Source: a virus
Reading direction: 5' to 3' (one strand)
Length of the DNA: 64,000 nt
Virus record (IMG/VR): IMGVR_UViG_3300035698_017305
Coordinates: 68,814-132,813 of that record
In this document: positions 1 to 64,000 of the stretch, in pieces
Position numbering within the stretch: position 1 is the first letter of the stretch
Layout of the letters: every line of letters begins with the position of its first letter
Translations under genes and position numbers: made by a program
The notes under the pieces: generated by a model
What the model was told of the DNA's origin: nothing
Seen by the model: the letters and a program-made list of their open reading frames with translations, nothing else
Database searches by the model: none

Positions 1-306
1 TCAGAAGGAAATAAGGAAGAGGTAGCTCAAAGGCTAGCTCTACAGCAGCTCGGTATCTCAGGGTCAGGGGCCGGTAAGAAGGGCCGTGGATATAGTACAG
101 ACGAAGCAGCATTACTAAATTCATTCAATAGTGTTATAGACTCTGCTGAAAGACTGGCTACCAAGGTGGATAGTATCACTGGTGAGAGCGGTGGACGATC
201 TGGAGGAAGCAGTGGGGGTAAGGGGGCATTCTCCTACAATCTAAACTTCGGTTGGGGCGGTTGGAACGGCGGTTTAGAAACTCCTGAAGAAAAGGCGGCG
301 GATTAA
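1..306 (+). CDS. C-terminal end of a gene that starts before the window; possibly the tape-measure protein
   Basis: Frame 1 is open from base 1 (SEGNKEEVAQRLALQQLG...ETPEEKAAD*) and stops at TAA 304-306, coupled by TAATG to the next ORF. Tape-measure identity is inferred only from its position upstream of hub genes and its Gly/Ser-rich helical composition. Confidence 0.4.
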   Translation, partial: SEGNKEEVAQRLALQQLGISGSGAGKKGRGYSTDEAALLNSFNSVIDSAERLATKVDSITGESGGRSGGSSGGKGAFSYNLNFGWGGWNGGLETPEEKAAD

Positions 307-530
307 TGTCAGTAAGACTTCAGAAAATAGAGAGGGTGGAAGAGGTTCAACGCATAGTTGTGAGGGGTAAGACTGTGAGGGTAGCTGCCCGGGAAGACGT
401 TCTACCGGAGGATGTAGTTATCAACGACGCCAAAGCCTACGCTTACTTTCTACGTACCAAGGAAGACCATACAGGCCCCCCTACTGAACGAGTTAAATCA
501 TTGCTAACCTCTACAGGGTTATTATCATAA
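306..530 (+). CDS. Hypothetical protein (74 aa) in the tail operon
   Basis: TAATG coupling on both sides; no recognisable motif. Confidence 0.6.
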   Translation: MSVRLQKIERVEEVQRIVVRGKTVRVAAREDVLPEDVVINDAKAYAYFLRTKEDHTGPPTERVKSLLTSTGLLS

Positions 531-1780
531 TGGCTATATTCGATGTTACATTAGAGTATGAACCAGCGGTTAACAACGGGTCCTCAGCTCATGGTAATTC
601 CGCCCAAAAAGTAAGTGATCTTAGGGTTCGCCGTCCTCTTATGGGGATGGAGCAAACCAGAGATGAACCTAGGTACTCATACCTACAGATATTAGATTCT
701 AACAATCAGGCAGTGCCTCTTCTGGACTCCTCTTGGCCGACCTCTAGGAGTCAAGTTGGCCGGAAATATGCTAACTTTGTTATTCAAAATGTGTCCAGGT
801 CTAAGACTGAAAAGGCCCAGTTAATGCCAACGTTTGGTCAGAACTATGTCTTCTTCTTTGGGGAACAGCCCAAGACTATAACGTTCAGGGGACTCTTGAC
901 TAACACCGCAGACTTTGATTGGAAGCAAGAGTTTTGGCAGAACTATGATGAGAACTTGAGGGGTAGCCAGCTTGTATCTAAAGGGTACCTAGCCTATGTG
1001 TATTATGATGGGCTGTTGGTGGGCGGTTACTTACTAGGGTGTTCTATGTCAGAGAATGTGGCGACCCCGAATGAAGTTCCTTTTGAATTTTCGATGGTGG
1101 TGGTAACAGAGACATGGTTGACTGAAGTGCAGTCAGCTCAGACTCGGTACACACAGGTTGTGGACGCCAATATTGTGGCTAGGAAAGAAGCTTCTACCAT
1201 AACAGGATCTATCGCTAACCAGACAGGCGGGTGGACTGTTGCCGGTATCAAGGTGCCTTACATAGGGGTGTCTGATGTAATCAAGGTAGCTAACATGACC
1301 GACGCCATGATCCAGATGGGCCGGGGTGGTCGGGACTTTGATGAGGATTCTATAGGAGTAGGGGACTGGCTAAATGCTACGGCACTGTACTCTGGCACAG
1401 CTTTGGGTATTCTATTTGGGGGTAACTCCCTCCGTGGGTTCCTAGGGGAGAGTAAAGCCGCCGCCTCCTCCACCATGTTCTCAGGGGACATAGCTGCACA
1501 GTCCTACAGTCATGAGTTACTGTACGACTCATCTAGTTCTCTTGCTGATGTAGACGATAGGAGCATGGCCGCTCTCAAAAAGTTGGAAGAAGGCTTTGCT
1601 AAAGAGTATGGGTTCCTACTACTGAACAAGCTGGTGGGTATGGCCATCCACTACGCTGTTGAAGAACTAGCATCCTCTGTTATAGTTACTGTCCCTGGAG
1701 AGAACGGGCAGGCGCACAAGAAGCTAAATCAGGTGACCTACGATGACCTCCTAGGTACAACCTTCTTTAAGTTGTTTTAA
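530..1780 (+). CDS. Putative tail-tube initiator / baseplate-associated protein
   Basis: Beta-rich N-terminal half (TFGQNYVFFFGEQPKTITFRG...VPFEFSMVVV) resembles tube-fold hub-adjacent proteins; lies directly before the hub gene. Confidence 0.5.
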   Translation: MAIFDVTLEYEPAVNNGSSAHGNSAQKVSDLRVRRPLMGMEQTRDEPRYSYLQILDSNNQAVPLLDSSWPTSRSQVGRKYANFVIQNVSRSKTEKAQLMPTFGQNYVFFFGEQPKTITFRGLLTNTADFDWKQEFWQNYDENLRGSQLVSKGYLAYVYYDGLLVGGYLLGCSMSENVATPNEVPFEFSMVVVTETWLTEVQSAQTRYTQVVDANIVARKEASTITGSIANQTGGWTVAGIKVPYIGVSDVIKVANMTDAMIQMGRGGRDFDEDSIGVGDWLNATALYSGTALGILFGGNSLRGFLGESKAAASSTMFSGDIAAQSYSHELLYDSSSSLADVDDRSMAALKKLEEGFAKEYGFLLLNKLVGMAIHYAVEELASSVIVTVPGENGQAHKKLNQVTYDDLLGTTFFKLF

Positions 1781-4700
1781 TGGCTGCTAAAGAACTACGC
1801 ATACGTTTATTTGTTGAAGGGGTGGAAGTCCCCGTGGTGGCTGCAACGGTAATGGCCTCAGTAGGTCAGGCTGCGGCAGCTTCTATCCAGATAATTCCTA
1901 TGGATTCGGCTACCAACCTAGCCCCCCGTTCCAGTGTTCTTCTTTTTTACCTAGACCGTATTAAAGGGGCTACTGCGGAAGAGCCAAGCTTAGATGAGTG
2001 GAAGCTTCTGTACTACGGTGAGATCATTGGGTTTGCCTTCAGCCGTAAGCCAGATACTAGGGCTATGATTCTACAATGTATTGACACGTCTTCATATTGG
2101 GACGCGTGTAAGTTATACATGTTGGGTAAAAGCCAAGACATTGGGGGTGACTCTGGGGTTGACCGCACCCATAAGTTCTCTGGTGCCCAGTCCGTGTCCG
2201 TAAAGAACATAACCGGCACATCTAAGACGCTGATATCTAATCTGCTATCAGAAGGATCCTCACAAGGACCTAAGTCCCCAGGGTTCTGGAAGGATGGTAA
2301 ACCTATCAAAGGTGTCCTAGGTAGTATACTCAGGCTCCTTGAATCCGTCGGAGGTGTCAAGAAACATACTGCGGGGGTAAATGATTTCTTTACCTACTCT
2401 GAGATGCGCTCACGCATACTGGATCAGATAGGCTCTGACTCTGGTAAGTCCGCAGGTAAGCTGCTGAAAGAGAAGATGTTTAGGAGATACTTGAACTCTA
2501 GGATAGGTAGAGCTGGGATGATGATCAGTGTTCGAGACGTTATCAACCTGATTAACGCATACATCTTCTACAATGTAGTGCCTATTACTTCACCAGTGTA
2601 TCATCCTTCTAGTAAAGAGAAGGCCACTACCCCCTCCACTACTAAGGCCCCTGTGGCAACAAAATCTATACGGGATAAGACTGCTCGTTTCTCATCTACA
2701 CTACTTGGGTTTGTTGGCCTATATGACCTAGCCAAAAAGTCTGATGTGCCTAATGAGGCAGTGACCACTAGTATTGCCAACCATATGAAGACTAAATTAA
2801 AGCCAGCACTCATAGAGATGGCCCCATTTATAGACCTGTTGAAAGGGTCGTCCGTGGCTAACCAGACTAAGGATAACCTTGGTAACATTGAGGCTTCTAT
2901 AGATCAGATGTTGATGAACATAGATCAGATGATAGCAACTCCAACGTCAAGCCCTGAGAACACTGATCCATTTGAGTTAATGGAAACCTTAAATATGGTT
3001 AGAGAAACCTCTAATCAAATGAGGGCCGTCAGCAAGATAGTTTCGTCCAGTATATCAGTACCTATAAACCTGCCCTCCAGTGAAGCTGATAGGCTACTTA
3101 CCCAGTTGATAATTCCAGACATCTGGTTCACTGCCCCAGCGGCCTGTAATGTAGTGTTCCCTACTCAGGTATCCTCGTTGAACATGAATCGCAACTACCT
3201 ACAAGAGATCACTAGGATGCAGGTAGAGTCGGCTTACGCTTTAGAGTCTGGCGGGGTTAACACCAAGTTCTACTACGCGCCTAAGATGTATGGGATTAAG
3301 GATGGCAAGCCGGTGCCCTTCACAAAGAAGAACCTGGGGGCCACCTTCCACCACGAAAGGTTCGTAGGAGTCATCCCCGGTAGGGAGACCCTGATTAACC
3401 TTGGGGCTAAGGCTACCAACAACTCTAAGGACGATGTGCTGAACTACGCGGAACAAGTAGCGCACTTCCAATTCTTTAGAAACAGATTCAGTAGCCGCAC
3501 AATGACTGTAAGGACCCCGTTCAATCCGAATATGGTTGTGGGTATTCCTGGGGCTGTGCTATTGAGGCAAGTACCTTCTAGTATGACAGGCATATCCTCA
3601 CACACCGACACTACCTCTACTTGGTACGATCAAGAAGGCGGCATAGCCGGGTTTGTTAAGAAGCTCAGAGAGGATATGAAAGATTCTTTACTAGGGGAAC
3701 TACCTTATCATGCCGTTGGGGTCCCTATAAGTATGACCCACTCGGTAAACCAGCTAGGAGGCAGCACCGATACTAACTGGAGTAAGGTAAGGTTCCACCG
3801 TGGCATAGATGATGAGTATCTGAACCTGGAAGCAGGTATTGTAAAAGATTCATCGGCGTCCAAGTCTATACGCACAGTGTATTCTTTAGAAAGTTCTAAG
3901 TTTGCAGAAGGAGATGAGGAGAGGCAGAAGGAACTGGAGTGGTTGTATGACACCTGCCCACAGCCCCGCGCCCACGGGTCAGCTAAAGATCAGAAGGCAT
4001 TGGACTGGTTCAAATATAAATTGTACCTTGTGCCTTGGGGTGTTTTTGATGAGGAGAAGTTCACACCGGGCTCAGGCTCCCAGTTCCTAGACACTGGGTT
4101 GACCCCCAACATAGCTGGGGAGTCCCTGGAAGACCATGCGTTACAAGATGCACAAGCGTACTTCTTCAAAACAACCGAGAGTGGCGTGTCCCCGGCAAAC
4201 CCTGGGATAAAAGCCATAGGATCTAAGGGGCCAAACGGTAAAACCATTTCTGCTATTAAACCTAGTGGGGTTAATTTTGATAAGGTGACTGGTGAGTTCA
4301 AGTGGGGTAAGGTTGAGATACATGAGAAGTACTCTGTTACCACCACTGACGTTAACAAGGATGTAGCATTTGAAGACTTGGTTAGGCCCCCATGGTTCTC
4401 TGACGAGTACACCAATGGTAAAATAGGTAAGGTTTACGATGAGTTAGTAGGGTCCGACAGCATACTTGGACGCCTATGGGGTAACCTTGGGCTCCTGCAA
4501 GATGGGTCGCTGACCTCAGAAGAAACAGGGAAACCTGCTGAAATACCTGATGATGCGGCGATAGGCACTACAGAAGATGCCCTAGACGTGCTCGCTTTGT
4601 TGTATAGTGTAGTTACTGAAAACGGAGACCCAGGCGAATTTGCTGACTCTTTTGGTAAGAGGCGCATCGCCACACTGAAACAAGTCATGGGTGACTCCAC

Positions 4701-4911
4701 TGGAGACACAGAGGATGAGGTAGGATATCTCACCACCGGGCTAATGGATTCTGAGAACTTGGAAGGGTTTGAGTACCAGGACCTACCCAGGGTCACCGAG
4801 ACAGGGGCTGTAGCCAAAGTACCGAAGGAGTTAGACACTCGTAAGGAAAGAAAAGAGAGAGTGCTAACTTATCGAAATGCTTTGTTGAAGAGCCAGGGTA
4901 TATTAGGCTAG
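1780..4911 (+). CDS. Baseplate hub protein (T4 gp27 / Mu gp44-like), 1043 aa
   Basis: N-terminus RLFVEGVEVPV...ASIQIIP...LLYYGEIIGFAFSR...LQCIDTSSYW is typical of hub proteins; position in the tail operon fits. Confidence 0.6.
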   Translation: MAAKELRIRLFVEGVEVPVVAATVMASVGQAAAASIQIIPMDSATNLAPRSSVLLFYLDRIKGATAEEPSLDEWKLLYYGEIIGFAFSRKPDTRAMILQCIDTSSYWDACKLYMLGKSQDIGGDSGVDRTHKFSGAQSVSVKNITGTSKTLISNLLSEGSSQGPKSPGFWKDGKPIKGVLGSILRLLESVGGVKKHTAGVNDFFTYSEMRSRILDQIGSDSGKSAGKLLKEKMFRRYLNSRIGRAGMMISVRDVINLINAYIFYNVVPITSPVYHPSSKEKATTPSTTKAPVATKSIRDKTARFSSTLLGFVGLYDLAKKSDVPNEAVTTSIANHMKTKLKPALIEMAPFIDLLKGSSVANQTKDNLGNIEASIDQMLMNIDQMIATPTSSPENTDPFELMETLNMVRETSNQMRAVSKIVSSSISVPINLPSSEADRLLTQLIIPDIWFTAPAACNVVFPTQVSSLNMNRNYLQEITRMQVESAYALESGGVNTKFYYAPKMYGIKDGKPVPFTKKNLGATFHHERFVGVIPGRETLINLGAKATNNSKDDVLNYAEQVAHFQFFRNRFSSRTMTVRTPFNPNMVVGIPGAVLLRQVPSSMTGISSHTDTTSTWYDQEGGIAGFVKKLREDMKDSLLGELPYHAVGVPISMTHSVNQLGGSTDTNWSKVRFHRGIDDEYLNLEAGIVKDSSASKSIRTVYSLESSKFAEGDEERQKELEWLYDTCPQPRAHGSAKDQKALDWFKYKLYLVPWGVFDEEKFTPGSGSQFLDTGLTPNIAGESLEDHALQDAQAYFFKTTESGVSPANPGIKAIGSKGPNGKTISAIKPSGVNFDKVTGEFKWGKVEIHEKYSVTTTDVNKDVAFEDLVRPPWFSDEYTNGKIGKVYDELVGSDSILGRLWGNLGLLQDGSLTSEETGKPAEIPDDAAIGTTEDALDVLALLYSVVTENGDPGEFADSFGKRRIATLKQVMGDSTGDTEDEVGYLTTGLMDSENLEGFEYQDLPRVTETGAVAKVPKELDTRKERKERVLTYRNALLKSQGILG

Positions 4912-4942
4912 AATCAGGATAGATAAACCGAAGGAGACCGAG

Positions 4943-5176
4943 ATGATTTCCACCGACGCTTTTTTACAAGAGACTGACCGAATCAATGGTCACACTAAGA
5001 CAGCGGTAGGCATGCTACCAGCGTTGGGGCTAATGGGTATGGGCGGAGCCGGACTGTTTGGCACGATGAATGCCGTGGACAGTTACCGTATAGGTAGGGC
5101 CCGCAAAGAGATGCTTAGAGCCCAGCAACAGATGCAGAAGCAGCAACAAACGGCCCAGATGTATAGTGGGGTATAA
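4943..5176 (+). CDS. Small leader-family protein (AFLQETDRINGHTKTA) with a hydrophobic Gly-rich segment; candidate internal virion protein
   Basis: AAGGAG RBS at about 4930; shared leader motif; VGMLPALGLMGMGGAGLFG follows the KTA. Confidence 0.7.
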   Translation: MISTDAFLQETDRINGHTKTAVGMLPALGLMGMGGAGLFGTMNAVDSYRIGRARKEMLRAQQQMQKQQQTAQMYSGV

Positions 5177-5177
5177 C

Positions 5178-5384
5178 ATGAATGATTACTTTTTAGATGA
5201 GCATGATCGGATCAGAGGGATACCAAAGGAGGCCCAGGACATGGGTATGGGCAGTGTCGGCCCTAGCCCTCTAGCTTCCATAGCACGTCAACAAAATACT
5301 GGTGCGGCTAAGATGCCAGCTAAGGTAAAGCCGTTGGCACAAGGCACCCCCGGGGCTAACCTTCGTATGACCAAGTTGATGTAA
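5178..5384 (+). CDS. Small leader-family protein (YFLDEHDRIRGIPKEA); candidate internal virion protein
   Basis: Start moved from 5166 to ATG 5178 so that the leader aligns with its paralogues; basic, Ala/Gly/Met-rich remainder. Confidence 0.65.
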   Translation: MNDYFLDEHDRIRGIPKEAQDMGMGSVGPSPLASIARQQNTGAAKMPAKVKPLAQGTPGANLRMTKLM

Positions 5385-6158
5385 ATGACCCCAGCCACTT
5401 TTAATACTGCGGATGTAGACGCTTTCTTGGTTAAGATAGGAGCTAAGAAGGAGACGTCACAGGAACGTCAACAAGCAGACATTAAGGCGTGGGAAGAATG
5501 GAATGCCAGTGATAGAGACCCAGCTCTAGTGACCCCGTTGTTCAAAAGATTCCAGGGGTTCATCGAGAGTGAGGCAAGGAAGATGTCCAACGTTGAGATG
5601 CCTAAGAACGCTATCCGTTCTGAATTCAACAACATGTTTATGACTGCTATCAAGACCTACAAACCAGACAAGGGAGCTGCTCTAGGTACTTGGATAGGCA
5701 ACCAACTGCGAGGAGCTGGCCGGTATGTCCGGACTTACCAGAACCCTGGACGCATTGTTGAAGCTAGGCACAGACACATCACTGACTTCCAAGTAGCCCG
5801 TAGAGATTTAGAAGAACAGTACGGCAGGCCCGCCTCGGGTTTAGAACTGGCTGACAAGCTAAGCATACCCGTAAAGGAAGTGGAGAGACTGTCTAGGGAG
5901 CTGTCCCGTAAGAGCCTACCTATGAGTGGGTTTGAGGGTGAGATGTTCTCTAGGACACCCAGCAAAGAGGCTGAGAGTCTACGAATGATGATGCATGAAC
6001 TGCACGGAGAAGAGCAGGTAGTCATGGAGCATCTGTTGGGTGCTAACGGAAAAGAAAGGCTCGACCCCATAGCTATTGCTGGCAAAATGGGGGTGTCTCC
6101 TGCTAAGGTATATAGAATCAAGAAGAGACTGGTTGAAAAGGTCAGGGATTATATCTAA
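5385..6158 (+). CDS. Sigma70-family RNA polymerase sigma factor (regions 2-3-4, group 3-like)
   Basis: Region 2.3-like AIKTYKPDKGAALGTWI; region 3 helix PASGLELADKLSIP; region 4 HTH LDPIAIAGKMGVSPAKVYRIKKRL. Confidence 0.88.
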   Translation: MTPATFNTADVDAFLVKIGAKKETSQERQQADIKAWEEWNASDRDPALVTPLFKRFQGFIESEARKMSNVEMPKNAIRSEFNNMFMTAIKTYKPDKGAALGTWIGNQLRGAGRYVRTYQNPGRIVEARHRHITDFQVARRDLEEQYGRPASGLELADKLSIPVKEVERLSRELSRKSLPMSGFEGEMFSRTPSKEAESLRMMMHELHGEEQVVMEHLLGANGKERLDPIAIAGKMGVSPAKVYRIKKRLVEKVRDYI

Positions 6159-6352
6159 TGGCCACCAGTCTTAAAGAACAGCAGATAGATTCTCTGGTCA
6201 GTACGGCCAAAGAATACATAGCCAAAGAGAGGACTAGGTTGGAGGATGAAGCTATCTTTTTGAAGGCTATTAAGAAAGGCTCTGGGCAATTGGAGGAGAT
6301 CCTAGTTGATCTAGCCCAGATTGAAGTGAACCAATTTTTAGGAGAGTCCTAA
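6158..6352 (+). CDS. Hypothetical helical protein (64 aa)
   Basis: Coupled by TAATG junctions; coiled-coil-like composition. Confidence 0.6.
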   Translation: MATSLKEQQIDSLVSTAKEYIAKERTRLEDEAIFLKAIKKGSGQLEEILVDLAQIEVNQFLGES

Positions 6353-6690
6353 TGGAATCAACGTCCGTGTCTGACACAATTGAACTGACAGAAACAGAAG
6401 CCCTCAAGGTAGAGAACTACAACCTCAAGCGAGAGAGTCTAGGCACCCGCTTGAAAGACCTTCAAGCCAAGTACCAGAAGGATGTGAAGATGATCCAGGA
6501 AGCTGCTAGTCAAATAGCAACTGAAGAATCTGCCTTCATTGATGGTCTGAACGACAAGTACGGGGTTGAACTTCGACACTACAAACTGGAGGGGACCATG
6601 GCCGTGAAGGTTATGACTCCACCAATACAGGCGGCGGCAGCAAATGAAGCCAAAGATAATAAAGGTAACCCGGATCAAGCCGATCATTAG
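6352..6690 (+). CDS. Hypothetical coiled-coil protein (112 aa)
   Basis: AGGAG RBS and TAATG coupling. Confidence 0.65.
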   Translation: MESTSVSDTIELTETEALKVENYNLKRESLGTRLKDLQAKYQKDVKMIQEAASQIATEESAFIDGLNDKYGVELRHYKLEGTMAVKVMTPPIQAAAANEAKDNKGNPDQADH

Positions 6691-6722
6691 GCGGATAAGA
6701 GACTGGGGGAAAGCGCAAGGCA

Positions 6723-7679
6723 ATGAGCCAAACATCCGTTCAGATAGACGTGGTGATTCCAGATACGATGAGTTTCGCCCGAAGTTTTAATCGACTCAGG
6801 GTATTCATCCAGGACGGTCCCGAAGGGGACATAGAAGAAATCACTGCTGAGGATGAAGAGAAGGCTGCACTTACTGGTGTGGTCAGTGGCCCGTGGGATC
6901 TAGAAGACCTGGATCTCCACTTGGTTATTGATGGCATCCCATACGTTGTGCCCTTCCAAGCTCCATTCCCAGTGTCATTGGGAAGAGCCATTGAGCGGGT
7001 CAATGCCGTGTGCCAATCTGAACTAGCCTCCCCTGCGGGTGGAGGTATAAAACTAGAATCAGTAATCTCTGGGAGAGAGTCGTATATTGACGTTGGTGGC
7101 CCAGCCTCCGAAGTCCTAGGTTTCATTGATGAAACTGAGGCTAGAGGTAAGGCTAGACGGATGCACACCTGTGGGGACACAGCTACTTATACTTTTGTGG
7201 ATACGCAAGGGGACACTGAGTGGCTGTACTACACAGACCTGTACAATTCTGAGACAGGCGCTTCCAGTGAGATGTCTGACCCCCAAGCTATTGATTATGA
7301 AGGACTAACTCTCCCTGACTCTGTGTTAACTACCTGTAAAATACGTTTAATTAACAAAAGTGGCGGGTACATCCAGGGTCAGGGAGTTCGTTTTCATGTT
7401 GCATCAGTACCTTACCGTATAGAGATACCCGACTCTTTAGATGAAGCATTTATCATGGACCATGTTCCGTCTGTGGTATACACAAATGCTTACGGGTATG
7501 CGACAATACAACTAGTTAGGGGCGCTACGTATGATGTTGTCTTTGAAGGGACAGGATTCACTCGTAAGATAGTAGCCCCCGATTCAAGTGAGTTTGATGT
7601 GTTGAACCTCCTGACCGAGGAGGATGACCGTTTTGATATAGTAGTACCAGAAATAAACTTGCTCATCAGGAGATCATAG
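6723..7679 (+). CDS. Putative virion structural protein with beta-sandwich domains; shares a C-terminal domain with 8959-9885
   Basis: Acidic, beta-rich; YTNAYGYATIQLVRGATY...APDSSEFDVLNLL aligns with VGTDGLFWIDLVREQTY...VPDRSWADFSDLL. Confidence 0.6.
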   Translation: MSQTSVQIDVVIPDTMSFARSFNRLRVFIQDGPEGDIEEITAEDEEKAALTGVVSGPWDLEDLDLHLVIDGIPYVVPFQAPFPVSLGRAIERVNAVCQSELASPAGGGIKLESVISGRESYIDVGGPASEVLGFIDETEARGKARRMHTCGDTATYTFVDTQGDTEWLYYTDLYNSETGASSEMSDPQAIDYEGLTLPDSVLTTCKIRLINKSGGYIQGQGVRFHVASVPYRIEIPDSLDEAFIMDHVPSVVYTNAYGYATIQLVRGATYDVVFEGTGFTRKIVAPDSSEFDVLNLLTEEDDRFDIVVPEINLLIRRS

Positions 7680-7688
7680 GAGAACTCA

Positions 7689-8147
7689 ATGAACACCTTC
7701 TTTGAAGAAACAGACGCCATCCGTAAAGAAGCCGGTGCCGGTAGACTTGCGGGTATGCTGGGTAACAAAGCTGTCCGTTATGGAGGCGGCGCTATGCTTG
7801 GGGCAGGAGCTCTAGCTGGAGCGGCTAAGGGCGGACATGAACTGGGACAGGATCGTTATACCCCAGAAGCATTACAGATGTCTATGGGTGACCAGAATAT
7901 GGGTACCTACGTGGCACCGAGCAAGACCGTTGACGAGTTCAAGGGCATCCTGGGAGAGCAGGGACCCGAAGCTGCTATGCAGTGGGCTCAGCAACAACCT
8001 AACTCTGGATACTTCGTGAATCCACAGCTAGTAGCTAGCGCCGTAGCCCAAGCCATTCAAGGCGGCGGTCAAGGGGGCGGAGGTGCCCCTAAGATGGCAT
8101 CATTCAGGGGGCAGGCAGTTCCATCCGTCCCTTTCTCTCGGAGATAG
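7689..8147 (+). CDS. Leader-family protein (TFFEETDAIRKEA), Gly/Ala-rich; candidate internal virion protein
   Basis: AGGAG RBS; shared leader; GGGAMLGAGALAGAAKGG segment. Confidence 0.75.
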   Translation: MNTFFEETDAIRKEAGAGRLAGMLGNKAVRYGGGAMLGAGALAGAAKGGHELGQDRYTPEALQMSMGDQNMGTYVAPSKTVDEFKGILGEQGPEAAMQWAQQQPNSGYFVNPQLVASAVAQAIQGGGQGGGGAPKMASFRGQAVPSVPFSRR

Positions 8148-8959
8148 ATGCTGTTGGCCTGACTAAGCAAGCTGGGCCATGGCTTCAAGGGCTTGGGCAG
8201 TTATCTGCTAAGGCCGAAGGTGCGTTTGGTGGAGCCCTTAAAAAGGGCTGGGGCCGCGTCTCTGGAGCTGTTAAAGGGGAGGTAAGTAACCTAAAGGGAG
8301 CTCCCGGTGCCGTTAAAGAATGGGCTGTTGGTGCAAATCCTTTAGGTAGCAGAGCCAAATCTGTACCTCAGGGCATGGGCAAAGGCTCCTTTAACATGAG
8401 TCCTCAAGTTCGCCAAGGGTATGATAAGTTCCAGAAACCTATGGGTAATATGGCACCGTCTGCTAAAGCCCCTGTAGGAAATATAAAGAACAACGTCGGT
8501 CAAATGCGTAGGTCCGGTTACAATGCTGCCGGTGGGGTAGAGGCCGGAGGTGGTGGTGGGCAAGGTGTTTACAGCAGGTTAGCCGCAAGCACAGGTCCTA
8601 GGCCATCAGGACAAAAGATGCAGGCAGCCAACACAGCCATACAAGACACTGCTCAGCATGAACAGATGAGTGCGGGTAGGAACTGGTTAAAGAAGACACT
8701 GGATGGAATCGGAGGCGGTAAGTTTGACGTCGATGGGTTGGTATCTGGAGCGAAGAAGTATGGCCCCGGAGTACTAGCTGGTCTAGGCGGGACAGCCGCA
8801 CTCGGTGCAGGGGTGTATGGTGCAGCCAAACACTTGGCACCAAAACTAGTCGGGCATGGTGTTAAGGGCTTTGTAAAACAGAACCCGTGGGTAATACCCG
8901 CCGCTGTAGGTGCCCCACTAGCCGCTGGTATGGCTGGCGGCGCTATGACGGGGAACTAA
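8123..8959 (+). CDS. Leader-family Gly/Ala-rich protein with two hydrophobic C-terminal segments; true start lies upstream of the annotated ATG 8375
   Basis: Frame is open from 8093 and encodes (I)RPFLSEIDAVGLTKQAG; there is no ATG/GTG/TTG before the motif, so it needs an ATC start at 8123 or a frameshift. Confidence 0.6.
   Translation: MRPFLSEIDAVGLTKQAGPWLQGLGQLSAKAEGAFGGALKKGWGRVSGAVKGEVSNLKGAPGAVKEWAVGANPLGSRAKSVPQGMGKGSFNMSPQVRQGYDKFQKPMGNMAPSAKAPVGNIKNNVGQMRRSGYNAAGGVEAGGGGGQGVYSRLAASTGPRPSGQKMQAANTAIQDTAQHEQMSAGRNWLKKTLDGIGGGKFDVDGLVSGAKKYGPGVLAGLGGTAALGAGVYGAAKHLAPKLVGHGVKGFVKQNPWVIPAAVGAPLAAGMAGGAMTGN
8129..8135 (+). other. Candidate -1 ribosomal frameshift heptamer C_CCT_TTC
   Basis: X_XXY_YYZ pattern in the 0 frame of ORF 7689, three codons before its stop; the -1 frame is open to 8959. 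Confidence 0.4.
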
Positions 8960-9885
8960 TGGCCCTTGAACTGATCACAGTAATAGTAAGCGATGATTCC
9001 GTACCTTCTCAATTAGTTGAGGGGGTTACTGTTCGTTTGTACCCTGAGGGTGAATACACCCACGTCCAAGAGCAAGAGACGGACGACGAAGGGGAAGCCA
9101 CCATGCTGATTGATGTGGAAGAACCATCTCAGCGATTTGAAGTGCGCTTCTACAAAAGGCAGACTCGATTTCCCACTAACACATTCATAGAGGTGGAGAG
9201 TCCAGCAGAGGACACCCAAGTATTCGACGTTACGGCAACAGTGCAAGATCGTCCTGTCTCTACCGACCCAAACCTCTGTCGGTGTTATGGGTACGCGTCG
9301 TCATTGAACACTGCCGGGTTACCACTGGAGACATCAGTAATATGGTTGTCCCCATACGATGAAACATTCGTAGGTCATGGCTTGTTTGTGGCAGGGAAAG
9401 CGCAAGTAAAAGTCGTCGGTACAGATGGGTTATTCTGGATTGATCTGGTAAGGGAACAGACCTACATTGCAGAGGTCCTCGGGATGTGTAATGTCTTAGA
9501 GTTCACTGTACCCGACAGATCATGGGCGGACTTCAGCGATTTGTTATTCATATACGTAGCTACATTGACACTAACACCGGATGACGATTCAGTATCCTTA
9601 GAGCAAGGCACTGAAACAGAGTTGGACTTGTCCGTAATCCTGTCTAACACTCAAGAGCTAACCGATTACGACGCAAGGAATTGGCTCACGATAGAGAGCA
9701 GTGATGTGTCGGTCGCTTCCATCAGATGGGAACTAAGTTCCAGGAAGCTGACCATACGAGGGGTAGCCACTGGGTCCACCACTATAACTATAGATGCGGA
9801 TCCGGATTACTCTCTCCCACGGGTGCCTCCTAAGGTGGTGGACCCTGTGACCATTACTGTAACGGTTGTGAGCGATGGAAGTTAA
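8959..9885 (+). CDS. Virion structural protein with a C-terminal Ig-like (Big_2-type) domain
   Basis: Start moved to ATG 8959 (TAATG coupling). C-terminus SVSLEQGTETELDLSV...ESSDVSVASI...LTIRGVATGSTTITI is a Big_2-type pattern. Confidence 0.7.
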   Translation: MALELITVIVSDDSVPSQLVEGVTVRLYPEGEYTHVQEQETDDEGEATMLIDVEEPSQRFEVRFYKRQTRFPTNTFIEVESPAEDTQVFDVTATVQDRPVSTDPNLCRCYGYASSLNTAGLPLETSVIWLSPYDETFVGHGLFVAGKAQVKVVGTDGLFWIDLVREQTYIAEVLGMCNVLEFTVPDRSWADFSDLLFIYVATLTLTPDDDSVSLEQGTETELDLSVILSNTQELTDYDARNWLTIESSDVSVASIRWELSSRKLTIRGVATGSTTITIDADPDYSLPRVPPKVVDPVTITVTVVSDGS

Positions 9886-11130
9886 ATGGAAAATGAGCTT
9901 AGGTCTTCAGTACAAGACTTGCTCGGTCGTGTTTCTTTCCCAGATGAATTCACCCGGCTGAGAGACACCGCTGCGCTAACGCTATACCTGTCTCCAGCAT
10001 CCTTCCCTTCTGTGTCTACAATGATACGCAACGAGGCCCTCCTGTACATGGGTGCCGCCGCCGATGCAGGGTTGTCTATAATACTAGCTCTGAAAGACTC
10101 CTGGAGACCAGAGGAAGGGTATACCAATGGGGTCGCCCCGTTAGAGAAGGCGGCTCAGGACATGAAGGTAGCGGCCCGGGCCCCATCAGGGGTTAAGAGC
10201 TCACAGATAGGGTCCTTTGTTAACAAGATTGAGAAGTTCGAAACAGGTATCAAGTCATCTGTAAGGGCGGGGGCTTCAGGAAAGACCGGCATGGATGCCA
10301 GTACCTACATAGATGAACAGTACATTCTCTTCACCGATAACTTGGTTAAGGGGGTGGCTTCTTGTTGGGGGTTGGTCGGAGCTTCAACATCCTATCTATC
10401 ATTCTTACCAACGGATTTATCCAATAGGATTATGGAAGCCGCAGGTGACATGATAGGAGAGCTTGCGGAGTACCTGTCTGAGGGGGGCGGACGAGGTGAA
10501 CAGTACTCGGTACTAGCTCTGACCTCTACTATAAAGGCAGTGGTTAAAGCTACTGACTCAGAAGTGGAGGTGGACGTACCAGACTCTCACGCTGAAGCTA
10601 TACAGACACTAGCCATTCTACTTAAGGAAGTAGATAAGTCATTTGGTACTATAGATTCTGACTTTTTCAGAGGGGTGTTGTCATCATCCTTGACATCTTC
10701 AGTTCAGTCTAAAGAGAAGGCCAGGGAGATGTCTAAGAGACTCATGCGATTCTTAGTCTTCGTGACCGATGACATCAGTGATGAGGTGTTGAGGTGGGTA
10801 GGTCCTACCTCTAGCCAAGACCCCACGGTCCTGGGAGTGTTAGAAGGGTACTCTGTCACTACCAGTGATGATTCTAACCAAGTAGTGTTAGGTATCATTG
10901 ATAGATTAGAGGACAGAGGGTACGATAGAGCTGCGGATTCTCTAAGGTCAGGGGACATAGAGGTCTTTGCAACAATGACTGAGGAGGAAGCTTCCTATGC
11001 TGGGGCTGCTACTGAAAGCCTGCGTAGGATCTCCCTATTCCAGAATAACAACAACGATATAGATTGGGTTGGTAAAGAGGAGCTGCTAAGCAGGACATTT
11101 CGCGGTGGGCTCCCATCATTGGAGGAATAA
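9886..11130 (+). CDS. Hypothetical mostly helical protein (414 aa), tail region
   Basis: Long ORF abutting both neighbours; no motif recognised. Confidence 0.7.
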   Translation: MENELRSSVQDLLGRVSFPDEFTRLRDTAALTLYLSPASFPSVSTMIRNEALLYMGAAADAGLSIILALKDSWRPEEGYTNGVAPLEKAAQDMKVAARAPSGVKSSQIGSFVNKIEKFETGIKSSVRAGASGKTGMDASTYIDEQYILFTDNLVKGVASCWGLVGASTSYLSFLPTDLSNRIMEAAGDMIGELAEYLSEGGGRGEQYSVLALTSTIKAVVKATDSEVEVDVPDSHAEAIQTLAILLKEVDKSFGTIDSDFFRGVLSSSLTSSVQSKEKAREMSKRLMRFLVFVTDDISDEVLRWVGPTSSQDPTVLGVLEGYSVTTSDDSNQVVLGIIDRLEDRGYDRAADSLRSGDIEVFATMTEEEASYAGAATESLRRISLFQNNNNDIDWVGKEELLSRTFRGGLPSLEE

Positions 11131-11495
11131 TGGCGGACACTCCTGGCACAAGTTTAGAGGTGCGGATAGCGATAGGCAACGCCATAGCCTTGCTGCGTGC
11201 ACTGGATGCCAATGAGTTCATAGCCAGTACGGGCATGGCCGGTAGGTCAGGAGCGGGCAACCCAATCACTCCAGTGTCTTTAGACGACCTGTTGGAGCAG
11301 GCCATCAGTTCCATAGAGGGTGAGAGATCATTCTTCGTGACAGAATGGAAAGCGGCAGAAGAGGTGACGGCCCCATCTAAACTGGGTAGGCTGGATGAAC
11401 TTGAAGCTATGCTAACTAAGGTGTCGCAGGCAGCTAAGACCCTGGATACTGAGAGTGGCAGCTACTTACACGACCGTAACCTGGATTCATTGTAA
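11130..11495 (+). CDS. Hypothetical protein (121 aa)
   Basis: TAATG coupling on both sides. Confidence 0.65.
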   Translation: MADTPGTSLEVRIAIGNAIALLRALDANEFIASTGMAGRSGAGNPITPVSLDDLLEQAISSIEGERSFFVTEWKAAEEVTAPSKLGRLDELEAMLTKVSQAAKTLDTESGSYLHDRNLDSL

Positions 11496-12148
11496 TGAGC
11501 CAAGACATACAAGCCATAAAACTATCTGATGTACTTCAGGTAACGGGGGTAAGGGGTGCTCTAAGTTCCCCTCCAACATTTGCTGTTACCGGGGAAGACT
11601 TTAGGAATATTGAGACCGTATTGATCAATGGTGTCCCATCCCCTGAGGTGGTAATACTATCGGACACACGGCTATTAGCACAGGTACCTGATTCGGTAGT
11701 GGGGGAGACCTTTAAGGGAGTGGAAGCCCTCAGTGCCTACTTTACCAACACCAAAGAGGCTAGTAAGATCCAGTTCGGCCTTGGCCGAAGCACTAAGAAG
11801 GTTAGTGGGATAATGAAGATGGCCCAGACATTTTTGAAAGTTCTATTGCAGTCCCCGGGGTCCGACATCTTTGATCCTACATCCGGAGGAGGACTGATGA
11901 AGCTTATCGGTTCTAACACAGACAAATCTGGTGCCGACATCTCAGCCTCTGTGTCTATGGCAGTGGCAAGGGCCTCAGACCAAGTACGAAACAAACAAAT
12001 GCTAGATTCTAGGCTTAACGCTGATGAGAAACTGGCGGTAGCACAGATCATACAAATGCAGTATGATTCTAATAGCACAAGGCTTTTGGTCAGCTTGTCT
12101 CTATTGGCTATCTCTGGAGCTTCTGCCGGGGCAATACTAGCAACGTAA
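11495..12148 (+). CDS. Baseplate wedge / sheath-initiator protein (gp25/gpW-like) with an N-terminal IPT-like domain
   Basis: VSGIMKMAQTFLKVLLQSPGSDIFDPTSGGGL resembles gp25 Q...LL.TxxGE..F.P.YG; lies immediately upstream of the J-like gene. Confidence 0.72.
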   Translation: MSQDIQAIKLSDVLQVTGVRGALSSPPTFAVTGEDFRNIETVLINGVPSPEVVILSDTRLLAQVPDSVVGETFKGVEALSAYFTNTKEASKIQFGLGRSTKKVSGIMKMAQTFLKVLLQSPGSDIFDPTSGGGLMKLIGSNTDKSGADISASVSMAVARASDQVRNKQMLDSRLNADEKLAVAQIIQMQYDSNSTRLLVSLSLLAISGASAGAILAT

Positions 12149-12157
12149 GGTGGGTTA

Positions 12158-15100
12158 ATGGCTACCGATATGAAACAGTTTTTGGAGGAACTCCTTGGAG
12201 CATTCTCCCCAGATCTAGACTTGAGCGAAGGTTCGCCTGCTCAAGAAGAGTTGATTAACCCTATCATCAGTAGGATGGGCACCGACCCATTGGATACTGA
12301 TACCTATGCCTTCATAAAGGATAGGCTGTCTAGAGAGTATCCAGAGCTGGCATTAGGGGATCAGGAAGCCTTAACAGACTTCATGGTGAAGCCTCTTACC
12401 ATACTTATGGAGCCCTTCAAGAACTCCATTAACAGGATTAAGCAGGGGCAGACTCTACGGGACCCATCAGTTTTGACATCATCTGATGTAGACAACCTTG
12501 TGGCTAACCAATTTCTGACCCGAGATAAAGGGGCTAGGTCTACGGGCACCGCCCGGGTATACTTTAGGGCCCCAACGTTTGCTGAGGTCACCCCATACAA
12601 CCAGCTCTTGTCTGACACTGGGTTAACGTTCCTACCCACCGAGTTCCAGAGCATCACCGCTGAGTCCATGGCCCTTAACCGGGAGTCCAGGGCTAAGTAC
12701 TACTTCGATATCCAGGTAGTGGCCGAACAGGCTGGAACTAGTTACAACCTGACCCCAGGTAAACTGCAAAGCATTGATGGGCTGCCACAGGCTACTGGTT
12801 TAACTAACCTAACTGACATAGCTGGAGGTCTGGATGAGCAACCTCCTTCAGACTTTGCGGCGGAAGCTGAGAGGAGTACTACTGAGAGGTCCCTCAACAC
12901 GTTCAGAGGCATCTACACCCGCATCATGGATGATTACCCCAACGTCAGGTCTGTGGAAGTAGTAGGGTACAACGACCCTGAGATGGAGAGGGATGAAATA
13001 AGGGCTGATAACAGACCATTCACTATGCTGTCTGGGTTCTGCATCATCCTCTATGATTTAGTAGTGTTTGTGTCTGAGTTCGGTGACCTTGGCCCGGGTG
13101 GACTGTACCGCATTGAAGCAGGTGACACATTCAAGATGTCGTACTCTGATATATTCTACAAAGGTATGGCCTGGGCTGACAGATCAGAGGAACTTGAGAT
13201 TGAGAGGGTATACTTCAGTCTGTTGGACTTCCTGCCTAACATGGTGGGCCCTTCAGTGCATATCTTTAAGCTGAGTACCTTACCATCCGTGGATGCGTCG
13301 GTCATGCTTAACTCCGTGGCGGGATGGGGTCTTATCCAGAAGGACATGACTCCTAACATCACCTTGTCTGATATCCCTGGGGGCCTCACTTACGAGAGCA
13401 CTAGGAACGGTTCCCCTATGGTGGACAGCAACGCCATACATATTGGGGGGCATTCGGATGTGTATGTTAGACCGTACACTACTATGACAGACACCCTAAC
13501 TGTGTCCAACATTCTTGGTCTTTACCCTGAGAAGAACGGTGAGGACATGATCCTTACCACTGGTAGCAACGTTGTTTCGGTAGCGGAGTCTGAGACTAAT
13601 GCTGACTTCGACTTTACCGAAACAGTATCTCCTAGCATGGGCATTAAGATCTATGGGGTTGGTACATACAAGGTGCTGGCAGTAACTGCTACCTCCTTGG
13701 TGTTGGATGCCGAGATGCCTGCCACCAGAACTGGGGTTAGGTACAGGGCGTTCAGTGATATTGATGTGAGCTTGACCGAGAACAAACAACTATTGTATCC
13801 GCCTGATGGTGCTAATGATGCCGTTGGGTTACGCACTGATGTAGGAAGCGATGTAGTCAGACTACCTATCAACCCCAGATTGTATGGGGCTGTGGTGGGG
13901 GACACTATCGAGATAACTAGTGGCCTCGACCAAGGTTTCTATTCCATCGTTGAATTCATTGACAATTCTAGAGTAGAGATCAGCGGCTCCACTGGGTCAA
14001 CTGACACCACTACGTTCAAGCTGTTCAAACCTTTGGATAACATAACGCTTCCACTGGTCCGTATTAAAGACGTAGATCTTCTTGACACAACTGCTCAACC
14101 CACCGGGTTGAAGATCCCTTATGCTTACCCTGTTGATACTAGAAACACCCGCAGTTTTGGTGGAGCTAAAACAAAAGGGGAAGCAGCGGCTGGGTTTGTG
14201 CTACCAGAGCTTAAGTTCTGGGACGACTCGATTGTACCGTCCGGTCTAACCAACTTGGCGGCAGCCTCATCCATATGGCCTGATGAAGAGCCAGCAGGGT
14301 GGCCTGAAATGTTGCCTTGGCCACCCCCAACTATAGGAGCATGGTTTGGGTTCACAGTCCCCATGCTTACTGTAGGCCCTGGAGGAATCGGGTTTGAGTA
14401 CGCTACGGACACCGCCACACTGCTTGACCCTAAGCTGGCCTGCTGTGAAGATGGCATACCTGTAGTCATGCTAATCCCTGGCAGTGGTATCATTGACGGA
14501 AATGATGACTACCAGTTCAGTTTTGTGGAAGTATGTTTTCCTAACGCGGTATGGGATGGTGAGTCCAATGTATTCATAGGGCTACCTGATGTACCATGGG
14601 GTTCTATTGCAAAGTACTTTGATGCTATCAACACATCTGTCGGTGATGAGGTGTACGCACCCCCATTCCCTGATATACCACGCAACCCACTGAAGGATGC
14701 TGTGGCCGGGGATATACTGACAGTGAAGTCTGGGCTAGTAGAAGGCTCATACAAGATCAAGAAAGCCTATTGCCTACCATTCCACCTAGGGGATGTAGTG
14801 GATTACCTGTACGGTATCCCTGCAAAGCCGGATTGGTATCCTAGTTGGCAGGTATGGCCACCCATTTGGACACCATCTGATGACGATCCAGAGCCTGACT
14901 GGTGGGCTAAGCTAGTAGCGGCTCAATATGATGAAGCTGACTACGACTCAACTCAGTACGCTTTGCTTACCCAGTGGCCGCCGATATATCCTCCACTGAC
15001 TTCAGACCCACCTTGGTGGGACGCTGACGTCGCTGGTGGGGCTGCTGTAACATTCATCCCCGAGTTCGGTGGGAGTGGTTGGCCTACCGCTGACCCTAGC

Positions 15101-17854
15101 ACTGGAGTACCTACTGGCTGGGAAGAGTTCTGGCCATTGGAAGACACTCCTCCGTTCCCATACCCGCCAGCTTTAGAAGACTGGCCCCCATATACTCAGC
15201 CTGTTTTTTGGCCAGGGGCTTTGCCTCTGTCTCAAATACCGCTGCCTGTGGTTGGGGCGGGTGTTCTGCCAGACTTAAACTTGATGGTACCTTGGCCTCC
15301 TAAATCATGGACTCCCCCAGAGGATCCGCCTTGGTGGTGGCCTACTACGGGGGAAGGTGAGGCAGAAGGAGAAGGGTACGTTCAGGAGTGGCCCTGGGAT
15401 CCATATGATGGGGTAAGTGCCTACCCCTCATCCACAACTGACTCTACTACAGGTTCGTCTGATGTAACTGGGGCACTCACTACCCCCTTTACTATCGAGG
15501 CTTCTATAGTTGAGCTGGATGCACTGTTCCATGACAGATCTTCCGTTGTTAACCAACTGAATGAGATCCTTAACGATGAGGCACAACTAGGGTCTGTCAT
15601 AGAATCTATAGCGACACTGGCTGGGACACCCCTCACCGATGAGGAGGTGGCTATCTGGGTTGGTATGGTGCAGTCCTTTGTAACCCTGTTCGGAGAGAAT
15701 GTAGGGCTGTTAATATCAGTGTTGGGCACAGCGATTAACCTAGTGTTTGGGGTTAACATATCCTCTTGGTTAATACCCATTGTGTACAACCTTTGGGCCC
15801 TTATGATTACAGACGGCATAGGTACGGACACGTCCCAACTACTAGAGCTGGTTGAAGCGATGGGCATTGACCCTTCCCTCATCCCAGGACTTGAGGATCT
15901 GGAACTTGACTTCACTGTGCCTCCTGAGACTGTCAAGTATGCGTTTGAGCAGATCAAAGACTTGCTGTTCCCTGCATACTCAGTAGGAACACCGGCCCGT
16001 GGGTACCTACGTACTTACTTTATGAACCCCACCACGGTTCAGTTCGAGGGTAAGCACGCGTGGCCTTCACTGTTTATGACTGAGGTAGCTGGCGCTCCCA
16101 AGTTCTTTGCTGCTGATAATAGTGAAGACCCTTACGACCTCGTTCCTCCTAGAGATGAGGATGGCGGGGCGCTGGATACTGCATTACCCCGGGACTTGGT
16201 TGTAGTTAACCCTCTCGAAGGCATACTTAAGTTGACAGACCTGTCCAACCCGACGCTGTTGGAGCGGGGAGTGCTAGCCGGTACTGACCGGATTGAAATA
16301 CACGAACAGGTGTTCATTAACACCGAGCTTAGAGGACCATATGCACAGGGTTACTTAGGTGTAGCCGGTGTGTTGACCACTGCTGGGTCTACTGAGGTAG
16401 AAATACCCGTCGGTTGCCCTCAGACATTTACCCCAGATAACAAGGGGGATTTACTCTTCATAGAAGATGGAGATGACGAGGGCGGCTACGTTGTCACTCA
16501 GTGGGTGAACTCTAGGACAGTAGTGTTGGACAGGGAGATGTCTAAGACGTCAGTCCAAGGGGCAAAGATAGGCCAGGGCGTGGTCATGTTTGACGCGGAC
16601 GAAGAGACCAACCTTGTCATTGGTGATGCTGTGTTTGACGCCGGAGACGTGGGTCTGTACATCACTGTATGGGGAGGGGTAGAGCCAGAGATGGACGGTA
16701 CCTTCCTCGTCACAGCGGTTGGGGAAGATCTAGATACCCTAACCGTTACTAGATCTAGTGGTAACTTCCCTGAAATTACTGCGGGTATGACAGAAGATGA
16801 GATGAACGTCTACAGTGTGTGCTGGGTTATCCACTCAGCCCCTGAAGACGACCCCATCCCCACGTCTGGTGGGGGTACTGAGTTGTACGCCGTCCAACCG
16901 TTCAGGCTGTACAGAAAGGTACCCAAGACCTATGACATCCTTACCATCGACACCACGTTGGATCTGGATGCATCCACCTTCTCAGTACAGAATGCTGGGA
17001 GAGGTGCCCTCACAACCCAAGTAAGGCCCAGTGACTACTGCCCTTACCGTGTGGTTAGACCGTTTGTTCAGAGGATTAGTGCCACGGAGATGGCTAATAA
17101 CCGCACCATAGGAGACATGTACTACTTCGACGTCATGGTTTACTCACTATCTCATGACCCGTCTGTGAACTTGGATGAAGCTACTAGGTTCGAACCTATA
17201 GTGGGCACCTACTCATCAGATGGATGGAGAGCAGAGGTAGAGGACACTAAGTACACATTCTCTACGTTGGAAGAGCCCAGTGTGGTGCTGAGCTCACAGG
17301 TCCTCCCTAGCGGTAGCCCGGATAGCGGAGAGAACTATATCCAGTTGTTGGATCAGAGTATCCAGATCAACTATGACCGATCACCAGTGGTAGCTACTAT
17401 CCAGAACTTACTTACGTCCCGACAGGACAGGGTAATAGACTGTAGCCCACTGGCTAGGCACTTCCTGCCATCGTATGTAACGGTCCGGAAGACCTATACT
17501 GGGGGCAGTGAGTCCAACGTTGTGGCGAAGTCCGTTGTTGACTACATCAATGGTCGTGGGGCTATTGATCCTATTCAAATGGACGAAGTAGAGGACCTGA
17601 TTAAGAAGACAGGATCTAACCACATCACTCAAGAGTCTTGGATCATATCGTTGACCCATGACTTGGACCGTAGGATTGTGGGCAACAGAACCAGAGATAT
17701 GATAGGAGGCTCCGAGCCCTTCTACTTCAAGGGTTCTAACAGGATCTCGTACTTCATAGCTGGTGAGGACATCAGTGGGGTTGACTTGGACGAGGTAGGG
17801 GACGATGCGGTAGTGTTTATGGACCGCTCTCCGGGAGCAATCTCATTTAGATAA
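12158..17854 (+). CDS. Baseplate J-like wedge protein (P2 gpJ / Mu gp47 family), greatly extended (1898 aa)
   Basis: RDKGARSTGTARVYF, VVAEQAGTSYNL, LTNLTDIAGGLDEQ and VRSVEVVG are Baseplate_J patterns; C-terminal VAKSVVDYING...MDEVEDLI also fits. Confidence 0.8.
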   Translation: MATDMKQFLEELLGAFSPDLDLSEGSPAQEELINPIISRMGTDPLDTDTYAFIKDRLSREYPELALGDQEALTDFMVKPLTILMEPFKNSINRIKQGQTLRDPSVLTSSDVDNLVANQFLTRDKGARSTGTARVYFRAPTFAEVTPYNQLLSDTGLTFLPTEFQSITAESMALNRESRAKYYFDIQVVAEQAGTSYNLTPGKLQSIDGLPQATGLTNLTDIAGGLDEQPPSDFAAEAERSTTERSLNTFRGIYTRIMDDYPNVRSVEVVGYNDPEMERDEIRADNRPFTMLSGFCIILYDLVVFVSEFGDLGPGGLYRIEAGDTFKMSYSDIFYKGMAWADRSEELEIERVYFSLLDFLPNMVGPSVHIFKLSTLPSVDASVMLNSVAGWGLIQKDMTPNITLSDIPGGLTYESTRNGSPMVDSNAIHIGGHSDVYVRPYTTMTDTLTVSNILGLYPEKNGEDMILTTGSNVVSVAESETNADFDFTETVSPSMGIKIYGVGTYKVLAVTATSLVLDAEMPATRTGVRYRAFSDIDVSLTENKQLLYPPDGANDAVGLRTDVGSDVVRLPINPRLYGAVVGDTIEITSGLDQGFYSIVEFIDNSRVEISGSTGSTDTTTFKLFKPLDNITLPLVRIKDVDLLDTTAQPTGLKIPYAYPVDTRNTRSFGGAKTKGEAAAGFVLPELKFWDDSIVPSGLTNLAAASSIWPDEEPAGWPEMLPWPPPTIGAWFGFTVPMLTVGPGGIGFEYATDTATLLDPKLACCEDGIPVVMLIPGSGIIDGNDDYQFSFVEVCFPNAVWDGESNVFIGLPDVPWGSIAKYFDAINTSVGDEVYAPPFPDIPRNPLKDAVAGDILTVKSGLVEGSYKIKKAYCLPFHLGDVVDYLYGIPAKPDWYPSWQVWPPIWTPSDDDPEPDWWAKLVAAQYDEADYDSTQYALLTQWPPIYPPLTSDPPWWDADVAGGAAVTFIPEFGGSGWPTADPSTGVPTGWEEFWPLEDTPPFPYPPALEDWPPYTQPVFWPGALPLSQIPLPVVGAGVLPDLNLMVPWPPKSWTPPEDPPWWWPTTGEGEAEGEGYVQEWPWDPYDGVSAYPSSTTDSTTGSSDVTGALTTPFTIEASIVELDALFHDRSSVVNQLNEILNDEAQLGSVIESIATLAGTPLTDEEVAIWVGMVQSFVTLFGENVGLLISVLGTAINLVFGVNISSWLIPIVYNLWALMITDGIGTDTSQLLELVEAMGIDPSLIPGLEDLELDFTVPPETVKYAFEQIKDLLFPAYSVGTPARGYLRTYFMNPTTVQFEGKHAWPSLFMTEVAGAPKFFAADNSEDPYDLVPPRDEDGGALDTALPRDLVVVNPLEGILKLTDLSNPTLLERGVLAGTDRIEIHEQVFINTELRGPYAQGYLGVAGVLTTAGSTEVEIPVGCPQTFTPDNKGDLLFIEDGDDEGGYVVTQWVNSRTVVLDREMSKTSVQGAKIGQGVVMFDADEETNLVIGDAVFDAGDVGLYITVWGGVEPEMDGTFLVTAVGEDLDTLTVTRSSGNFPEITAGMTEDEMNVYSVCWVIHSAPEDDPIPTSGGGTELYAVQPFRLYRKVPKTYDILTIDTTLDLDASTFSVQNAGRGALTTQVRPSDYCPYRVVRPFVQRISATEMANNRTIGDMYYFDVMVYSLSHDPSVNLDEATRFEPIVGTYSSDGWRAEVEDTKYTFSTLEEPSVVLSSQVLPSGSPDSGENYIQLLDQSIQINYDRSPVVATIQNLLTSRQDRVIDCSPLARHFLPSYVTVRKTYTGGSESNVVAKSVVDYINGRGAIDPIQMDEVEDLIKKTGSNHITQESWIISLTHDLDRRIVGNRTRDMIGGSEPFYFKGSNRISYFIAGEDISGVDLDEVGDDAVVFMDRSPGAISFR

Positions 17855-18119
17855 CTGAGTGGGACAATACCAGTCCGGTGTGTGGGTCCGATGTGGCTCC
17901 ACACTCCTGGCACTTACCAACGAAGTTGGGCAATATGGCCCCAGTTTTAAACGGGGTTACAGGATGAAGGACTTTTGACACAGGACCACCGCACACAGTG
18001 CAGGATACCTGGGCGAAGAAAGCTTCTTCTTTCTCCACTTCAGGGGTTATAATGTCTTCAACTCCGTCTACGAGTTCCGCAAACTCTGATGGTGGTTTTG
18101 GTGGCAAATTATAATCCAT
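17847..18119 (-). CDS. Small Zn-ribbon protein, antisense within the tail operon
   Basis: CTVCG...CQECG; start moved to ATG 18119; fills the gap between two + strand genes. Confidence 0.65.
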   Translation of the reverse strand: MDYNLPPKPPSEFAELVDGVEDIITPEVEKEEAFFAQVSCTVCGGPVSKVLHPVTPFKTGAILPNFVGKCQECGATSDPHTGLVLSHSVI

Positions 18120-18135
18120 GGACACAGGATAAACA

Positions 18136-20388
18136 ATGTACTTGGTAAATGTCAATCCTCAATCTGTAATAGTTAACGATCCGGATGTCCGGTTCTCCTT
18201 TTCAGTGCGCCCTGATTCTATATCTCAAGCCGTTACCTTGGCCGGAGTGTCTTTCCCTCATGGTAAGGCCAAAGACTTCTATAACCCGGCACTAGGATAC
18301 CCAGAAGACATAGACTCTCCGTTCGGATACTCCGCATCACTCGGTAGCTTTAACGATTTTGCAACCGAACCTTCCTCTCCTAATGAAATTGTTCGGGTTG
18401 TAAGTGAAAATTCGGATGACCCCTCTCTGGTAATGTATAACGGCCCCAATGATACAGAGGACCGTAATGACACCTACTATATGTTCAAGGACCAGGAGAA
18501 CTTAAACGCCGGTGTGTACATGGCAGAGTTCGAGTTAGAGGTGACAGAGTATACCTCCAAAGCTTCCGCTACATACTTCCCTGCCGGGGTCCCAACAGGT
18601 TACACCGGAGTAGTATTCGGGGTTTACTGTGCACCTCTACTCACTTCTATATCTTTGTTCTTATGTGATGATGTCTTGGGAGCTGGTAAGTATGTGGCCA
18701 TATCAGGTCCCCCTTCTGACTCAGGATCTAGAGAGTTCTATGAGGAGGTGGCATTTGACTGGAACCAAAACGCTAAATACATTGTGTTGTTCAACACGAT
18801 AGAGAATAAGCTGGCCGTCATAGCCACCAACGCTGATCAGTCAGTGAAGATGGTGGGCGTGGCCTTGAACCTACCCCTACTACGTACTGCTGCCACCCCA
18901 CATGATCAGACAGGGTTCGGACTATACTTCGGCATCGACAACGCTGAAGAAGGTAACAGCATGACGGTGCGGGGGGCTTACTTGTACGAAGGTGGGTTGG
19001 CTATACGGGACGGAGCTATCCAAGGAGGGTATGACTTCCGGTACATGATGGACCACACTTGTGAGTATGCCTATGGGGAATCCCCAGAGCAGGCTATCCA
19101 ACCCTGGCACTTAGTTAACCTGAACCCTATTCAGATACCCGGGTTCTTGGAACTGGAGAAGGGTGAGGAAGATGGGTACATGCTCAGGGAAGAGCCTCTG
19201 TTAGACCTGAGTGAAGCAGGGTATCCTGTATTGGTAGAGACTACATTCAGAGCGTCGTCATCTAACTGGCCGACCACCAAGTTCACTGGAGTGGCCATAG
19301 TTGTAGACGATGGAACTAGGTGTGTATACTTGGGTCTACTACAGAGCAGAGGCCAGAGAACCATGGCACTGACTGGTAACGACTTAGACCTCAGGGACGA
19401 TGATGCTTGGGTAGAGATATCTGGCAACGGCCACAGTTGGATGGTGCCTCATAAGCTCAGGTGGTTGATAGACCCTACGGAATCAAAGATGACTGTATTC
19501 CTTGGAGAGGATACTGAACCTTTGGGGGAAGTGGACATGGACGCCGTTGAGTTCCAGCAATCTTACTTCGGTAGGGCTGGAGTGGGTCTGGTACTACTAG
19601 GGTCTGATAATGAGTATGACTCTGAGATCAAACTCCATGTAGACTACATTAAGTACCACAAAGACCCGGTGTTTTATGACTCCCGTAAGGATGGCTTACC
19701 TCCTACCCAGTCTGAAGAGGACTTCGGGGGGACTTGGACTTACGATGGGTGGCAGGATGGCGGTGTAGGGTTTGATGACGACGAAGACTTGTTGCTTCAG
19801 ACAACTTCAGAGTCCACTCTCCCACTCAGTCTAGCTAGCACTGTACCTTCCACCGCTGCTGATGGAGGGGTGGTGTTTGAGTCACGTCTTAGAGTGTCGG
19901 CATGGAAGGACTTAGATACCAACACGTCTGACCCAGCTAACTCTATAGTTCCGTTCTTCATAGACTCCCCTGTTAGCTCAGGGTTCCGGTTAGGTTTTGT
20001 TGACCTGGGATCACGGGGTAAATACATAGCTTTGATGGACAGAGTGGTTACTTCCATCTATGATTTGAACTGGGACTACCTGTACAAGGTTAACTGGACA
20101 GAGTACCATACGTATAAGGTCATACAGGATAGGTATAACGGGCTGAAGCTATACCAAGACGGTACGCTACTAGTTACGCTGAAGGAGTCGGAGTACTCCG
20201 GTCCAAACCTGATAGAAGATGATGAATTAGCGTTGCATTTCCCAGACTTAACTGCTTCTTGTAGTGTTTTAATCTCCAGGATTTGGTATGCTTGTTCAAC
20301 AGGTCAGGATGTGTGGGTTAAACAGAAATCACCGTATGGAGAGGTAGAGGGTCACCGGATAGCCGGTATCCTTTTAGCTGAGGATTAA
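18136..20388 (+). CDS. Beta-rich baseplate/tail protein with probable ConA/LamG-like domains (750 aa)
   Basis: Aromatic- and acid-rich beta-strand pattern (WMVPHKLRW, WTEYHTYKVIQD...LKLYQDG); sits between J-like and I-like genes. Confidence 0.5.
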   Translation: MYLVNVNPQSVIVNDPDVRFSFSVRPDSISQAVTLAGVSFPHGKAKDFYNPALGYPEDIDSPFGYSASLGSFNDFATEPSSPNEIVRVVSENSDDPSLVMYNGPNDTEDRNDTYYMFKDQENLNAGVYMAEFELEVTEYTSKASATYFPAGVPTGYTGVVFGVYCAPLLTSISLFLCDDVLGAGKYVAISGPPSDSGSREFYEEVAFDWNQNAKYIVLFNTIENKLAVIATNADQSVKMVGVALNLPLLRTAATPHDQTGFGLYFGIDNAEEGNSMTVRGAYLYEGGLAIRDGAIQGGYDFRYMMDHTCEYAYGESPEQAIQPWHLVNLNPIQIPGFLELEKGEEDGYMLREEPLLDLSEAGYPVLVETTFRASSSNWPTTKFTGVAIVVDDGTRCVYLGLLQSRGQRTMALTGNDLDLRDDDAWVEISGNGHSWMVPHKLRWLIDPTESKMTVFLGEDTEPLGEVDMDAVEFQQSYFGRAGVGLVLLGSDNEYDSEIKLHVDYIKYHKDPVFYDSRKDGLPPTQSEEDFGGTWTYDGWQDGGVGFDDDEDLLLQTTSESTLPLSLASTVPSTAADGGVVFESRLRVSAWKDLDTNTSDPANSIVPFFIDSPVSSGFRLGFVDLGSRGKYIALMDRVVTSIYDLNWDYLYKVNWTEYHTYKVIQDRYNGLKLYQDGTLLVTLKESEYSGPNLIEDDELALHFPDLTASCSVLISRIWYACSTGQDVWVKQKSPYGEVEGHRIAGILLAED

Positions 20389-20389
20389 G

Positions 20390-23300
20390 ATGGCAGACCA
20401 CGAATTCGTACAATATTCAGTAGCTTCCCCATCTTCAGCTCCAGTAGCTCGTCTTCTTCCAGCTTCAGTGTCTATACTGCTGGGGGAAGTGGTTAGACTG
20501 GTAGGAACACATAGCCAAGCCCCTTCTGGGGGAACCCTAACCTACGGGTGGTCATTTACAAAGACACCTACGGGAAGTTCAGTTTCTCTCCATGGATTCA
20601 GAGAAGAGTTTGCTGACCCTGGGGTGGTCACCTTTGTCCCTGATCTACCGGGAGAGTATGAAGTACAACTGGTAGTATCGTCGGGCGGGGTAGACTCCCT
20701 ACCTGCCTACTGCACAGTGGGTACGAGATCTGCACACTCCGGTATAGGTTATGGAGGCCCTGATGCTTCCTTCATGTGGAAGTACCTGTCAGATACGTGG
20801 CAGTTGATGCCTGACAAAGAGTACATTACCTCTACGTGGTCCGCTTACATTCAGATGCTGGCCGCTGATACACAGAGGATGTACCAGATTGATGCTAATA
20901 AGTCTATCCACACTGCACCTAACCTGTATCAGAGGCGGTGGCTGGCTTACTCTACCCATATTGATTTGCAGGCTAGTGACGTAGAGCTAGTGTTGGGTAA
21001 CACTGCCGCCGGTATAACTGGCGCGTCGGGGTATCTTGGGCAGCAAGGTATCGGAATCGTTGTGTCCAACTCGGAGATGCTGGTTGCGGAAGGAGCTGTA
21101 TCTGAGTTAGTGCCTAGCAATTCCATCTCTTTCCCAGACCGTAGTGTTGAATATGATGTAGCCCGGGTTAACCCCACCAGGACAGGGTACATTATTAAGC
21201 GTAGTGATTCGTTTGCAGATGAGTTTAAGGGCAGTGGGCAGTACAGGGTGGGAGCCACTCTATCCGCCACCATATACAGAGACAACGGACAGGATATAGT
21301 TGACAGCTCAGGGTTCCTTATCACCGACGTAGGTCTGTGGGTATGGGTTGAGTCTGTTGAGTTCTCTGGTCTGGCGCTGGTAACATCAATAGATGGGGAC
21401 AAAGCATACGTATCATCCCAAACTGCATTCCCTGCCACGGCTGTTGCGGTCACTGCAAAAAGATATGTTGGTAACAACTTCTCTCCACAGTATCCGGAGA
21501 CTGCCTACACTAATGTGTTGAGGGCCCCTTACGGTGACTTTGATTTCACCACCTTAGGTGTGGGGGCAGGCAGACTAATCAGGTTTGGTAATTTAACCCA
21601 TACAGTACAGCGGGTGTTCAACGAGCTCAACCAGAGCCCCTTACCCGTTACAGTAGCTTTGTTGGATCAGTCCGAAGCCCCCTCCGACTTACAAGATCAG
21701 GTGTGGAGGGTGCCTCACGTCCTTCGAGTAGAGGGTATGGACTTTGAGGAGCTGGGAGTTTCTTATGGTGACTTGTTAGTAGGTGAGCTTACCCGTCTAG
21801 ACACAGGAGCCCACACGGAGATCAACCTCTTCGTGACAGGTGCCTCTGGGGACAGGATTGGGTTTGAGCTGGGAACATCTACTCTATCTAACACCGTATC
21901 CGGCTCATTCTCTGCGACTGAGATCGTTAAGATAGCTACTGACTTAGGCATAGACACAGTAACCCCAGCCCTTGACGGGTCCCTTGTCTACACGAATGAG
22001 GCCAGAGAGATACGTGAGATCGTAACTTCTGAATTGTTTGGGCGCACCCACTACAATACTGAGATATCTGTGTTGGATGTTGGGGAATTCCAAGTAAGCT
22101 TGAAGGCTATTAGGTTAGTACGTAACTCACGTATCCCTGTGGACTCAGATCTACGTAGCGTACCGTCCCTACAGGAAGTTATCGAACCGCCAGACGTAGT
22201 GGAGAGGGAAGGCACCTTCTATGTAGACAGAGGAGACTGGGGTCTGTACGAGATGGACAGAGAACCTGTCAGGCTCCTAGAGAATGAAGACTTTATCATT
22301 GATTTCTTAGCTGGGTTTACCGGCTGGGGTGCAGTCACTATCATGGAGTCTGATGTAGTTACCATTGAGTCTGGTAACCTGATCCAGCGAGGGGTTATCC
22401 CCGGTGACTCCCTATACCTGCTAGAGACAGAGGTGGCGGGTGATTACAAGATCCTTGAGGTCCTGTCCGATACCGAAGTTAGAGTGGACGCACCACTACT
22501 GTCAGACCAAGCCGGTATTTTATACAGAGTAGATAGAGCAGAGGAGGGTACCTACCTTAGGTTTAACGACCTGCTACTGACTCCTTCTAACCCGGCCCCT
22601 GAGAGATGGTGGGCTGAGATGTCCCTGTTCGACAACAGCGTGGCCATAGAGGATAACTTCGGTTACCCACTGGGTGTGCTGAGAGAGGACATGCCAGAGT
22701 CTGAAGCGGCGGTGTCGTACATGTCTGCTATCCGTGGACTTATGTTCGCCTCATCCTATGGACCACACGTTCATAACCTCAGGATAGGTGCTCAGATACT
22801 GTTGGGGCTACCAGTGGCAGAGGTTAGGGGTATCATCGCATCCATCGACAAGGTGTATGAGATCAATCCCTACACCAATGAGCCTAGGTTTGGACGGATG
22901 GTTCTGGAAGATGTTGATGACAATGACCAGCCCCTTGGGAAACTGAGGCCATACATATTCCCCTACCAAGGTAATCAGGTACTGGAATACTACAATAGCA
23001 TGGGGTACTCCCCATCTGCTGACGACGTGGCCTATGAAGGGATCGTAGCCGGGGTTGAAACTAACCCAGCCACAGACCTTGAGTACGCCGTGGGTGATGT
23101 AGTAGAAGCCCTGGCCCCGCTGTGTACTGGGGTTGAAGTGTACGACTACATCGAGGACCCAGACTGGTGGGTACCCGTGGTCGGCTCCGGTATATATGAC
23201 TCTGAGCTCATGAAGTATCACAACTTCTTGGTTAGAGCTGACGTTGACATATCAGACACCAACAACCTACCAGTGCTGGTTGAATACCTACGTGGTATTG

Positions 23301-25669
23301 CTAGGCCAGCTCACAAAGATGTACTGGTTGTAGCTAGTAAGCATGTAGTGGATACAGTTGAGGTCAAAGACAATGTTGATATCAATCTACAACGTGACTT
23401 CTACGACAACATCCACGGGCTAGAGTCTCCGTTCATTCAAGACTGGGTTAACGGGAACAGCGTAGAGCTTAATAGGATTGGGCACAACCCATTCACTCGC
23501 AGAACTATCTTCATAGGGGAAGATCTGGTGGTTGGAACTGACGGGTCCGCTTCTACTGAACGTGGGGGTTTGACCGGTCCTTACATTGGAACCCCCTCCG
23601 TCTACCATGACGGTCAGATAGTAAAGGAAGGGGACATCCTCTTCATCATTGATGGTAGGAACCGGGGCAGGTATCTCATCTCAACCGTAGACTCAGACAC
23701 TGAGTTCACCTTTGAGGCTATAACTGAGTCCGGGTTTAGCCCAGACACCCCACCCATGACTGAGGTGGAGGCTGCGGTTGACCAGCGGTTCTTTATCGAG
23801 AGGGAATTGAATAACCCATTAGTAACTGGTTACTTCCTACTGTCAGAGGATGGAGACGCGTACTTATACAGCACCATGGTATCTGGGGGGTACGTTGAAG
23901 ACTTCTCTACAGATTTTGAGAGTGATACTATAGGCTCCCACCCCACAGGGTTTACATTCTCCGAGCCGGGTACAGCTACTGTCACAGTACAGGATGATGG
24001 AGCCCCACGGGAACAGGTGACCCGTCTTATAAGTGGCAACGTGGGGGCAGACCATGCAGTTATGTATTACAACTTGGTAGATGATGCTGTATCTACATCG
24101 CACATAACGTTTTCCATGTGGGCTTGGAGGGCAGCGAGTGCCGGAGAAGACCTGCACCTATCATTATTTGATGATGACGATGATCTGGTAGCTGCGGTAC
24201 TCATAAAGCCAGGGTTTAGTGTATGGGATGCAGACAAGGTAGACACTGGGTGGACTTGGGCGGACTCAACATGGCATTGGTTTGAAGTAGATGTAGACCT
24301 TGATGCTGATGTTGTTACCATGACCATGGACTCCAGCACATACGTTACCACCGTTTGTGCTGACCATGCAGCGGGCACCGCACTCAAGCGGATTATGATG
24401 CGTATGTCAGGAACAGTGTCCCCTAAGACTGCATTTCTAGATGACTTTACTGTAACCTATCAAGACCCTCCCGAATTTGAGGACCCTATAGGTTTGTTTG
24501 TAGAGAACGTGGGGCCCGGAGATCTGTTAGCTTTGAACTTCGCTATTGTCCCCGGTGGGGATATGTCTGGCGGGTGTATGACCTTCCCCATAGCAGGCAT
24601 AGGTCTTGATGATGACACCCTTTACCCATTTGTGGATAGGAACGTCGTCTACTTAGCTGACGCAGTAACAGGGATGACCACGGGGTTAGAAGGAGAGTAC
24701 GGTACGTTTGAGATACATAAGAAGCTGCTGTCTGTTGCCCCATTAGTACAAAGATCAGACACAGAATCTACGTTGGCTATGAGTACCGTATCTAAAGCCA
24801 TACAACTGGGCAATGAACCATACTATACCAACGTCTTGTTAGGTCAAGATGATCTCAGGTGTCTGCCTAAGTTGATTGTGGATAGTGGCCTGGATGAAGG
24901 TAAAGAATACAGCATACTATTCTCTGTAATATTTGGGGGAGATACCTTGGCTTATGTAGACCCGATCCCAGCAAACTCTCATTCAGGTGAGGCGTTTAGG
25001 ATCGTTGGGTGCTATGACAAGGAGGACAAGTCTGTCGGCGCTGACCTACTAGCTACTGTCCCTGAGGACGCCTGGGCTATTGGGTGGTACGAGGTGGACC
25101 TTATACATAGTGGTGCAGACATGGCCACATGGGGTGACCCGGAAGAAGGGGAGTTCCATAACGAAGTGTTTGGGGTGTCCACCCCAATGGTCTCAGCTTT
25201 GGAGGGCGATATACTGATCATCACCTCTACTGAAGCTAGCACCTGCCCCGACCGGCTACAGACTGTAGTGACTTGTAACTACACTGTTGAAAGTGTGGCT
25301 GTAATAGGACTCGACACGGTGGTAACTCTGGACAGGGACATCCCTGAGGGTATCGGCTACACCTATGAGTTGGTAAGGCCCACGGAGAACTACACTGTGA
25401 CCGGTGTGTACCCAGCGTCCATAGCTACAGTAAATGGAGACACTCCCACAGATCTTAGGTCTTTCTCTGGTAGGTACGTAGAATTCATATCAGGGTTGAT
25501 GTCCACTGAGGATTACGAGGTAGGGCTAGGACCTGGACAGCACACTATCATAGATGTGGATGGGTCTGACGTTTACACTGCGGCCCTCGGTGGGTATGAT
25601 AACACCGCACCTAACACCCACGCCGTAAAGATTTGGGCTAGGTCTAAACTATTTGGAGTGTACGGGTAG
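20390..25669 (+). CDS. Large baseplate wedge protein (P2 gpI / T4 gp7-like) with an N-terminal PKD/Ig-like domain (1759 aa)
   Basis: YGWSFTKTPTGS...FVPDLPGEYEVQLVV (PKD-like); YMSAIRGLM...NLRIGAQILLG and YLRGIARPAH (gpI-like); lectin-like insert at about 23880-24470. Confidence 0.6.
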   Translation: MADHEFVQYSVASPSSAPVARLLPASVSILLGEVVRLVGTHSQAPSGGTLTYGWSFTKTPTGSSVSLHGFREEFADPGVVTFVPDLPGEYEVQLVVSSGGVDSLPAYCTVGTRSAHSGIGYGGPDASFMWKYLSDTWQLMPDKEYITSTWSAYIQMLAADTQRMYQIDANKSIHTAPNLYQRRWLAYSTHIDLQASDVELVLGNTAAGITGASGYLGQQGIGIVVSNSEMLVAEGAVSELVPSNSISFPDRSVEYDVARVNPTRTGYIIKRSDSFADEFKGSGQYRVGATLSATIYRDNGQDIVDSSGFLITDVGLWVWVESVEFSGLALVTSIDGDKAYVSSQTAFPATAVAVTAKRYVGNNFSPQYPETAYTNVLRAPYGDFDFTTLGVGAGRLIRFGNLTHTVQRVFNELNQSPLPVTVALLDQSEAPSDLQDQVWRVPHVLRVEGMDFEELGVSYGDLLVGELTRLDTGAHTEINLFVTGASGDRIGFELGTSTLSNTVSGSFSATEIVKIATDLGIDTVTPALDGSLVYTNEAREIREIVTSELFGRTHYNTEISVLDVGEFQVSLKAIRLVRNSRIPVDSDLRSVPSLQEVIEPPDVVEREGTFYVDRGDWGLYEMDREPVRLLENEDFIIDFLAGFTGWGAVTIMESDVVTIESGNLIQRGVIPGDSLYLLETEVAGDYKILEVLSDTEVRVDAPLLSDQAGILYRVDRAEEGTYLRFNDLLLTPSNPAPERWWAEMSLFDNSVAIEDNFGYPLGVLREDMPESEAAVSYMSAIRGLMFASSYGPHVHNLRIGAQILLGLPVAEVRGIIASIDKVYEINPYTNEPRFGRMVLEDVDDNDQPLGKLRPYIFPYQGNQVLEYYNSMGYSPSADDVAYEGIVAGVETNPATDLEYAVGDVVEALAPLCTGVEVYDYIEDPDWWVPVVGSGIYDSELMKYHNFLVRADVDISDTNNLPVLVEYLRGIARPAHKDVLVVASKHVVDTVEVKDNVDINLQRDFYDNIHGLESPFIQDWVNGNSVELNRIGHNPFTRRTIFIGEDLVVGTDGSASTERGGLTGPYIGTPSVYHDGQIVKEGDILFIIDGRNRGRYLISTVDSDTEFTFEAITESGFSPDTPPMTEVEAAVDQRFFIERELNNPLVTGYFLLSEDGDAYLYSTMVSGGYVEDFSTDFESDTIGSHPTGFTFSEPGTATVTVQDDGAPREQVTRLISGNVGADHAVMYYNLVDDAVSTSHITFSMWAWRAASAGEDLHLSLFDDDDDLVAAVLIKPGFSVWDADKVDTGWTWADSTWHWFEVDVDLDADVVTMTMDSSTYVTTVCADHAAGTALKRIMMRMSGTVSPKTAFLDDFTVTYQDPPEFEDPIGLFVENVGPGDLLALNFAIVPGGDMSGGCMTFPIAGIGLDDDTLYPFVDRNVVYLADAVTGMTTGLEGEYGTFEIHKKLLSVAPLVQRSDTESTLAMSTVSKAIQLGNEPYYTNVLLGQDDLRCLPKLIVDSGLDEGKEYSILFSVIFGGDTLAYVDPIPANSHSGEAFRIVGCYDKEDKSVGADLLATVPEDAWAIGWYEVDLIHSGADMATWGDPEEGEFHNEVFGVSTPMVSALEGDILIITSTEASTCPDRLQTVVTCNYTVESVAVIGLDTVVTLDRDIPEGIGYTYELVRPTENYTVTGVYPASIATVNGDTPTDLRSFSGRYVEFISGLMSTEDYEVGLGPGQHTIIDVDGSDVYTAALGGYDNTAPNTHAVKIWARSKLFGVYG

Positions 25670-25753
25670 TAATGAACACAGTTAGAATTCATGATAAGAT
25701 AACCGTGGCGGATGGGGTTAAGATCCGTACCGTTCCAGAGGGAGAAGTTTCGG

Positions 25754-26386
25754 ATGAGATTAAACGACAAGAAGATTCAGACAGAGCTGTTAACAGGAAT
25801 AGACGTAGAAGGTCATGTGACCATACGAATTCTAGACCCTGAGGGCAGACCTGTTCATAGAATCGAGAAGAATAATATATGGACGTTGACTGGGAGGGAG
25901 TACCTAGCCCAGTTGATTGCATACCAGTCCACTGCATCCACTACCATTGATGGGGAGCCTGGGACACCTTTTCGTAGAGACAGGGTACTGTACCTAGGAA
26001 TGGGTTCAGGGGCTTTCCCCCAGACAGTCAGTGTCAATAGGCTGGCGGAACCAGTGGAGTTCCAGTCCAATGAATTCCTGGCACCCCTAGTTATACCCCC
26101 TGACTTCCCACTATCACCTGCTCGCACAAGTGTGCGGTTCTCCAGGATATTCAGTGGTACTCAGATCAGTTTAGCTGGTAGTGGTACATACGTTGACATC
26201 ACAGAGGCCGGGTTGTTCACTAGCGGCGGATCCGCTGATGACTACGCACCAGGAACACGCGAAACCGGATTCGGACCGGGGGGTACCTACGCTGAGCAAC
26301 AAGCTCCAGTAGCTTACGTATCCTTTGAACCTATCCCAAAGTGGTACGGTTACGCGTTGGAAATACTTTGGGAAGTGAGGTTCTAA
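25754..26386 (+). CDS. Tail-fibre attachment protein (P2 gpH N-terminal-like domain as a stand-alone protein)
   Basis: NIWTLTGREYLAQ...YLGMGSG...ITEAGLF...VAYVSFEPIPK; start moved to ATG 25754, which has a GGAG RBS. Confidence 0.6.
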   Translation: MRLNDKKIQTELLTGIDVEGHVTIRILDPEGRPVHRIEKNNIWTLTGREYLAQLIAYQSTASTTIDGEPGTPFRRDRVLYLGMGSGAFPQTVSVNRLAEPVEFQSNEFLAPLVIPPDFPLSPARTSVRFSRIFSGTQISLAGSGTYVDITEAGLFTSGGSADDYAPGTRETGFGPGGTYAEQQAPVAYVSFEPIPKWYGYALEILWEVRF

Positions 26387-26389
26387 CAC

Positions 26390-29300
26390 ATGTCTAGCGC
26401 AACGTATCTCAGAAGACCATTTCTTATTGGCCAAACTACATACCCATACCTTAGCTACCCTAAGATTCGGTGTCAGATCCGTAGAGGATCTGGTGCAGGA
26501 CTGAGAGAGTATGCTGAGCTGCCCGGAGACGGGGGCATCACTGCGTCCATGATAGTGGAGGTACACCCTGAGACTGAAGACTATTACGTTGCTACAGTAG
26601 ACGTAGCTGTTGGCCACACCACAATTGACGATGTTGTGGACGATATAAACACAGCTTTGGGTGCCGCCACCCAGATGACAGACCCAGTAACTACTCCAGT
26701 AGCGTCTCCGGCCACAGCTTATGAGAGGGACGGATACATCTGGATTGAATGTACGGTAGCCGGAGGGGGGTCGCATTTAATTATCAAGAAGCCGCTTGAC
26801 GTCCCCGCCAGGGAAGACTTGACCTCCTTACTCAAATTCCCTGCATATCCAGACCCACTCGCTACGTCAACAGCAGGTGACTTGGAAGATGCGCCCCCCT
26901 CCTTCCTACACAATGACAATCCTAACTTGGATGTAGTAGGAAACCCGGTAGGTACTAAGCTGCTTGCAAGCCACGAGGATCTAACCTCGCAGTCTATCAA
27001 TAGGTCTCTGAATGCGCTGGCCCTTAACTCAGATCTGGTACATGCGGCAACCACTGCTGAACTTCCATTAGGTTGGAAGAGAATGCAGGTAGACTGCGAA
27101 GCTGACGGCACATTTTATGTAGACATTGAAGACAGGGTGTTCGTGGGCCTACCTGATGGGTTTGGCACCCCAATAGAGGGGATCCAGGCTGCATTTAGAG
27201 TGTCTCAACGAGGATACCCAGCACCTTTCTACATCCCTAATTCAGATGGCAGGGAGTTCCCGGGTAGGGTAGTGGCAGTCACCGGTACTGCTGCAACCGC
27301 CCCAGCTAACGCAGTGTTCCCAATGACCCCCTCTAGCGCAGAGCAGACAGGGGTATATTTTGAGTTTGATAAGTCGTCCGGGGCGGATGGCAACATCCTA
27401 GGTCTTGACTTTGGTCTCCAAGGTAACCACCACATGGGGGCTATCGGAATTGCAGAGATCGTTAATAAGACTACGGTTAAACTGAACTCCACTTGCGCCA
27501 ACGGCTTCGATGTAGAGCTCCAGTCTAACACTGAAGATATTGATGTAAAGCCCGGGGACATCATGACTGTCGCCAGCTCCGGTAATATTACCCCGTTCTC
27601 CAACGATGGGGATTGGGTGGTTGATCAGGTCTTGGATGACACCACTGTCACTGTCAAAGGACGGAGGGGCAGCCGAGGTGAGCTCAATGATCTAGGATCT
27701 GGGGCGCTGGGTACAGTTACATTTAGCACTGGTGGTGAGTTCTACACCAACCCAAGAGTATGGTTATGGCCTCCTATATATGAAGATGCGGAGGTAGATA
27801 TATGGTACCTGTCGGCTGACTCACTGAACGATGCTGACGCTGCGCTCATAGGACATGGTGAGGGTGGTCACGAAACTGACTACTACCGACAGATCGAAAC
27901 TCTGTTCATGGATACGTACCATAACCCTCACTTCCGTCAGTCTGTTGAGGGCGTCGCATTGATTGGTAGTAAGACCAAGTGGCTCCACCCTATGGAGTAC
28001 TGGTTTGACATGGAACATGTCGGTGAGCATGGTACATCAAACGGTATAGATGACAACGCAGATCTGTTGACCGGAGTGTACACTCACCACTTGATCACGC
28101 CCACTACCATCGTTACCAAGACCGTGTACCCGTTTGGGGTTGCGGATGAGCCTAACGAAGGCCCTAAGATTGTAGTGCAGGCAGCAGTGCCTGAGACAGG
28201 TGAGTCTGATATCAGTCAGATCGAGGTACTAGATTACGATGGTGAAGTAACCATAGGTATGACTGGGGATGGTGATGTCAACGCTGCAAGGGATGTCACT
28301 GCCGGTAGAGATGTACTGGCAGAAGATGACGTTATCGCGGGCGACTATGTTCTCAGTACGGCAGGAAGGATAGGGTGCGTTGAGGACGATGTACACCTGA
28401 CCTTCTATGACAAGACTAGTGGTGTTCAGGATTCCACTAATGATTACATCCCGATGACTGAGGTGGATGACGGTATCTTAACCGGACCCCAGGACAACAG
28501 GGTTCCAGCTAGCTTGGTAACAGTAATCAATGAGCTGTACAGGACCCGTACTTACAACAAGGGGTTCAGAGGCATACTACAGTCTGCCATGTTGGAGGAC
28601 TACGCTGACACAGACCCAGTAGATGTCGGGTTCCCCGCTGGTCCATACATTGATGGGGTTGGTACCTTCTGCTACGTGTCAGTAGGCAACTCTCAGATTG
28701 AACCTGTGTGGTCTGTTGGGGATTGGGTGCAAACCCGGGCCACGTTTGACTCTACAGTGAACCAAGGGGATCCAGATGACGTACAAGCTGACTACGAGGT
28801 AGCCCAGATAACCTACGTAGTAAACTTCGAGGGCAGGGACTACCTATTTTTGAGCGCGGCCCTACCCATAATGGAGGCTAACTTCATCCTCCCACTGCAA
28901 GCCTCGGATCAAGAAGCTAGGGTGGGTAACATACTAATACTGGATGACGCGTCTAGTAATCCACTACACACCTCGTTCACTGACTGGGCCTTCATAGGCA
29001 CGGGTGCTTTGGTTTACTCGAAGTACTTTGACTGGGACTTACAAGGTGGTGCTTATGGTGCCGCCAACTACTTGCCCGGCGGACCTTTCGGGGCCTCTCT
29101 TAGCAAACCATATATTGGTAAGCCTTCTACCTTCTCTGACGGTACGGACGGGGCTAACCCAACAAATGGCTCAACTGATGATGTAGATTCCTTCTCATCA
29201 GTGGATGGCGTACATAAAGTAGGGGACTTCTTCCAGTTCTATTTCCCATCCGGAGATGGGGTTGAAGCGGCTGATCACCCATGTCTGCACCCTCATGTAG

Positions 29301-29668
29301 GGCCAGTGACCACCTATAATAACAACTACATGACTTACAACGGGGCATTTGTAGGACAAGCCATCAGTGACGACCTCTCTGAAGCAGATGACGCATTGCA
29401 TAGAAGACTAGTTGTGTTTAGGGTTATAGCTGACGATGATGACAATACCGAACTGCAAGGTAGTCTAGTAGTATCCCTGGACTTGGATGGAACCTATGTG
29501 GATGGGACTGAAACTAAGTACACGGTATGTGCTTTCGTAGCCAACATCACTGGCTTCCCTTATGCTGATGGGGATGAGGAAGTAGCAGCCTTCTTGAGCC
29601 ACGGGGGCCACGAGGTAGATACAAAATCTGAACCGGAGGATGAAGGAAAGGGAGCACTGGGTGAGTAA
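26390..29668 (+). CDS. Putative tail fibre / receptor-binding protein (1092 aa)
   Basis: Follows the fibre-attachment gene; SINRSLNALALNSD helix; hexapeptide repeats DVNAARDVTAGRDVLAEDDVIAGD at about 28273-28347. Confidence 0.6.
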   Translation: MSSATYLRRPFLIGQTTYPYLSYPKIRCQIRRGSGAGLREYAELPGDGGITASMIVEVHPETEDYYVATVDVAVGHTTIDDVVDDINTALGAATQMTDPVTTPVASPATAYERDGYIWIECTVAGGGSHLIIKKPLDVPAREDLTSLLKFPAYPDPLATSTAGDLEDAPPSFLHNDNPNLDVVGNPVGTKLLASHEDLTSQSINRSLNALALNSDLVHAATTAELPLGWKRMQVDCEADGTFYVDIEDRVFVGLPDGFGTPIEGIQAAFRVSQRGYPAPFYIPNSDGREFPGRVVAVTGTAATAPANAVFPMTPSSAEQTGVYFEFDKSSGADGNILGLDFGLQGNHHMGAIGIAEIVNKTTVKLNSTCANGFDVELQSNTEDIDVKPGDIMTVASSGNITPFSNDGDWVVDQVLDDTTVTVKGRRGSRGELNDLGSGALGTVTFSTGGEFYTNPRVWLWPPIYEDAEVDIWYLSADSLNDADAALIGHGEGGHETDYYRQIETLFMDTYHNPHFRQSVEGVALIGSKTKWLHPMEYWFDMEHVGEHGTSNGIDDNADLLTGVYTHHLITPTTIVTKTVYPFGVADEPNEGPKIVVQAAVPETGESDISQIEVLDYDGEVTIGMTGDGDVNAARDVTAGRDVLAEDDVIAGDYVLSTAGRIGCVEDDVHLTFYDKTSGVQDSTNDYIPMTEVDDGILTGPQDNRVPASLVTVINELYRTRTYNKGFRGILQSAMLEDYADTDPVDVGFPAGPYIDGVGTFCYVSVGNSQIEPVWSVGDWVQTRATFDSTVNQGDPDDVQADYEVAQITYVVNFEGRDYLFLSAALPIMEANFILPLQASDQEARVGNILILDDASSNPLHTSFTDWAFIGTGALVYSKYFDWDLQGGAYGAANYLPGGPFGASLSKPYIGKPSTFSDGTDGANPTNGSTDDVDSFSSVDGVHKVGDFFQFYFPSGDGVEAADHPCLHPHVGPVTTYNNNYMTYNGAFVGQAISDDLSEADDALHRRLVVFRVIADDDDNTELQGSLVVSLDLDGTYVDGTETKYTVCAFVANITGFPYADGDEEVAAFLSHGGHEVDTKSEPEDEGKGALGE

Positions 29669-30192
29669 TGAAAAAGAAAACAGCTCACCAACTTCAAGAG
29701 TGGCATGAGGTAGTCTGGCAATCAGAACTGTTGACTGACGCAGACATGGACCGGTGGCCTTACGATGGGGATGCATGGCACCACCCGGAGTGGTCCATTG
29801 AAGAGCGTAGGAAGTATGAGCTAGAAGAAAAGTGGCATACTCTCAAGCTCAAATGGTTAGAGACTATAGGTAGCCAGAAGGTAGTAGCCACCACCCTGGG
29901 TATATTAGCTGGACTGATAGGCGTAATAGTCTACTTCAAGTACGCCGCAGATCCAGACGCAGTGAATGCTGTGATGGCAGCTCTGATACCCAACATACCT
30001 GTGATTGCTTTCATGTGGCTAAGAACCCAGAGCAAGAGGGAGTTCATGAGGACTCCGGCATTCAATGAGATCTTGCTCACTAAGAATGGTGTGGGTAAGA
30101 AGAGGAGGCAGGCGGCACTGACCGGTAAGGGACCTTATGTTCCACCAAAGGCAGGGGCTAATGAAGCTATGTTAAATGAGGAGGGGGACTAA
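29668..30192 (+). CDS. Holin-like membrane protein
   Basis: Two hydrophobic helices (VVATTLGILAGLIGVIVYF; AVMAALIPNIPVIAFMWL) and a basic cytoplasmic tail; located at the end of the late operon. Confidence 0.5.
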   Translation: MKKKTAHQLQEWHEVVWQSELLTDADMDRWPYDGDAWHHPEWSIEERRKYELEEKWHTLKLKWLETIGSQKVVATTLGILAGLIGVIVYFKYAADPDAVNAVMAALIPNIPVIAFMWLRTQSKREFMRTPAFNEILLTKNGVGKKRRQAALTGKGPYVPPKAGANEAMLNEEGD

Positions 30193-31241
30193 TGATCAGG
30201 CTGGCCCCAATCAGGATCAACATCAACACCATATTGATAGTGGTGGCTGTGATAGCTGCCGTTATTGTGGGCGTGTCCCTATGGGGTGAGGTTGAACCTA
30301 AGATCAAGGAGTGGAACACTCTACTTACTCAAGCCAGACAGATCAATCAGAATACAGCTAAGGCATCCACCCACACAGTGTCTAAGGAGGAGTGGGATCA
30401 GAGAGTAGCTGACCTTGACCTAGCTTTCCGTAACTACCTCCAGTCTAACAACGAAGAACTCGTGGACATGATTGACATCACTGGGCTTGTCCCTCAGAAC
30501 GTGGTGCGATGGGCTCCAGGAGATATCAGTAAGAGGTGGTTTTCTAAGAAGCATAACGAGTACCGTGCCTACACTATGAAGTGGGTACTGTCCAAGCCTG
30601 ACGAAGACGACAAGCAGATAGTAATAGGGTACGCCATGTTCCATACCGAGGGTGGTCGAGCCGGTCAATGGACCGTGGGTATCCTACCCTTTAAGATCAA
30701 GTGTAAGATCATCCGGACACAGGTAGATAGTGGTGAGTGGAACTATGTGGTACAGATGTTCCTGGTAGGGTCTGATAAGAAAGGCCCAGAGGAATACCGT
30801 GGGGTTGAGTGGAAGGTTATCCTACCCAAGGATAATGTAGAGGTAATAGTTAACCCTTACGTATGGGCTGACCAACAGACACCTAAGAAGAAGTTCCATT
30901 GGAACGCACACCACATAGGTATGGCAGTAGGTGGGGTGGTAACTGAAGGTGGATATGGTATGGACATAGGTCTCGGCTGGTCTATGCTGGGGTATGGATT
31001 GACTCCTAATGATTTGAAGTTTGAGTTCTTGGAGCTGGGGGTATTGTATGCTCCATACATGAAGCCATGGTCTGACATACTAGGTAATGACATGCCTAGC
31101 AGTTCATTTGGTGTGTACCTAGCCCCGGTGTCGTACAGACCTTTTGATTCGTTTGTTACAAACCTAAGACTACAAGCTCGCCTCCTGTGGATGGCTAACT
31201 ACGGGTTCGGTGGGGCGGTAGGAGTGGAGGTGGATTTCTAA
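30192..31241 (+). CDS. N-terminally anchored envelope protein with a beta-barrel-like C-terminus; spanin candidate
   Basis: Signal-anchor ININTILIVVAVIAAVIVGVSLW, then helices, then amphipathic strands ending GGAVGVEVDF. Confidence 0.45.
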   Translation: MIRLAPIRININTILIVVAVIAAVIVGVSLWGEVEPKIKEWNTLLTQARQINQNTAKASTHTVSKEEWDQRVADLDLAFRNYLQSNNEELVDMIDITGLVPQNVVRWAPGDISKRWFSKKHNEYRAYTMKWVLSKPDEDDKQIVIGYAMFHTEGGRAGQWTVGILPFKIKCKIIRTQVDSGEWNYVVQMFLVGSDKKGPEEYRGVEWKVILPKDNVEVIVNPYVWADQQTPKKKFHWNAHHIGMAVGGVVTEGGYGMDIGLGWSMLGYGLTPNDLKFEFLELGVLYAPYMKPWSDILGNDMPSSSFGVYLAPVSYRPFDSFVTNLRLQARLLWMANYGFGGAVGVEVDF

Positions 31242-31414
31242 TGCCACTATGGGATATGAGTCCGGCTGGGGTGACTAAGCTACCCAACAAGATAATGAAG
31301 CTTGGGAATCGTGTTGTCTCCAAGGTACCTAAAGGTATAACTAAGGTTCTTGAGCTAAAAAAGAAGGTAGATACCAATAGATGGACGAGACCTAAGCTGA
31401 GGAAGAAGCCGTAG
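31241..31414 (+). CDS. Small highly basic protein (57 aa), not in the ORF track
   Basis: TAATG-coupled start; MPLWDMSPAGVTKLPNKIMKLG...RWTRPKLRKKP* ends at TAG 31412-31414. Confidence 0.5.
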   Translation: MPLWDMSPAGVTKLPNKIMKLGNRVVSKVPKGITKVLELKKKVDTNRWTRPKLRKKP

Positions 31415-31432
31415 CTCCTCCCCCAACCTAGC

Positions 31433-31669
31433 TTATATGTCTCTGATATCATGCGCTGCATTGAGTAGCTGCGTTATGATCTTGGTCCGGGCGTCATCTT
31501 CAGTAAGATGTATCAACCCCATGTCTTCTACTGCAAACCTGCGGAGGTCGTCCAGGTCCATCTCCAACAGATCTTCTGCATTGACCCGTATGATGTCCCC
31601 ATCAGGTGGTTTTTTACCATCAGGATACACTTTCTCTTCTCCTTCTGGCTTGGGCCTTCTCTTCTGCAC
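31433..31669 (-). CDS. Small protein with a helix-extension-helix (Rho_N/HeH-like) motif
   Basis: DLLEMDLDDLRRFAVEDMGL...RTKIITQLL. Confidence 0.5.
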   Translation of the reverse strand: MQKRRPKPEGEEKVYPDGKKPPDGDIIRVNAEDLLEMDLDDLRRFAVEDMGLIHLTEDDARTKIITQLLNAAHDIRDI

Positions 31670-31677
31670 CCGACGGG

Positions 31678-32163
31678 CTATTTGGGGTCCTTACCCTTCT
31701 TGGGCATTACCTCCTTCAGACTCTTGATTGGTTCAACGGATGCGCTGATCAGGAACACAAGCCCTGCCTCAATCCTATCATTGGTTTCCTTTACCACCTC
31801 CGTCATTTTGTAGAGAGCGGCGAGCCCTTCTTCCATCACATCCATTCTCTTCATGACATCGTTGATGTCAAGGGGCGGGGGCGCATCTGTTGGCGGGGGG
31901 CCTTTTGGTTTGCGGCTACCACCTTTCTTCTTCGGGGGGTCAGCAGGGGGGGCTCCCTTCTTCGGTTCCTCAGCAGGGGGCTCTGATGTCGCCGCCTCAC
32001 TGCCACCGGGTACTTCAAACCCTGACTCGATCAGGTCTGCGATCAATTGTTCCGATGAGGTCTGCACTGTGCCTACTACAGACTTACCCAATTCACTTTG
32101 GACCACCCGCCTAAGTTCGCTTCTTGTCAATCCCTCTAGAAATTCATTCACTGATTTGCTCAT
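31678..32163 (-). CDS. Hypothetical protein: HeH-like N-terminus, Pro/Lys linker, C-terminal helix
   Basis: LEGLTRSELRRVVQSELG...SSEQLIADL; PPAEEPKKGAPPADPPKKKG. Confidence 0.55.
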   Translation of the reverse strand: MSKSVNEFLEGLTRSELRRVVQSELGKSVVGTVQTSSEQLIADLIESGFEVPGGSEAATSEPPAEEPKKGAPPADPPKKKGGSRKPKGPPPTDAPPPLDINDVMKRMDVMEEGLAALYKMTEVVKETNDRIEAGLVFLISASVEPIKSLKEVMPKKGKDPK

Positions 32164-32366
32164 TTGTGGGAGCCTCCTTCTTTTAGTCCTATGACTACGT
32201 GGTTACCTCCGGTGCCGATAGCAGCCCTCCTAGCATCAACAACGATCCTATCTGCTGCTCGCCACCTTCTACAAGTGTGTGTTAACACGTCGATCTCATC
32301 TAATCTTACTTCTCTACACCGGCCTAGATGATTGCAGGCCACGCAAGAGCTGGGGTCATAACGCAA
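32160..32366 (-). CDS. Small Cys-rich hypothetical protein
   Basis: CVAC...C...C-x2-W pattern; ATGA coupling to the downstream gene. Confidence 0.5.
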   Translation of the reverse strand: MRYDPSSCVACNHLGRCREVRLDEIDVLTHTCRRWRAADRIVVDARRAAIGTGGNHVVIGLKEGGSHK

Positions 32367-32703
32367 AGCCTTCGAACCTTAGGCTACGTAACTCTCCTGC
32401 CACGGTGTTGGTTAGCCACCCATCTGTACCCATCAATTCTTTAAGGCACATGTTTGGGGTGCATCTCGAACGCGCTATATACCGGGCGTGCTCTAGCGCA
32501 TATGCTGCTAGGTCCTCCCTCAACGGGGTCAATGGTGACATTTCCTCCTCTCTTGGTTGTCTCTCCCCTTCCGCTAGTTTCATTAGGGTCTCTGGCGGTA
32601 GCCCTCTCCGGAGATGTACTCCTTCTATCAGCAGAACTAATTGCCTTAGCTCCGTTTCGTTCAGGTCTGTCATCCCTGGAGTCATCGGTATGTATTGGCC
32701 CAT
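32356..32703 (-). CDS. Hypothetical protein (115 aa)
   Basis: In-operon ORF with a GGAG-like RBS upstream. Confidence 0.5.
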   Translation of the reverse strand: MGQYIPMTPGMTDLNETELRQLVLLIEGVHLRRGLPPETLMKLAEGERQPREEEMSPLTPLREDLAAYALEHARYIARSRCTPNMCLKELMGTDGWLTNTVAGELRSLRFEGFAL

Positions 32704-33139
32704 TTAATGCCTCCGCTCTTGCTTTGCAGTCTCCACAGTGGATGAACTCACTTTGACCGCACTCGTTTAGTGTCACTGTCTTAGAACGCTTGCCCCATCG
32801 CAGGGCATTGTGAACATCTCTACCCTCTATGACTCTCTCAGGGAACTCTGCCCTCACATCCCGCATTACATTGCCCATGCGAGTCTCTTCGATTACTATC
32901 ATAGAGTTTCTCATCCACGCGTCGTGAACAGCGGATACAAACGGGCAGTTTACTAGAGTTTTGTACCTTCCTATCTCAAACGACACCTCAAACCTTGCGT
33001 GCTCACACTGGTTACAGTAATCCCTAACCCTGTACAAACAGATAGCTCTGTGTTCAGACCTACCAGTTATAACTACAGACGACCCATCCTTCAGCTTGAC
33101 AGCACACTCCGTCTCAGGGCACCCAACCATGGCATTCAT
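32441..33139 (-). CDS. Cys-rich hypothetical protein; the last ~88 codons overlap the next gene
   Basis: CPETEC, CNQC and CGDC motifs; ATGA coupling to the RusA-like gene upstream. Confidence 0.5.
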   Translation of the reverse strand: MNAMVGCPETECAVKLKDGSSVVITGRSEHRAICLYRVRDYCNQCEHARFEVSFEIGRYKTLVNCPFVSAVHDAWMRNSMIVIEETRMGNVMRDVRAEFPERVIEGRDVHNALRWGKRSKTVTLNECGQSEFIHCGDCKARAEALNGPIHTDDSRDDRPERNGAKAISSADRRSTSPERATARDPNETSGRGETTKRGGNVTIDPVEGGPSSICARARPVYSAFEMHPKHVP

Positions 33140-33582
33140 TCATCGTCCTCCTGTATCACAAGCAGGTCTACCCGGTCCGGGGGATCAGTACGCTTACTGA
33201 GAGAGATGTCGAACGTCATCGAGTCATCAATATTCATAGCATCCCGCAGACAGTCCTCAATTAGTTTCAATCTATTGCTAAGATCGACTCTCTTATAGCG
33301 GGTTTTCGCGCCACCTTTCTTACCGAAGGTCTTGTTCAAAATCCCAGGCATATGGAACACCATATAGATTGTCTGCAACTTAGTGGGATCGAGTCCAATC
33401 AGCTTGGGTAACTGTGTTGGGACTACCTCTGACGAGAACCTCCGTTGGAACTTCTTAGCGTCAGCACTAAGGCGCATGCCTGCAAACCTCTTCTTCCCAT
33501 GAATAAATAGGAACCGTGGCTCATATATCAGGTTAGAGGAGGGGGGCAGGAAGGGTACTGTGAATTCAAGGACGACTTCCAT
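33136..33582 (-). CDS. rusA: RusA-like Holliday junction resolvase
   Basis: PFLPPSSN at the N-terminus; RVDLSNRLKLIEDCL...IDDSM matches RusA DxDNxxKxxxD...DD with D-to-S at the second Asp; start moved to 33582. Confidence 0.75.
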   Translation of the reverse strand: MEVVLEFTVPFLPPSSNLIYEPRFLFIHGKKRFAGMRLSADAKKFQRRFSSEVVPTQLPKLIGLDPTKLQTIYMVFHMPGILNKTFGKKGGAKTRYKRVDLSNRLKLIEDCLRDAMNIDDSMTFDISLSKRTDPPDRVDLLVIQEDDE

Positions 33583-34123
33583 CTGAGAACCTCGAACCTT
33601 TCCTCCGCTGGGCGTTAACTTGCTGGTGCCTCTCCACCTCTTGCCCTCTCCGGGTAATCTCCCTTGATAGAACTCGTCCATTCCTACTGCATATATCCAT
33701 GGCCTTCTCGATAAAGTCACAGTATGCATTGTAGAACAGCAAGTCTCGTTGCTTCTCTAGGTATCTCCTATCTGTTTCAATCAGATCATCTTTGTCAGAC
33801 TCTCCGGCATAGAACTTCCGCAGTGCTGACTTGACTGCCTTGAACTCAGCCTCAAACCGTTTAGCATTAGCCTTAGCCAATGAGGATTCTTGACTGAAGT
33901 AGTCCGCCCACTGGGTAGACTCATTGAACAGGTCCCCCAACTCTTCTGAGGCCACCACCGTTATCTTCTTAGGTAGGCTGCCTGAAAAAGTTGCGTCCGG
34001 GTCTGGCTTTGACATCAATCCTAGCCCCCTCTTCTTCGCTTCCACCAGTACTTGTCGGTCTATATCCCCGAATATCCGACTGATCTCCGTCACATCCGTT
34101 ACTTCGTAGTTTACTAGGGACAT
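33566..34123 (-). CDS. UvsY-like recombination mediator
   Basis: Helical pattern DDLIETDRRYLEKQRDLLFYNAYCDFIEKAM...RVLSREITRR resembles T4 UvsY; close to RecA; AAGGAG RBS. Confidence 0.5.
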   Translation of the reverse strand: MSLVNYEVTDVTEISRIFGDIDRQVLVEAKKRGLGLMSKPDPDATFSGSLPKKITVVASEELGDLFNESTQWADYFSQESSLAKANAKRFEAEFKAVKSALRKFYAGESDKDDLIETDRRYLEKQRDLLFYNAYCDFIEKAMDICSRNGRVLSREITRRGQEVERHQQVNAQRRKGSRFSDGSRP

Positions 34124-34940
34124 TCACATTCTCCTTCGACCTTTCCATTAGTTCATCTGGTGATCGTTCTGTGCGGCACACCTCAAAGTATGGGCACCGC
34201 CTACACTCGTAAGCTCCCTGGTCTTCGGCTATACGAGGAGGCATATCACCTATGTCTGCTATCTCTTTGACGTAGTTGATCTTGTTCTGGAACTGTTCCC
34301 ACATCTCCGGGTCTAGCAGACAGTTGAACGCCTTCATCCATCCTCTGTTTCTGTTGTAGTACAGGATCACAAACGCATCCTGACCTAACAGGTGTGAGTA
34401 TGCGTTCTGCTGCATGATATGTTTACGCTGTGGTTTGTTAGTCTTCTTGTACCCATCATCACCGATGCTCTTGATTTCTATCCCGATACGGATAGGCTCA
34501 CTCTCACCCGTGGGTATGTCAAACTTCCTCTCCACATCAGCACTGCCCACGACACATAGTTCCTCATTGAATACCGACACTTCTATCTGGCATTGGTCTC
34601 CCCACATCTCAAGCATGTATGCTTGCAGCATTTCGTGGAGCTGAGTACCTTCGTCCATGATCTTCAGGTCGTGGTGGGTGTGCTGTTGAACCTTCTTCTC
34701 ACCCATGAACGAGAAGTAGATGCGCCTATCACATTTGAACTGAGCGATCTCTGAGGGGTGGAACACGTTGTTCTTTCTCTCTTCCCAGTGTAAGACCTTG
34801 AACAGGTTCTTCTTCATTTTCCACAACTCAATGTCATTATTCTCAGACCTCCACCTATTTATCTCCTCGGGGACATCTAAGAACTGCATGATGGTGTACA
34901 GCTCTGTTAACCGTTGGGTATACCCCTCTCTGTCAGCCAT
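33969..34940 (-). CDS. Cas4/AddB-like PD-(D/E)XK exonuclease with four putative Fe-S cysteines
   Basis: HPSEIAQFKCDR, GTQLHE, GSAD, IEIKS, QQNAY and CRRCPYFEVC motifs. Confidence 0.8.
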   Translation of the reverse strand: MADREGYTQRLTELYTIMQFLDVPEEINRWRSENNDIELWKMKKNLFKVLHWEERKNNVFHPSEIAQFKCDRRIYFSFMGEKKVQQHTHHDLKIMDEGTQLHEMLQAYMLEMWGDQCQIEVSVFNEELCVVGSADVERKFDIPTGESEPIRIGIEIKSIGDDGYKKTNKPQRKHIMQQNAYSHLLGQDAFVILYYNRNRGWMKAFNCLLDPEMWEQFQNKINYVKEIADIGDMPPRIAEDQGAYECRRCPYFEVCRTERSPDELMERSKENVNVPSKLRSNGCDGDQSDIRGYRPTSTGGSEEEGARIDVKARPGRNFFRQPT

Positions 34941-35373
34941 GTGTAGCCGCCTCCCTCAATTCCATGTAGTCATCCCACCTCAGTATGGCGTAAGATTCTT
35001 TCACGGTTTTGAATTCTATCTGGAACACGGGCATCTCTTTGCCACTGCTTTCCAGCTCCACTTTCTTTAGGTCCGACTGCTTGAGTGTGTACTGCTTGGA
35101 CTCAGTGTACTTACACTCAACGCGCTCCTTACCTTGTACAAGAACATCTCCCTTGAACCCCGGTATTGCGCCAGACCCTGGCTGAGCCCGACCCCCCATC
35201 GCTTTTGCGGTTGCCCGCTCCTGCTTCTGAGATTTCTTCTTACGCTCTTTCCTAGACTTATCAGGCCAAACGTAGAATATATTCCCGCACTCCCCGCATA
35301 CGTATTTGTTACCACCTTGTGGGTCTCCTTCCTCTCCGCATTCACAGAGAATTATATCAGGTGTAGTTGACAT
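34933..35373 (-). CDS. Hjc-like PD-(D/E)XK Holliday junction resolvase with an N-terminal Zn ribbon
   Basis: QERATAKAMGG...PGSGA...KGDV...VECKYT; CECG...CGECG; start moved to 35373. Confidence 0.65.
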   Translation of the reverse strand: MSTTPDIILCECGEEGDPQGGNKYVCGECGNIFYVWPDKSRKERKKKSQKQERATAKAMGGRAQPGSGAIPGFKGDVLVQGKERVECKYTESKQYTLKQSDLKKVELESSGKEMPVFQIEFKTVKESYAILRWDDYMELREAATHG

Positions 35374-36577
35374 GGATGCCTCTTCGATAGAACACCCTGT
35401 TTCTGATGGTGTGTTGGAGTTCAGGCCAACCATCACGTAGGGTCTCTACTACTGCGTCTCTACCTTGCACCCGGAATATGTTGGGTCCTCCATCATCCTC
35501 AGGGTCCTCCGTCAGAGTCTCTGGGAGGGAATACCATGCTCCAGCTTGGTGGAACACCCCTGCATCCTTAGCTGCATCAAACCCAGCCACCACGTCATCT
35601 ATACCGGTGTCGAAGTAATAGTCATAGGTACCTTTGTGGCCTTCATGAGAGCCATGCTTAGCTTTGAGAATCTCCCAAGCTATGACCTTACCTATTTTCT
35701 TATCACCCTTCTTGATAGGACCCGCCACTCTCAACATGATGTCGATGGACTTAGCATGCTTCATAGCCCATCCACCCTGGGCTTTCCATGTAGGTGCTCC
35801 AGGGGACTGCCAACCAGTGGCTATCTTCTCCCTCATCTGATTTATACCGATGAAGGTGGTGGTGTTAGGTACCCCCTTGGAGTCCTCAGATAAGAACGCC
35901 GAGTTCAACCTACTCATGAAGTCAGAGTACACCTTAGATGCCCCACCGATAGTGGAGGAGGTGCCCACAGCAGATTCTTTGTCATCAACCCTGACGTATG
36001 AAGCCAGGGAGTCGAACACTCCTACTTGGAAGCTGTTACTCTCAACCGCAGCTATGGTACCTGTAAGCAGATCCTCTAGGCCAGTCTTGGGTGTCAGGTA
36101 TACGAATCCACCTATCTGTTTGAGCAGGTACTCAGTTTCCTCTGCATCCAGTTGGTCTATACCATGGGCTCTCTTCCAGGACTCGATATCGTTTGAGTCA
36201 AACTCTATCTGGAACCCCAGCTTCTTACCAAAGCCCTTGTCGTAGGGGGATTCAGTGCTTACCCAGAAGGTGTTGCTGTCTTCCCCGTACAGTTGCTGTG
36301 TCTGTGCCAGAACCTTGTTACACAGAGCCGTCTTACCCGCTCCATCACCCCCTATAATCTGGACGAAGGTACCAGCGGGGAGGCCCCCGTTGATCACTGC
36401 ATCCAGACACAGTATTCCAGTGGGCCTGCGAAGGGTTAGTGAAGGGACAGAGAACTGATCTGCTGTCCTAACATTCACTCCCTTCAGACTTCTACTGAGT
36501 GAGTCCGCAAAAGCCTTAGCCTGAGCTCTACCATTCTTAGAAGCTGGTGCGGCTTCCACACTATTCTTTCTTGCCAT
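35357..36577 (-). CDS. recA: RecA/UvsX recombinase
   Basis: PTGILCLDAVINGGLP, Walker A GGDGAGKT, VFDSLAS, FIGINQMREKI, GGWAMKH; start moved to 36577. Confidence 0.92.
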   Translation of the reverse strand: MARKNSVEAAPASKNGRAQAKAFADSLSRSLKGVNVRTADQFSVPSLTLRRPTGILCLDAVINGGLPAGTFVQIIGGDGAGKTALCNKVLAQTQQLYGEDSNTFWVSTESPYDKGFGKKLGFQIEFDSNDIESWKRAHGIDQLDAEETEYLLKQIGGFVYLTPKTGLEDLLTGTIAAVESNSFQVGVFDSLASYVRVDDKESAVGTSSTIGGASKVYSDFMSRLNSAFLSEDSKGVPNTTTFIGINQMREKIATGWQSPGAPTWKAQGGWAMKHAKSIDIMLRVAGPIKKGDKKIGKVIAWEILKAKHGSHEGHKGTYDYYFDTGIDDVVAGFDAAKDAGVFHQAGAWYSLPETLTEDPEDDGGPNIFRVQGRDAVVETLRDGWPELQHTIRNRVFYRRGIHVNYT

Positions 36578-36719
36578 CGTCTTTCCTCGTCTCAAAAGGT
36601 TCGGTACCCTCAGCATCTGTCTTAGGAACGTTAGCGTTGGGGTCCACCTTTGCTTTTGTATCTTTCTTCTTCACTTCTTCCGGTGTCTTAGGGTCGGTCA
36701 CCACACCATACTTCTCCAT
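36561..36719 (-). CDS. Small charged protein (52 aa), not in the ORF track
   Basis: MEKYGVVTDPKT...DPNANVPKTDAEGTEPFETRKDDGKKE* fills the gap between neighbours; AAGGAG RBS upstream. Confidence 0.55.
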   Translation of the reverse strand: MEKYGVVTDPKTPEEVKKKDTKAKVDPNANVPKTDAEGTEPFETRKDDGKKE

Positions 36720-36722
36720 TGG

Positions 36723-38000
36723 TTACTCCTTAAGGGGGTTGGGGGCATCTTTACCCCATCTGATACCCACAACTTGTCCTGTGTCCGTGTTAGCTACCAC
36801 GCCAAACCAAGCCCACTTAGCCGCTTCCACATCCAGGACACTACCGGCCAGTAAGTCCATAGATATAGCTAGCTGCTCAAAGAATACCTCTGGGTTAGCT
36901 GCGCTGAACGGTAGGGATGTTACCTTTCCCTGTAGAGAATCTTCAATATCTCTCCCTTTCATCATACGTCCATAACACACTACGATCTCGGGTGGGGCCG
37001 TGTTTGCAATGCCGAACATATTCGGTATAGGTGCCCCACTAGTACCTTGTAGGTTCCGGACGGCAGCACTGACCTTATCGTAGTTGGATAGTGCTACTTT
37101 AACAGCACTCTTCTTAAGTTCCGACTCATCAAAGGGTTCGACAGTCTTTTGCTCAATGACGTTTATGTCCTCCATACCTTCACAGTCCAATTTGAACATT
37201 CCGCTCTCTTCGTCGTAGTAGCCCGACAGAACCTCTGGTTCACTTGGGTGGTCCTCGACGAAATTCATAAACATGGCATCAGGCTCTGCTGGAGTTAAGG
37301 GCTCAGAAAGGAAAGCCAGCAAATTCGAAAAAGTGGCCCTATTTTTGTCCTCGCGCACGAGGCCGGATTCTTCATCCACAGAGCTCCTTGTCACTTCCTT
37401 GATGTGGGGCTTGAAGTCTGGGTCAGACGGGTTTACCACTAACACCCTATGGGGGTCTATGCGGATTTGCCGTGGGGCTTTCCTCTGATTGTCCAGCATC
37501 TCCTGAACTCTTCGTTGCCGTTCTAGGTTCCATCGGTCCACTTGTGCATCCAGGTCTTTTGGTAACTGTCCTTGTTTCACCAACGAGTCTATAAAAGCTT
37601 GCTGGGAGATATCGGTCATAGCGTCCACTTCATACCCTTTTGGGTTAGGGCACCCGGCTGGAATAGGGACTTTGAACGATACCGCTGGTTCGGTCGCAGG
37701 GTACGTTTCATCTTCTATCTCGATCAACAACAGGATTCCATACCCGATGAAGTCCATGATGGTGTCGATCTCGGACTCGTTTTCCAGACCTGCATCATTT
37801 AGTGCCTCCAGATTCCCTCTGCTAAGCCTAGACAGCTTATGGTCGATCTGTGCCCTGATCCGTTCTTTTGCCGAAATGTGGCTAAACACCATTAGAGGCG
37901 CTGTTGCCGAGTTACCATAACTCTTGTTCTTCGCCAATAGCAGTGCTTTGATCTCATCGCATTTATTCGCTATGGCTGTTTGTGCAGCTTCGTCTTTCAT
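36723..38000 (-). CDS. DUF1599 (nucleotide-modification-associated domain 1)-like N-terminal domain fused to about 330 aa of unknown function
   Basis: LLLAKNKSYGNS...RAQIDHKLSRL...DTIMDFIGYGILLLI is the KNxxYG / DKLxR / DLxGY pattern. Confidence 0.7.
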   Translation of the reverse strand: MKDEAAQTAIANKCDEIKALLLAKNKSYGNSATAPLMVFSHISAKERIRAQIDHKLSRLSRGNLEALNDAGLENESEIDTIMDFIGYGILLLIEIEDETYPATEPAVSFKVPIPAGCPNPKGYEVDAMTDISQQAFIDSLVKQGQLPKDLDAQVDRWNLERQRRVQEMLDNQRKAPRQIRIDPHRVLVVNPSDPDFKPHIKEVTRSSVDEESGLVREDKNRATFSNLLAFLSEPLTPAEPDAMFMNFVEDHPSEPEVLSGYYDEESGMFKLDCEGMEDINVIEQKTVEPFDESELKKSAVKVALSNYDKVSAAVRNLQGTSGAPIPNMFGIANTAPPEIVVCYGRMMKGRDIEDSLQGKVTSLPFSAANPEVFFEQLAISMDLLAGSVLDVEAAKWAWFGVVANTDTGQVVGIRWGKDAPNPLKE

Positions 38001-38308
38001 TGACCACTCCTTGAATTAAGTCTGTATTTCATTGCTTTAGATGGCCGGAAGGTGACTATCACTCTATCCGGTACGTCCACTTCTTCCCCTGTATGGAGGT
38101 TTTTGATCTTACGTCCCTCCCACGTCCTGGGCGTAAACTTGCCAAACCCTCTTATCTCAACAGGGTGCCCTTTTTCCAACTCCCATGAGGCCATATCAAA
38201 GAACCTGTCAATGAGACCTTTGAACAGGCGGTAACGTATCCGCTTCGAATGACCGCCCATCTTTACGAACTCCACTATTCTTTTGGTTATGTCCGCCGAC
38301 GTAGCCAT
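37997..38308 (-). CDS. HU/IHF-family DNA-binding protein
   Basis: VEIRGFGKF...RKIKNLHTGEEVDVPDRVIVTFRPSKAMK; start moved to 38308 (TAATG coupling to the polymerase). Confidence 0.9.
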   Translation of the reverse strand: MATSADITKRIVEFVKMGGHSKRIRYRLFKGLIDRFFDMASWELEKGHPVEIRGFGKFTPRTWEGRKIKNLHTGEEVDVPDRVIVTFRPSKAMKYRLNSRSGQ

Positions 38309-40206
38309 TACTTTGCCTCCGCCCAACTGATGCCATGACTAGGCTCAGCCTCTAAGGGTACGCTGAGGGGCCGGTCAAACAGGTCTTCTTCCATTAACTC
38401 TTGGACCCTGTTCCTGGCCAAACGGATAGTTTCCTCATTATCGTCCACTTCAAACATGAGCTCATCATGTACCTGTAACAGCATGATAGCGCCTAGATCA
38501 GCCAGTATCGGATCATGGGCACAAGCCAGCATTGCTAACTTGGCTATGTCAGCAGCAGAACCTTGGACAACGCTGTTAACCGCTTGTCTCTCCGCTCTGG
38601 CAGCAATACCATGGTTGGAGTCGTTGATGTCCCTGAGTCTCCGATACCTGCCCAGTACGGTTTTGACATACTCATACTTTCTACACTTCCGTCTGGTTGC
38701 GAAGATGTATTTGTGAACGCCAGGGTAGGATCTGAAGTACTTGGCAGTCAGCTCTTTAGCCTCCCCCATTGTGACTTCCCTACCCAAGTCGTCAGTGAGC
38801 TGCTCACCAAGGTGGCGGGGGCCGATCCCGTAGATAAGACCGAAGCCGATAGCCTTGGCAGCTTGCCTCATATCCGTGATCTCTTTATTGTAAGGCTCAC
38901 CGGACTTCTTCTTTTTGACCTCAGCTACAACTGCATCGTAAGGCATGCCCATCATCAGAGAAACTGTGGTGCAGTGGAGGTCGTCACCCCGTTCAATAGC
39001 ACCTATCATAGCGGCATCTCCGGACATGTGAGCCATAATCCTCATCTCAAGCTGAGAGTAGTCACACACAATCAGAACCTTACCTGGAGGGGCCATAAAC
39101 GCGTCACGCAGGTGATACACGTCTGAGGCTGTCCTAGGTATGTTTTGGAGATTAGGGTCCGTAGAGGACAACCTACCCGTCACTGTCCCTGTTTGCTTGA
39201 GAGTGGTGTGGATTCTACCGTCAGAACCCAACCTGTCTATGATGCCATTGACGTAGGTGTTGAGAACCTTGGCTAGCGCCCTATGCTTCAATATCAGTGT
39301 GGCGAACTTGTCCCCACCCGATGCCCATATCGTTAGGTTAGCCTCATCTGTGGATAACTTCTGGGTTTTCCCAGTACGCCTCCCAGGGAGACCGCGCTCA
39401 TCAAAGAACTTGGATAGCTGCACTGAGGATTTGAGATTGAACACCTCTCCAGCCTCTTGGTTGAACATAGCTTCGATATCTTCGATGTCAGCCATCAGCC
39501 TTGGCCGAAGGAAGCGGAGGTAGGCTACGTCTATCCAGATACCCTTACGTTCCATGTCCCATAGGACTTTGGTGAAGGGTACTTCCATGTCTAAGTAGTA
39601 TTCCCACCCATTGGTATTACCGATCTTTATATTGTAGAGTTTGTCCCCAAGTAGCTTCCATAGTGCGTAGGTTGCTGCGGTGTCTGTAGTGGCGTACATA
39701 AGTACTGTCTCTCTTGACGCAGATAACAGTACGGCAGCTTCGGTTTCACCCTTTTTCTTCTTTCTACCATCCCTGTAGAAGGTCGCCTTGAACGATTCCA
39801 TAGGGTAGTCGAAATGGAGGAAGGCTAGGTCTTTCAGACCATGGGGCCTGTTCTCGTCTAGCAGCCAATCCATAACCATAGTGTCATGCACATCTCCTTG
39901 GACCGTTACCCCGGAGTTAGCAAACATGTGCATGTCAAACTTGGCATTGTGCATAATCTTGATTTGATTTGGATCTTCCAATGCTGGCCTAAAGATGTAA
40001 AGAAGCTCTCTAGGTATGCACAGAGAAAAGTCCTCCGTTGTTAGGGACCACAGAACTATCTCATCGGTGGTTGTGTTGATCCCAGTTGTTTCTGTATCGT
40101 AGGCTACATATTTGTAATTGGCTAACTTCTGTAGCCATTGAGTAGCTTCCTCAGCCGTCTCCACGTACCACGCCTCTGGGGCGTCTGGAAGAGTTAGAGC
40201 TGCCAT
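38308..40206 (-). CDS. polA: Family A DNA polymerase with 3'-5' exonuclease and no 5'-3' exonuclease
   Basis: ExoI YDTETTG; ExoII HNAKFD; TGRLSSTDPNLQNIP; motif A DYSQLEMR; motif B KAIGFGLIYG; motif C QVHDEL. Confidence 0.96.
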   Translation of the reverse strand: MAALTLPDAPEAWYVETAEEATQWLQKLANYKYVAYDTETTGINTTTDEIVLWSLTTEDFSLCIPRELLYIFRPALEDPNQIKIMHNAKFDMHMFANSGVTVQGDVHDTMVMDWLLDENRPHGLKDLAFLHFDYPMESFKATFYRDGRKKKKGETEAAVLLSASRETVLMYATTDTAATYALWKLLGDKLYNIKIGNTNGWEYYLDMEVPFTKVLWDMERKGIWIDVAYLRFLRPRLMADIEDIEAMFNQEAGEVFNLKSSVQLSKFFDERGLPGRRTGKTQKLSTDEANLTIWASGGDKFATLILKHRALAKVLNTYVNGIIDRLGSDGRIHTTLKQTGTVTGRLSSTDPNLQNIPRTASDVYHLRDAFMAPPGKVLIVCDYSQLEMRIMAHMSGDAAMIGAIERGDDLHCTTVSLMMGMPYDAVVAEVKKKKSGEPYNKEITDMRQAAKAIGFGLIYGIGPRHLGEQLTDDLGREVTMGEAKELTAKYFRSYPGVHKYIFATRRKCRKYEYVKTVLGRYRRLRDINDSNHGIAARAERQAVNSVVQGSAADIAKLAMLACAHDPILADLGAIMLLQVHDELMFEVDDNEETIRLARNRVQELMEEDLFDRPLSVPLEAEPSHGISWAEAK

Positions 40207-41014
40207 GTATTGTCCTCACTGCCAAGTAGGAGAGTCGGCGTTTGGCCAGTTCTTTCTCTCCGTTGGTGGTGCCCTCCGCTAGGATTAGTGCGGTAGGGCC
40301 GTTAGATGACCCTCCCGCCATGATTAGGCTTGGGTGCACGTTCATAACACCGCAAACCGTTTTAGCGGATACAGGAGCTTCTAGCAGCAACTCCTTACCC
40401 CGCAGTTTTTCGATGTCAAGATCCTCCTCCGGTTCATGCATTCGAACCGGGAATATCAGACCAAATACATATGACCCTGTGACGTAACACCCTCTCTTAC
40501 TAGGGTTCTTACCGGGCCCTAGAACTTTAGCGTCTAAGCTGTGAGCCAGCTTTAGGTAACCTGGGTTAACCGCGATAAACCGTTGTGGATTCAGTGGGAA
40601 CAAGTACACGGTTTCATCCCCAGGACGTATAGACCGCATATACTTCTCAGAGTAGTACATGTCCAGTAGGTTCTTGCCTCTTATGGTGGGACCTTCGTGA
40701 TGGCTATCGAACAACCATGTCAGGAAGGAGTTCGAAGCCACGTTCTCAGGAGCAGGTACATCCCCCACTACGTGTTCTTGCTTTACTTTCTTAGAGTACA
40801 AAGCTTCCCAGCTAATGCCTTTACCCGTGTCTTCATACAACGTCGATAGCTTGGCAAAGTTCTGTCCTAGTACCGGATGATCTTTACCATCGTCAGACAC
40901 TATGACAAAGTGGCCATTAGTAAGGGCTACCCGACCCCCACTGTAAAACAGTTCAGGAGCCGGGGTTAGCCCGGTAATGACTTTCTGGAAGCTAGGAGTT
41001 CCTACTTGCTCCAT
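40151..41014 (-). CDS. Hypothetical protein with possible sliding-clamp-like motifs
   Basis: VALTNGHFVIV, AVNPGYLKLAHSL and FGLIFPVRM resemble DnaN motifs; lies between SSB and polymerase. Confidence 0.35.
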   Translation of the reverse strand: MEQVGTPSFQKVITGLTPAPELFYSGGRVALTNGHFVIVSDDGKDHPVLGQNFAKLSTLYEDTGKGISWEALYSKKVKQEHVVGDVPAPENVASNSFLTWLFDSHHEGPTIRGKNLLDMYYSEKYMRSIRPGDETVYLFPLNPQRFIAVNPGYLKLAHSLDAKVLGPGKNPSKRGCYVTGSYVFGLIFPVRMHEPEEDLDIEKLRGKELLLEAPVSAKTVCGVMNVHPSLIMAGGSSNGPTALILAEGTTNGEKELAKRRLSYLAVRTIHGSSNSSRRPRGVVRGDG

Positions 41015-42228
41015 GGGGGTTTACGCCCGGTTGTCTCTTCCTCTTCAGGGAGCTTCGCTTCATCCTTTGCCTCATCCTTCTTCTCATCGTAGGACTCGTA
41101 GGAGTCGGCTCCGGTCCCTTCTGATGCGGAGAATGGAGTCTCTCTCCACTCAACTCCATACATGATGTCAGCCTGTTTCCGAAGATCCGGGGAAGACAAG
41201 ATGTTGGCGAAGTCGAAGGGACGTCCAAACTTGGTGACGTACTCCATCAGGCTGGCGCACTCAGTGAGATCGGAGTAGAACGGAACGTCAAACTTGGTCA
41301 ACGCTACGTGCTTCTTCATCTCAACGTGTGTCTGTGGCCCATCTCCTGCGCGGATCAGGTACATGATGGTGTTGAACGGGTTCTTCATCTCAGGTTTCTG
41401 ACAAGCATCGCACTCCAGTTCTGCAACCGGGATACCATACTTACCACAGGACTTGCACCTCTGTTCCTGATCACGGAAGGTTTCGATCTCTGCCGCTTCC
41501 CATCCTTCACGGCCCACATCTACCATGGTCTCACCACACTCTGGACACACGAATTCGGTTACCTTGAGGTTTCCGCCGCATGTGCAGAAGTTTCTGAGCT
41601 CCTGATCAATGTCAGCCATGTTGTTGAGGAATGTCGGGCTCAGATTCAGGTAAGCTCTTCTACCAAACCGGAGAGTTTCCGGGTCAGCGTCTTTGGCTTC
41701 CTTCAATGAGATCTGCTGTAGGTTACGGTAGGGTTGGCCATCATCCCTCAAGATGGGCTTTCCACTACGGTCTGTTGCATCCACCCATTGGTAGTTATGG
41801 AGCACAAATGCGTTGATCGCATACCTCCAGTACCTGCCGCTGGTCGTAGCGTTCCCGCCAGTCTTTGCATTGTCCCTCGGGTCACCCTGGATCTCATGAT
41901 CCCAGCAAGCCACGCAAGGCTTACGGTTGAACTCATCGTATCCGCCAGAGCATTCCATTGGTCTGAAATCTCTTGGTCCGGGTCCGAACTTTACGTTGTG
42001 GTACACTTGCCGGAAGTAGGGCTTTAGGTCCCTGTCGTCCATGTCTACAGTGAACTTGCCGTCATCTGCAATCGGGTCAGGATACTCAGCAGGCACCAGG
42101 ATGATTGGGTCTCCTGGATACTCTTTCGTGATCTGGTGCTGATCCCTCCAAGACCCTTTCTTTCCACGCCCTCTCTTTGCGGTGTCTTTCTTAACACTGC
42201 GCCGAAATCCTGTTACTACATTGCTCAT
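41002..42228 (-). CDS. Single-stranded DNA-binding protein (T4 gp32-like) with inserted Zn ribbons and an acidic tail
   Basis: PYFRQVYHNV; CSG...PCVAC; RYWRYAINAFV; AGDGPQTHV; acidic C-terminus; located between primase and polymerase. Confidence 0.65.
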   Translation of the reverse strand: MSNVVTGFRRSVKKDTAKRGRGKKGSWRDQHQITKEYPGDPIILVPAEYPDPIADDGKFTVDMDDRDLKPYFRQVYHNVKFGPGPRDFRPMECSGGYDEFNRKPCVACWDHEIQGDPRDNAKTGGNATTSGRYWRYAINAFVLHNYQWVDATDRSGKPILRDDGQPYRNLQQISLKEAKDADPETLRFGRRAYLNLSPTFLNNMADIDQELRNFCTCGGNLKVTEFVCPECGETMVDVGREGWEAAEIETFRDQEQRCKSCGKYGIPVAELECDACQKPEMKNPFNTIMYLIRAGDGPQTHVEMKKHVALTKFDVPFYSDLTECASLMEYVTKFGRPFDFANILSSPDLRKQADIMYGVEWRETPFSASEGTGADSYESYDEKKDEAKDEAKLPEEEETTGRKPPWSK

Positions 42229-43244
42229 TCTTTTCTCACTCCTTGTTTCGAGTACGTCTTTGCATACTCAAAGTATGTCATTGTGTTCTCAATCGACCAA
42301 TCCAACAGACAAGCATCCTCGAAGTCATCAGGTGCAGATCCTTCGGGAGCTTCCTCTGGGTACCTGCAAGCGCACTTCTTACTTTTCTTCAACCTCTTCA
42401 ACGCCGAGTATGTCCCAGCTCTCCCCGCCACATCGTTATCCAAGAAAAACATCACTAGATCAAACGGCTGTAGGATATCTAATTGAGTACTCGATATCTT
42501 AGCCCCCATAGTACATACCGTGTTCTTGTACCCATGAAGGATCAGCCATAGTGCTTGTTTATACCCTTCTGTGACAATCACCCAGTCAAACACATTCAAG
42601 ACTCGAAAGGCATTCCATAGGTAGTGCGTCTTATCAAACACATACCCTGGGAAGTGTTCCTGCAACTCGGAGTTGTAGAATTTGTACTTCATGTAACCCC
42701 AATCGTCAGGGTCACCCACCACGTCCCTACCTGATATCCCAGCAAGCACTCCTTCCACGTCCCGTATAGGGAAGGTCACCCTCTTGGTCATACGGTCAAA
42801 GCCTATCTCATATTCCCTAAGTAGCTCCTTGGGGAACCCTGCTTCAAGCATACTGGCAGGGCACACATTGTACGCACTAAGGAGAGTCTCAGGTAATGGG
42901 TACTGAGCCGACACATCTGTCACGTCCCTCATTGCCTTAGCCGGTGGGCTCCAACTGGACTCGCCATCAAACCCTTCGGCTATGGAGTCTACAATCTTGG
43001 GGTTAATCCCACACGCATACAGTAGTCTCTTCACATTCCCTGTGGCACCACAGTCCGGGTTGAAACAGCTAAATACTCCATTCAGAGTGTTCACTGAACA
43101 AGACGGTTTTCTCTCGTTACCCCCTTTGTGGAAGGGGCACTTGATCATTACATAGTTTTCACCAGAATGCCTGGGGGACCTGCCTGACTCGCGTAACGCG
43201 GCTATTAGGTCACTTTCTCTTCTTTTTTGGTGTTGGATGGACAT
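42225..43244 (-). CDS. dnaG: DnaG-type DNA primase
   Basis: Zn finger CPFH...SCFNPDCG; FPIRDVEGVLAGISGR; TOPRIM motifs VTEGY and LDNDVAG. Confidence 0.92.
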   Translation of the reverse strand: MSIQHQKRRESDLIAALRESGRSPRHSGENYVMIKCPFHKGGNERKPSCSVNTLNGVFSCFNPDCGATGNVKRLLYACGINPKIVDSIAEGFDGESSWSPPAKAMRDVTDVSAQYPLPETLLSAYNVCPASMLEAGFPKELLREYEIGFDRMTKRVTFPIRDVEGVLAGISGRDVVGDPDDWGYMKYKFYNSELQEHFPGYVFDKTHYLWNAFRVLNVFDWVIVTEGYKQALWLILHGYKNTVCTMGAKISSTQLDILQPFDLVMFFLDNDVAGRAGTYSALKRLKKSKKCACRYPEEAPEGSAPDDFEDACLLDWSIENTMTYFEYAKTYSKQGVRKE

Positions 43245-44646
43245 TGTTTGCTATCTCCGATCTACTTGCGGTCCTCTGGGTGTCGCCTCGTGCTTTCATC
43301 TGTGTCCCGCCTTTGTCTTCCTCATTCTCTGCCACATAGTCGGCTCCTTTATCTTCCACCTTTCGTTCTTTCTTCTTTCTCATCTCAACTTCTTGATCTG
43401 ATAGCATTATTGGACGCTGGTTGGCATCCAGCTTCTGATTGAAATCGTACATAGGCTTTGCATTGATTAAGAAAGCATTAAGCCTAGCTTCTCTTAGGGC
43501 AGTTAGCCACACCACCGCTTCTTGATTTGCTTTATCCAACATAACACGAGCTGCAACGTCTGCATTCTGCAAGAACCCATCACTAAAACTCATGTCATTG
43601 TCCCCGTCACTCCGGTTAGCTTGGTTAGTACCCACAACCGGGATAGCCAGAACCTCTGCCATATCTTTGATATCTTGACAGATGTTGGACATGTTAGACC
43701 ACTTAACCGACCTCTTATTCTCTCTCTCATCTCTGAGATAGTAGATAGGGTCAATGAAAACAATATCCGCTTGGAACTCTTCCGCCTTAGCGCGAATGCC
43801 GGATACTGTCCCACCTCGTTTTACATCCTCTCTATCACTAGTTATCAGCAGTCCCCGTTGGGATGTTCCTCCTGGGTGCCCCAGCTCTTCCACAGCGTCG
43901 AAGAATTCATCTTCTTCAGTGGGTGATAGCTTGCCTCCCTTGAAGGCATCGTATTCAAAACCACAATAACATGCAGCCATACGTCTACGAATCTGTTCGG
44001 GGGGCATTTCTCTAGTGTAGAACAGTACACGCCGGTTATGATGTTTGTACAAATACATAGCCATCCAGTTCATGACCATGGTCTTCATGTTCTTAGGACG
44101 GCCATAGATGACGATGAACTCACCTCTTTGCATACCTAACGTGGCTTCGTTCATCACAGCCCATGGGTAGGGTAGGCCAGTTAGCCCACGGTGTACCTTA
44201 GTATTCTCATACTCCCGTAGCACATCAACCATACTGGTAGCAAAGTCTATATCCTTGTTGGTCTTGCCAGACATGATATTGAACCGAGTGCTGCCTTCAC
44301 TGATTAGGCTTACGGCTTCTTGGGGGTCTGTGGTGGAGGCTAGTTGGGTGGCGAATTCTTCTATCTCTGTCTTCAGTAACTCTTGCCTGATCCTTTCCAT
44401 TAAGGCTGCCAAGCTATCTGTCACTGATCCAGAGAAGGAAAACTTGGGGTAGTCTCGTCTTACCAAATCCATAGAAGGAACTTCCCCGTAATGGGTGCGG
44501 TTCTTAGCATGGTGTTGGATGTATCCGAGTATTGATCTACCTTGGGCGGTAAGCATCTCTTCTGGGCTGAAGCGGAGGTTTTCAACTGCCCTCCAGTCGC
44601 CGGTTTCTATCAGCTTTGAGAGGAACCGTTCATCCAGGGAAGGCAT
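43210..44646 (-). CDS. dnaB: DnaB-like replicative helicase
   Basis: TGLPYPWAVMNEATLGMQRGEFIVIYGRPKNMKT; YTREM; VFIDPIY; KDMAEVLAIPVVGTNQANR; QNADV. Confidence 0.9.
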   Translation of the reverse strand: MPSLDERFLSKLIETGDWRAVENLRFSPEEMLTAQGRSILGYIQHHAKNRTHYGEVPSMDLVRRDYPKFSFSGSVTDSLAALMERIRQELLKTEIEEFATQLASTTDPQEAVSLISEGSTRFNIMSGKTNKDIDFATSMVDVLREYENTKVHRGLTGLPYPWAVMNEATLGMQRGEFIVIYGRPKNMKTMVMNWMAMYLYKHHNRRVLFYTREMPPEQIRRRMAACYCGFEYDAFKGGKLSPTEEDEFFDAVEELGHPGGTSQRGLLITSDREDVKRGGTVSGIRAKAEEFQADIVFIDPIYYLRDERENKRSVKWSNMSNICQDIKDMAEVLAIPVVGTNQANRSDGDNDMSFSDGFLQNADVAARVMLDKANQEAVVWLTALREARLNAFLINAKPMYDFNQKLDANQRPIMLSDQEVEMRKKKERKVEDKGADYVAENEEDKGGTQMKARGDTQRTASRSEIANNVHPTPKKKRK

Positions 44647-44767
44647 ATTTTACTCCTTTCATACAATCGAGGGAGTACAAGCTACAGGTTATGGCGGGTT
44701 TAGTCAAGACAATAAATCTCCGCTCAAAAAGTCTGTATATGTACTATTTTGTTGTCTCATGTTGGTA

Positions 44768-45067
44768 TTATGAAAGGAGTGAATCCGGAATCTCCTCTAT
44801 CACCTCTCTGCCGCCTGTTGTGCTACCACCTGGGTCTTCTACATCTTCACCAAACACTGTTGCCGCCACCTTACCCTCTATGTTAGACAGGAACTCTTGG
44901 ACCGCCTTAGCGGTTTCCCTGTCAAGAGGGGGCATTATTATACCAGAGCCTACAATAACACCATCGCTGTTTAGTAGTCCATATTCTACTGTCAGTGATC
45001 GGTCTGCTTCCATGGCGGCCTTTGTTATCACTAACTTACGGATTCCTGCTCCGCTAGACTCTTTCAT
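44768..45067 (-). CDS. Hypothetical protein (99 aa)
   Basis: In-operon ORF with ATGA coupling. Confidence 0.6.
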   Translation of the reverse strand: MKESSGAGIRKLVITKAAMEADRSLTVEYGLLNSDGVIVGSGIIMPPLDRETAKAVQEFLSNIEGKVAATVFGEDVEDPGGSTTGGREVIEEIPDSLLS

Positions 45068-45498
45068 CGGTGCGGCTTGCGTGCGGACTTGCGTTCAAGC
45101 TCATCCATATGGTCTTGGATAACTGCATCGTTCACTTCGAGCAACTCAGCAGATGCCTCTTGCGCTGCTTCATGAGCGGCATCAATGGCCTCCTTAACGT
45201 TATCTTTGGTTTGACCGCAGGCCAGAGACACAGAGATGCTGACCCCGCTTGTTATGTTGGGCATACCTCCGTATCCTCCCCACCATTTCTTGTCCACGCC
45301 TACAGTTACTCCCGCTTTTCCATCACCTACCAGCTTCGCTAGTTTGTCCATAGCTTTCTCCGTTAGCTCCAGGGCTATGGTGCTTTCAAACACCTTGTAA
45401 CTACCATCGTAGTTCTTCTTCATGACATACCATGCTGCGAATACAGATGGCATCTTTTGATTCACTCTATCCACGTCGTATTGAGGGTTCAACTTCAT
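45064..45498 (-). CDS. Hypothetical protein (144 aa)
   Basis: In-operon ORF; no motif recognised. Confidence 0.6.
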   Translation of the reverse strand: MKLNPQYDVDRVNQKMPSVFAAWYVMKKNYDGSYKVFESTIALELTEKAMDKLAKLVGDGKAGVTVGVDKKWWGGYGGMPNITSGVSISVSLACGQTKDNVKEAIDAAHEAAQEASAELLEVNDAVIQDHMDELERKSARKPHR

Positions 45499-45958
45499 CC
45501 TCCGTCCATGTCATTGTGAGCGCATGCACTAGGTCAGGGGTGTTGAGGGTCCCATCATCCTTTAGTCGTTGGATGAACGCGTCCGCTAGTTCCCTGCTGA
45601 CCGATAGCTTGAGTACACCGCTATCCAAACACTCTTTTAGCAGTGGGCGGCTACCCCAATCAAGTAAGTGCCACAGGAACTTTTCCGCGTTGTACCCTGT
45701 AGAGTACCTTCTGGTGTACCTATAAGGCCCTATCTGTAGAGACTTATCCGCTGTCGTGTGCTTCCACTGATCACCTAGTATCTTGAGTCGGCTTCTAATG
45801 TGGTCATCTACCTCTTCAGATTCCTTGGTAAGGGTATCCAGCTCCTCAAAGATATCGGGGTGCTCATCTTTTGCCGCTTGTTGCAGGTTATTGATCTTAT
45901 TCTGTAGCTCCTTAAACTCCTCCACGAGCTCAGCTACTTGGTCTCTTGAGCCAGACAT
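45467..45958 (-). CDS. Hypothetical protein with an N-terminal coiled coil (weak Gam/Gp157-like architecture)
   Basis: AAGGAG RBS; LVEEFKELQNKINNLQ coiled coil followed by beta strands. Confidence 0.5.
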   Translation of the reverse strand: MSGSRDQVAELVEEFKELQNKINNLQQAAKDEHPDIFEELDTLTKESEEVDDHIRSRLKILGDQWKHTTADKSLQIGPYRYTRRYSTGYNAEKFLWHLLDWGSRPLLKECLDSGVLKLSVSRELADAFIQRLKDDGTLNTPDLVHALTMTWTEDEVEPSIRRG

Positions 45959-45962
45959 GTCG

Positions 45963-46712
45963 TTACTCCTTTGGGGGCGGCCCCAGCCTCAGGGGGATGT
46001 CTATACCGAACTCCCTCTCGTTGATCATATCTACTGCCCGCATAGCTTGGTATATATCTCGATAAGACCACTTCCACTCAGGGGCAGAGTCGGGTATCTT
46101 CAACAGGAAGGCCGGGTGGTAGGTGGTAAACACCGGGTAATGAACGTAAGGCAGTATGTCTGGGTTGGTTGAGGTTATAGACGCATCATGTGGACGCCGC
46201 CGTAACTCTGATACCGGTTTACGCTTCTTAGTTAAGGCCGTAGCAGGTAAAGCCCCAAGGGATAGTATGACCATGGGGTCTACCTTCCGTATTTCATATT
46301 CCAGCCTCTTCATGCAGGCTTTTATATGTCGGGCTTGGGGGTTGGTCGGTTTACCTTGTGCGTCGGAAGGCGGTCTGCACAGCACCGCATTTGTGATATA
46401 GATAGATTCTTTCCAGCACAGGATATCCCGTATCTCGTCAGGATCTTCATAATCTATACTTTGGTCTTTGCGGTATATAGCTAGCTCAGAGCAGGCAGAG
46501 GCCATGACCAATAGGTTTGTTAGAACTTTTCCCGACATCCCCACAAATGGTCTACCTAGCCTATTCTCATCTGACCCTGGGGCTTCCCCGATGATCATGA
46601 TGTTAGCGTTGGGGTCCCCTTCCCCCAAGGCCATTCTTTTCCTGTCATCACACAAGTCACACTGTTGGCACTCCACGTAGTCAGGGTGGAGAAATCGGGT
46701 TAGTTCTTCCAT
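45963..46712 (-). CDS. Uracil-DNA glycosylase, family 4 (Fe-S type)
   Basis: CQQCDLC; IMIIGEAPG...GRPFVGMSG; TNAVLCRPP; TYHPAFLL. Confidence 0.92.
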   Translation of the reverse strand: MEELTRFLHPDYVECQQCDLCDDRKRMALGEGDPNANIMIIGEAPGSDENRLGRPFVGMSGKVLTNLLVMASACSELAIYRKDQSIDYEDPDEIRDILCWKESIYITNAVLCRPPSDAQGKPTNPQARHIKACMKRLEYEIRKVDPMVILSLGALPATALTKKRKPVSELRRRPHDASITSTNPDILPYVHYPVFTTYHPAFLLKIPDSAPEWKWSYRDIYQAMRAVDMINEREFGIDIPLRLGPPPKE

Positions 46713-46722
46713 AGGCTACCTC

Positions 46723-47088
46723 TTAGCTTACCGTATTGGGGTCCACAAGACCTATTTGGTCTACTCGTGCACTTGTCTCGTCAGCGATGCACTTCTTCAG
46801 TAAGGCCGCGATGTTGTCATAGCTGGATTTGGGTAGGTCTAGGCAATGACATACCATCTTGACGTTGTAGAACCACATGTCGGGCGGTTCAAGCATCCCC
46901 GGGACGAACGTTATCACTTGGGATATAGCCACTCCTTGTGGGGTGGGCATGGTCATTGAGATGATGGACCGTACTCCACACATCTCGAATTTCTCTGGTA
47001 CGTTCTCCCCAGTCCTGTTTATGATCTCACCAATCATCAGGCTCTTTCCGTCTGGGCTCACAATAGACAGTTTATCTAAGTCAATCAC
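46723..47088 (-). CDS. Hypothetical protein (121 aa)
   Basis: In-operon ORF with an RBS-like GAGG upstream. Confidence 0.6.
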   Translation of the reverse strand: MIDLDKLSIVSPDGKSLMIGEIINRTGENVPEKFEMCGVRSIISMTMPTPQGVAISQVITFVPGMLEPPDMWFYNVKMVCHCLDLPKSSYDNIAALLKKCIADETSARVDQIGLVDPNTVS

Positions 47089-47118
47089 GTTATCAATCCT
47101 CTTCGTTGGTGATCCGCC

Positions 47119-48510
47119 TTATGCCGGATTGTAGTTTATAGTCTCAAAGGGTATTTGGCGTATCTTCAGGTTCTCCTTCAGCTCCCTTATCATCTTCTTA
47201 CAGTGCTCAATGTTCTGGTCTACAAACACTATGATTAGGGGCTGTTTCTTCCCCTCATCGGGCCGTAGTATCCTTCCCATCGTCTGAGCCAAGGCTGTGT
47301 CGTTGCCAAATGGAGTTAAAACAAATAGTGTGTCTAGCGTGGAGGAGTCAAGTCCCCTCATGCCTATCTTGAGCGTGCTCAGTACCACCTGAGACTGCCC
47401 AAATATACGTAACCGCTCTTCTCCTTTGACTTCTTGAACTACAACACCCGCCTCGGGTATTCTCTTCTTCAACTCGAACAGTTGGTCACGGCTATGGCTG
47501 ATCCCTAGAACTCTCCTACCAGCCCCAACAGCTTCCTTTATACTGGAGGCTATCAGGTCATTCCTCTCTGGGTGCCTTCCTATCCAACCTCGTAACTTGC
47601 CGGTACTGGTGCTTCCATTACAGTCCTTCGTGAGTTTCTCGTCGGTGCTCCCACGTAGCCGTACATTAGTTTCTTGGAAGTACACCACAGGTTTCAGGTC
47701 GTACCCCACGTTGGTGTAGAAAGCTCTGCCTAGGTGGTACAGGAATATGCTCTCTAGCCCGTCTTCCCTTTTGACCGTGGCGGTCAGTCCCCACCTTCTG
47801 CCAGATCCCACATCAGCGGTTAGGCTGAACATGGGGGCAGACAGTATATCCGCTTCATCATATATTACAACTCCGTATTTTCTACCAAACCCTGGGGGTA
47901 TCCGATTCTCTCTCACTCTCCGGAAGAGGGTGTGGATGGAAGCTATTACTATCGGCTTATCCCAATCGAATGTATCCCCTTGTATCCAACCAATTTCCCC
48001 ATCAAACTTTACGAACCTTTCTATTTCTCTCTTCCACTGGCTCATCAACCCTTTTTGATCTAACACAATCATCCATGGTGCCCCCACCGCACAGGCTGCC
48101 CTGATTGATGTTGGGGTCTTACCCTTCCCACAGCCCATTTCAAGTATCCCTGACCTAGCACGCTTAGTGGCTTCATATGCCTCTTGGTGGTGGGGGAACT
48201 TGGGGTGTGGACCAATATTGCACTCAAACCGTACTCGTTCAAACTCTGTACTCACCGCTTGGTAGAAAGGAAACTTATACCTTCCATAGTCTCCCCTCGG
48301 TATAAACTCCCTGGGTACGACAAAGTGATGTGGTGTCTCTTTCCACAGCCTTAGAGGTACTTCAGGATCATCTGAAGGGAACGTCAACGCTTTTTCGATG
48401 ATGGGTTTTGGGACTCTTGCTTTCGGCAACCATAGGTTTCTGTCAACATAAGCAGCTTCTGGGCGTCTCCGCACCAGATCTACCACTCCACTTCTCTCAT
48501 GAATCTGCAT
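47119..48510 (-). CDS. Superfamily 2 helicase (UvsW/XPB-like)
   Basis: MGCGKGKT; IYDEAD; GLTATVKREDG; GMRGLDSSTLD; QTMGRILR. Confidence 0.9.
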   Translation of the reverse strand: MQIHERSGVVDLVRRRPEAAYVDRNLWLPKARVPKPIIEKALTFPSDDPEVPLRLWKETPHHFVVPREFIPRGDYGRYKFPFYQAVSTEFERVRFECNIGPHPKFPHHQEAYEATKRARSGILEMGCGKGKTPTSIRAACAVGAPWMIVLDQKGLMSQWKREIERFVKFDGEIGWIQGDTFDWDKPIVIASIHTLFRRVRENRIPPGFGRKYGVVIYDEADILSAPMFSLTADVGSGRRWGLTATVKREDGLESIFLYHLGRAFYTNVGYDLKPVVYFQETNVRLRGSTDEKLTKDCNGSTSTGKLRGWIGRHPERNDLIASSIKEAVGAGRRVLGISHSRDQLFELKKRIPEAGVVVQEVKGEERLRIFGQSQVVLSTLKIGMRGLDSSTLDTLFVLTPFGNDTALAQTMGRILRPDEGKKQPLIIVFVDQNIEHCKKMIRELKENLKIRQIPFETINYNPA

Positions 48511-48815
48511 AGTTCCACCGTTACCGCTTCACCCATAGCCAAGCTGATGTTCTTAGCGAGTCGGGTTGTTTGGGTTTCCCCTTCACTGGGTTGGATTGGC
48601 CTGTTAGTAGATGGGCCCATACTACCACGAACTGGGGAGGTTACAGAGGAAGAAGTCGTTGATTTTCGCCTAGATGTAGGGTTTGGGGTTGAGTACCCTT
48701 GTGACGACCTTCTGACCATTTCGTCGTAACAAGAGCGTCTGTGGGGACATGCCGTACACTCTGGAGTACCGCCTTCGTACTCAGTGCCCCAGCAATCCGG
48801 CCTGAATCCTGACAT
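48480..48815 (-). CDS. Small Cys-rich protein, first gene of the leftward operon
   Basis: CWG...ECTACPHRRSC; AAGGAG RBS. Confidence 0.65.
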   Translation of the reverse strand: MSGFRPDCWGTEYEGGTPECTACPHRRSCYDEMVRRSSQGYSTPNPTSRRKSTTSSSVTSPVRGSMGPSTNRPIQPSEGETQTTRLAKNISLAMGEAVTVELCRFMREVEW

Positions 48816-48840
48816 GTTATAATCTCCTTCTAAGATAATT

Positions 48841-48861
48841 GGTTTCCTTATAGCGGAAACC
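48841..48861. promoter_or_regulatory. Perfect 7-bp inverted repeat GGTTTCC-TTATAGC-GGAAACC in the divergent intergenic region
   Basis: Read directly from the sequence; lies between the leftward replication operon and the rightward head operon. Confidence 0.5.
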
Positions 48862-48876
48862 CACTGGCCTTTTCGC

Positions 48877-48906
48877 TTGACTGTACGGGTATAGGAACGG
48901 TAGACT
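48877..48906 (+). promoter_or_regulatory. Possible sigma70-type promoter TTGACT-N18-TAGACT
   Basis: Near-consensus -35 and TAnnnT -10, about 40 nt upstream of ORF 48947. Confidence 0.35.
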
Positions 48907-48946
48907 CAAAGCTGCGAATGCCTCAAATATAAAGGGAAAGGAGTCC

Positions 48947-50620
48947 TTGATGGACCTATATGATGACTACTCTGGAAGCGAGCTTCGGGACATGTTCTCC
49001 GGGCCGGATGATATCCCCGAATTCGTAAAGCAAGGATCGGTTCTTTCTTCACAAGAATTGACCCATCTCCCCAACGAAGATTTTGCACTAATCACTGTAG
49101 ATGAAGCCCGTGCCAAGGTTATGCGTAAGTTTGCCTGTACGGACCCAGCTACCACTGCGCTCCAAACCCTATACTTCATGAGAAACAAGGAAGGGTTATC
49201 CAAGGAGGCGCAATCCATAGCTGCGGCCAACCTAGTCAGGCTTTGTGGTAAGCATGGACTGGATGTGCCAGAGGATCTCGTGAAGGTAGCGTACACCGCA
49301 CCTCTTGAGCAGATCTGGAATCCAGAACTACTACAAGACCCTCAGATTCAGCAAGCCCTCATGGAAGGTCTCATGGGTATGGCCAAATCCCTGGGTAAGA
49401 AAGACCCATCCGAAATCGCGCCCCCAGAGCATGAGGCATTTATGGGGTCGCCGAAAGCTCATGAGACCATCTTTAAGGCCCTCCCCCGTCTGTTTGGAAC
49501 GCCCGAAGAACAGGCGGAAGCCCAGGGACAAGGCCAGCAACAGGCGGGAATGGGATCCGGGGGTGCTGCTCAAGGCGGTGCTCCCGCCCCAGCTTCCCCT
49601 CCTGGACAAGAACAAGGTGGAGGTGCTCCCCCGGCTATGGGTGGAGGTGCCCCAGGAGGTATGCCAGCGGGTGGTGGAGGTGCTCCGCCCCCAGCAGGTC
49701 CAATGAGTATGAGCCCAGGGCCTACTAAGCTTTCCTCACTCCAACAGGTGTTGGCACAGGAGTTCCTAGTGAAGACCGCTGGGGAAGAAGGCCCGGCAAA
49801 AACCAGTACCTCTGTAGTAGAGAAGGTGTTGGCAGAGATAAGTACTAAGAGAGGGAAGAAAGTCCAACCTGAAAATCTAAAGCCTGAGGAGAACAAGATC
49901 AAGGTCTTGGACAGGCAGAGTAACATTTTGGTTGTTGGCCCACCGAAGCAGCTTCCTGAACCAGAAGAAAAACGAAAGGTGGCTGCTGAGCATATACTAT
50001 TGGGTAGATACCCTGTAGAGACATATGCTGACCTGGAAAAGGCCGCCAGCTACTTTGAAGAGTACTGGGACAAGTTCTCACCTTCAGACCGACGTTCCTA
50101 CGCTCAGGGACTGGTAAAAAGGGCCAGTGCGTTGCTAAGGCCGATTAGCACACCACTTACCTTAAAGTACGCGTCTGTTGATTGGGACCCCGACTTCCCC
50201 ATGGCTATTGACCAAAGAAAGTCATGGCTGGGCGAAGGAGAATTCGAAAGATACGACACTTTGATCAAGGAAGCCTATGCTGGCGATGTCTCACCAGATG
50301 AGTTTGCCGGTTTCTTAGGACAACTTGATGAAGATACCGGATTGGACCGATTGTGGGACTCCAAGATCTACGACCCCGTAGCTTCTACTGTAGGTTTCGA
50401 CAAGACGGCAGAGGAAACGTGGAGTTACACAATGGGCAATGACTATATCAATGCCGATCAACTGCATGGGTTGGCGGTGGCTGATAACAGGGAGGCTCTG
50501 CTCAAATTGTTTCCTGAGTCGGTTGTAGACGGGTTTATCAAATCACCTACTAAAGCCTTCGATACTTTCCCAGCGGATGTGAAGAGGGTATTCATGAGAA
50601 TGGCAAGTGAGCGTGGTTAA
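48947..50620 (+). CDS. Putative prohead core/scaffold-type protein with 10 K-x-A motifs and a Gly/Pro/Gln-rich linker
   Basis: AAAGGAG RBS; located upstream of the portal; motifs KFA, KEA, KVA, KTA, KVA, KAA, KRA, KYA, KEA, KTA. Confidence 0.5.
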   Translation: MMDLYDDYSGSELRDMFSGPDDIPEFVKQGSVLSSQELTHLPNEDFALITVDEARAKVMRKFACTDPATTALQTLYFMRNKEGLSKEAQSIAAANLVRLCGKHGLDVPEDLVKVAYTAPLEQIWNPELLQDPQIQQALMEGLMGMAKSLGKKDPSEIAPPEHEAFMGSPKAHETIFKALPRLFGTPEEQAEAQGQGQQQAGMGSGGAAQGGAPAPASPPGQEQGGGAPPAMGGGAPGGMPAGGGGAPPPAGPMSMSPGPTKLSSLQQVLAQEFLVKTAGEEGPAKTSTSVVEKVLAEISTKRGKKVQPENLKPEENKIKVLDRQSNILVVGPPKQLPEPEEKRKVAAEHILLGRYPVETYADLEKAASYFEEYWDKFSPSDRRSYAQGLVKRASALLRPISTPLTLKYASVDWDPDFPMAIDQRKSWLGEGEFERYDTLIKEAYAGDVSPDEFAGFLGQLDEDTGLDRLWDSKIYDPVASTVGFDKTAEETWSYTMGNDYINADQLHGLAVADNREALLKLFPESVVDGFIKSPTKAFDTFPADVKRVFMRMASERG

Positions 50621-51546
50621 TGCCAGAACCACAACAGATCCAGGAACTTCTCCAGGAGATTGAGGGAGGGGACATTCTACATGCCCCTTCGGAAGAAACC
50701 ATCATAGACCTGGAGACAGCTAAGGGTGCACCCATAACGGTCAAGAATCTATTTGACCATCATGATGCACATCCTATAGCTTTGTACATTCTGACCAGCA
50801 TTAAGTTTGGGGCAGACTGGGTAAACTGGCCTGCTAAGGTAGTGTTCTCTGAGATACAGCGTGTGTTTAGGCGTACTGTGTCACGGAATAACCGGGAAAA
50901 GCTCAATGCTATTAGAGTGTTACACTCCACTAAGGACTTCTGGCAAGAGTGGGAAGTCTTCTCTGCCATCACTCAAGCACTGAACAATAACATCGTTAGC
51001 TTTAATGTGCTTACCCGCCCCACCATAGCTCAGATGATGAATGCAGTGGAGCAAGCAGGAAGCATCAAAAAGACGGAGTACGCCTCTGAGGTAGTAGACT
51101 TCATAGCTGCCGTATTTATTGACGAGCCTGTATTCTATGCCCCTGAACCCCTAGACTTCGTACAAAGAAGGATTGTGGAAGCGGTGGCTAAGGTAAAATG
51201 CGGTGATTGTGGTGCTAAGTTTGAACCTCACGGTATAGTTGAGGGCAGGTGCCCTATGTGTACCGGTGCTTTCAGGGATGAGAAGCCACTAAACTTTAAA
51301 CCTGATAAAGACGCACCAGACAATGTGGGACGCAACCTAACATTGGAGATGCCTTACCCCGTAGAGACGATTAAGGACAAGTACGAAACGGTCAGTAAAC
51401 AGGCTTCAAATGAGGCGGTGCTAGCCCCAGACAAGATAGAGGACATTCAATCGGCTAAGCTGCTGATTGCCAGGGACTACGTTAATCTCAGACGCGCCCA
51501 GCTCAACAGGCAAGTGCGCCTGATCAGGGAAGCTCACATAGCATGA
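50620..51546 (+). CDS. Hypothetical head-region protein with a Zn ribbon
   Basis: CGDCG...CPMC; TAATG coupling. Confidence 0.6.
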   Translation: MPEPQQIQELLQEIEGGDILHAPSEETIIDLETAKGAPITVKNLFDHHDAHPIALYILTSIKFGADWVNWPAKVVFSEIQRVFRRTVSRNNREKLNAIRVLHSTKDFWQEWEVFSAITQALNNNIVSFNVLTRPTIAQMMNAVEQAGSIKKTEYASEVVDFIAAVFIDEPVFYAPEPLDFVQRRIVEAVAKVKCGDCGAKFEPHGIVEGRCPMCTGAFRDEKPLNFKPDKDAPDNVGRNLTLEMPYPVETIKDKYETVSKQASNEAVLAPDKIEDIQSAKLLIARDYVNLRRAQLNRQVRLIREAHIA

Positions 51547-52304
51547 ATGACACCGCCTCTTTTTTAGCAGAGCACGACTCCATAGCTAAGGAGGCCGGTG
51601 TGCTTACCTCTGGTATTAAGTTTATACCGAAGATAGTTAAGTATTTAGGCTTAACCGCTAAACAGACACTATCTACTTCCGGTAAGCTGCTTACATCCCC
51701 TAAGAAAACGGTGGGGGCAGGTTGGAAATCTATGAGCGGATCCCACCAGTACACCAAGAATTTAGAGGGGTTCGACTCTAGAATAGCTGAGATGGCTAGA
51801 GGGTCTGCCCGTAAGACTGAGGTTCTAAAGAAAAAGCAGTTCTTAGCTAAGTCTAAGCATATGAGCCAGAAGTCTAGGAGCCTTGGTGGTTCGTGGAATA
51901 AGGGGGGCTTTGATGGGTTAGCCAGTGAACTGTCCCGTAGGGGTTGGACTGGTAGCACCAAGAACACCAAGTTCATACCATGGGGTCAGAAATCATGGGT
52001 AGTGGGGTTTGCGCCTATGTCTGCCCAAACTGTAATGTCAGGGGATAAAGAGCTACCGAAGCACTTACGTAGAGGCCCACTTGAGAGGCTAGGGTCTGAA
52101 ATTGGGAGTACCGCAGGATTTGTTGCTGGCTTCCCACTCAGTATAGGTGGTAGTATCGGGGCATCAATGGCAGCGGGAAAAGGGGCAGGGTCTGTGGGTA
52201 AGCTGGTTGATGAAGCTTTCGGAATGGGTAAGAAGCCTATGGAATACATGTCTGGTCCAAGACCACCTGCGGTGCCCAGGCCCCCAACAACATATGGAAT
52301 ATAA
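51543..52304 (+). CDS. Leader-family protein (SFLAEHDSIAKEA), basic, with a C-terminal Gly-zipper helix; candidate internal virion protein
   Basis: Shared leader; IGSTAGFVAGFPLSIGGSIGASMAAG; directly upstream of the portal. Confidence 0.7.
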   Translation: MNDTASFLAEHDSIAKEAGVLTSGIKFIPKIVKYLGLTAKQTLSTSGKLLTSPKKTVGAGWKSMSGSHQYTKNLEGFDSRIAEMARGSARKTEVLKKKQFLAKSKHMSQKSRSLGGSWNKGGFDGLASELSRRGWTGSTKNTKFIPWGQKSWVVGFAPMSAQTVMSGDKELPKHLRRGPLERLGSEIGSTAGFVAGFPLSIGGSIGASMAAGKGAGSVGKLVDEAFGMGKKPMEYMSGPRPPAVPRPPTTYGI

Positions 52305-52307
52305 TTA

Positions 52308-54353
52308 ATGTCGTGGACTGTAGCACAAAACACAGGGAATGATAAATACCTCAGTAATATAGGTGCGTCCGGAGGGGGCCAACTAACACGTAAAGGTATG
52401 TACCCATCCCCATTCTTTGACATCGCCCAGACGTATCTGCCACATACCGTTAAGAGTATGTTCAAGTGGTGCAGGTACTACTACATGGTGAACCCGGTTA
52501 TCAACGCTTCTATCACTAAGCTGGCGTCGTACCCGGTTAGACCTCTCACATACAAAACAACAGATAAGCAGCTCAAGGAAATGTACCAGGAGCTGGCGGA
52601 AGTGCAGTTGAAGATCAGGTCATTCCTGGTGGATGTAGGGTTAGACTACTACACATATGGCAACGCGTTCATATCTGTAGAGTACCCATTCAAGAAGCAC
52701 TTGAAATGTAAGAAGTGCGGCAAGCTGTTCCCCATCCGGGAAGTGAAGTACAGGTTCCGTGGTATGAAGTACTACATGAACTGCCCGGACTGTAGTACCT
52801 ACGAGCAAGAATCTGACGTAGTAGATGTTAACGTGAAGTCTGTGAGAGACATCAAGTTGGTCCGCTGGAACCCAGAGGATATGAATGTTGACCACAACTA
52901 CGCCACTCTGCAAACTACATACTCATATAACATCCAGCAGTCCGTCAAAAATGACATTATGATGGGCAAAAAGAAGGTTATTGAGAATGTACCGCACTAC
53001 TACGTTGAAGCCGTCAGGAAGCAAAAGTCCATCGTGTTCAATGATAATGCGATCTACCACTTCCAACGGGGGATCATCAGCCAGAAGAATCGTGGATGGG
53101 GTATGCCAATCATGCTCCCTGTGCTCAAGAATGCGTTTTACCTCCAAATACTCCAAAAGGGGCAAGAGGCCATAGCGATGGAGCACATCGTTCCTATGAG
53201 AGCGTTGTTCCCACAGGCGGCTGATCCTTTGAGTTCCCCGGTAGCTAACGTTAACCTGTATGAGTGGCGGGAGAGAATGAACGAAGAGATCTCTAAGTGG
53301 AGGCAGGATGGTAACTACATACCTATCCTTCCGTTCCCTGTTGGGCACCAAATCATTGGGGGTACTGGCCGGGCACTGATGCTACACCAAGAGATAAAAC
53401 AGTGGCTGGAACAGATAGTCATCGGTATGTCTCTACCACTTGAATTCGTGTTTGGTGGTATGTCATACACAGGGTCTAATGTATCCATGCGGGTACTTGA
53501 GAATGACTTCATCAGATACATCGAAGATCTGCGGGGGGTACTCCGGTTCATATTCAAGAACATAGCCACCTACATGGGGTGGACTTATGTAAAGATAGAC
53601 TTCCAGCCCTTTAAGATGGCGGACGATCTACAGAGGTCAGCCTTTAAGCTCCAGATGTCACAAGCCGGAATGTTCCCGGAACGTTGGCTCATGGAGGACA
53701 TTGATGTTGACCCTGATGACGCTTACGAAGTAATGGCTCAAGAGTCTCAACGTAAGATGGATCAGCAGAAGAAACAGCAGATCGCTATGGCTGATGCTCA
53801 GGGCGAGGCCCAGGCGCGCATGATGCGTTACCAGACCAAAGCCCAGATGGAGCAGTTCCAGAATCAACAACGAGGACAGCCTGCGTCTACATCTCAGGAG
53901 TTGGGACCACCCAATGCGGGTACTACTGGGGCTGACCCCCCAGCTAGCTTGCCAGCAAATGGGCCACCGCCGCCACAGCAGCAACAACAGCAACAGCAGA
54001 ATTCTGCCATGGGGCTACCGGCTGAGACTAAGCTGTACCCAGAAAATGCTCAGAAGCAGCCAGAGAGTGGAGTTCCAAAAGGTGTGCAGTCTCCACTAGC
54101 AGGTACCAATATGGGGTCGGGTGGAGGATTCGATGTTATGTACGTAGCTAAAAAAGCAGCTCATGCTTTAATGAATATGGACCCGACTAGTCGGTACTCC
54201 AAGCTGAATGAGCTGCGTTTTTCTAACCCTCAGATACACGGACTGGTGACCCAGTTCATGCAAGAGGGGCAAGGAAGCCAAGTAGACACTATGGATATAG
54301 CTATGCCTAATCAGAAGCCTCCTCGTAGGCCCTCTAACAAAGCTGTAGGTTAA
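52308..54353 (+). CDS. Portal protein with a Zn-ribbon insertion and a Gln/Pro-rich C-terminal tail
   Basis: NPVINASITKLASYPV; DYYTYGNAFI; IYHF...GWGMPIMLPVL...GQEAI; IVIGMSLPLEFV are portal-type patterns. Confidence 0.85.
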   Translation: MSWTVAQNTGNDKYLSNIGASGGGQLTRKGMYPSPFFDIAQTYLPHTVKSMFKWCRYYYMVNPVINASITKLASYPVRPLTYKTTDKQLKEMYQELAEVQLKIRSFLVDVGLDYYTYGNAFISVEYPFKKHLKCKKCGKLFPIREVKYRFRGMKYYMNCPDCSTYEQESDVVDVNVKSVRDIKLVRWNPEDMNVDHNYATLQTTYSYNIQQSVKNDIMMGKKKVIENVPHYYVEAVRKQKSIVFNDNAIYHFQRGIISQKNRGWGMPIMLPVLKNAFYLQILQKGQEAIAMEHIVPMRALFPQAADPLSSPVANVNLYEWRERMNEEISKWRQDGNYIPILPFPVGHQIIGGTGRALMLHQEIKQWLEQIVIGMSLPLEFVFGGMSYTGSNVSMRVLENDFIRYIEDLRGVLRFIFKNIATYMGWTYVKIDFQPFKMADDLQRSAFKLQMSQAGMFPERWLMEDIDVDPDDAYEVMAQESQRKMDQQKKQQIAMADAQGEAQARMMRYQTKAQMEQFQNQQRGQPASTSQELGPPNAGTTGADPPASLPANGPPPPQQQQQQQQNSAMGLPAETKLYPENAQKQPESGVPKGVQSPLAGTNMGSGGGFDVMYVAKKAAHALMNMDPTSRYSKLNELRFSNPQIHGLVTQFMQEGQGSQVDTMDIAMPNQKPPRRPSNKAVG

Positions 54354-54787
54354 GTGACGTGAATGTCCATATCGAGGGCGGCTAGTCCGGCCTTCTCTAC
54401 TATACAATCGAGGTGAGTGATCTTGAGTTCTTCTCCGTCCCTAAATTCGTACTCTTGGTCATTCACAAAGGCTGTGTTTGACTTGTCACCCAACTCAACT
54501 ACGGCGGCCCTGGCACCAATGAACACTTCATCCATGTCAACTTCGTCACAACAGGACGAGCATGAGTGGTGTAGGGCGCTGTCTTCCTCATCGAAGCATC
54601 CATCTAGGCAGTGCTCATGAATAAACTTTGCACTGCTGCCATCTTCGAAGTCGTCACTGCCCCAGTGGATGAAGTATTCCTTAGACTTCTTCCCCCACTG
54701 GAACGTGCTCATCTTCAGGACCAGGAGGAACGTCCCCAGTTTGATCTCCTCCCCGCACATCGCGCACATTATCGTCATCGTATGCAC
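54350..54787 (-). CDS. Double Zn-finger protein (CxxC...HxxC twice), antisense
   Basis: CAMC...HEHC and CSSC...HLDC; its stop shares the TTAA at 54350-54353 with the portal stop. Confidence 0.65.
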   Translation of the reverse strand: MHTMTIMCAMCGEEIKLGTFLLVLKMSTFQWGKKSKEYFIHWGSDDFEDGSSAKFIHEHCLDGCFDEEDSALHHSCSSCCDEVDMDEVFIGARAAVVELGDKSNTAFVNDQEYEFRDGEELKITHLDCIVEKAGLAALDMDIHVT

Positions 54788-54935
54788 CCTCCCGTTGAAG
54801 GACTATGGAGTAACGCCCACAGCCATCGCACTCACCAGCTATCCACCCGGGGGTTGGGCGGTGAATGCACAGTGGGCATAAGTAGTTGTCAGACATTATC
54901 ATTCCCCCAAAAGGAGGAGTTCGTGGCTTGCCCAC
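54681..54935 (-). CDS. Small Zn-ribbon protein; start uncertain (possibly 54896)
   Basis: CPLC...CDGC; its tail overlaps the next gene. Confidence 0.4.
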   Translation of the reverse strand: MGKPRTPPFGGMIMSDNYLCPLCIHRPTPGWIAGECDGCGRYSIVLQREGAYDDDNVRDVRGGDQTGDVPPGPEDEHVPVGEEV

Positions 54936-55034
54936 TCAGTTACAAAAGCCAAGAACCCCATCAACCACGCCGTCATGAATAACCGAATCATAATGCAACT
55001 CCTGTGTGTTTGGAGTCTTATGTCAGATAATACG

Positions 55035-55064
55035 TTGACAGTTAGGCCCAATTATAAGTATGAT
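55035..55064 (+). promoter_or_regulatory. Host sigma70-type promoter TTGACA-N18-TATGAT upstream of the RNA polymerase gene
   Basis: Perfect -35 hexamer and 5/6 -10 hexamer ending 38 nt before ATG 55102, in an AT-rich gap. Confidence 0.65.
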
Positions 55065-55101
55065 TTAGACAGCCAAATACGATTCCAGAGGGATAATAAA
55101 C

Positions 55102-58100
55102 ATGCCCGAATTTAGCCCTGACAGGCAATTTGAGGCCCTCAAAGAAGGAGTCGTGGATGTCATCAAGTCCCAGCTCCCTATTGAGGGTCGCCGTCGTAAA
55201 CTTCAAGTTAACGATGTATATGTCGATGACAGACTAGACTCCGATGACCTCATATCCCAGACTGAGGCCAAAGTTGGGGGGAAAAACTGGGTAGTACCAA
55301 TCAGAGCCAAACTATCTTTGATCGACAAAGAGACTGGCAAGACGGTTGAGAAGAACGATGTAATAGTCGCCCACCTTCCTAAACCGACCAATAGACTTTC
55401 GTATATTCTCCGGGGTAAGGAGTACCAGCCCGTCACACAGTTACGCCTGAAGTCTGGTGTATATGTGAGGCGCACAGATGTTGGTGACTTGGAAGCCATG
55501 TTCAACCTTGAAAAAGGTAGAGGCTTCAATGTTATGTTTGACCCCAAGAGCCGTAAGTTCACCATGAAGTATGGTAACTCCAACATATCCTTGTACCCTA
55601 TCTTGAAAGCTCTGGGTGTGAGTGATGGGGATATCACCAAAGCTTGGGGGGATGAAGTACTAACGTCCAACCAGAAGAGCAAGCCCCTCACTGAACTCAA
55701 CCGGTTTTACAAGACTGAGACAGGTAAGCTGGCCAAGACAGAAGAGGAAGCTGCCTACCTAGTGCAGGATGTACTTGGAGCAACCAAACTACGATCTGAC
55801 ACTACAGAAGTTACCTTGGGTAAGTCCTTTGACAAAGTAAGCGGGGAGGCGCTGATAGCTGCTTCTCATAAGCTTCTGAAGGTAGCCCGGGATGCAGCGG
55901 ACACTGATGATAGAGACGCTCTTATGTTCAAAAAGGCGTTGGGGGTGGAGGATACTCTTCCTGCTGAAGTTAGATCTGCGGCATGGCGTACTAAGGGTAA
56001 GCTGAGTAACAACATTGACAACCCGAATAGTGATATCCGTAAGATCATAGGTTCCGACACATTCGATAAGACCATCACGCAGTTCTTTACACAAGGGTCG
56101 CTGTCAGAAGCCATTGAGCACGTTAACCCGCTACAGTTACTGGCGGGAGCAGCCCAGACCACTATCATGGGTAAAGGCGGTATCACTAAAGAGGATCAGA
56201 TCCGTGAACCTCAGCAGATGATCAACCCGTCCCAGTTCAGTTTCCTAGATCCGGTCCACACACCTGAATCATCCAGGACCGGCATCACTCTGTACATGCC
56301 CCTAGGCACCCATAAGGATGGGGAGGACCTGAAGAGTAGGCTGTACAATATCAAGACCGGTAAGTTTGAGGACGTGAAGGCTACTGATGCCGCGACCAAG
56401 ACAATTGTTTACGCTGACCAAGTAGAATGGAAGAAGGATGGTAAGCCCAAGGCCAAGTTCAGGCAGGTGAAGTCGAGAGCCCCTGGGGAAGAGATCAAAA
56501 TGACGGCATTCAAGGATGCTGACTACGTGGTTCCCCACGCTACGGGGCTCTTTGACTTCGTTACCAACTTGGTGCCTTTCCTGGAGTCTAACCAGGGAAA
56601 TAGAGCGTCCATGTCTACTAGACAATATGAGCAAGCTATCTCTTTGAAGGATAGGGAGGTACCTCTAGTACAAGTGGCCGCCCCGGGCGGTAAGACATTC
56701 GAAGACATAGTAGGTAAGTTTACCGCTAGGCTCTCTCCTGTAGCGGGCAAGGTAATGTCTGTAGAGAAGAATAACATCAAGGTCAAGGATGGTAAAGGTA
56801 AGGTACACATGGTATCTCTTTACTCCCATTACCCTTTGAACGATAAGTATTCCCAGCTCAACTCTGAGCCAGTGGTTAAGGCTGGGGATGTTGTGAAGAA
56901 AGGGCAGTTGGTAGCGGACTCTAACTTCACTAAGGACGGCACGTTCGCGCTAGGTGTAAACCTGGAGGCGGCGTATGTCCCTTATAAGTCCTTCAACCAT
57001 GATGATGGCATTGTTATATCCGACGCAGCATCTAAGAAACTTACCTCTGAGCATTTGTATCAGAGCAAGTACGTAGCTGACACTGAAGCTCAAGTACAGC
57101 TAGCCGAGCTGACCAAGAAGAAGCTAGGTACGAAGAAGGACCTATACCAGAATTACTTCCCCAACAGGGTCACCCCAGAGCAAGGTGGGAAACTAGACTC
57201 TGATGGAGTTATCCGTGAAGGTGAGGCTGTTGACGCAGGTGACTTACTAGTTGCCGGACTTAAGCGTAGACCTATGCGGGAAGAAGACATCATGTTGGCC
57301 AGACTGGATAAGTCTTTGGTCAGACCATTTGATGATGCTTCCGTTCGTTGGGATGAGACGTCCCAAGGTAAGGTTGTACGGGTTGTAAAAGACCGGGTTG
57401 GCGACAAGGTTAGGGGTGCCAGGGTATATGTCAGTACTGCGGAAGCCGCTAAAGTAGGTGACAAGCTAGTAGGTAGGCATGCTAACAAGGGGGTTATCAC
57501 CCTAATTCTACCTGATGCTGAGATGCCTAAAAAGAAAGACGGGACCCCCGTTGAGATCCTGATCAACGCCACAGGTATCCCTTCCCGTATGAACGTGGGG
57601 CAGGTACTGGAAACCGCTGCGTCTAAGATAGCTGAGAAAAAAGGGAAGATCTATATTACGGACAACTTCGGAGACCCAGATAGGGATAATATCCGTAGGG
57701 TTCAAGCTGATCTTAAGGCGGCAGGGGTGACAGATACAGAGCCACTATGGGATGGAAAAGATGATCCCGATAAAGATCCATCACTAGGGACGCCGTTGGC
57801 TGGTAAGCAGTACATTCTCAAGCTTCAACAAATGGTTGAGCACAAGATGGCCTCTAGATCCGGTGGGCCGGGCAGACCATATGATTACAATGACCAACCG
57901 GCTAGTGGAACCGGGGTGCAGGCCATGGATGCGCTGGCTGTGTACAGCCTCTTGTCTCATGGGGCTAAGTCAAACCTAAGAGAAATGATGACATACAAGA
58001 GCTCCCGGAACGATGATTTCTGGGACGCTCTACAACTAGGAAAACCTCTACCCATGCCCGAGACCCCGTTTACTTATGATAAGTTTGGGTCGCTACTAAA

Positions 58101-61100
58101 GGCATTGGGTATTGATATGAGGAAGAGCGGTAACGAGATATCATTCATACCCCTAACTGATAAAGAGACTCGTAAGATCTCTAATGGTGCATTGAAAGAC
58201 CCTGGCCGTATGGTGTTGGGTAAGAACCTACAGCCTGAGAAGGGTGGGCTGTTTGACCCTAAGGTCACTGGAGGCTTGGAGGGTAAGCACTGGAGTCATA
58301 TCGAACTTACGGAGAAGGTTCCAAACCCTGTGTTTGAGGGGGCTATCCGAAGAACTCTCGGCCTTACTGAAAAGGAATTCAGCGGGATAATAAACCACGA
58401 GACTACGGTCGGTGGGGAGACAGGGTTTAAGGCTCTTGAGAAGATGCTGGACTCTCTGGATGTTGACTCTGAGATTGGGTCCATTGAGAGTAAGATGGCG
58501 GATTTATCCGGGGCTAACCTAGCTAAGGCCAACATGAGGCTGAAGCAATTGAAAGCCCTTAGTACATTGAAGATGAAGCCTTCTGATGCGTACATGATGG
58601 GGACGGTCCCAGTACTGCCGCCTAACATGAGGCCGATGGTTATCACTCCTGATGGAAGGCTATCTGGGGATGACGCCAATGACCTGTACAAGTCAGTAGG
58701 TCTTACCAACATGCAGTTGGCCAAGGTAGATAAAGGGTTCCCGGATGAGTTCAAGGACCCACTAAGGGTTGAGCTGTACGATCAATTGAAAGCTCTAACT
58801 ATAACTGGAGTGGTAGACCCGACTAAGCGTAAGAAGCGCGGTATCATGGAGTTTGTGGCGGGGCAGAACCCTAAGAACAGTTTCTTCCAGGCTAAGATGA
58901 TCCGTAAGGCTCAGGATATGAGCGCCAGGGCCATCATTAAGCCTGACCCTAACCAGAGTATTGATGAGATAGGTCTGCCCAGGACGGCGGCGAGAGAAAT
59001 GTACAAGCCGTTCATAGTCAGGGAGCTGTCATTGTCTGGGTATACCCCACGAGAAGCTCAGGTTATGGTAGAGGAGGCCCATCCTAATGCTGATAAGGTT
59101 CTTGAGCAGATCGTGCAAGACAGACCCGTGATTATAAAGCGTGACCCTGCGTTGCACAGATACAGCATCATGGCTTTTAAGCCTAGGCTGCTGGACGGTA
59201 AAACTATTGATATCCACCCGTTGGTAACGAATGGGTTCAACGCTGACTTCGATGGGGACGCCATGGCAGCATATGTCCCTGTGACCCAAGAGGCCATTGA
59301 TGAAGCCAGACTGATGTTCCCAAGTAACCACTTGTTCAGTGCTAGTAGTGGGAAACTCACTACGATGCCACAGCAGGAAGCGGTACTGGGGCTGTACGAA
59401 CTATCCAAGTGGAAACCGGGCGACAATAAGGAATTTAAGTCCTTCGCCGAGGCGGTTAAAGCGGCTGATAAGGGAGGGGTAACCCTGAATGAGGTTATCC
59501 GGGTTAAGGGCAAGCCTACCACTGTGGGCCGGGTAATCCTATATAATTCACTACCCTCAGATATACGTACTGATGACATGCTGTACAAGCAGAGTTTCCG
59601 TATGGATAAAAAGACTACTGGTAAGTTCCTGGAGGGGGTGGCTAAGAAACACCCTAAGCAGTTCGACTTGGTAGCCAATGAGATCTACAGAAGAGGGGCT
59701 GACTTTGCTTACCGTATGGGGGCATCTGTTAGCTTGAACGACTTTGCTGTGGACAAGGGTCTAAGAGCCGCAGTATTCTCGGAAGCGGACACTAAGATCA
59801 ACGCATTAAGACGCAGGGGAGCCAGTCAAAAACGCATAAACAAGGAGTCATTAGAAGCCTATGGTGATGTGACTGATAAAATGGAGACCGCCCTTCATAA
59901 CAGATATGAAGGAGAATCAAACGGACTGTACTCAATGGTTAGTTCTGGTGCCAAGGGTAGCATGACTAACTTCAGGCAAATTACTGGCTCCCCTGTTCTA
60001 GTTCAAGGGTTCATGGGTAAACCTGTTCCTATTCCTATTAGAAAGTCCTACTCGGAAGGGCTAGACCTAGCTGACTACTTCACTAGTATGCACGGAGCCC
60101 GTAAGGGTACCACTGACAGGGTTAAAGGAACGTCAAGGCCCGGTGCCATGACCAAGGAACTCATCAACGCTAACTTGGACCAAGTGGTTAACAAGGATGA
60201 TTGTGGTACCACCCGTGGTATTGGTATGGATATAGAAAGTCGAGAGGTATTGGATAGGTTCTTAGCATCTGATGTCAAGATTGGGTCCAGGGTTATCCCA
60301 AAAGATTCTTTGGTAACCCCAGAGCTATTAGCTAAGCTCAAGAACGCCAAGGTCACCAGGGTCATAGTACGTAGTCCGCTTAAGTGCCAAGAAGATGAGG
60401 GTATATGTGCGAAATGCTACGGGTTAACCGAGAGGGGACACACCCCCGAGATGGGTACCAACCTGGGCGTTATCGCGGCTCAATCACTAGGTGAACCAGC
60501 TACGCAGTTGGTTATGAGAACGTTCCATACAGGATCTGCTGTTACCAGTGGGCGTAAGCTAACTGACCAGTTGACCCGTGTTTACGATGAGCTGTTGCGT
60601 ATGCCCGCGAAACTGCAAGGGTCCGCTGTACTAGCCTCCAGAGAAGGTACGGTACAGAAGATAATCCCCGATAAGGTAGCGGGTGGGTTCAACATCACTG
60701 TGGCTGGTACCAGTCACTACGTTCCAGGGGACAGACCGGTTGATAAGAAGTCCCTGTTAGGTAAGAAGGTTAAGAGGGGTGATCCACTCTCTGATGGTCC
60801 TATTAACCCTCATGAGCTGCTGAAACTGACGGATATGCCGACTGTCCGCAATTACTTGACGGATGAAGTACACAATATCTACGACAGGGAAGCGGGTACT
60901 AAGAGAAAGAACGTAGAGGTCATAATCAAGTCTTTGACAGACACTGGGGTTGTGGATGATCCAGGGGACTCAGCATCCGTTATACGGGGCGACAACATGA
61001 GACTGACCACTGCGGCCCAATTCAATGCCAAAGCCTCTGAGGATGGCCTGAAGGAGATCAAAATCAAGCCTGTACTGAAAGGGCTTAACCAGATACCGAC

Positions 61101-61278
61101 ATTTGCTAACGAGGATGTTCTGTCTAGGCTTAACTTCCAGCATCTCAAAGACACGCTGTTACAGTCAGCAGCTTTGAACTGGAAGTCTAGGATCCATGGA
61201 CCGAACCCAATTCCTGGTCTTGCTTATGGTGCCGAATTCGGAAAACCTCCGAAGGGTAGCCCCAAGACTTGGTACTAA
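55102..61278 (+). CDS. rpoBC: Multisubunit-type DNA-directed RNA polymerase with beta and beta' fused in one 2058-aa chain
   Basis: Beta motifs: LDPVHTPES, GDKLVGRHANKGVI, GIPSRMNVGQ, LREMMTYKS. Beta' motifs: VLPPNMRP, RDPALHR, catalytic NADFDGD (59239-59259), SGAKGS, HGARKG, CQEDEGICAKCYG, AQSLGEPATQLVMRTFH. Confidence 0.97.
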   Translation: MPEFSPDRQFEALKEGVVDVIKSQLPIEGRRRKLQVNDVYVDDRLDSDDLISQTEAKVGGKNWVVPIRAKLSLIDKETGKTVEKNDVIVAHLPKPTNRLSYILRGKEYQPVTQLRLKSGVYVRRTDVGDLEAMFNLEKGRGFNVMFDPKSRKFTMKYGNSNISLYPILKALGVSDGDITKAWGDEVLTSNQKSKPLTELNRFYKTETGKLAKTEEEAAYLVQDVLGATKLRSDTTEVTLGKSFDKVSGEALIAASHKLLKVARDAADTDDRDALMFKKALGVEDTLPAEVRSAAWRTKGKLSNNIDNPNSDIRKIIGSDTFDKTITQFFTQGSLSEAIEHVNPLQLLAGAAQTTIMGKGGITKEDQIREPQQMINPSQFSFLDPVHTPESSRTGITLYMPLGTHKDGEDLKSRLYNIKTGKFEDVKATDAATKTIVYADQVEWKKDGKPKAKFRQVKSRAPGEEIKMTAFKDADYVVPHATGLFDFVTNLVPFLESNQGNRASMSTRQYEQAISLKDREVPLVQVAAPGGKTFEDIVGKFTARLSPVAGKVMSVEKNNIKVKDGKGKVHMVSLYSHYPLNDKYSQLNSEPVVKAGDVVKKGQLVADSNFTKDGTFALGVNLEAAYVPYKSFNHDDGIVISDAASKKLTSEHLYQSKYVADTEAQVQLAELTKKKLGTKKDLYQNYFPNRVTPEQGGKLDSDGVIREGEAVDAGDLLVAGLKRRPMREEDIMLARLDKSLVRPFDDASVRWDETSQGKVVRVVKDRVGDKVRGARVYVSTAEAAKVGDKLVGRHANKGVITLILPDAEMPKKKDGTPVEILINATGIPSRMNVGQVLETAASKIAEKKGKIYITDNFGDPDRDNIRRVQADLKAAGVTDTEPLWDGKDDPDKDPSLGTPLAGKQYILKLQQMVEHKMASRSGGPGRPYDYNDQPASGTGVQAMDALAVYSLLSHGAKSNLREMMTYKSSRNDDFWDALQLGKPLPMPETPFTYDKFGSLLKALGIDMRKSGNEISFIPLTDKETRKISNGALKDPGRMVLGKNLQPEKGGLFDPKVTGGLEGKHWSHIELTEKVPNPVFEGAIRRTLGLTEKEFSGIINHETTVGGETGFKALEKMLDSLDVDSEIGSIESKMADLSGANLAKANMRLKQLKALSTLKMKPSDAYMMGTVPVLPPNMRPMVITPDGRLSGDDANDLYKSVGLTNMQLAKVDKGFPDEFKDPLRVELYDQLKALTITGVVDPTKRKKRGIMEFVAGQNPKNSFFQAKMIRKAQDMSARAIIKPDPNQSIDEIGLPRTAAREMYKPFIVRELSLSGYTPREAQVMVEEAHPNADKVLEQIVQDRPVIIKRDPALHRYSIMAFKPRLLDGKTIDIHPLVTNGFNADFDGDAMAAYVPVTQEAIDEARLMFPSNHLFSASSGKLTTMPQQEAVLGLYELSKWKPGDNKEFKSFAEAVKAADKGGVTLNEVIRVKGKPTTVGRVILYNSLPSDIRTDDMLYKQSFRMDKKTTGKFLEGVAKKHPKQFDLVANEIYRRGADFAYRMGASVSLNDFAVDKGLRAAVFSEADTKINALRRRGASQKRINKESLEAYGDVTDKMETALHNRYEGESNGLYSMVSSGAKGSMTNFRQITGSPVLVQGFMGKPVPIPIRKSYSEGLDLADYFTSMHGARKGTTDRVKGTSRPGAMTKELINANLDQVVNKDDCGTTRGIGMDIESREVLDRFLASDVKIGSRVIPKDSLVTPELLAKLKNAKVTRVIVRSPLKCQEDEGICAKCYGLTERGHTPEMGTNLGVIAAQSLGEPATQLVMRTFHTGSAVTSGRKLTDQLTRVYDELLRMPAKLQGSAVLASREGTVQKIIPDKVAGGFNITVAGTSHYVPGDRPVDKKSLLGKKVKRGDPLSDGPINPHELLKLTDMPTVRNYLTDEVHNIYDREAGTKRKNVEVIIKSLTDTGVVDDPGDSASVIRGDNMRLTTAAQFNAKASEDGLKEIKIKPVLKGLNQIPTFANEDVLSRLNFQHLKDTLLQSAALNWKSRIHGPNPIPGLAYGAEFGKPPKGSPKTWY

Positions 61279-61288
61279 GGTATACACT

Positions 61289-61486
61289 ATGTACAAAGAG
61301 TCGTTCTTAAGAGAGTGGGATGATATTAGGAAGGTGGCCGCTATGGGGGTGCAATCTATACCCCAGATACAAGCGCCTAAGGCCATCAAGATGGACGCAT
61401 CAATGAAGGCACCTACAGTACCCAATGCAGGACTTAGGGCCCCTAAGCCTCCACACGTTGGGGCTTCACAAACGCTAGGTACATAA
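61289..61486 (+). CDS. Small leader-family protein (SFLREWDDIRKVA); candidate internal virion protein
   Basis: Start moved from 61196 to ATG 61289, just after the RNAP stop; Pro/Ala/Lys-rich remainder. Confidence 0.65.
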   Translation: MYKESFLREWDDIRKVAAMGVQSIPQIQAPKAIKMDASMKAPTVPNAGLRAPKPPHVGASQTLGT

Positions 61487-61487
61487 C

Positions 61488-62681
61488 TTGGGTGATGTAA
61501 AAATAGAGTCAGGGAGAGTCACCAATGTCAACACACTGGATTTCACAGTTGATGTGATGGTGGCCGGTTCCCGTAGTCCCTTCTCGGACCTACCGATTGG
61601 GTCTTCATATCTCCACTATGCTCAGGGGGAGGGTGTCACGATTATGCCCGAGGTAGGGGCGGTATGCTGGGTGTGCGTGCCCAGTGACAACTCTGATGCC
61701 TTCGTAATATCCTTTACCAACCCTCAGGATGAGAGTGGAAGTTACAGGGCTAACCGCCGAGATATGAATCCAGGCGACATGTCTATGACCACCAGGGATG
61801 GAAATGGTATCATTTTGAGACGAGGTGGGGTTGTGGAAATACAGTCTACCCCCATGTCTAAGCGGATCCATGTACCCATTCTTAACTTTATTAGAGATTT
61901 CTGTGAGAATTACGGCCTGCACACTCCCGGAGGTGATATCACTTGGACTATAAATCGGAAGAATAAGCATACGACGTATGCCACTGGTATAAAAGAGCTG
62001 GGTACAGACGCCAAGGCGGTGTTCTTTGTAGACTCAGGGTATGTGGATGGTTCTGTAATATTCCAGGCTTACGGTCTACCTGCGGCTGGTACTAAGCTTC
62101 ATAGTGAGCTGTCACCACTGCCCACCCGTCTCAATACTGGGGTGGATTTGGCGACTACTATGGGCGGTTCCGCTGCCACAGCCGCTATCGAAGCAGCATC
62201 AGTAGCCCAAGGATGGTCATTTTGTTTAAACGTCGATAAATCTGGGGCGGTGATTTTTAGCGCAGTAGATGCTAAACTAGCATTTGCAAACGCCTTCTCT
62301 CTAATGGCGGGGGCGTCGATAAATCTAAGGACCACAGCTTTCAATCTGGAAGCGGTAACTGGAGCACTGAACTTGGTACAGACGTTGGGCATAACTGCAC
62401 CCGGAGGGATCTCCTTAGGGTCAGCCACTGAAGAATCGGGTGCTGATGAGCCGGTGGTGTGTGGTAACCTTTTACTAGAGTCCCTTAACACTCTGATTAC
62501 CATAGTCATGGGACATATACATGGGGAGAAGGGAGTTCCTATACCCCCTGCCACCCCACCGTTGGTGATGAATATAGACTCTCAATTGGCCCTATTAGGG
62601 TTAAGGCTAGCTCAATTTAACCCGCAGGCCATGGGTCCTAACGTCCTATCTGATTTGGTTACAGTAAAGGCGAAGGAGTAA
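61488..62681 (+). CDS. Baseplate central spike (P2 gpV / T4 gp5-like), TTG start
   Basis: OB-fold pattern GRVTNVN...TVDV...MPEVGAVCWV; beta-helix-like middle region; C-terminal GHIHG metal-binding motif. Confidence 0.8.
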   Translation: MGDVKIESGRVTNVNTLDFTVDVMVAGSRSPFSDLPIGSSYLHYAQGEGVTIMPEVGAVCWVCVPSDNSDAFVISFTNPQDESGSYRANRRDMNPGDMSMTTRDGNGIILRRGGVVEIQSTPMSKRIHVPILNFIRDFCENYGLHTPGGDITWTINRKNKHTTYATGIKELGTDAKAVFFVDSGYVDGSVIFQAYGLPAAGTKLHSELSPLPTRLNTGVDLATTMGGSAATAAIEAASVAQGWSFCLNVDKSGAVIFSAVDAKLAFANAFSLMAGASINLRTTAFNLEAVTGALNLVQTLGITAPGGISLGSATEESGADEPVVCGNLLLESLNTLITIVMGHIHGEKGVPIPPATPPLVMNIDSQLALLGLRLAQFNPQAMGPNVLSDLVTVKAKE

Positions 62682-62684
62682 GAA

Positions 62685-62933
62685 ATGGCGGCCTGTTTAG
62701 AAATAGCCATACCCCAACTGGAGTTAATGAAAACTGCATTCCTGGCACTCCCTATGGATGCTAGGTTGCCTATAAAAAACGTAACACTGACAGTCAGTGC
62801 TGGCATACCTCCTACCTACTCAGTAGAGGTAGAATGGGGGTTCCCGGAAATACCGGGGATACCTGAGCTAGCCTTAGGTCTGTGTGATCCTTCTGTAGCA
62901 ATACCCTCTGTACCTGATGTACCGATACCATAA
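62685..62933 (+). CDS. Small Pro-rich hypothetical protein after the spike
   Basis: AAGGAG RBS; 82 aa; PEIPGIPE...IPSVPDVPIP. Confidence 0.55.
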   Translation: MAACLEIAIPQLELMKTAFLALPMDARLPIKNVTLTVSAGIPPTYSVEVEWGFPEIPGIPELALGLCDPSVAIPSVPDVPIP

Positions 62934-62947
62934 GGGAGTCAACTGTA

Positions 62948-64000
62948 ATGTCCAATCAACCGCTATTCATGGATGAGTCTGAAGAACTTTTCAAAGAGGC
63001 TTCTTTCATCCATATCATGAACTCCAATCCAGACACTTGGACTACTGAGGTCATGCAACAGGCGTATAAGCATCTCCCCTATATTGCGGAGTACTTAATC
63101 AGCGTAAAGCTAGACCGTCAAAACCCAGAAGTGGGGTCTGCACTCGGTCACTTACAGATAAGGCCGAAGGGAGTGGGTATACCCGATCCAAAGAAACCTA
63201 CGGCTAAGGTACCAATTATTATTGATGAGGCAAAGCTACACCCGTTTGACGTCCTGATAACAAGCAAGGGCAAGACTATGCCTTTGACCGAGGACAGGCT
63301 ACGGGAAGATCTGTTTAACCCATCAACCTTTGACTTGGTAAAGTCGCCTCCCCCTCCAGTACGAATGGAAGACTTGATGAGTCCTCCAGGCGGTGGCGGC
63401 GGAGATGATGGCGGCTCTATTAAATCGTCAGCATTCAAAGACATATTTGAACTAGCCCCCCGTGAAAAGCTGGCTAGAATGGTAATGGTTATGTCGGACT
63501 CCCCGGCGTTTATGTCCAAGGCCGCATCGGATAAAAGCGTTATGGACACAGCACTGCGTATCCATCATCTGTCTACCAAGGTAGCTGCGACCACAGGGGA
63601 CATTGTGAAGCAGGCGGCTGCTAATATTGAACCTACCGTTGTCCAGATAATACCCCGTAAAGACGGGCAGTATTTGATCAAGACAGCTAACCCAGGGGCT
63701 TTTGCTCCTCAGTCCAACGTGGTACCACAAGGTAAGATGCCCCCTGGAGTTGGCGGGGGAACCCAAGCTTTACCTGTCGGAGGTATGCCGGGTGAAGAGG
63801 GGGCACCACAGGTTCCACAGCCTCCCCAGCCGAATGTACTTCCTGGATCCGGTATTCCCGCTCCAGGTCCGGCGGGGCCCATTGACACGTCAAGTATGGA
63901 GCAGCCTATGCAACCTGCACAGGAGCAAGGTCCGGGTCAACCGATGCCAGCCCCTGAAGAACAGAGGATGCCACCAGCTCCTATTGAACAGTTTGGGCAA
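62948..64000 (+). CDS. Large head-region protein running off the window end (not in the ORF track); leader-like N-terminus, K-x-A motifs, Pro/Gly/Gln-rich region
   Basis: GGGAG RBS; open frame from ATG 62948 (MSNQPLFMDESEELFKEASF...) with no stop to 64000; motifs KEA, KLA, KAA, KVA, KQA, KTA. Confidence 0.8.
   Translation, partial: MSNQPLFMDESEELFKEASFIHIMNSNPDTWTTEVMQQAYKHLPYIAEYLISVKLDRQNPEVGSALGHLQIRPKGVGIPDPKKPTAKVPIIIDEAKLHPFDVLITSKGKTMPLTEDRLREDLFNPSTFDLVKSPPPPVRMEDLMSPPGGGGGDDGGSIKSSAFKDIFELAPREKLARMVMVMSDSPAFMSKAASDKSVMDTALRIHHLSTKVAATTGDIVKQAAANIEPTVVQIIPRKDGQYLIKTANPGAFAPQSNVVPQGKMPPGVGGGTQALPVGGMPGEEGAPQVPQPPQPNVLPGSGIPAPGPAGPIDTSSMEQPMQPAQEQGPGQPMPAPEEQRMPPAPIEQFGQ

Follow-up and report, generated by a model that had tools for sequence, protein, structure and literature searches.

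A peptide shared by the N-termini of unrelated phage proteins is probably a capsid-targeting propeptide ending in Lys-x-Ala

Introduction

In bacteriophage T4 a capsid-targeting sequence (CTS) is found on the internal proteins IPI, IPII and IPIII and on Alt, and is removed by the prohead protease gp21 (Mullaney and Black 1996; PMC9026906). The T4 scaffold is cut many times, and there is a site near the N-terminus of gp21 itself (PMC9026906). In phiKZ and SPN3US, head maturation is carried out by the proteases gp175/gp245 (PMC10052503, PMC5694885).

An acidic amphipathic peptide of the helix type, 15-21 residues long and ending in Lys-x-Ala, is common to the N-termini of eight otherwise unrelated proteins on a contig from a large uncultured phage, seven of which match a regular expression given in an earlier note on this DNA, with one weaker copy. 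Seven copies lie in the window, i.e., the whole stretch of 64,000 nucleotides described in that note. The shared N-terminus is probably a propeptide of the T4 capsid-targeting type with a different protease specificity, a reading drawn from sequence comparison and from analogy with T4.

Results and Discussion

The N-terminal tag

The hydrophobic residues of the tag are at positions 1, 5, 8 and 12, and its ending has the form hydrophobic-x-K-x-(A/S)-small. The residue that precedes K is R, A, F, T, P or I in the N-termini of this genome that were compared. No invariant Glu stands next to the site in these tags, as cleavage of the Glu type (L/I-x-E in T4 or small-x-E in phiKZ) would require.

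A six-frame translation of the whole 132.8-kb contig contains seven matches to the regular expression, all on the plus strand and at the starts of open reading frames; the minus strand and the first 68 kb have none. The mean number of matches is 0.015 when residues are shuffled and 0.01 when codons are, and never exceeds 1, so that the excess over shuffled sequence anticipated in the earlier note is borne out (seven matches vs about 0.01 expected). All seven peptides cited there are present where it had placed them. A start codon ATG and a Shine-Dalgarno-like stretch precede six of the tags (4943, 5178, 7689, 51543, 61289 and 62948). In these six the tag ends 15-21 residues after the ATG, in agreement with the claim that it lies close to the start. 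The conserved residues are encoded by varying synonymous codons, thus selection acts on the peptide and not on the DNA. The claim that each leader is followed by a different cargo also holds, since pairwise comparison of the cargos with tags cut off gave no pair at BLASTP E < 0.1.

The eighth copy, which ends in K-L-S, heads a 145-aa ORF at contig position 60759, 8 kb upstream of the window; the ortholog of this ORF in one relative is likewise tagged. The tripeptide K-E-A alone is not enriched in this genome, as is expected of a tripeptide in a contig without the head module.

Tagged genes and their neighbors

Coordinates of the tagged ORFs and of genes of interest are in Table 1.

Table 1. 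Tagged ORFs and other genes discussed in the text. Positions are those of the window, except for the prohead protease of the relative G006.
Feature	Position	Strand	Tag or basis of assignment
Tagged ORF, 77 aa	4943..5176	+	tag residues 1-21, nt 4943-5005, ends K-T-A
Tagged ORF, 68 aa	5178..5384	+	tag residues 1-19, nt 5178-5234, ends K-E-A
Sigma-like factor	5385..6158	+	Pfam Sigma70_r3 E 1e-4, below cut-off; ortholog of Arash gp10 sigma
Tagged ORF, 152 aa	7689..8147	+	tag residues 1-15, nt 7689-7733, ends K-E-A-G
Tagged ORF, about 279 aa	8120..8959	+	tag nt 8120-8173, ends K-Q-A-G; no canonical start codon
Tagged ORF, 253 aa	51543..52304	+	tag residues 1-18, nt 51543-51596, ends K-E-A-G
Portal protein	52308..54353	+	weak PHROG portal matches; 31% identity to annotated Arash portal
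Fused beta-beta' RNA polymerase	55102..61278	+	Pfam Rpb2/Rpb1 domains
Tagged ORF, 65 aa	61289..61486	+	tag residues 1-17, nt 61289-61339, ends K-V-A-A
Tagged ORF, cut by contig end	62948..64000	+	tag residues 1-18, nt 62948-63001, ends K-E-A-S
Prohead protease	G006 87390-88970		PHROG 'head maturation protease' E 9e-6

ORF 4943, whose cargo has a hydrophobic Gly-rich segment, follows a 1043-aa hub-like gene, and the gene at the same position in the relatives G006 and G001 is also tagged. The sigma-like factor displays a possible weak and short tag at residues 13-20 (F-L-V-K-I-G-A), and the pattern hydrophobic-x-K-x-small is kept at the same place in its orthologs from four relatives. The sigma factor gp10 of Salmonella phage Arash is found in virions (PMC10585845).

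The cargo of ORF 7689 is Gly/Ala-rich. Its end is overlapped, in the -1 frame, by ORF 8120, which has a glycine-zipper-like hydrophobic segment at its C-terminus. The earlier note had counted seven ORFs; the peptide it placed at about 8129 is present, but the stretch from the preceding in-frame stop (about 8090) to the motif contains no ATG, GTG or TTG. This ORF could be expressed only if translation began with ATC at 8120 or entered by a -1 shift out of ORF 7689-8147, or if the GGGGG run near 8105 holds a one-base error. Inspection by eye did not reveal a canonical -1 slippery heptamer.

ORF 51543 adjoins the portal gene directly on its 5′ side, and the family is conserved in relatives, tag included. 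The portal protein, which has 1429 homologs, served as the anchor for finding relatives. The fused RNA polymerase gene adjoins the portal gene here and in relatives. The N-termini of the polymerases were compared and do not carry the tag consistently. The homolog in Arash is the virion protein with the most spectra (PMC10585845). The same published mass spectrometry was examined for N-termini and yielded nothing usable on them.

ORFs 61289 and 62948 flank a spike-like gene, the G006 ortholog of which has weak gpV/baseplate matches. ORF 61289 has no counterpart at the same position in G006. With a 269-nt extension from JGI metagenomes, ORF 62948 encodes at least 440 aa, and 33 orthologs in relatives retain an N-terminal F-L-D...K-x-A/G tag; an ortholog of 942 aa gave no usable match in the ESM Atlas. 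Several of the tagged genes are located among hub, spike and baseplate genes and not among head genes.

The tag in related phages

The clade consists of phages of 130-220 kb and includes at least 433 IMG/VR contigs together with the cultured Salmonella phage Arash and Vibrio phage D69. It is large and almost unstudied, and its virions contain a phage-encoded RNA polymerase and sigma factor. A profile of the tag found 68 N-terminal matches of at least 6 bits in 80 portal-anchored loci plus this genome, vs one in reversed decoys. All 68 are on the portal strand, and 53 are within 12 residues after a Met. The clade consensus is F-x-D-E-L-E-K-I-A, and relatives have 5-9 tagged proteins per genome. 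Orthologs of 51543, of 62948 and of the post-hub gene keep the tag at 30-45% identity.

Other searches were less informative. Pfam searches with 20 tagged cargos from relatives gave only sub-threshold hints, PARP-like (E 0.03) and kinase-like (E 0.008). Megablast of 20 kb of the contig against GenBank phages and a single-protein RNA polymerase query against IMG/VR had no match, and nothing useful came from searching PDB sequences with profiles of the portal, the spike-like protein and the protease. A scan of IMG/VR with back-translated F-L-x-E-x-D-x-I-x-K-E-A produced 14 matches, all of them internal chance matches in unrelated proteins.

The prohead protease and head modules of relatives

The contig is about 71% complete, and synteny places its head module beyond the contig end. 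The protease, scaffold and capsid genes are thus off the contig, and every argument that concerns the protease is drawn from relatives. The earlier note had proposed looking for the prohead protease gene outside the window: none is present on the contig, but a T4 gp21-like protease is found in every complete relative examined, as well as in Arash and D69. The relatives used for this comparison have about 30-46% portal identity.

A structure model of the G006 protease aligns with T4 gp21 (5jbl) at Z 7.8, with an rmsd of 3.3 A over 135 residues; the next fold is at Z 4.8 and HCMV protease at Z 3.2. Foldseek alone placed gp21 only at E 0.2. The G006 and Arash proteases are 42% identical. The motif (E/D)-K-x-(A/G/S) is present in 115 of 120 protease homologs, with its median position at residue 28.

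All 400 patterns of the form a-x-b were scanned in an unbiased manner in the head modules of four relatives, the GC-rich G001 being excluded from these statistics. In G006, Arash and G008 the first rank goes to K-x-A (p 9e-12 to 6e-15), which comes second in G009, while L-x-E and I-x-E show no enrichment in the four modules (0.9-1.5 times background). After correction for composition, K-x-A is at 1.4-2.1 times expectation vs 0.6-1.0 for A-x-K, KA and AK. The ranking of K-x-A above all other gapped dipeptides in three relatives out of four favors the earlier proposal that it is a protease site, and the putative site is ascribed to the present phage by way of those relatives. K-x-A carries little information, and a Lys/Ala-rich composition accounts for part of the enrichment.

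A longer form of the motif is found in G006, where E-K-I-A occurs 10 times vs 0.85 expected, and each copy belongs to a head-module protein or to an N-terminal tag. The head module of this genome has 6.2 copies of E-K-x-A per 1000 aa vs 0.47 elsewhere (p 2e-13). In D69 the pattern hydrophobic-x-K-x-A-(S/A) is found 10 times in one scaffold-like protein, which is 269 aa long. In the capsid proteins of D69 and Arash, K-E-A-G is found just before the conserved N-arm; the tag profile does not score the capsid protein. This K-E-A-G is inside a well-conserved stretch and could be structural.

Proposed role and alternative explanations

In relatives K-x-A ranks first in three of the four head modules, is found near residue 28 of the protease and precedes the N-arm of the capsid protein. 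Thus the tag is most likely a removable label for loading into the head. During prohead assembly the helix would dock tagged proteins on the scaffolding core or the inner shell. The prohead protease would then cleave at K-x-A or immediately beyond it, the P1 residue probably being the small one, and this would free the cargo and degrade the scaffold. The freed cargo would stay in the head and be delivered with the DNA. It may comprise the small Gly-rich proteins that look membrane-active, the pre-portal protein, the large post-spike protein and a SWIM/PARP-like protein, and perhaps also the sigma factor. By analogy with T4, we infer a targeting (“zip-code”) role for the helix, and its portability.

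The evidence for the site concerns cleavage and not targeting, and would also suit a propeptide that is removed by the prohead protease at K-x-A but has no addressing role, the proteins entering by other contacts and being kept inactive or soluble until maturation. Some Arash and D69 proteins do start directly with M-(E/D)-K-x-A, without the helix. However the N-terminal copies conserve F at position 1, D-E at 3-4, L at 5 and I at 8, far beyond the site, whereas internal scaffold sites conserve only about 5 residues, and tagged genes occur also outside the structural modules. Cleavage without targeting is thus rated as fairly unlikely. The amphipathic N-terminus could instead be a docking helix that is retained by the mature protein and binds a common partner, e.g., portal, scaffold, tail lumen or chaperone; K and A would then be mere helix positions. 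The hydrophobic residues fall on one helical face with a spacing that fits such docking equally well, and tagged genes adjoin hub, spike and portal genes. An uncleaved helix is nevertheless unlikely, as it leaves unexplained both the site at protease residue 28 and the pile-up of K-x-A without a helix in scaffold-like proteins.

Gene position also brings to mind loading of the tail or baseplate lumen rather than the head, as with the N-terminal packaging domains of extracellular contractile injection system cargo: ORFs 4943 and 5178 come after the hub-like gene, 61289 and 62948 lie on either side of the spike-like gene, and there are cargos with Gly-zipper-like hydrophobic segments. We consider a tail destination quite improbable, as this ending is also a mark of the head protease, of the capsid protein and of proteins that resemble scaffolds, a gp21-type protease acts inside the prohead, and the pre-portal tagged family belongs to the portal block. 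Double-glycine leaders, which carry E-L-x-x-I-x-G-G, have a superficial likeness to the tag, and an export or RiPP-type leader for a C39 peptidase transporter should also be considered, as should functionless shared ancestry of the N-terminal segment. But Peptidase_C39 (PF03412) is absent from this contig and from the complete relatives G006, G008 and G009, with seven control genomes positive, and the tags end in K-x-A/S without Gly-Gly. The cargos are unrelated and orthologs retain the tag over deep divergence, which speaks against both export and mere ancestry; this pair of explanations is very improbable.

If the reading as a removable head-loading label holds, a helix of the form F-x-(D/E)-E-x-x-x-I followed by K-x-A predicts proteins that are packed into the head and probably injected. 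A broader proposal, offered tentatively, is that the gp21-family protease of the clade may have switched from Glu to Lys-x-Ala, and that one portable tag may load a changing set of capsid cargo, including membrane-active ejection proteins, enzyme-like effectors and a sigma factor that could bring in the untagged RNA polymerase. If true, sequence would suffice to list the injected proteome of the clade, foreign proteins could be packaged by means of the tag, and head proteases of the gp21/assemblin fold would not be limited to Glu, as in phages, or Ala-Ser, as in herpesviruses.

Comparison with known systems

The multisubunit-RNAP-encoding Caudovirales (mReC, PMC7481178), marked by a beta/beta' RNA polymerase of their own and a capsid protein that matches PF07068, provide one point of reference. 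The beta/beta' RNA polymerase is present here in fused form, but PF07068, the T4 capsid family, was not found in this contig or in five complete relatives. The lack of a PF07068 match and the fused polymerase beside the portal also set this phage apart from T4.

The phiKZ and SPN3US system resembles the one proposed here: many head and ejection proteins are processed there by a diverged protease of the gp21 type, for the most part at N-terminal propeptides, and virions contain RNA polymerase. However the cut is made after the Glu of a short motif, and the propeptides are mostly 111-254 residues long without a common sequence, whereas the present phage reuses one short consensus tag. In herpesviruses the maturational and release sites of assemblin have an Ala-Ser scissile bond. 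Assemblin is a relative of the gp21 fold, and the K-x-A-small ending suggests a small residue at P1 here also, although the upstream consensus of assemblin sites differs and the enzyme comes from a eukaryotic virus.

The likeness to T4 includes a short N-terminal peptide on unrelated proteins, an ending that recurs in the scaffold and near the protease N-terminus of relatives, a protease of the gp21 fold in relatives, and cargo genes that come and go between relatives. The apparent site differs, being hydrophobic-x-K-x-(A/G/S) rather than the L/I-x-Glu of T4, and the putative tag is acidic-amphipathic and has 15-21 residues vs 10 in T4. The idea of a capsid-targeting propeptide is decades old in T4; what would be new here is the specificity and the clade, but not the principle.

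An N-terminal tag on unrelated open reading frames

Each of the seven N-terminal peptides listed in an earlier note, which end in K-x-A and are here termed tags (starts at window positions 4943, 5178, 7689, 8120, 51543, 61289 and 62948), was recovered at its place by translation. The window is the final 64 kb of one 132,813-bp phage contig from a salt-lake metagenome, with a CheckV completeness of about 71%. A six-frame scan of the whole contig with the note's consensus as a regular expression gave 7 matches, versus a mean of 0.015 in residue shuffles and 0.01 in codon shuffles. All seven are on the plus strand and inside the window, and each begins an open frame. Synonymous codons differ between copies at the conserved residues, and thus selection has acted on the tag peptide. 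The remainder of each protein, the cargo, does differ each time as had been claimed: with the tags cut off, no cargo pair shows similarity at BLASTP E < 0.1. Hydrophobic stretches, Gly/Ala-rich or resembling glycine zippers, occur in several cargos, and some tagged genes stand among tail genes.

A small profile made from the seven copies revealed an eighth, ending in K-L-S, which opens a 145-aa ORF located 8 kb upstream, outside the window (see Table). The tagged ortholog of this ORF in G006, the main comparison genome (L108:16377-17153), has a sub-threshold match to the PARP catalytic domain (E 0.03), and the next tagged gene in G006 has a sub-threshold protein kinase match (E 0.008). Such proteins may be enzyme cargos.

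Two tagged genes have unusual boundaries. The tag copy at 8120-8173 has no in-frame ATG, GTG or TTG upstream (window 8090-8175). Its ORF overlaps the end of ORF 7689-8147, from which it is offset by -1 in frame, just past a GGGGG run at ~8105. The ORF might begin at an ATC codon, be joined to ORF 7689-8147 by a -1 frameshift to give a fusion protein with two tags, or owe its frame to an assembly error of one base. Gene 62948 is cut by the contig end (window 64000). A 1947-nt JGI contig (L152) matches this end over 1678 nt without a mismatch and adds 269 nt to the gene, with the stop not reached.

Table. Locations of genes and motifs discussed in the text
Feature	Location	Remark
Eighth tagged ORF	contig 60759-61196	SWIM-like CxC...CxH motif
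Sigma-like factor	window ORF 5385-6158	
Short sigma element	window 5421-5444	within sigma-like ORF 5385-6158
Portal	window ORF 52308-54353	
Fused beta-beta' RNA polymerase	window ORF 55102-61278	
Small M-(D/E/F)-K-x-A proteins	L153:26874-27053, 35757-36065, 40328-40783; Arash 58195-58971(-)	cultured relatives

The tag in related phages

At an E-value cut-off of 0.001 the database contains 1429 portal homologs, and a relative of the portal is encoded on 433 IMG/VR contigs. In 80 portal-anchored loci the gene order is kept: a 557-aa gene, a 308-aa gene, a pre-portal gene, portal, RNA polymerase, a spike-like gene and a large gene. Complete relatives are ~200 kb with terminal repeats. Cultured distant relatives are Salmonella phage Arash and Vibrio phages D69, D181 and D148; genes shared by Arash are those for the portal, RNA polymerase, sigma factor, terminase, capsid protein and protease, the last being gp222. 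Collinearity of the contig with G006 extends to G006 coordinate ~76 kb, beyond which G006 has terminase, protease, scaffold-like genes and a capsid gene. Therefore the head module of the phage studied here lies in the missing part of its genome.

The motif recurs at N-termini of relatives. A clade profile, built from the window copies together with those of the relatives, has 68 matches at ≥6 bits in the 80 loci and the studied genome, versus 1 in reversed decoys. All 68 are on the portal strand and 53 begin no more than 12 residues after a Met. The clade consensus is F-(L/A/F)-D-E-L-E-K-I-(A/S). Window copies use a longer form, F-x-D-E-L-x-x-I-x-K-E-A-G, with K-x-A one helical turn later. The tag is kept by orthologs of the pre-portal gene, of 62948 and of the small gene that follows the hub-like one; other tagged genes come and go, present in one genome and missing at the same place in another. 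Whole relative genomes have 5-9 copies, some far from structural genes.

The fused polymerase adjoins the portal throughout the clade. Arash virion proteins include RNA polymerase subunits (gp206/gp216, L147) and a sigma factor, with most spectra from the beta subunit (PMC10585845). The studied phage probably injects its own transcription machinery. Sigma-like orthologs from five genomes, including the studied one, keep a hydrophobic-x-K-x-small element at residues 13-20 (also written hydrophobic-x-K-x-(G/S/A)-A), which may represent the tag in its shortest form.

K-x-A sites in head proteins and the head protease

In G006, E-K-I-A occurs 10 times versus 0.85 expected, and only in head-module proteins and N-terminal tags. 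The density of E-K-x-A is 13-fold higher in the G006 head module than elsewhere (p = 2e-13), with reversed and permuted controls flat; the enrichment is 5-fold in G008 and 4-fold in G009, two further relatives. An unbiased scan of all a-x-b patterns in head modules puts K-x-A at the top in G006, Arash and G008 and in second place in G009, while L-x-E and I-x-E, which are T4 motifs, show no enrichment; this agrees with the earlier suggestion of a specificity different from that of T4. K-x-A is a short pattern, and relative to local composition it is found at 1.4-2.1 times expectation, versus 0.6-1.0 for A-x-K, KA and AK. Thus composition accounts for some, though not all, of the signal.

A 269-aa acidic protein of D69 has ten hydrophobic-x-K-x-A-(S/A) sites. 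Directly before the conserved N-arm, the D69 and Arash capsid proteins carry K-E-A-G, and G006 has K-I-A at that place, although this capsid-protein site may be simply structural. Small proteins of the cultured relatives open with M-(D/E/F)-K-x-A and continue with a Gly-zipper or a strongly basic sequence; they recall T4 internal proteins.

A gp21-like prohead protease, with its gene expected outside the window, is indicated in G006 (87390-88970) by a match to a PHROG head-maturation protease, and the evidence on the protease is drawn entirely from relatives. The AlphaFold model of the G006 protein averages pLDDT 63, residues 40-230 forming a core of better quality; residues 50-233 match T4 gp21, the prohead protease of reference, with Z 7.8 and rmsd 3.3 Å over 135 aligned residues. 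The next fold is 3 Z units lower, and HCMV protease is among the matches (Z 3.2). The invariant residues His109/His110 and Ser166 would roughly align with the catalytic His and Ser of gp21, a mapping we infer from aligned ranges and not residue by residue. An (E/D)-K-x-(A/G/S) site is found in 115 of 120 protease homologs, at a median position of residue 28; the protease of D69 contains K-x-A eight times, including a copy at residue 27.

Among the homologs of the G006 protease, some (P0124, P0152) reach 900-919 aa and contain Hint/LAGLIDADG Pfam domains, a sign of inteins. The terminase ORF of relative G004 (G004:C1 ~8.7-11.6 kb) aligns to the G006 terminase as two blocks with ~340 residues between, which suggests an intein here also. 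The G008 protease homolog forms the N-terminal portion of a 1331-aa open frame (G008:C1:188802-192797, minus strand), which reflects either fusion with the head gene downstream or an artefact of gene calling.

Possible role and comparison with known systems

The earlier note proposed a zip-code helix plus a K-x-A protease site that together load diverse peptides into the head. The site is supported by K-x-A enrichment in the head modules of relatives and by its presence near the protease N-terminus; the targeting role would follow from analogy with T4. It is fairly likely that the window tags are propeptides cut at K-x-A by a gp21-like protease. Conservation ends after the small residue of K-x-A, and this suggests Ala, Gly or Ser as P1. 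F1, D/E3-4, L5 and I8 are conserved in the tags and are not kept by internal scaffold sites; this additional conservation points to a possible second role, by analogy with T4, as a docking helix. A reading of the tags as double-glycine leaders is unsupported: a search of the contig and three complete relatives for a C39 peptidase found none.

A limited literature search found no description of the tag or of a K-x-A head-protease site; the principle of a capsid-targeting propeptide is already known. T4 makes multiple cuts in its scaffold, the T4 capsid protein sheds an N-terminal piece, and gp21 carries a site close to its own N-terminus; diverse internal proteins are loaded by means of a 10-residue capsid targeting sequence with the cleavage motif at its end (PMC9026906). 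The pattern of tags and head sites in the clade mirrors that of T4, and also that of phiKZ and SPN3US (PMC10052503).

Follow-up and report, generated by a model that had tools for sequence, protein, structure and literature searches.

A large, uncultured phage from a salt lake encodes, in one uninterrupted open reading frame, a compact bacterial-type RNA polymerase (RNAP) in which the beta subunit runs directly into beta', and this fusion is common to a whole phage family. The gene (P0001, 2058 aa) is located at 55102..61278 (+) of the window, i.e., the whole stretch of 64,000 nucleotides analyzed here, which is part of a 132.8-kb IMG/VR record. We favor, with fair confidence, the interpretation that its product is a sigma-dependent phage RNAP, encoded without an alpha subunit and probably packaged in the virion.

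Gene integrity and the beta/beta' junction

The ORF is composed of 2058 codons free of stops, starting with an ATG, preceded 8 nt upstream by GAGGGA, and ending with a TAA at 61276-61278. Pfam domains Rpb2_2, Rpb2_3 and Rpb2_6 were identified at residues 139-925, followed by Rpb1_1 to Rpb1_5 at residues 1133-1851, and the uninterrupted frame and this order bear out the preliminary description, according to which beta and then beta' motifs occur in cellular order in a single ORF. The beta module (residues 1-1011; 55102..58134, +) comprises the lobes, the fork, the flap with its flap-tip helix and the catalytic barrel, without the SI1, SI2 and bi11 inserts of E. coli, and the beta' module (residues 1012-2058; 58135..61275, +) is devoid of SI3 and of the C-terminal tail.

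The junction (residues 1004-1017; 58111..58152, +) was described as nearly seamless and, in fact, it is a strand-turn-strand element, in which a turn of two residues links the last beta strand to the first beta' strand; it was modeled as a beta-hairpin with pLDDT of at least 90, and residues 1 to ~15 of E. coli beta' are missing. Metagenome contigs from three salt-lake runs, one of which may be the source sample, span the junction with 0 differences (window positions 57769-58857, 57914-58179 and 57699-58148).

The fused protein falls 691 residues short of E. coli beta and beta' together, in agreement with the ~700 previously estimated; however, ~470 of these ~690 residues correspond to inserts present only in E. 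coli (SI1, SI2, the bi11 region and SI3), and the deficit relative to the smallest of 61 sampled bacterial beta/beta' pairs is ~220 residues, which include the beta' N-terminal zinc-binding domain.

Conserved and missing structural elements

Motif conservation was judged over 25 family members. The beta active-site motif GDK..GRHANKG, with the two catalytic lysines (residues 786-797; 57457..57492, +), is conserved in the family, and the catalytic NADFDGD motif of beta' (residues 1380-1386; 59239..59259, +) is invariant, as are the four cysteine residues of the second beta' zinc site (C1701, C1762, C1769 and C1772; 60202..60417, +). The bridge helix region (60079..60180, +) and the trigger loop, which has no SI3 insert (60490..60651, +), align with those of E. 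coli. The catalytic motif, bridge helix, trigger loop and second zinc site, all reported as intact from the first reading of the DNA, are thus present and conserved or invariant across the members compared. The flap-tip helix and the beta' clamp helices, a coiled coil (58672..58806, +) predicted from alignment and models to be the dock for region 2 of the phage sigma factor, are also kept.

The beta' half retrieved solved bacterial beta' chains with an E-value of ~1e-127. Residues 1-545 were modeled with AF2 (pLDDT 88.7), and the model can be superposed on bacterial beta chains (TM of 0.75-0.81, E-values down to 8e-34); a confident model of residues 870-1335 matches bacterial beta' chains. Given these sequence and structural similarities, the protein is very probably an active RNAP core.

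The beta' N-terminal zinc-binding domain has been lost: there is no cysteine in residues 1012-1130, residues 64-88 of E. coli beta' have no counterpart, and at the site of the loss (58270..58290, +) only a few residues (G-L-E-G) are found instead of the segment with C70, C72, C85 and C88 of the E. coli subunit. This loss is common to the phage family, and the beta' C-terminal tail is truncated as well. The region equivalent to rifampicin cluster I (56083..56175, +) differs from that of E. coli by Q513E, F514A, D516E, H526G, R529Q and S531T, substitutions from which the RNAP is predicted to be rifampicin-insensitive.

The whole catalytic core is encoded as one polypeptide, with beta running into beta' at the point of contact between the two chains of cellular enzymes. 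The elements for catalysis and sigma docking (lysines, NADFDGD, bridge helix, trigger loop, second zinc site, clamp helices and flap-tip helix) are retained; the N-terminal zinc-binding domain and the C-terminal tail of beta' have been lost, along with every lineage-specific insert.

Family distribution and phylogeny

The fusion could have been regarded as a peculiarity of one phage, which is not so, as at least 524 IMG/VR contigs have it, together with more than 120 protein clusters of ~2000-2140 aa, from many habitats and with GC contents of 32-68%. Among the best 80 of these at least 524 contigs, 58 have a complete single-frame gene and 9 more have a gene cut by the contig end. An IMG/VR search with the single protein gave no close relative, the nearest known protein being 45-46% identical.

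The phylogenies proposed for both halves were calculated; the two trees are congruent, and the fused family is monophyletic and placed on a long stem apart from 21 bacteria (support of 0.92-0.96). On the basis of these sequences, the fusion was already present in the ancestor of the phage family, and the chain was split secondarily in a few members: in Salmonella phage Arash and Vibrio phage D69 it is cut inside beta', and in a further member at the beta/beta' boundary.

The strongly bacterial-like character of the beta' half could also suggest that the gene was recently acquired from a host rpoBC, or that bacterial DNA contaminates the viral bin. Such an origin is refuted, and is in our view practically impossible: all of the nearest proteins (36-46% identity) belong to the phage family and come from contigs, as long as 200 kb, in which phage synteny is conserved; bacterial genomes reach at most 32% identity; the family is monophyletic with a long stem; and portal, baseplate and helicase genes flank the RNAP gene. 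A scan of bacterial genome contigs retrieved only the ordinary rpoB-rpoC operons at that identity, with no prophage copy and no clue to the host; one candidate that looked compact turned out to be a normal two-gene operon.

The phage sigma factor

The preliminary description also had the core accompanied by a phage sigma factor, and this is confirmed by a gene at 5385..6158 (+) coding for a 257-aa protein of the sigma-70 family with regions 2-4, with which the RNAP presumably pairs. A profile built from five sequences matches solved sigma-70-family chains over regions 2-4 (E-value of 1e-9), and phmmer with the single sigma sequence against PDB sequences gave no match. An orthologue is present in all five relatives searched.

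Complex prediction of the sigma factor with beta' residues 1012-1335 gave a score of 0.81, the best of three controls scoring 0.01; the mark it passed is reached by 58 of 80 solved complexes and by 2 of 110 mismatched pairs. The runs have at least 59% of contacts in common, with partner pLDDT of at least 72, and the predicted interface places sigma residues 71-87 on the clamp helices (residues 1193-1228). Sigma and beta' being a textbook pair, this result may reflect likeness to solved holoenzymes. Altogether, it is highly likely that the RNAP works with the phage sigma factor.

Alpha and omega subunits

The alpha dimer is regarded as an obligatory scaffold for the assembly of bacterial beta and beta', and bacterial RpoBC fusions keep using it. 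We searched for alpha (PF01000, PF01193), with controls positive in 14 of 14 genomes, and for omega (PF01192). Neither was detected in the window, as previously noticed, nor in the full 132.8-kb record, of which only ~71% of the genome is covered. As a small and divergent protein, omega may have escaped the search. The same was observed in more complete relatives: alpha is absent from the complete genomes of Arash and D69, and both alpha and omega from five relatives in IMG/VR with a completeness of 91-100%.

It had been suggested that the fusion may allow assembly without alpha. This needs to be qualified, because the derived phages Arash and D69 have re-split the chain and yet encode no alpha, which indicates that full covalent linkage is not required. 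The fact that these re-split members still assemble implies that the parts are held by something besides covalent linkage, and would be in line with a fused core built on the alpha dimer of the host, perhaps also on its omega, the phage replacing only beta and beta'. The bacterial type of the enzyme throughout, with a beta' half 31% identical to bacterial beta' (E-value of 1e-127 against solved chains), also fits a host scaffold, as does the use of alpha by the bacterial fusions. Nevertheless, we consider this dependence unlikely: the hosts of the family, with GC of 32-68% and from many habitats, would imply repeated re-tuning of the alpha interface, the beta' C-terminal tail is truncated, a packaged enzyme would need to meet alpha after injection, and the phiKZ and AR9 non-virion RNAPs, of multisubunit type, function without alpha (PMC7598289). 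We lean, if only slightly, toward an RNAP that would need no alpha at all. The most likely arrangement would be a two-protein holoenzyme of fused core and phage sigma factor, without phage-encoded alpha or omega.

Genomic context, candidate promoters and possible packaging

A portal-like gene (681 aa; 52308..54353, +) is located upstream of the RNAP gene, an order maintained in most relatives and in Arash, and the order portal, RNAP, d397, d351 is kept in most of the best 80 loci. Neither Pfam nor PHROGs gave a match for the conserved neighbors d397 and d351, and the same was true of most large structural proteins. An N-terminal leader motif common to the neighboring putative head proteins is absent from the RNAP.

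Two types of promoter-like sequences were observed upstream of the RNAP gene. The first is a sigma-70-like match, TTGACA-18-TATGAT (11/12; 55035..55064, +), ending 38 nt 5' of the ATG and one of only three as good in the 132.8 kb. The second is the motif TGnCATAAG (TGNCATAAG), one copy of which (55017..55025, -) points away from the RNAP gene. All of its 12 copies (4.1 in shuffles) are on the minus strand; 11 of the 12 were called intergenic and most of the 12 sit 28-40 nt 5' of a start codon. Of five relatives, a single one shows enrichment of the motif and the other four do not. From its number and position, we infer that it is a candidate phage promoter read by the phage RNAP. The holoenzyme would read phage-specific promoters, such as this extended -10-like motif, and would stop at ordinary hairpin-plus-U terminators.

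In the published virion proteome of Arash, the RNAP protein Gp206 is the most detected protein, with 3516 spectra, and Gp216 and the sigma factor Gp10 were also detected (PMC10585845). That preparation lists 116 of 272 proteins, ribonucleotide reductases among them, and no CsCl or PEG step is mentioned (PMC10585845), which makes contamination likely. Based on the location of the gene in the head module, next to the portal, and on the abundance of the enzyme and the detection of sigma in virion preparations of this cultured relative, the RNAP would probably be synthesized late, enter the virion and reach the next host cell together with the DNA, where it would set the new infection going. Taken on its own, we regard the packaging of the RNAP as evenly balanced.

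The strong sigma-70-like promoter of the RNAP gene would make early expression by the host RNAP possible without packaging. In a logic of T7 style, the host enzyme would transcribe the RNAP gene early, and the phage RNAP and sigma would be responsible for middle and late transcription. The rarity of matches of this quality in the genome, the absence from the RNAP of a capsid-targeting-like leader and the probable contamination of the Arash proteome by non-structural enzymes are all compatible with an unpackaged enzyme. But of 41 relatives only 3 have a comparable promoter; the genome shows no excess of sigma-70-like sites (14, against 21 in shuffles), so that the host RNAP would have few entry points; and the RNAP gene is kept beside the portal, in the head module, across the family. 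We give the unpackaged enzyme a substantial chance, somewhat below that of the packaged one. A further extension of the packaged enzyme, a host-independent two-protein system in which the core, without alpha or omega, and sigma are both packaged and injected, and early genes are expressed from TGnCATAAG-type promoters closed to host sigma-70, appears doubtful.

Implications

If the two-protein interpretation is true, a natural RNAP of bacterial type would for the first time have been shown to do without the alpha assembly platform. The enzyme would also add a third route to independence from the host RNAP, after those of the T7/N4-type and phiKZ-type enzymes. A natural enzyme that can be aligned motif by motif to the cellular ones, as one chain, with its own sigma and without alpha, omega and the zinc-binding domain, provides a direct test of a minimal bacterial-type transcription machine. 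The family is large, with hundreds of contigs, and some of its members (Salmonella phage Arash and the Vibrio phages) are in culture on laboratory hosts, which opens these questions to bench work. A core-sigma pair that is compact and probably rifampicin-insensitive and orthogonal might also find use as a tool.

Comparison with known systems

RpoBC fusions, in which the C-terminus of beta is in frame with the N-terminus of beta', exist in Helicobacter and Wolbachia; these are housekeeping enzymes of ~2800-2900 aa, which keep the zinc-binding domain and are encoded in genomes with alpha and omega. In contrast, the phage protein has 2058 aa, lacks the zinc-binding domain, forms its own clade and is encoded in a virus record without rpoA or rpoZ.

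Other phage two-barrel RNAPs, such as those of phiKZ and AR9, the crAss-like gp66 and YonO, also work without alpha, and some are packaged in the virion (PMC7598289; PMC7824862). However, the phiKZ and AR9 enzymes consist of 4-5 polypeptides, have diverged much further and do without a sigma-70-family factor, and crAss gp66 and YonO are single chains with no recognizable similarity to beta/beta' beyond the barrels. The RNAPs of the type of Cobetia phage Carin-5 and Yersinia phage YerA41 group with the fused family against bacteria in the trees, on long branches, and their bacterial-type subunit genes adjoin a phage sigma gene; they differ in having separate genes in the reversed order sigma, beta' (1083 aa) and beta (927 aa), with 23-24% identity.

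The RNAP was also suggested to possibly belong to the group of mReC phages (Weinheimer and Aylward, 2020; PMC7481178), which are likewise uncultured tailed phages, of 100-300 kb, some from similar saline and sediment metagenomes, and whose beta and beta' are placed outside the cellular clades. The fused RNAP is, like these, encoded on a tailed-phage contig and branches apart from cellular homologues, but its gene architecture is different. In Supplementary Data 2 of that study every metagenomic phage entry has different gene identifiers for beta (~1000 or ~1365 aa) and beta' (~900-1010 aa), with two sets in several genomes (PMC7481178). This published gene listing thus has the two subunits on separate genes throughout and contains no fusion of ~2050 aa, which leaves the suggested membership unsupported and indicates that the fused family is absent from the published list; the screen, based on one protein per COG, probably missed fused genes. 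A search for the mReC contigs with Carin-5 as the lone query gave no match.

Among known systems, full-length homologues with 30-33% identity are encoded by Arash (Gp206 and Gp216, with sigma Gp10; OQ632216, PMC10585845) and by the Vibrio phages D69, D148 and D181. The two proteins of Arash were named beta and beta', with the fusion unremarked (PMC10585845), and we found no paper describing the beta-beta' fusion in phages. In this type the beta/beta' junction is fused too, as Gp206, with 1525 aa, aligns to residues 2-1473 of the protein studied here, and in Arash and D69 the portal gene is directly upstream and the complete genomes contain no alpha gene. The fused RNAP shares with the Arash/D69 type the full-length homology, the fused junction, the portal-RNAP synteny and a sigma factor of its own, and that type is a subclade nested within the fused family. 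The difference lies in the continuity of the chain: in Arash and D69 it was re-cut within beta', at about residue 1470, giving two genes, which in Arash are 4.7 kb apart with opposite-strand genes in between and in D181 and D148 are separated by a homing endonuclease, whereas in the salt-lake phage the chain is whole.

The fused RNA polymerase gene

The RNA polymerase (RNAP) ORF at 55102-61278 (+) comprises 2058 codons with zero stops, GAGGGA preceding its ATG and TAA ending it, and its Pfam matches are Rpb2 domains 2, 3 and 6 (residues 139-925) followed by Rpb1 domains 1-5 (residues 1133-1851). Its preliminary description as a fused beta-beta' in one uninterrupted ORF, beta domains first, was correct. 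Solved bacterial beta' chains match the beta' half (residues 1012-2058) with E-values of about 1e-127; the beta half (residues 1-1011) is more divergent, and its BLAST alignment to E. coli beta begins only at residue 246. Residues 1-545 were modelled confidently by AF2 from 42 family sequences (pLDDT 88.7), and this model superposes on bacterial beta chains with TM values of 0.75-0.81 and E-values down to 8e-34. The whole 132,813-bp source record, which is linear, ~71% complete by CheckV estimate, and has the window as its right-hand 64 kb, contains no second RNAP-like gene.

At the junction, alignment with E. coli places the beta C-terminal strand, two residues, and then the strand equivalent to E. 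coli beta' from residue 16 on; the ~15 residues that open E. coli beta' are absent. In the AF2 model of residues 870-1335 (pLDDT 81.5) the two strands form a hairpin with pLDDT of at least 90. A stop at this position, the alternative to a fusion, finds no support in contigs from three salt-lake metagenome runs, which span the junction at low depth with zero differences from the window, one of the runs possibly being the source sample. That the fusion is real is argued more strongly by the hundreds of relatives in which this junction is conserved.

The RNAP retains the beta lysine motif, NADFDGD, bridge helix, clamp helices, flap-tip helix, a trigger loop lacking SI3 and the second zinc site (C1701, C1762, C1769 and C1772), each of them conserved or invariant across 25 family members, which bears out the earlier observation of intact NADFDGD, bridge helix, trigger loop and second beta' zinc site. 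The loss of the beta' N-terminal zinc-binding domain, at first merely implied, is seen directly by alignment with E. coli and the family: the counterpart of E. coli residues 64-88, with its four cysteines, is absent, residues 1012-1130 contain zero cysteines, and aligned family members have the same deletion. The equivalent of rifampicin cluster I departs from E. coli at Q513, F514, D516, H526, R529 and S531; since these are established rifampicin-resistance positions, the phage RNAP is probably insensitive to rifampicin, judging from its sequence.

The RNAP is 691 residues below the E. coli beta plus beta' total, in agreement with the first estimate of ~700, a figure that overstates its compactness. 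E. coli-only segments of at least 10 residues sum to ~650 residues in the family alignment, and ~470 of these belong to the E. coli lineage-specific inserts SI1, SI2, the bi11 region and SI3. The shortest of 61 bacterial rpoB-rpoC pairs taken from species genomes totals 2276 residues, which puts the real deficit at ~220 residues, consisting of the zinc-binding domain, the beta and beta' N-termini, beta' 147-177, the beta' C-terminal tail and small loops.

Distribution and phylogeny of the family

At least 120 protein clusters match the RNAP in a search of 5.8 billion proteins, most of them with 2000-2140 residues and 36-45% identity over the full length, the longer ones containing intein or homing-endonuclease domains, and a profile scan identified at least 524 IMG/VR contigs with the fused-family profile. 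Among the best 80 of these at least 524 loci, 58 have a single frame that is complete and free of interruption, its length ranging from 1975 to 3596 codons with inteins in the longest; nine have a single open frame broken off by the contig end; in ~11 the chain breaks inside beta', close to residue 1460-1510, and roughly half of those loci also hold a beta'C gene of 604-641 aa; two have in-frame stops; and no cut falls on the beta|beta' boundary. The beta' half was also used in a full HMMER scan, whose best 150 representatives all had E < 1e-182, and in nearly all of them the match begins near residue 1000 of a ~2050-residue protein. Two exceptions, in both of which the split lies at the beta|beta' boundary or close to it, are locus L091 (JGI 3300028626, a 125-kb contig), where a 1524-aa beta gene, nine small genes and a 1036-aa beta' gene follow each other, and locus L092, whose RNAP is in pieces.

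In many members (clusters P0002, P0035 and P0094, loci L061, L077, L079 and others) the RNAP gene contains inteins or homing-endonuclease domains (PF14528, PF14890, PF05204, PF03161), from one to several per gene, and in L091 a LAGLIDADG-like gene comes next after the split RNAP genes. In L047:9042-13946 and L082:8532-14036 the RNAP frame has single in-frame stops and resumes directly; these stops could reflect stop-codon recoding or pseudogenes.

The phylogeny of both halves proposed in the preliminary description was obtained with FastTree from 947 beta and 1003 beta' columns, with 21 bacteria for comparison. The two trees are congruent, and in both the fused family is one clade, on a long stem of 1.1-1.5 substitutions per site from the bacteria, and includes the window RNAP at a nested position. 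A single nested subclade holds the forms in which beta' itself is split (Vibrio phage D69 and four IMG/VR loci), and L091 is also nested among fused forms. Since the split forms are nested in this way, the fusion is ancestral and the splits are secondary. Fusion is a trait of the whole phage family, not of one phage. Relatives in culture comprise Salmonella phage Arash and the Vibrio phages D69, D148 and D181.

Alpha, omega and sigma subunits

The genome-wide search for rpoA and rpoZ envisaged at the outset found neither in the ~71%-complete record. PF01000 and PF01193 retrieved no alpha there; with PF01000, the complete Arash and D69 genomes gave no hit and five IMG/VR relatives 91-100% complete gave none that was credible (one spurious hit has internal stops), the search controls being positive in 14/14 genomes. 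PF01192 detected no omega in the record or the five relatives, a weaker result, as omega is small and divergent. The idea that fusion allows assembly without alpha is weakened, because secondarily split members are without alpha too. A self-contained core plus sigma machine without alpha is still the best reading.

The sigma ORF (5385-6158, 257 aa) matches PHROG 351 (sigma factor) at 4e-12 and, weakly, Pfam Sigma70_r3; one orthologue occurs in each of the five complete relatives (E 1e-33 to 1e-50), and the five-sequence profile matches regions 2-4 of solved RpoD, RpoS, SigA and FliA chains at about 1e-9. The predicted complex of this sigma with beta' residues 1012-1335 scored 0.81 and the best of its three controls 0.01. 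The former mark was reached by 58/80 solved complexes and 2/110 mismatched pairs; at least 59% of contacts are common to the runs, and the partner pLDDT is at least 72. The predicted interface joins the clamp helices (residues 1193-1228) with sigma residues 71-87. As contact between sigma region 2 and the clamp helices is a textbook interface, the prediction shows likeness to solved holoenzymes rather than binding.

Promoter-like and terminator-like signals

The motif TGnCATAAG occurs 12 times in the whole record versus 4.1 in shuffles. All 12 copies are on the minus strand, 11 being called intergenic and the twelfth lying within a doubtful 50-codon ORF, and most are 28-40 nt ahead of the start codon of minus-strand genes, mostly in the left arm; the copy at window 55017-55025 (-) points away from the RNAP gene. 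The motif resembles an extended -10 element in which the last base of TATAAT is G; the T replaced there is among the two positions that matter most for sigma-70 recognition. We infer that the motif is a promoter specific to the phage and recognised by its sigma. In G003, the relative with the most similar sigma, TGGCATAAG occurs eight times and TGTCATAAG once, nine copies versus one of a control pattern; the other four of the five relatives tested show no enrichment.

At several minus-strand sites (record positions 2362, 8441, 8996, 15129, 32491, 45167 and 61924, left of the window), a GC-rich hairpin precedes TTTTTAGCT, the AGCT tail being fixed, and the site is often directly upstream of a TGnCATAAG copy. 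Such ordinary intrinsic-terminator shapes would be in keeping with a bacterial-type enzyme. Sigma-70-like promoters show no overall enrichment in the record (14 observed versus 21 in shuffles). One of the three best matches, TTGACA-18-TATGAT (11/12), stops 38 nt short of the RNAP start codon, and a comparable promoter at the RNAP gene was found in only 3/41 relatives.

Gene neighbourhood and possible packaging

The order helicase (-), o557, o308, portal-like gene, RNAP, d397, d351 is found in most of the best 80 loci and in Arash. Six otherwise unrelated ORFs, at window 4943, 5166, 7689, 51543, 61289 and 62948 (all +), share a leader of roughly F-L-x-E-x-D-x-I-x-K-E-A, within the first 20 residues, and three of them (51543, 61289 and 62948) flank the portal and RNAP genes. 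This suggests that the leader-bearing neighbours are processed head proteins, in which the leader may be a capsid-targeting or maturation signal. The 65-codon leader ORF at 61289-61486 (+) begins 10 nt past the RNAP stop codon and is not a separate gene in the default ORF list.

In the Arash 'structural proteome', Gp206 is the most-detected protein (128 unique peptides, 3516 spectra), with 1210 spectra for Gp216 and 467 for the sigma factor Gp10 (PMC10585845). These counts, the synteny with the portal gene and the leader-bearing neighbours argue for packaging of the RNAP in the virion; the preparation listing 116/272 proteins, ribonucleotide reductases among them (PMC10585845), the absence of the leader from the RNAP itself and its own sigma-70-like promoter argue against it, and we consider the two outcomes about equally probable.

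In the 1898-aa protein at window 12158-17854 (+), the first 270 residues match PHROG 6, a baseplate wedge family, at 1.5e-10. No family match was obtained for the other giant ORFs, of 1043, 1759, 1092 and 750 aa.

Comparison with published phage RNA polymerases

The RNAP had been tentatively assigned to the multisubunit-RNAP-encoding Caudovirales (mReC) of Weinheimer and Aylward (2020), an assignment that the published list does not establish. Their main text uses 'fused' or 'fusion' only of crAss-like phages, and every metagenomic phage entry in Supplementary Data 2 has two different gene ids for beta and beta', with listed lengths of about 1000 or about 1365 aa for beta and about 900-1010 aa for beta' (PMC7481178); the fused family is therefore absent from that list. 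A screen assigning one COG per protein would probably miss fused genes. Several mReC contigs carry two distinct beta/beta' sets, of about 1010+905 aa and about 1365+1005 aa (PMC7481178), which recall virion and non-virion pairs.

Our literature search found no paper describing a single-chain bacterial-type RNAP in phages. The Arash paper names Gp206 and Gp216 beta and beta', leaving unremarked the N-terminal 460 beta' residues in the first protein. Cobetia phage Carin-5 (locus L174, 3547-10372) has an operon in which sigma is followed by beta' (1083 aa) and then beta (927 aa), its two large RNAP genes being both annotated 'subunit beta' and neither having an exact NADFDGD. In Carin-5/YerA41-type phages, sigma, beta' and beta are separate genes in the reverse of the cellular order, with only 23-24% identity to the window RNAP.

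Follow-up and report, generated by a model that had tools for sequence, protein, structure and literature searches.

A phage that encodes both a bacterial-type RNA polymerase and a sigma factor of its own raises the question of whether the two proteins serve each other and, if so, whether they work apart from the transcription machinery of the host. In bacteria, the docking of sigma on the clamp helices of beta' is among the most conserved of protein contacts, and is a target of anti-sigma factors and inhibitors. The uncultured phage considered here has a genome of about 190 kb and encodes a fused bacterial-type RNA polymerase together with a sigma factor; an earlier note on its DNA proposed that the two contact surfaces have diverged together, giving an orthogonal pair. 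The phage is represented by a 132.8-kb IMG/VR contig corresponding to about 71% of the genome (completeness estimate), the right-hand 64 kb of which form the window, that is, the whole stretch of DNA that was analyzed. The evidence described below supports well the conclusion that polymerase and sigma are a cognate pair, whereas discrimination against the host sigma or host core is plausible from the sequences and probably partial.

The single-chain polymerase and its lineage

The polymerase (P0002) is a single-chain beta-beta' protein of 2058 residues encoded at 55102–61278 on the plus strand. Its Pfam domains, Rpb2_6 (1e-55) followed by Rpb1 domains 1–5, occur in the cellular order, and PDB beta' chains match the ORF down to E 1e-55 (phmmer). 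The elements expected of a bacterial-type beta'—the NADFDGD motif, lid, clamp helices, and bridge and trigger regions—are all present in the cellular order, and the whole protein is about 30% identical to its E. coli counterpart. The lid loop (residues 1176–1190; 58627–58671, plus strand) aligns to E. coli 250–264, reading RPMVITPDGRL versus RPLVPLDGGRF in the phmmer/PDB beta' alignment, with R1177 invariant across the lineage; the proposal that the lid is retained is borne out by this alignment. A flap-tip-like helix, REEDIMLARLDK (residues 726–737; 57277–57312, plus strand), had also been proposed to be retained. It does lie at the position of the E. coli beta flap tip, but it can be aligned with the bacterial flap-tip helix in more than one register, MAFFT and the ungapped register differing by one residue, and the segment is variable within the lineage, with a weak consensus.

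The gene just upstream (52308–54353, plus strand) encodes the portal protein, which is 31% identical to gp204, the portal of Arash (E 2e-89). Here, as in Salmonella phage Arash and Vibrio phage D69, the polymerase gene comes after that of the portal, with the order portal, small ORF, polymerase in all three. Comparison of ten neighboring ORFs with PHROG gave a weak portal match alone, and many ORFs in this region have no known function. The 132.8-kb contig, which covers about 71% of the genome, yielded no homologue of alpha.

Fused polymerases of 2050–2110 residues were found in at least 120 metagenomic clusters, many of them on contigs of 170–220 kb, and at least 528 polymerase-matching stretches are present in IMG/VR; several of the metagenomic fused polymerases are interrupted by inteins. 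Cultured members of the lineage include Arash and the Vibrio phages D69, D148, and D181, with the enzyme of Arash and D69 consisting of two chains, beta plus beta'N and beta'C; Arash can be propagated on a laboratory strain of Salmonella.

The clamp helices of beta'

The beta' clamp helices, a coiled-coil that is the expected docking site of sigma region 2.2, were located by alignment at residues 1190–1232 of the 2058-residue ORF (58669–58797, plus strand). The translation of this segment, DDANDLYKSVGLTNMQLAKVDKGFPDEFKDPLRVELYDQLKAL, aligned to DLNDLYRRVINRNNRL...NEKRMLQEAVDAL with a single loop gap (phmmer against PDB beta' chains, E 1e-55). With the E. coli numbering checked on rpoC from NC_000913.3, R275, E295, and A302 were found to correspond to T1202, L1221, and Q1228, so that none of these three sigma70-binding residues is present in the phage polymerase, exactly as had been noted at first reading.

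The extent of this divergence requires some care in interpretation. The 43 clamp-helix residues are about 35% identical to those of E. coli, similar to the value of about 30% for the whole protein, so that divergence here is no greater than elsewhere in the polymerase. Francisella and actinobacterial beta' chains are nearly identical to E. coli over the clamp helices, and the phage helices stand out solely because bacteria hold this element nearly invariant. Nor are the helices unusually conserved within the phage lineage: their entropy is at the 76th percentile, so that they vary slightly more than the average of the protein, and the flap tip is even less conserved.

Comparison of 121 fused polymerases showed which of the substitutions are shared. 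Arginine is found at position 275 in none of the 121 (V39, I26, L21, M14, T13), and glutamate is likewise found at position 295 in none (L75, Q14, V12, M8, I6). Position 302 is variable (G26, L23, A23, and others); with glycine or alanine in 49 of the 121 relatives, the A302Q replacement is therefore peculiar to the phage studied here. Other positions carry residues characteristic of the lineage: position 300, Gln in E. coli, is Tyr in 114 polymerases and Trp in 7; position 304, Asp in E. coli, is Lys in 78 and Arg in 39; and position 298, Met in bacteria, is mainly Glu (39), Gln (28), or Asp (28). Two clamp-helix residues, N266 and Y269, show no variation in the lineage, as in bacteria.

A divergent three-domain sigma factor

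The candidate partner (P0003; 5385–6158, plus strand) is a 257-residue protein containing sigma domains 2, 3, and 4, as judged from profile, fold, and a match to the PHROG sigma family phrog_351 (4e-12). A single sequence is hardly sufficient to recognize it. With the phage protein alone as query, Sigma70_r3 scored 22.7 bits against a Pfam gathering cut-off of 25.3, Sigma70_r2 scored 11.8 against 24, and Sigma70_r4 gave no Pfam match; a word-based homologue search returned the query itself and nothing else. An exhaustive HMMER search, in contrast to the word-based one, yielded 541 representative homologues at E≤1e-10. The resulting family profile matched the SigA and RpoS chains of solved holoenzymes over regions 2–4 (E 1e-18, profile positions 36–236) and aligned to residues 382–600 of E. 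coli RpoD at 66 bits. Furthermore, an AF2 model built with 40 homologues reached a pLDDT of 89.9, and all 50 of the PDB matches listed by Foldseek for this model were sigma chains or sigma models, with probability 1.00. The ORF is thus a true three-domain sigma70-family protein and, judged by sequence, a very divergent member of the family, apparently recognizable with the family profile only. It contains no region 1.1, and its layout is closest to those of group 2 and group 3 sigmas. Within the lineage, sigma evolves much faster than the polymerase. Within the 132.8-kb contig, and thus within about 71% of the genome, P0003 is the only sigma-like ORF detected.

Region 2.2 of the phage sigma

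The region 2.2 helix (5601–5666, plus strand; residues 73–94, P-K-N-A-I-R-S-E-F-N-N-M-F-M-T-A-I-K-T-Y-K-P) aligns to sigma70 400–421, and residues 74–91 are helical in the AF2 model. In the profile alignment of 132 homologues, sigma residues 75–97 (...NAIRSEFNNMFMTAIKTYKPDKG) correspond to E. coli sigma70 402–424. Relative to sigma70, the phage protein shows the replacements D403A, Q406S, G408F, I410N, and F419Y, and retains E407, N409, M413, and A415; E407 and N409 are among the four residues that form the classical contacts of region 2.2. The core-binding signature D-L-x-Q-E is accordingly absent, the phage sequence at this place being A-I-R-S-E, and the atypical region 2.2 that had been pointed out is confirmed by the family-profile alignment to sigma70.

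Here, too, the key changes extend across the family. Position 403 is Ala in 79 and Val in 28 of the 132 homologues and acidic in none, and position 406 is Ala in 76, Ser in 15, and Gly in 11, with neither Gln nor Glu in any. Position 407 is acidic in 95 homologues, of which 91 have Glu; position 410, Ile in bacteria, is Lys in 43, Arg in 22, and Asn in 15; and position 413 is occupied by V, I, L, or M. As a control, the E. coli sigmas that could be aligned cleanly (RpoD, RpoS, RpoH, and FliA, all of which use one core; RpoE was left out for want of a clean alignment) have D403 in four of four cases, with Gln at position 406 in RpoD, RpoH, and FliA, and Glu in RpoS. The observations on the clamp helices and on region 2.2 both stand, because the underlying alignments rest on strong homology and not on chance.

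Contacts and covariation at the interface

In the open complex of sigma32, the residues in contact are D77, E81, I84, and M87 on the sigma side, corresponding to sigma70 403, 407, 410, and 413, and R275, R278, R281, L282, L285, I291, E295, and M298 on the beta' side (PMC10216364). The beta' substitutions R275Q, E295K, and A302D impair holoenzyme formation, and point mutants of region 2.2 merely weaken binding (PMC8321222). Set against these contacts, with the pairing of phage residues judged from helix geometry, the lineage appears to have lost one acid–base pairing, with the sites of D403 and R275 both apolar, and may have gained a second, between a basic residue at sigma 410 and an acidic residue or Gln at beta' 298.

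Whether the two surfaces have diverged together has different answers at two levels. With the lineage compared to bacteria, both surfaces have changed, and the proposal holds; residue by residue, however, covariation is borderline at best. A mutual-information scan of clamp-helix against region 2.2 columns in 25 non-redundant genome pairs, a small set with phylogeny uncontrolled, gave a best p of 0.0005 among 1419 column pairs, as chance alone would produce. When 36 contact pairs specified beforehand were examined, beta' 278 with sigma 407 ranked first (p 0.0017; borderline after correction, phylogeny uncontrolled), a basic residue being present at beta' 278 in 10 of the 19 cases in which sigma 407 is Glu versus none of the 6 others. 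The covariation predicted across homologous phages is therefore at chance level in the unbiased scan, with the 278/407 pair a borderline candidate. The faster evolution of sigma and the weaker conservation of the clamp helices and flap tip fit a co-evolving interface, and fit relaxed constraint equally.

These results bear directly on the possibility that the pair is cognate without being orthogonal, with the interface drifting in a tolerant coiled-coil, host and phage components loading onto each other, and specificity arising from promoters, timing, or packaging. Cross-binding with host partners is possible because E407, N409, M413, and A415 are kept in sigma and N266 and Y269 are invariant in beta'. 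The comparatively high variability of the clamp helices and flap tip within the phage enzyme, the want of robust covariation in the 25 genome pairs, and the mild effect of published region 2.2 point mutants (PMC8321222) agree with such drift. It is countered by the uniformity of the losses, with an acidic residue at 403 in 0 of 132 sigmas and Arg at 275 in 0 of 121 polymerases as against D403 in the four aligned E. coli sigmas, and by the finding that R275Q alone impairs the binding of sigma70 in E. coli (PMC8321222). Moreover, Y300 and K/R304 are new residues conserved in the lineage, and therefore speak for selection and not decay. Taken together, a cognate but non-orthogonal pair is considered unlikely, although it is the alternative to be taken most seriously.

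Insulation of the pair from host sigmas, the host core, and anti-sigmas is a reasonable hypothesis, for which the sequence pattern is no more than suggestive.

The clamp helices of bacteria also bind NusG and RfaH, and the clamp surface might accordingly have diverged for another partner, such as a phage NusG-like protein or another elongation or assembly factor, the match with sigma being coincidental. The many ORFs of no known function near the polymerase would leave room for such a factor. No candidate partner was identified, however, and sigma belongs to the core genes of the lineage, with region 2.2 changed exactly opposite the changed beta' residues, as placed by bacterial structures. 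A different partner is thus regarded as very improbable, and the reading in which the clamp surface serves the phage sigma is preferred.

Association of sigma with the polymerase

The co-occurrence of the two genes was found to hold in both directions. Among long IMG/VR records with the polymerase, 22 of 26 contain the sigma, as do 10 of the 11 that are at least 90% complete; G011, a 91%-complete relative, has the polymerase, but its sigma was not seen. Conversely, 29 IMG/VR records were retrieved with a degenerate DNA pattern for the sigma motif, and 23 of these records were not already known. Although found by the sigma motif alone, 14 of these 23 contain the polymerase, including all seven that are at least 90% complete, and every sigma-motif record lacking the polymerase is a fragment.

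Further evidence comes from the particles of Arash, in which mass spectrometry detected the polymerase chains gp206 (3516 spectra, more than any other protein) and gp216 (1210), as well as the sigma gp10 (467 spectra, 100% coverage) (PMC10585845). Expressed per residue from the gene lengths, these counts amount to 2.3, 2.0, and 2.0 for gp206, gp216, and gp10, respectively, indicative of roughly equimolar amounts, as in a holoenzyme. The authors of that study cautioned that enzymes in virion preparations could be abundant non-structural proteins that were carried over (PMC10585845). Virion-type genes surround the sigma gene in the phage studied here and likewise in Arash and D69; from the Arash virions and from the placement of the two genes by portal and virion genes, we infer that polymerase and sigma may be packaged in this phage as well.

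These data also weigh on the possibility that the main role of the phage sigma is to redirect the host core, in the manner of T4 gp55 or phiEco32 gp36, with the phage polymerase using another initiation factor or none. Action on the host core is the known rule for phage sigmas; according to reviews, jumbo phages without an RNA polymerase encode sigmas to that end, and the multisubunit polymerases of phiKZ and AR9 function without a sigma70-type subunit. The present sigma family, in contrast, was seen only alongside the fused polymerase (seven of seven near-complete records in the sigma-motif sample). It is also missing D403 and Q406, of which the aligned host sigmas keep D403 in four of four cases and Q406 in RpoD, RpoH, and FliA (Glu in RpoS), and the Arash sigma is present in virions at about the spectra per residue of the polymerase chains. 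Redirection of the host core as the main function is therefore judged to be improbable.

The claim that the sigma encoded 50 kb away serves the phage polymerase is instead supported by co-occurrence in both directions, the status of this gene as the sole sigma-like ORF on the contig, the lineage-wide changes of both surfaces, the Arash virions, and the private promoter-like motif described below. Polymerase and sigma very probably form a private pair.

A private promoter-like motif

A k-mer screen of upstream regions revealed the motif TGN[CT]ATAAG (TGnYATAAG), with the fuller consensus cTGaCATAAGAGTAaTGAAG. The contig contains 17 copies, all on the minus strand, and 14 of these lie in non-coding DNA, which makes up 7.4% of the contig, mostly 36–49 nt before start codons. 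Shuffles gave a chance expectation of about 8–9 sites per contig over both strands; what sets the motif apart is its confinement to one strand and its preference for intergenic DNA. Variants ending in T, A, and C instead of G occur 6, 2, and 6 times on the contig. The sole copy in the window (55017–55025, minus strand) points away from the polymerase gene; the other 16 lie to the left of the window on the same strand, at minus-strand non-structural genes.

The same bias was observed in the cultured relatives Arash and D69, where the motif again stands at non-structural genes. Arash contains 0 forward and 20 reverse copies of TGnYATAAG, 17 of them TGGTATAAG, versus 9 and 8 for a control and 1 and 3 for the version ending in AAT; D69 contains 4 and 28 copies, versus 5 and 4 for the control and 6 and 4 for the AAT version, which is thus enriched in neither Arash nor D69. 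In form, TGnYATAAG resembles an extended –10 element, except that the T needed by sigma70 at –7 is replaced by G. Such a motif would be expected of a sigma70-type factor with altered specificity, and we infer that the phage sigma is the factor that reads it.

One further element concerns the host enzyme. A sigma70-type promoter-like site, TTGACA-18-TATGAT (55035–55064, plus strand; 11 of 12 matches), is located 38 nt before the start codon of the polymerase gene. Sigma70-type promoters are not enriched on the contig (14 matches versus 20 in shuffles). Nevertheless, given this near-consensus site before the polymerase gene, the host holoenzyme may also act on the phage genome.

Proposed mechanism and its significance

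The following mechanism is proposed. The phage would encode its own initiation machine, in which a bacterial-type beta-beta' core made as a single chain is served by one cognate factor of the sigma70 family. The region 2.2 helix of sigma would dock on the beta' clamp helices as it does in bacteria, with the contact rebuilt in the lineage: where acidic D403, together with E407, faces the basic residues R275, R278, and R281 of beta' in the bacterial contact, the phage contact would combine apolar residues at 403 and 275 and the retained E407 with a residue at sigma 410 that is mostly Lys or Arg and one at beta' 298 that is mostly Glu, Gln, or Asp. By analogy with Arash, polymerase and sigma would be made with the virion genes and then packed into the particle, and at the next infection the packaged enzyme would read the private TGnYATAAG promoters before non-structural genes. 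This account as a whole—own core and cognate sigma, rebuilt contact, packaging as in Arash, and private promoters—is considered reasonably probable. A stronger version, according to which the lineage represents a widespread and naturally orthogonal minimal system, with a single-chain core that needs neither alpha nor omega, a sigma that does not exchange with the host, an extended –10 element with G at –7, and delivery by the virion, is rather doubtful.

A lineage that has kept the architecture of the sigma–core contact and replaced its key residues amounts to an evolutionary experiment on how this contact encodes specificity. Should the pair discriminate against host partners, it would provide a compact two-gene orthogonal transcription module for use in bacteria, and would explain a private early program of these phages running beside the host machinery.

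Comparison with known systems

What has been published on the system is confined to the Arash paper (PMC10585845), which gives gene annotations and spectra from virions but no promoter or interface analysis, and a sigma70-dependent core encoded by a phage is not described in recent reviews of phage polymerases. What appears to be new here is the interface analysis, with its lineage-wide changes at beta' 275 and 295 and sigma 403 and 406. Arash (OQ632216; PMC10585845) is the closest point of comparison: its gp206 and gp216, like the enzymes of D69, D148, and D181, are homologous to the present polymerase (30–33% identity), and its sigma gp10 is homologous to the phage sigma (31% identity, E 2e-17). 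It also shares the portal, small ORF, polymerase order, the position of sigma amid virion genes, and the strand bias of TGnYATAAG. The polymerase is split into two chains in Arash and D69, whereas that of the phage studied here is one chain of 2058 residues.

With the bacterial holoenzyme (E. coli beta' 260–309; sigma70 D403, Q406, E407, and N409), the phage pair shares the same two elements in the same places, and N266, Y269, E407, M413, and A415 are retained. It differs in that no member of the lineage has kept R275, E295, D403, or Q406, in the lineage-specific Y300 and K/R304, and in a sigma 410 that is mostly basic opposite a beta' 298 that is mostly acidic or Gln. The system thus seems to work as a bacterial holoenzyme built from the beta/beta' and sigma70 families, even though both members fail the usual interface signatures.

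The polymerases of phiKZ and AR9 are likewise phage two-barrel enzymes related to beta/beta', without alpha or omega, and with one form present in the virion. These, however, consist of four or five chains and have specificity subunits that are not of the sigma70 type (gp68 and gp226), whereas in the present lineage the resemblance to bacterial beta/beta' is much closer and a sigma70-family factor can still be recognized. T4 gp55, phiEco32 gp36, and the sigmas of jumbo phages lacking an RNA polymerase are, like the present sigma, phage members of the sigma70 family with private promoters. Sigmas of the gp55 type must fit the clamp helices of the host, in contrast to the family described here, which is accompanied by its own core and no longer carries the D403/Q406 signature.

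Promoter-like sequences

The promoter-like motif TGnYATAAG, of which cTGaCATAAGAGTAaTGAAG is the fuller form, shows a strand split of 17:0 on the whole 132.8-kb contig (G000:C1, the window being its right-hand part), with every copy on the minus strand and 14 of the 17 being intergenic. The sole copy inside the window is at 55017-55025 (minus strand), and the 16 further copies, on the same strand, are found to the left of the window, at contig positions 2,300-64,800. The copies precede non-structural genes on the minus strand by 36-49 nt. The strand bias recurs in two cultured relatives, with forward/reverse counts of 0/20 for Salmonella phage Arash and 4/28 for Vibrio phage D69. No enrichment was seen for the version of the motif that ends in T.

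A near-consensus sigma70-type promoter, TTGACA-18-TATGAT, is located on the plus strand at window 55035-55064, 38 nt before the start codon of the polymerase gene, and stands back to back with the minus-strand TGACATAAG site. Two other TTGACA-N18 sites, at contig positions 46294 and 64073, are each at the head of a plus-strand block. Because sigma70-like sites are not enriched overall, these sites may represent either a second promoter class or chance occurrences.

Sigma family

Ahead of region 2, members of the sigma family share a conserved N-terminal extension (window 5385-5540, sigma residues 1-52), which is predicted to be helical and in which two Trp residues, W36 and W39 (DIKAWEEW), are nearly invariant. 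A second, more distant sigma-like ORF is present in two complete relatives among the IMG/VR records, G025 (75302-76009) and G016 (10941-11225), and the sigma family profile detected no sigma at all in one relative, the 91%-complete, 170.8-kb G011.

RNA polymerase and gene neighborhood

No alpha subunit homologue (PF01000) was found across the 132.8-kb contig, which covers ~71% of the genome, so the absence of alpha is not proven. Many of the homologous polymerases measure 2400-3400 aa and contain intein or homing-endonuclease domains (PF14528, PF14890, PF05204), namely P0012, P0018, P0021, P0048, P0058, P0061, P0067, P0075, P0085, P0089, P0098, P0101, and P0119; the polymerase region of Vibrio phages D181 and D148 also contains a homing endonuclease.

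The polymerase gene is directly downstream of the portal gene (window 52308-54353, plus strand), whose product is 31% identical to Arash gp204, and Arash and D69 show the arrangement portal, small ORF, polymerase as this phage does. Upstream of the sigma gene, at a distance of two small genes, lies a 1043-aa ORF (window 1780-4911, plus strand) with weak similarity (E 5e-6) to the large protein at the equivalent D69 position. The equivalent slot in Arash is occupied by the virion cell-wall hydrolase gp8.
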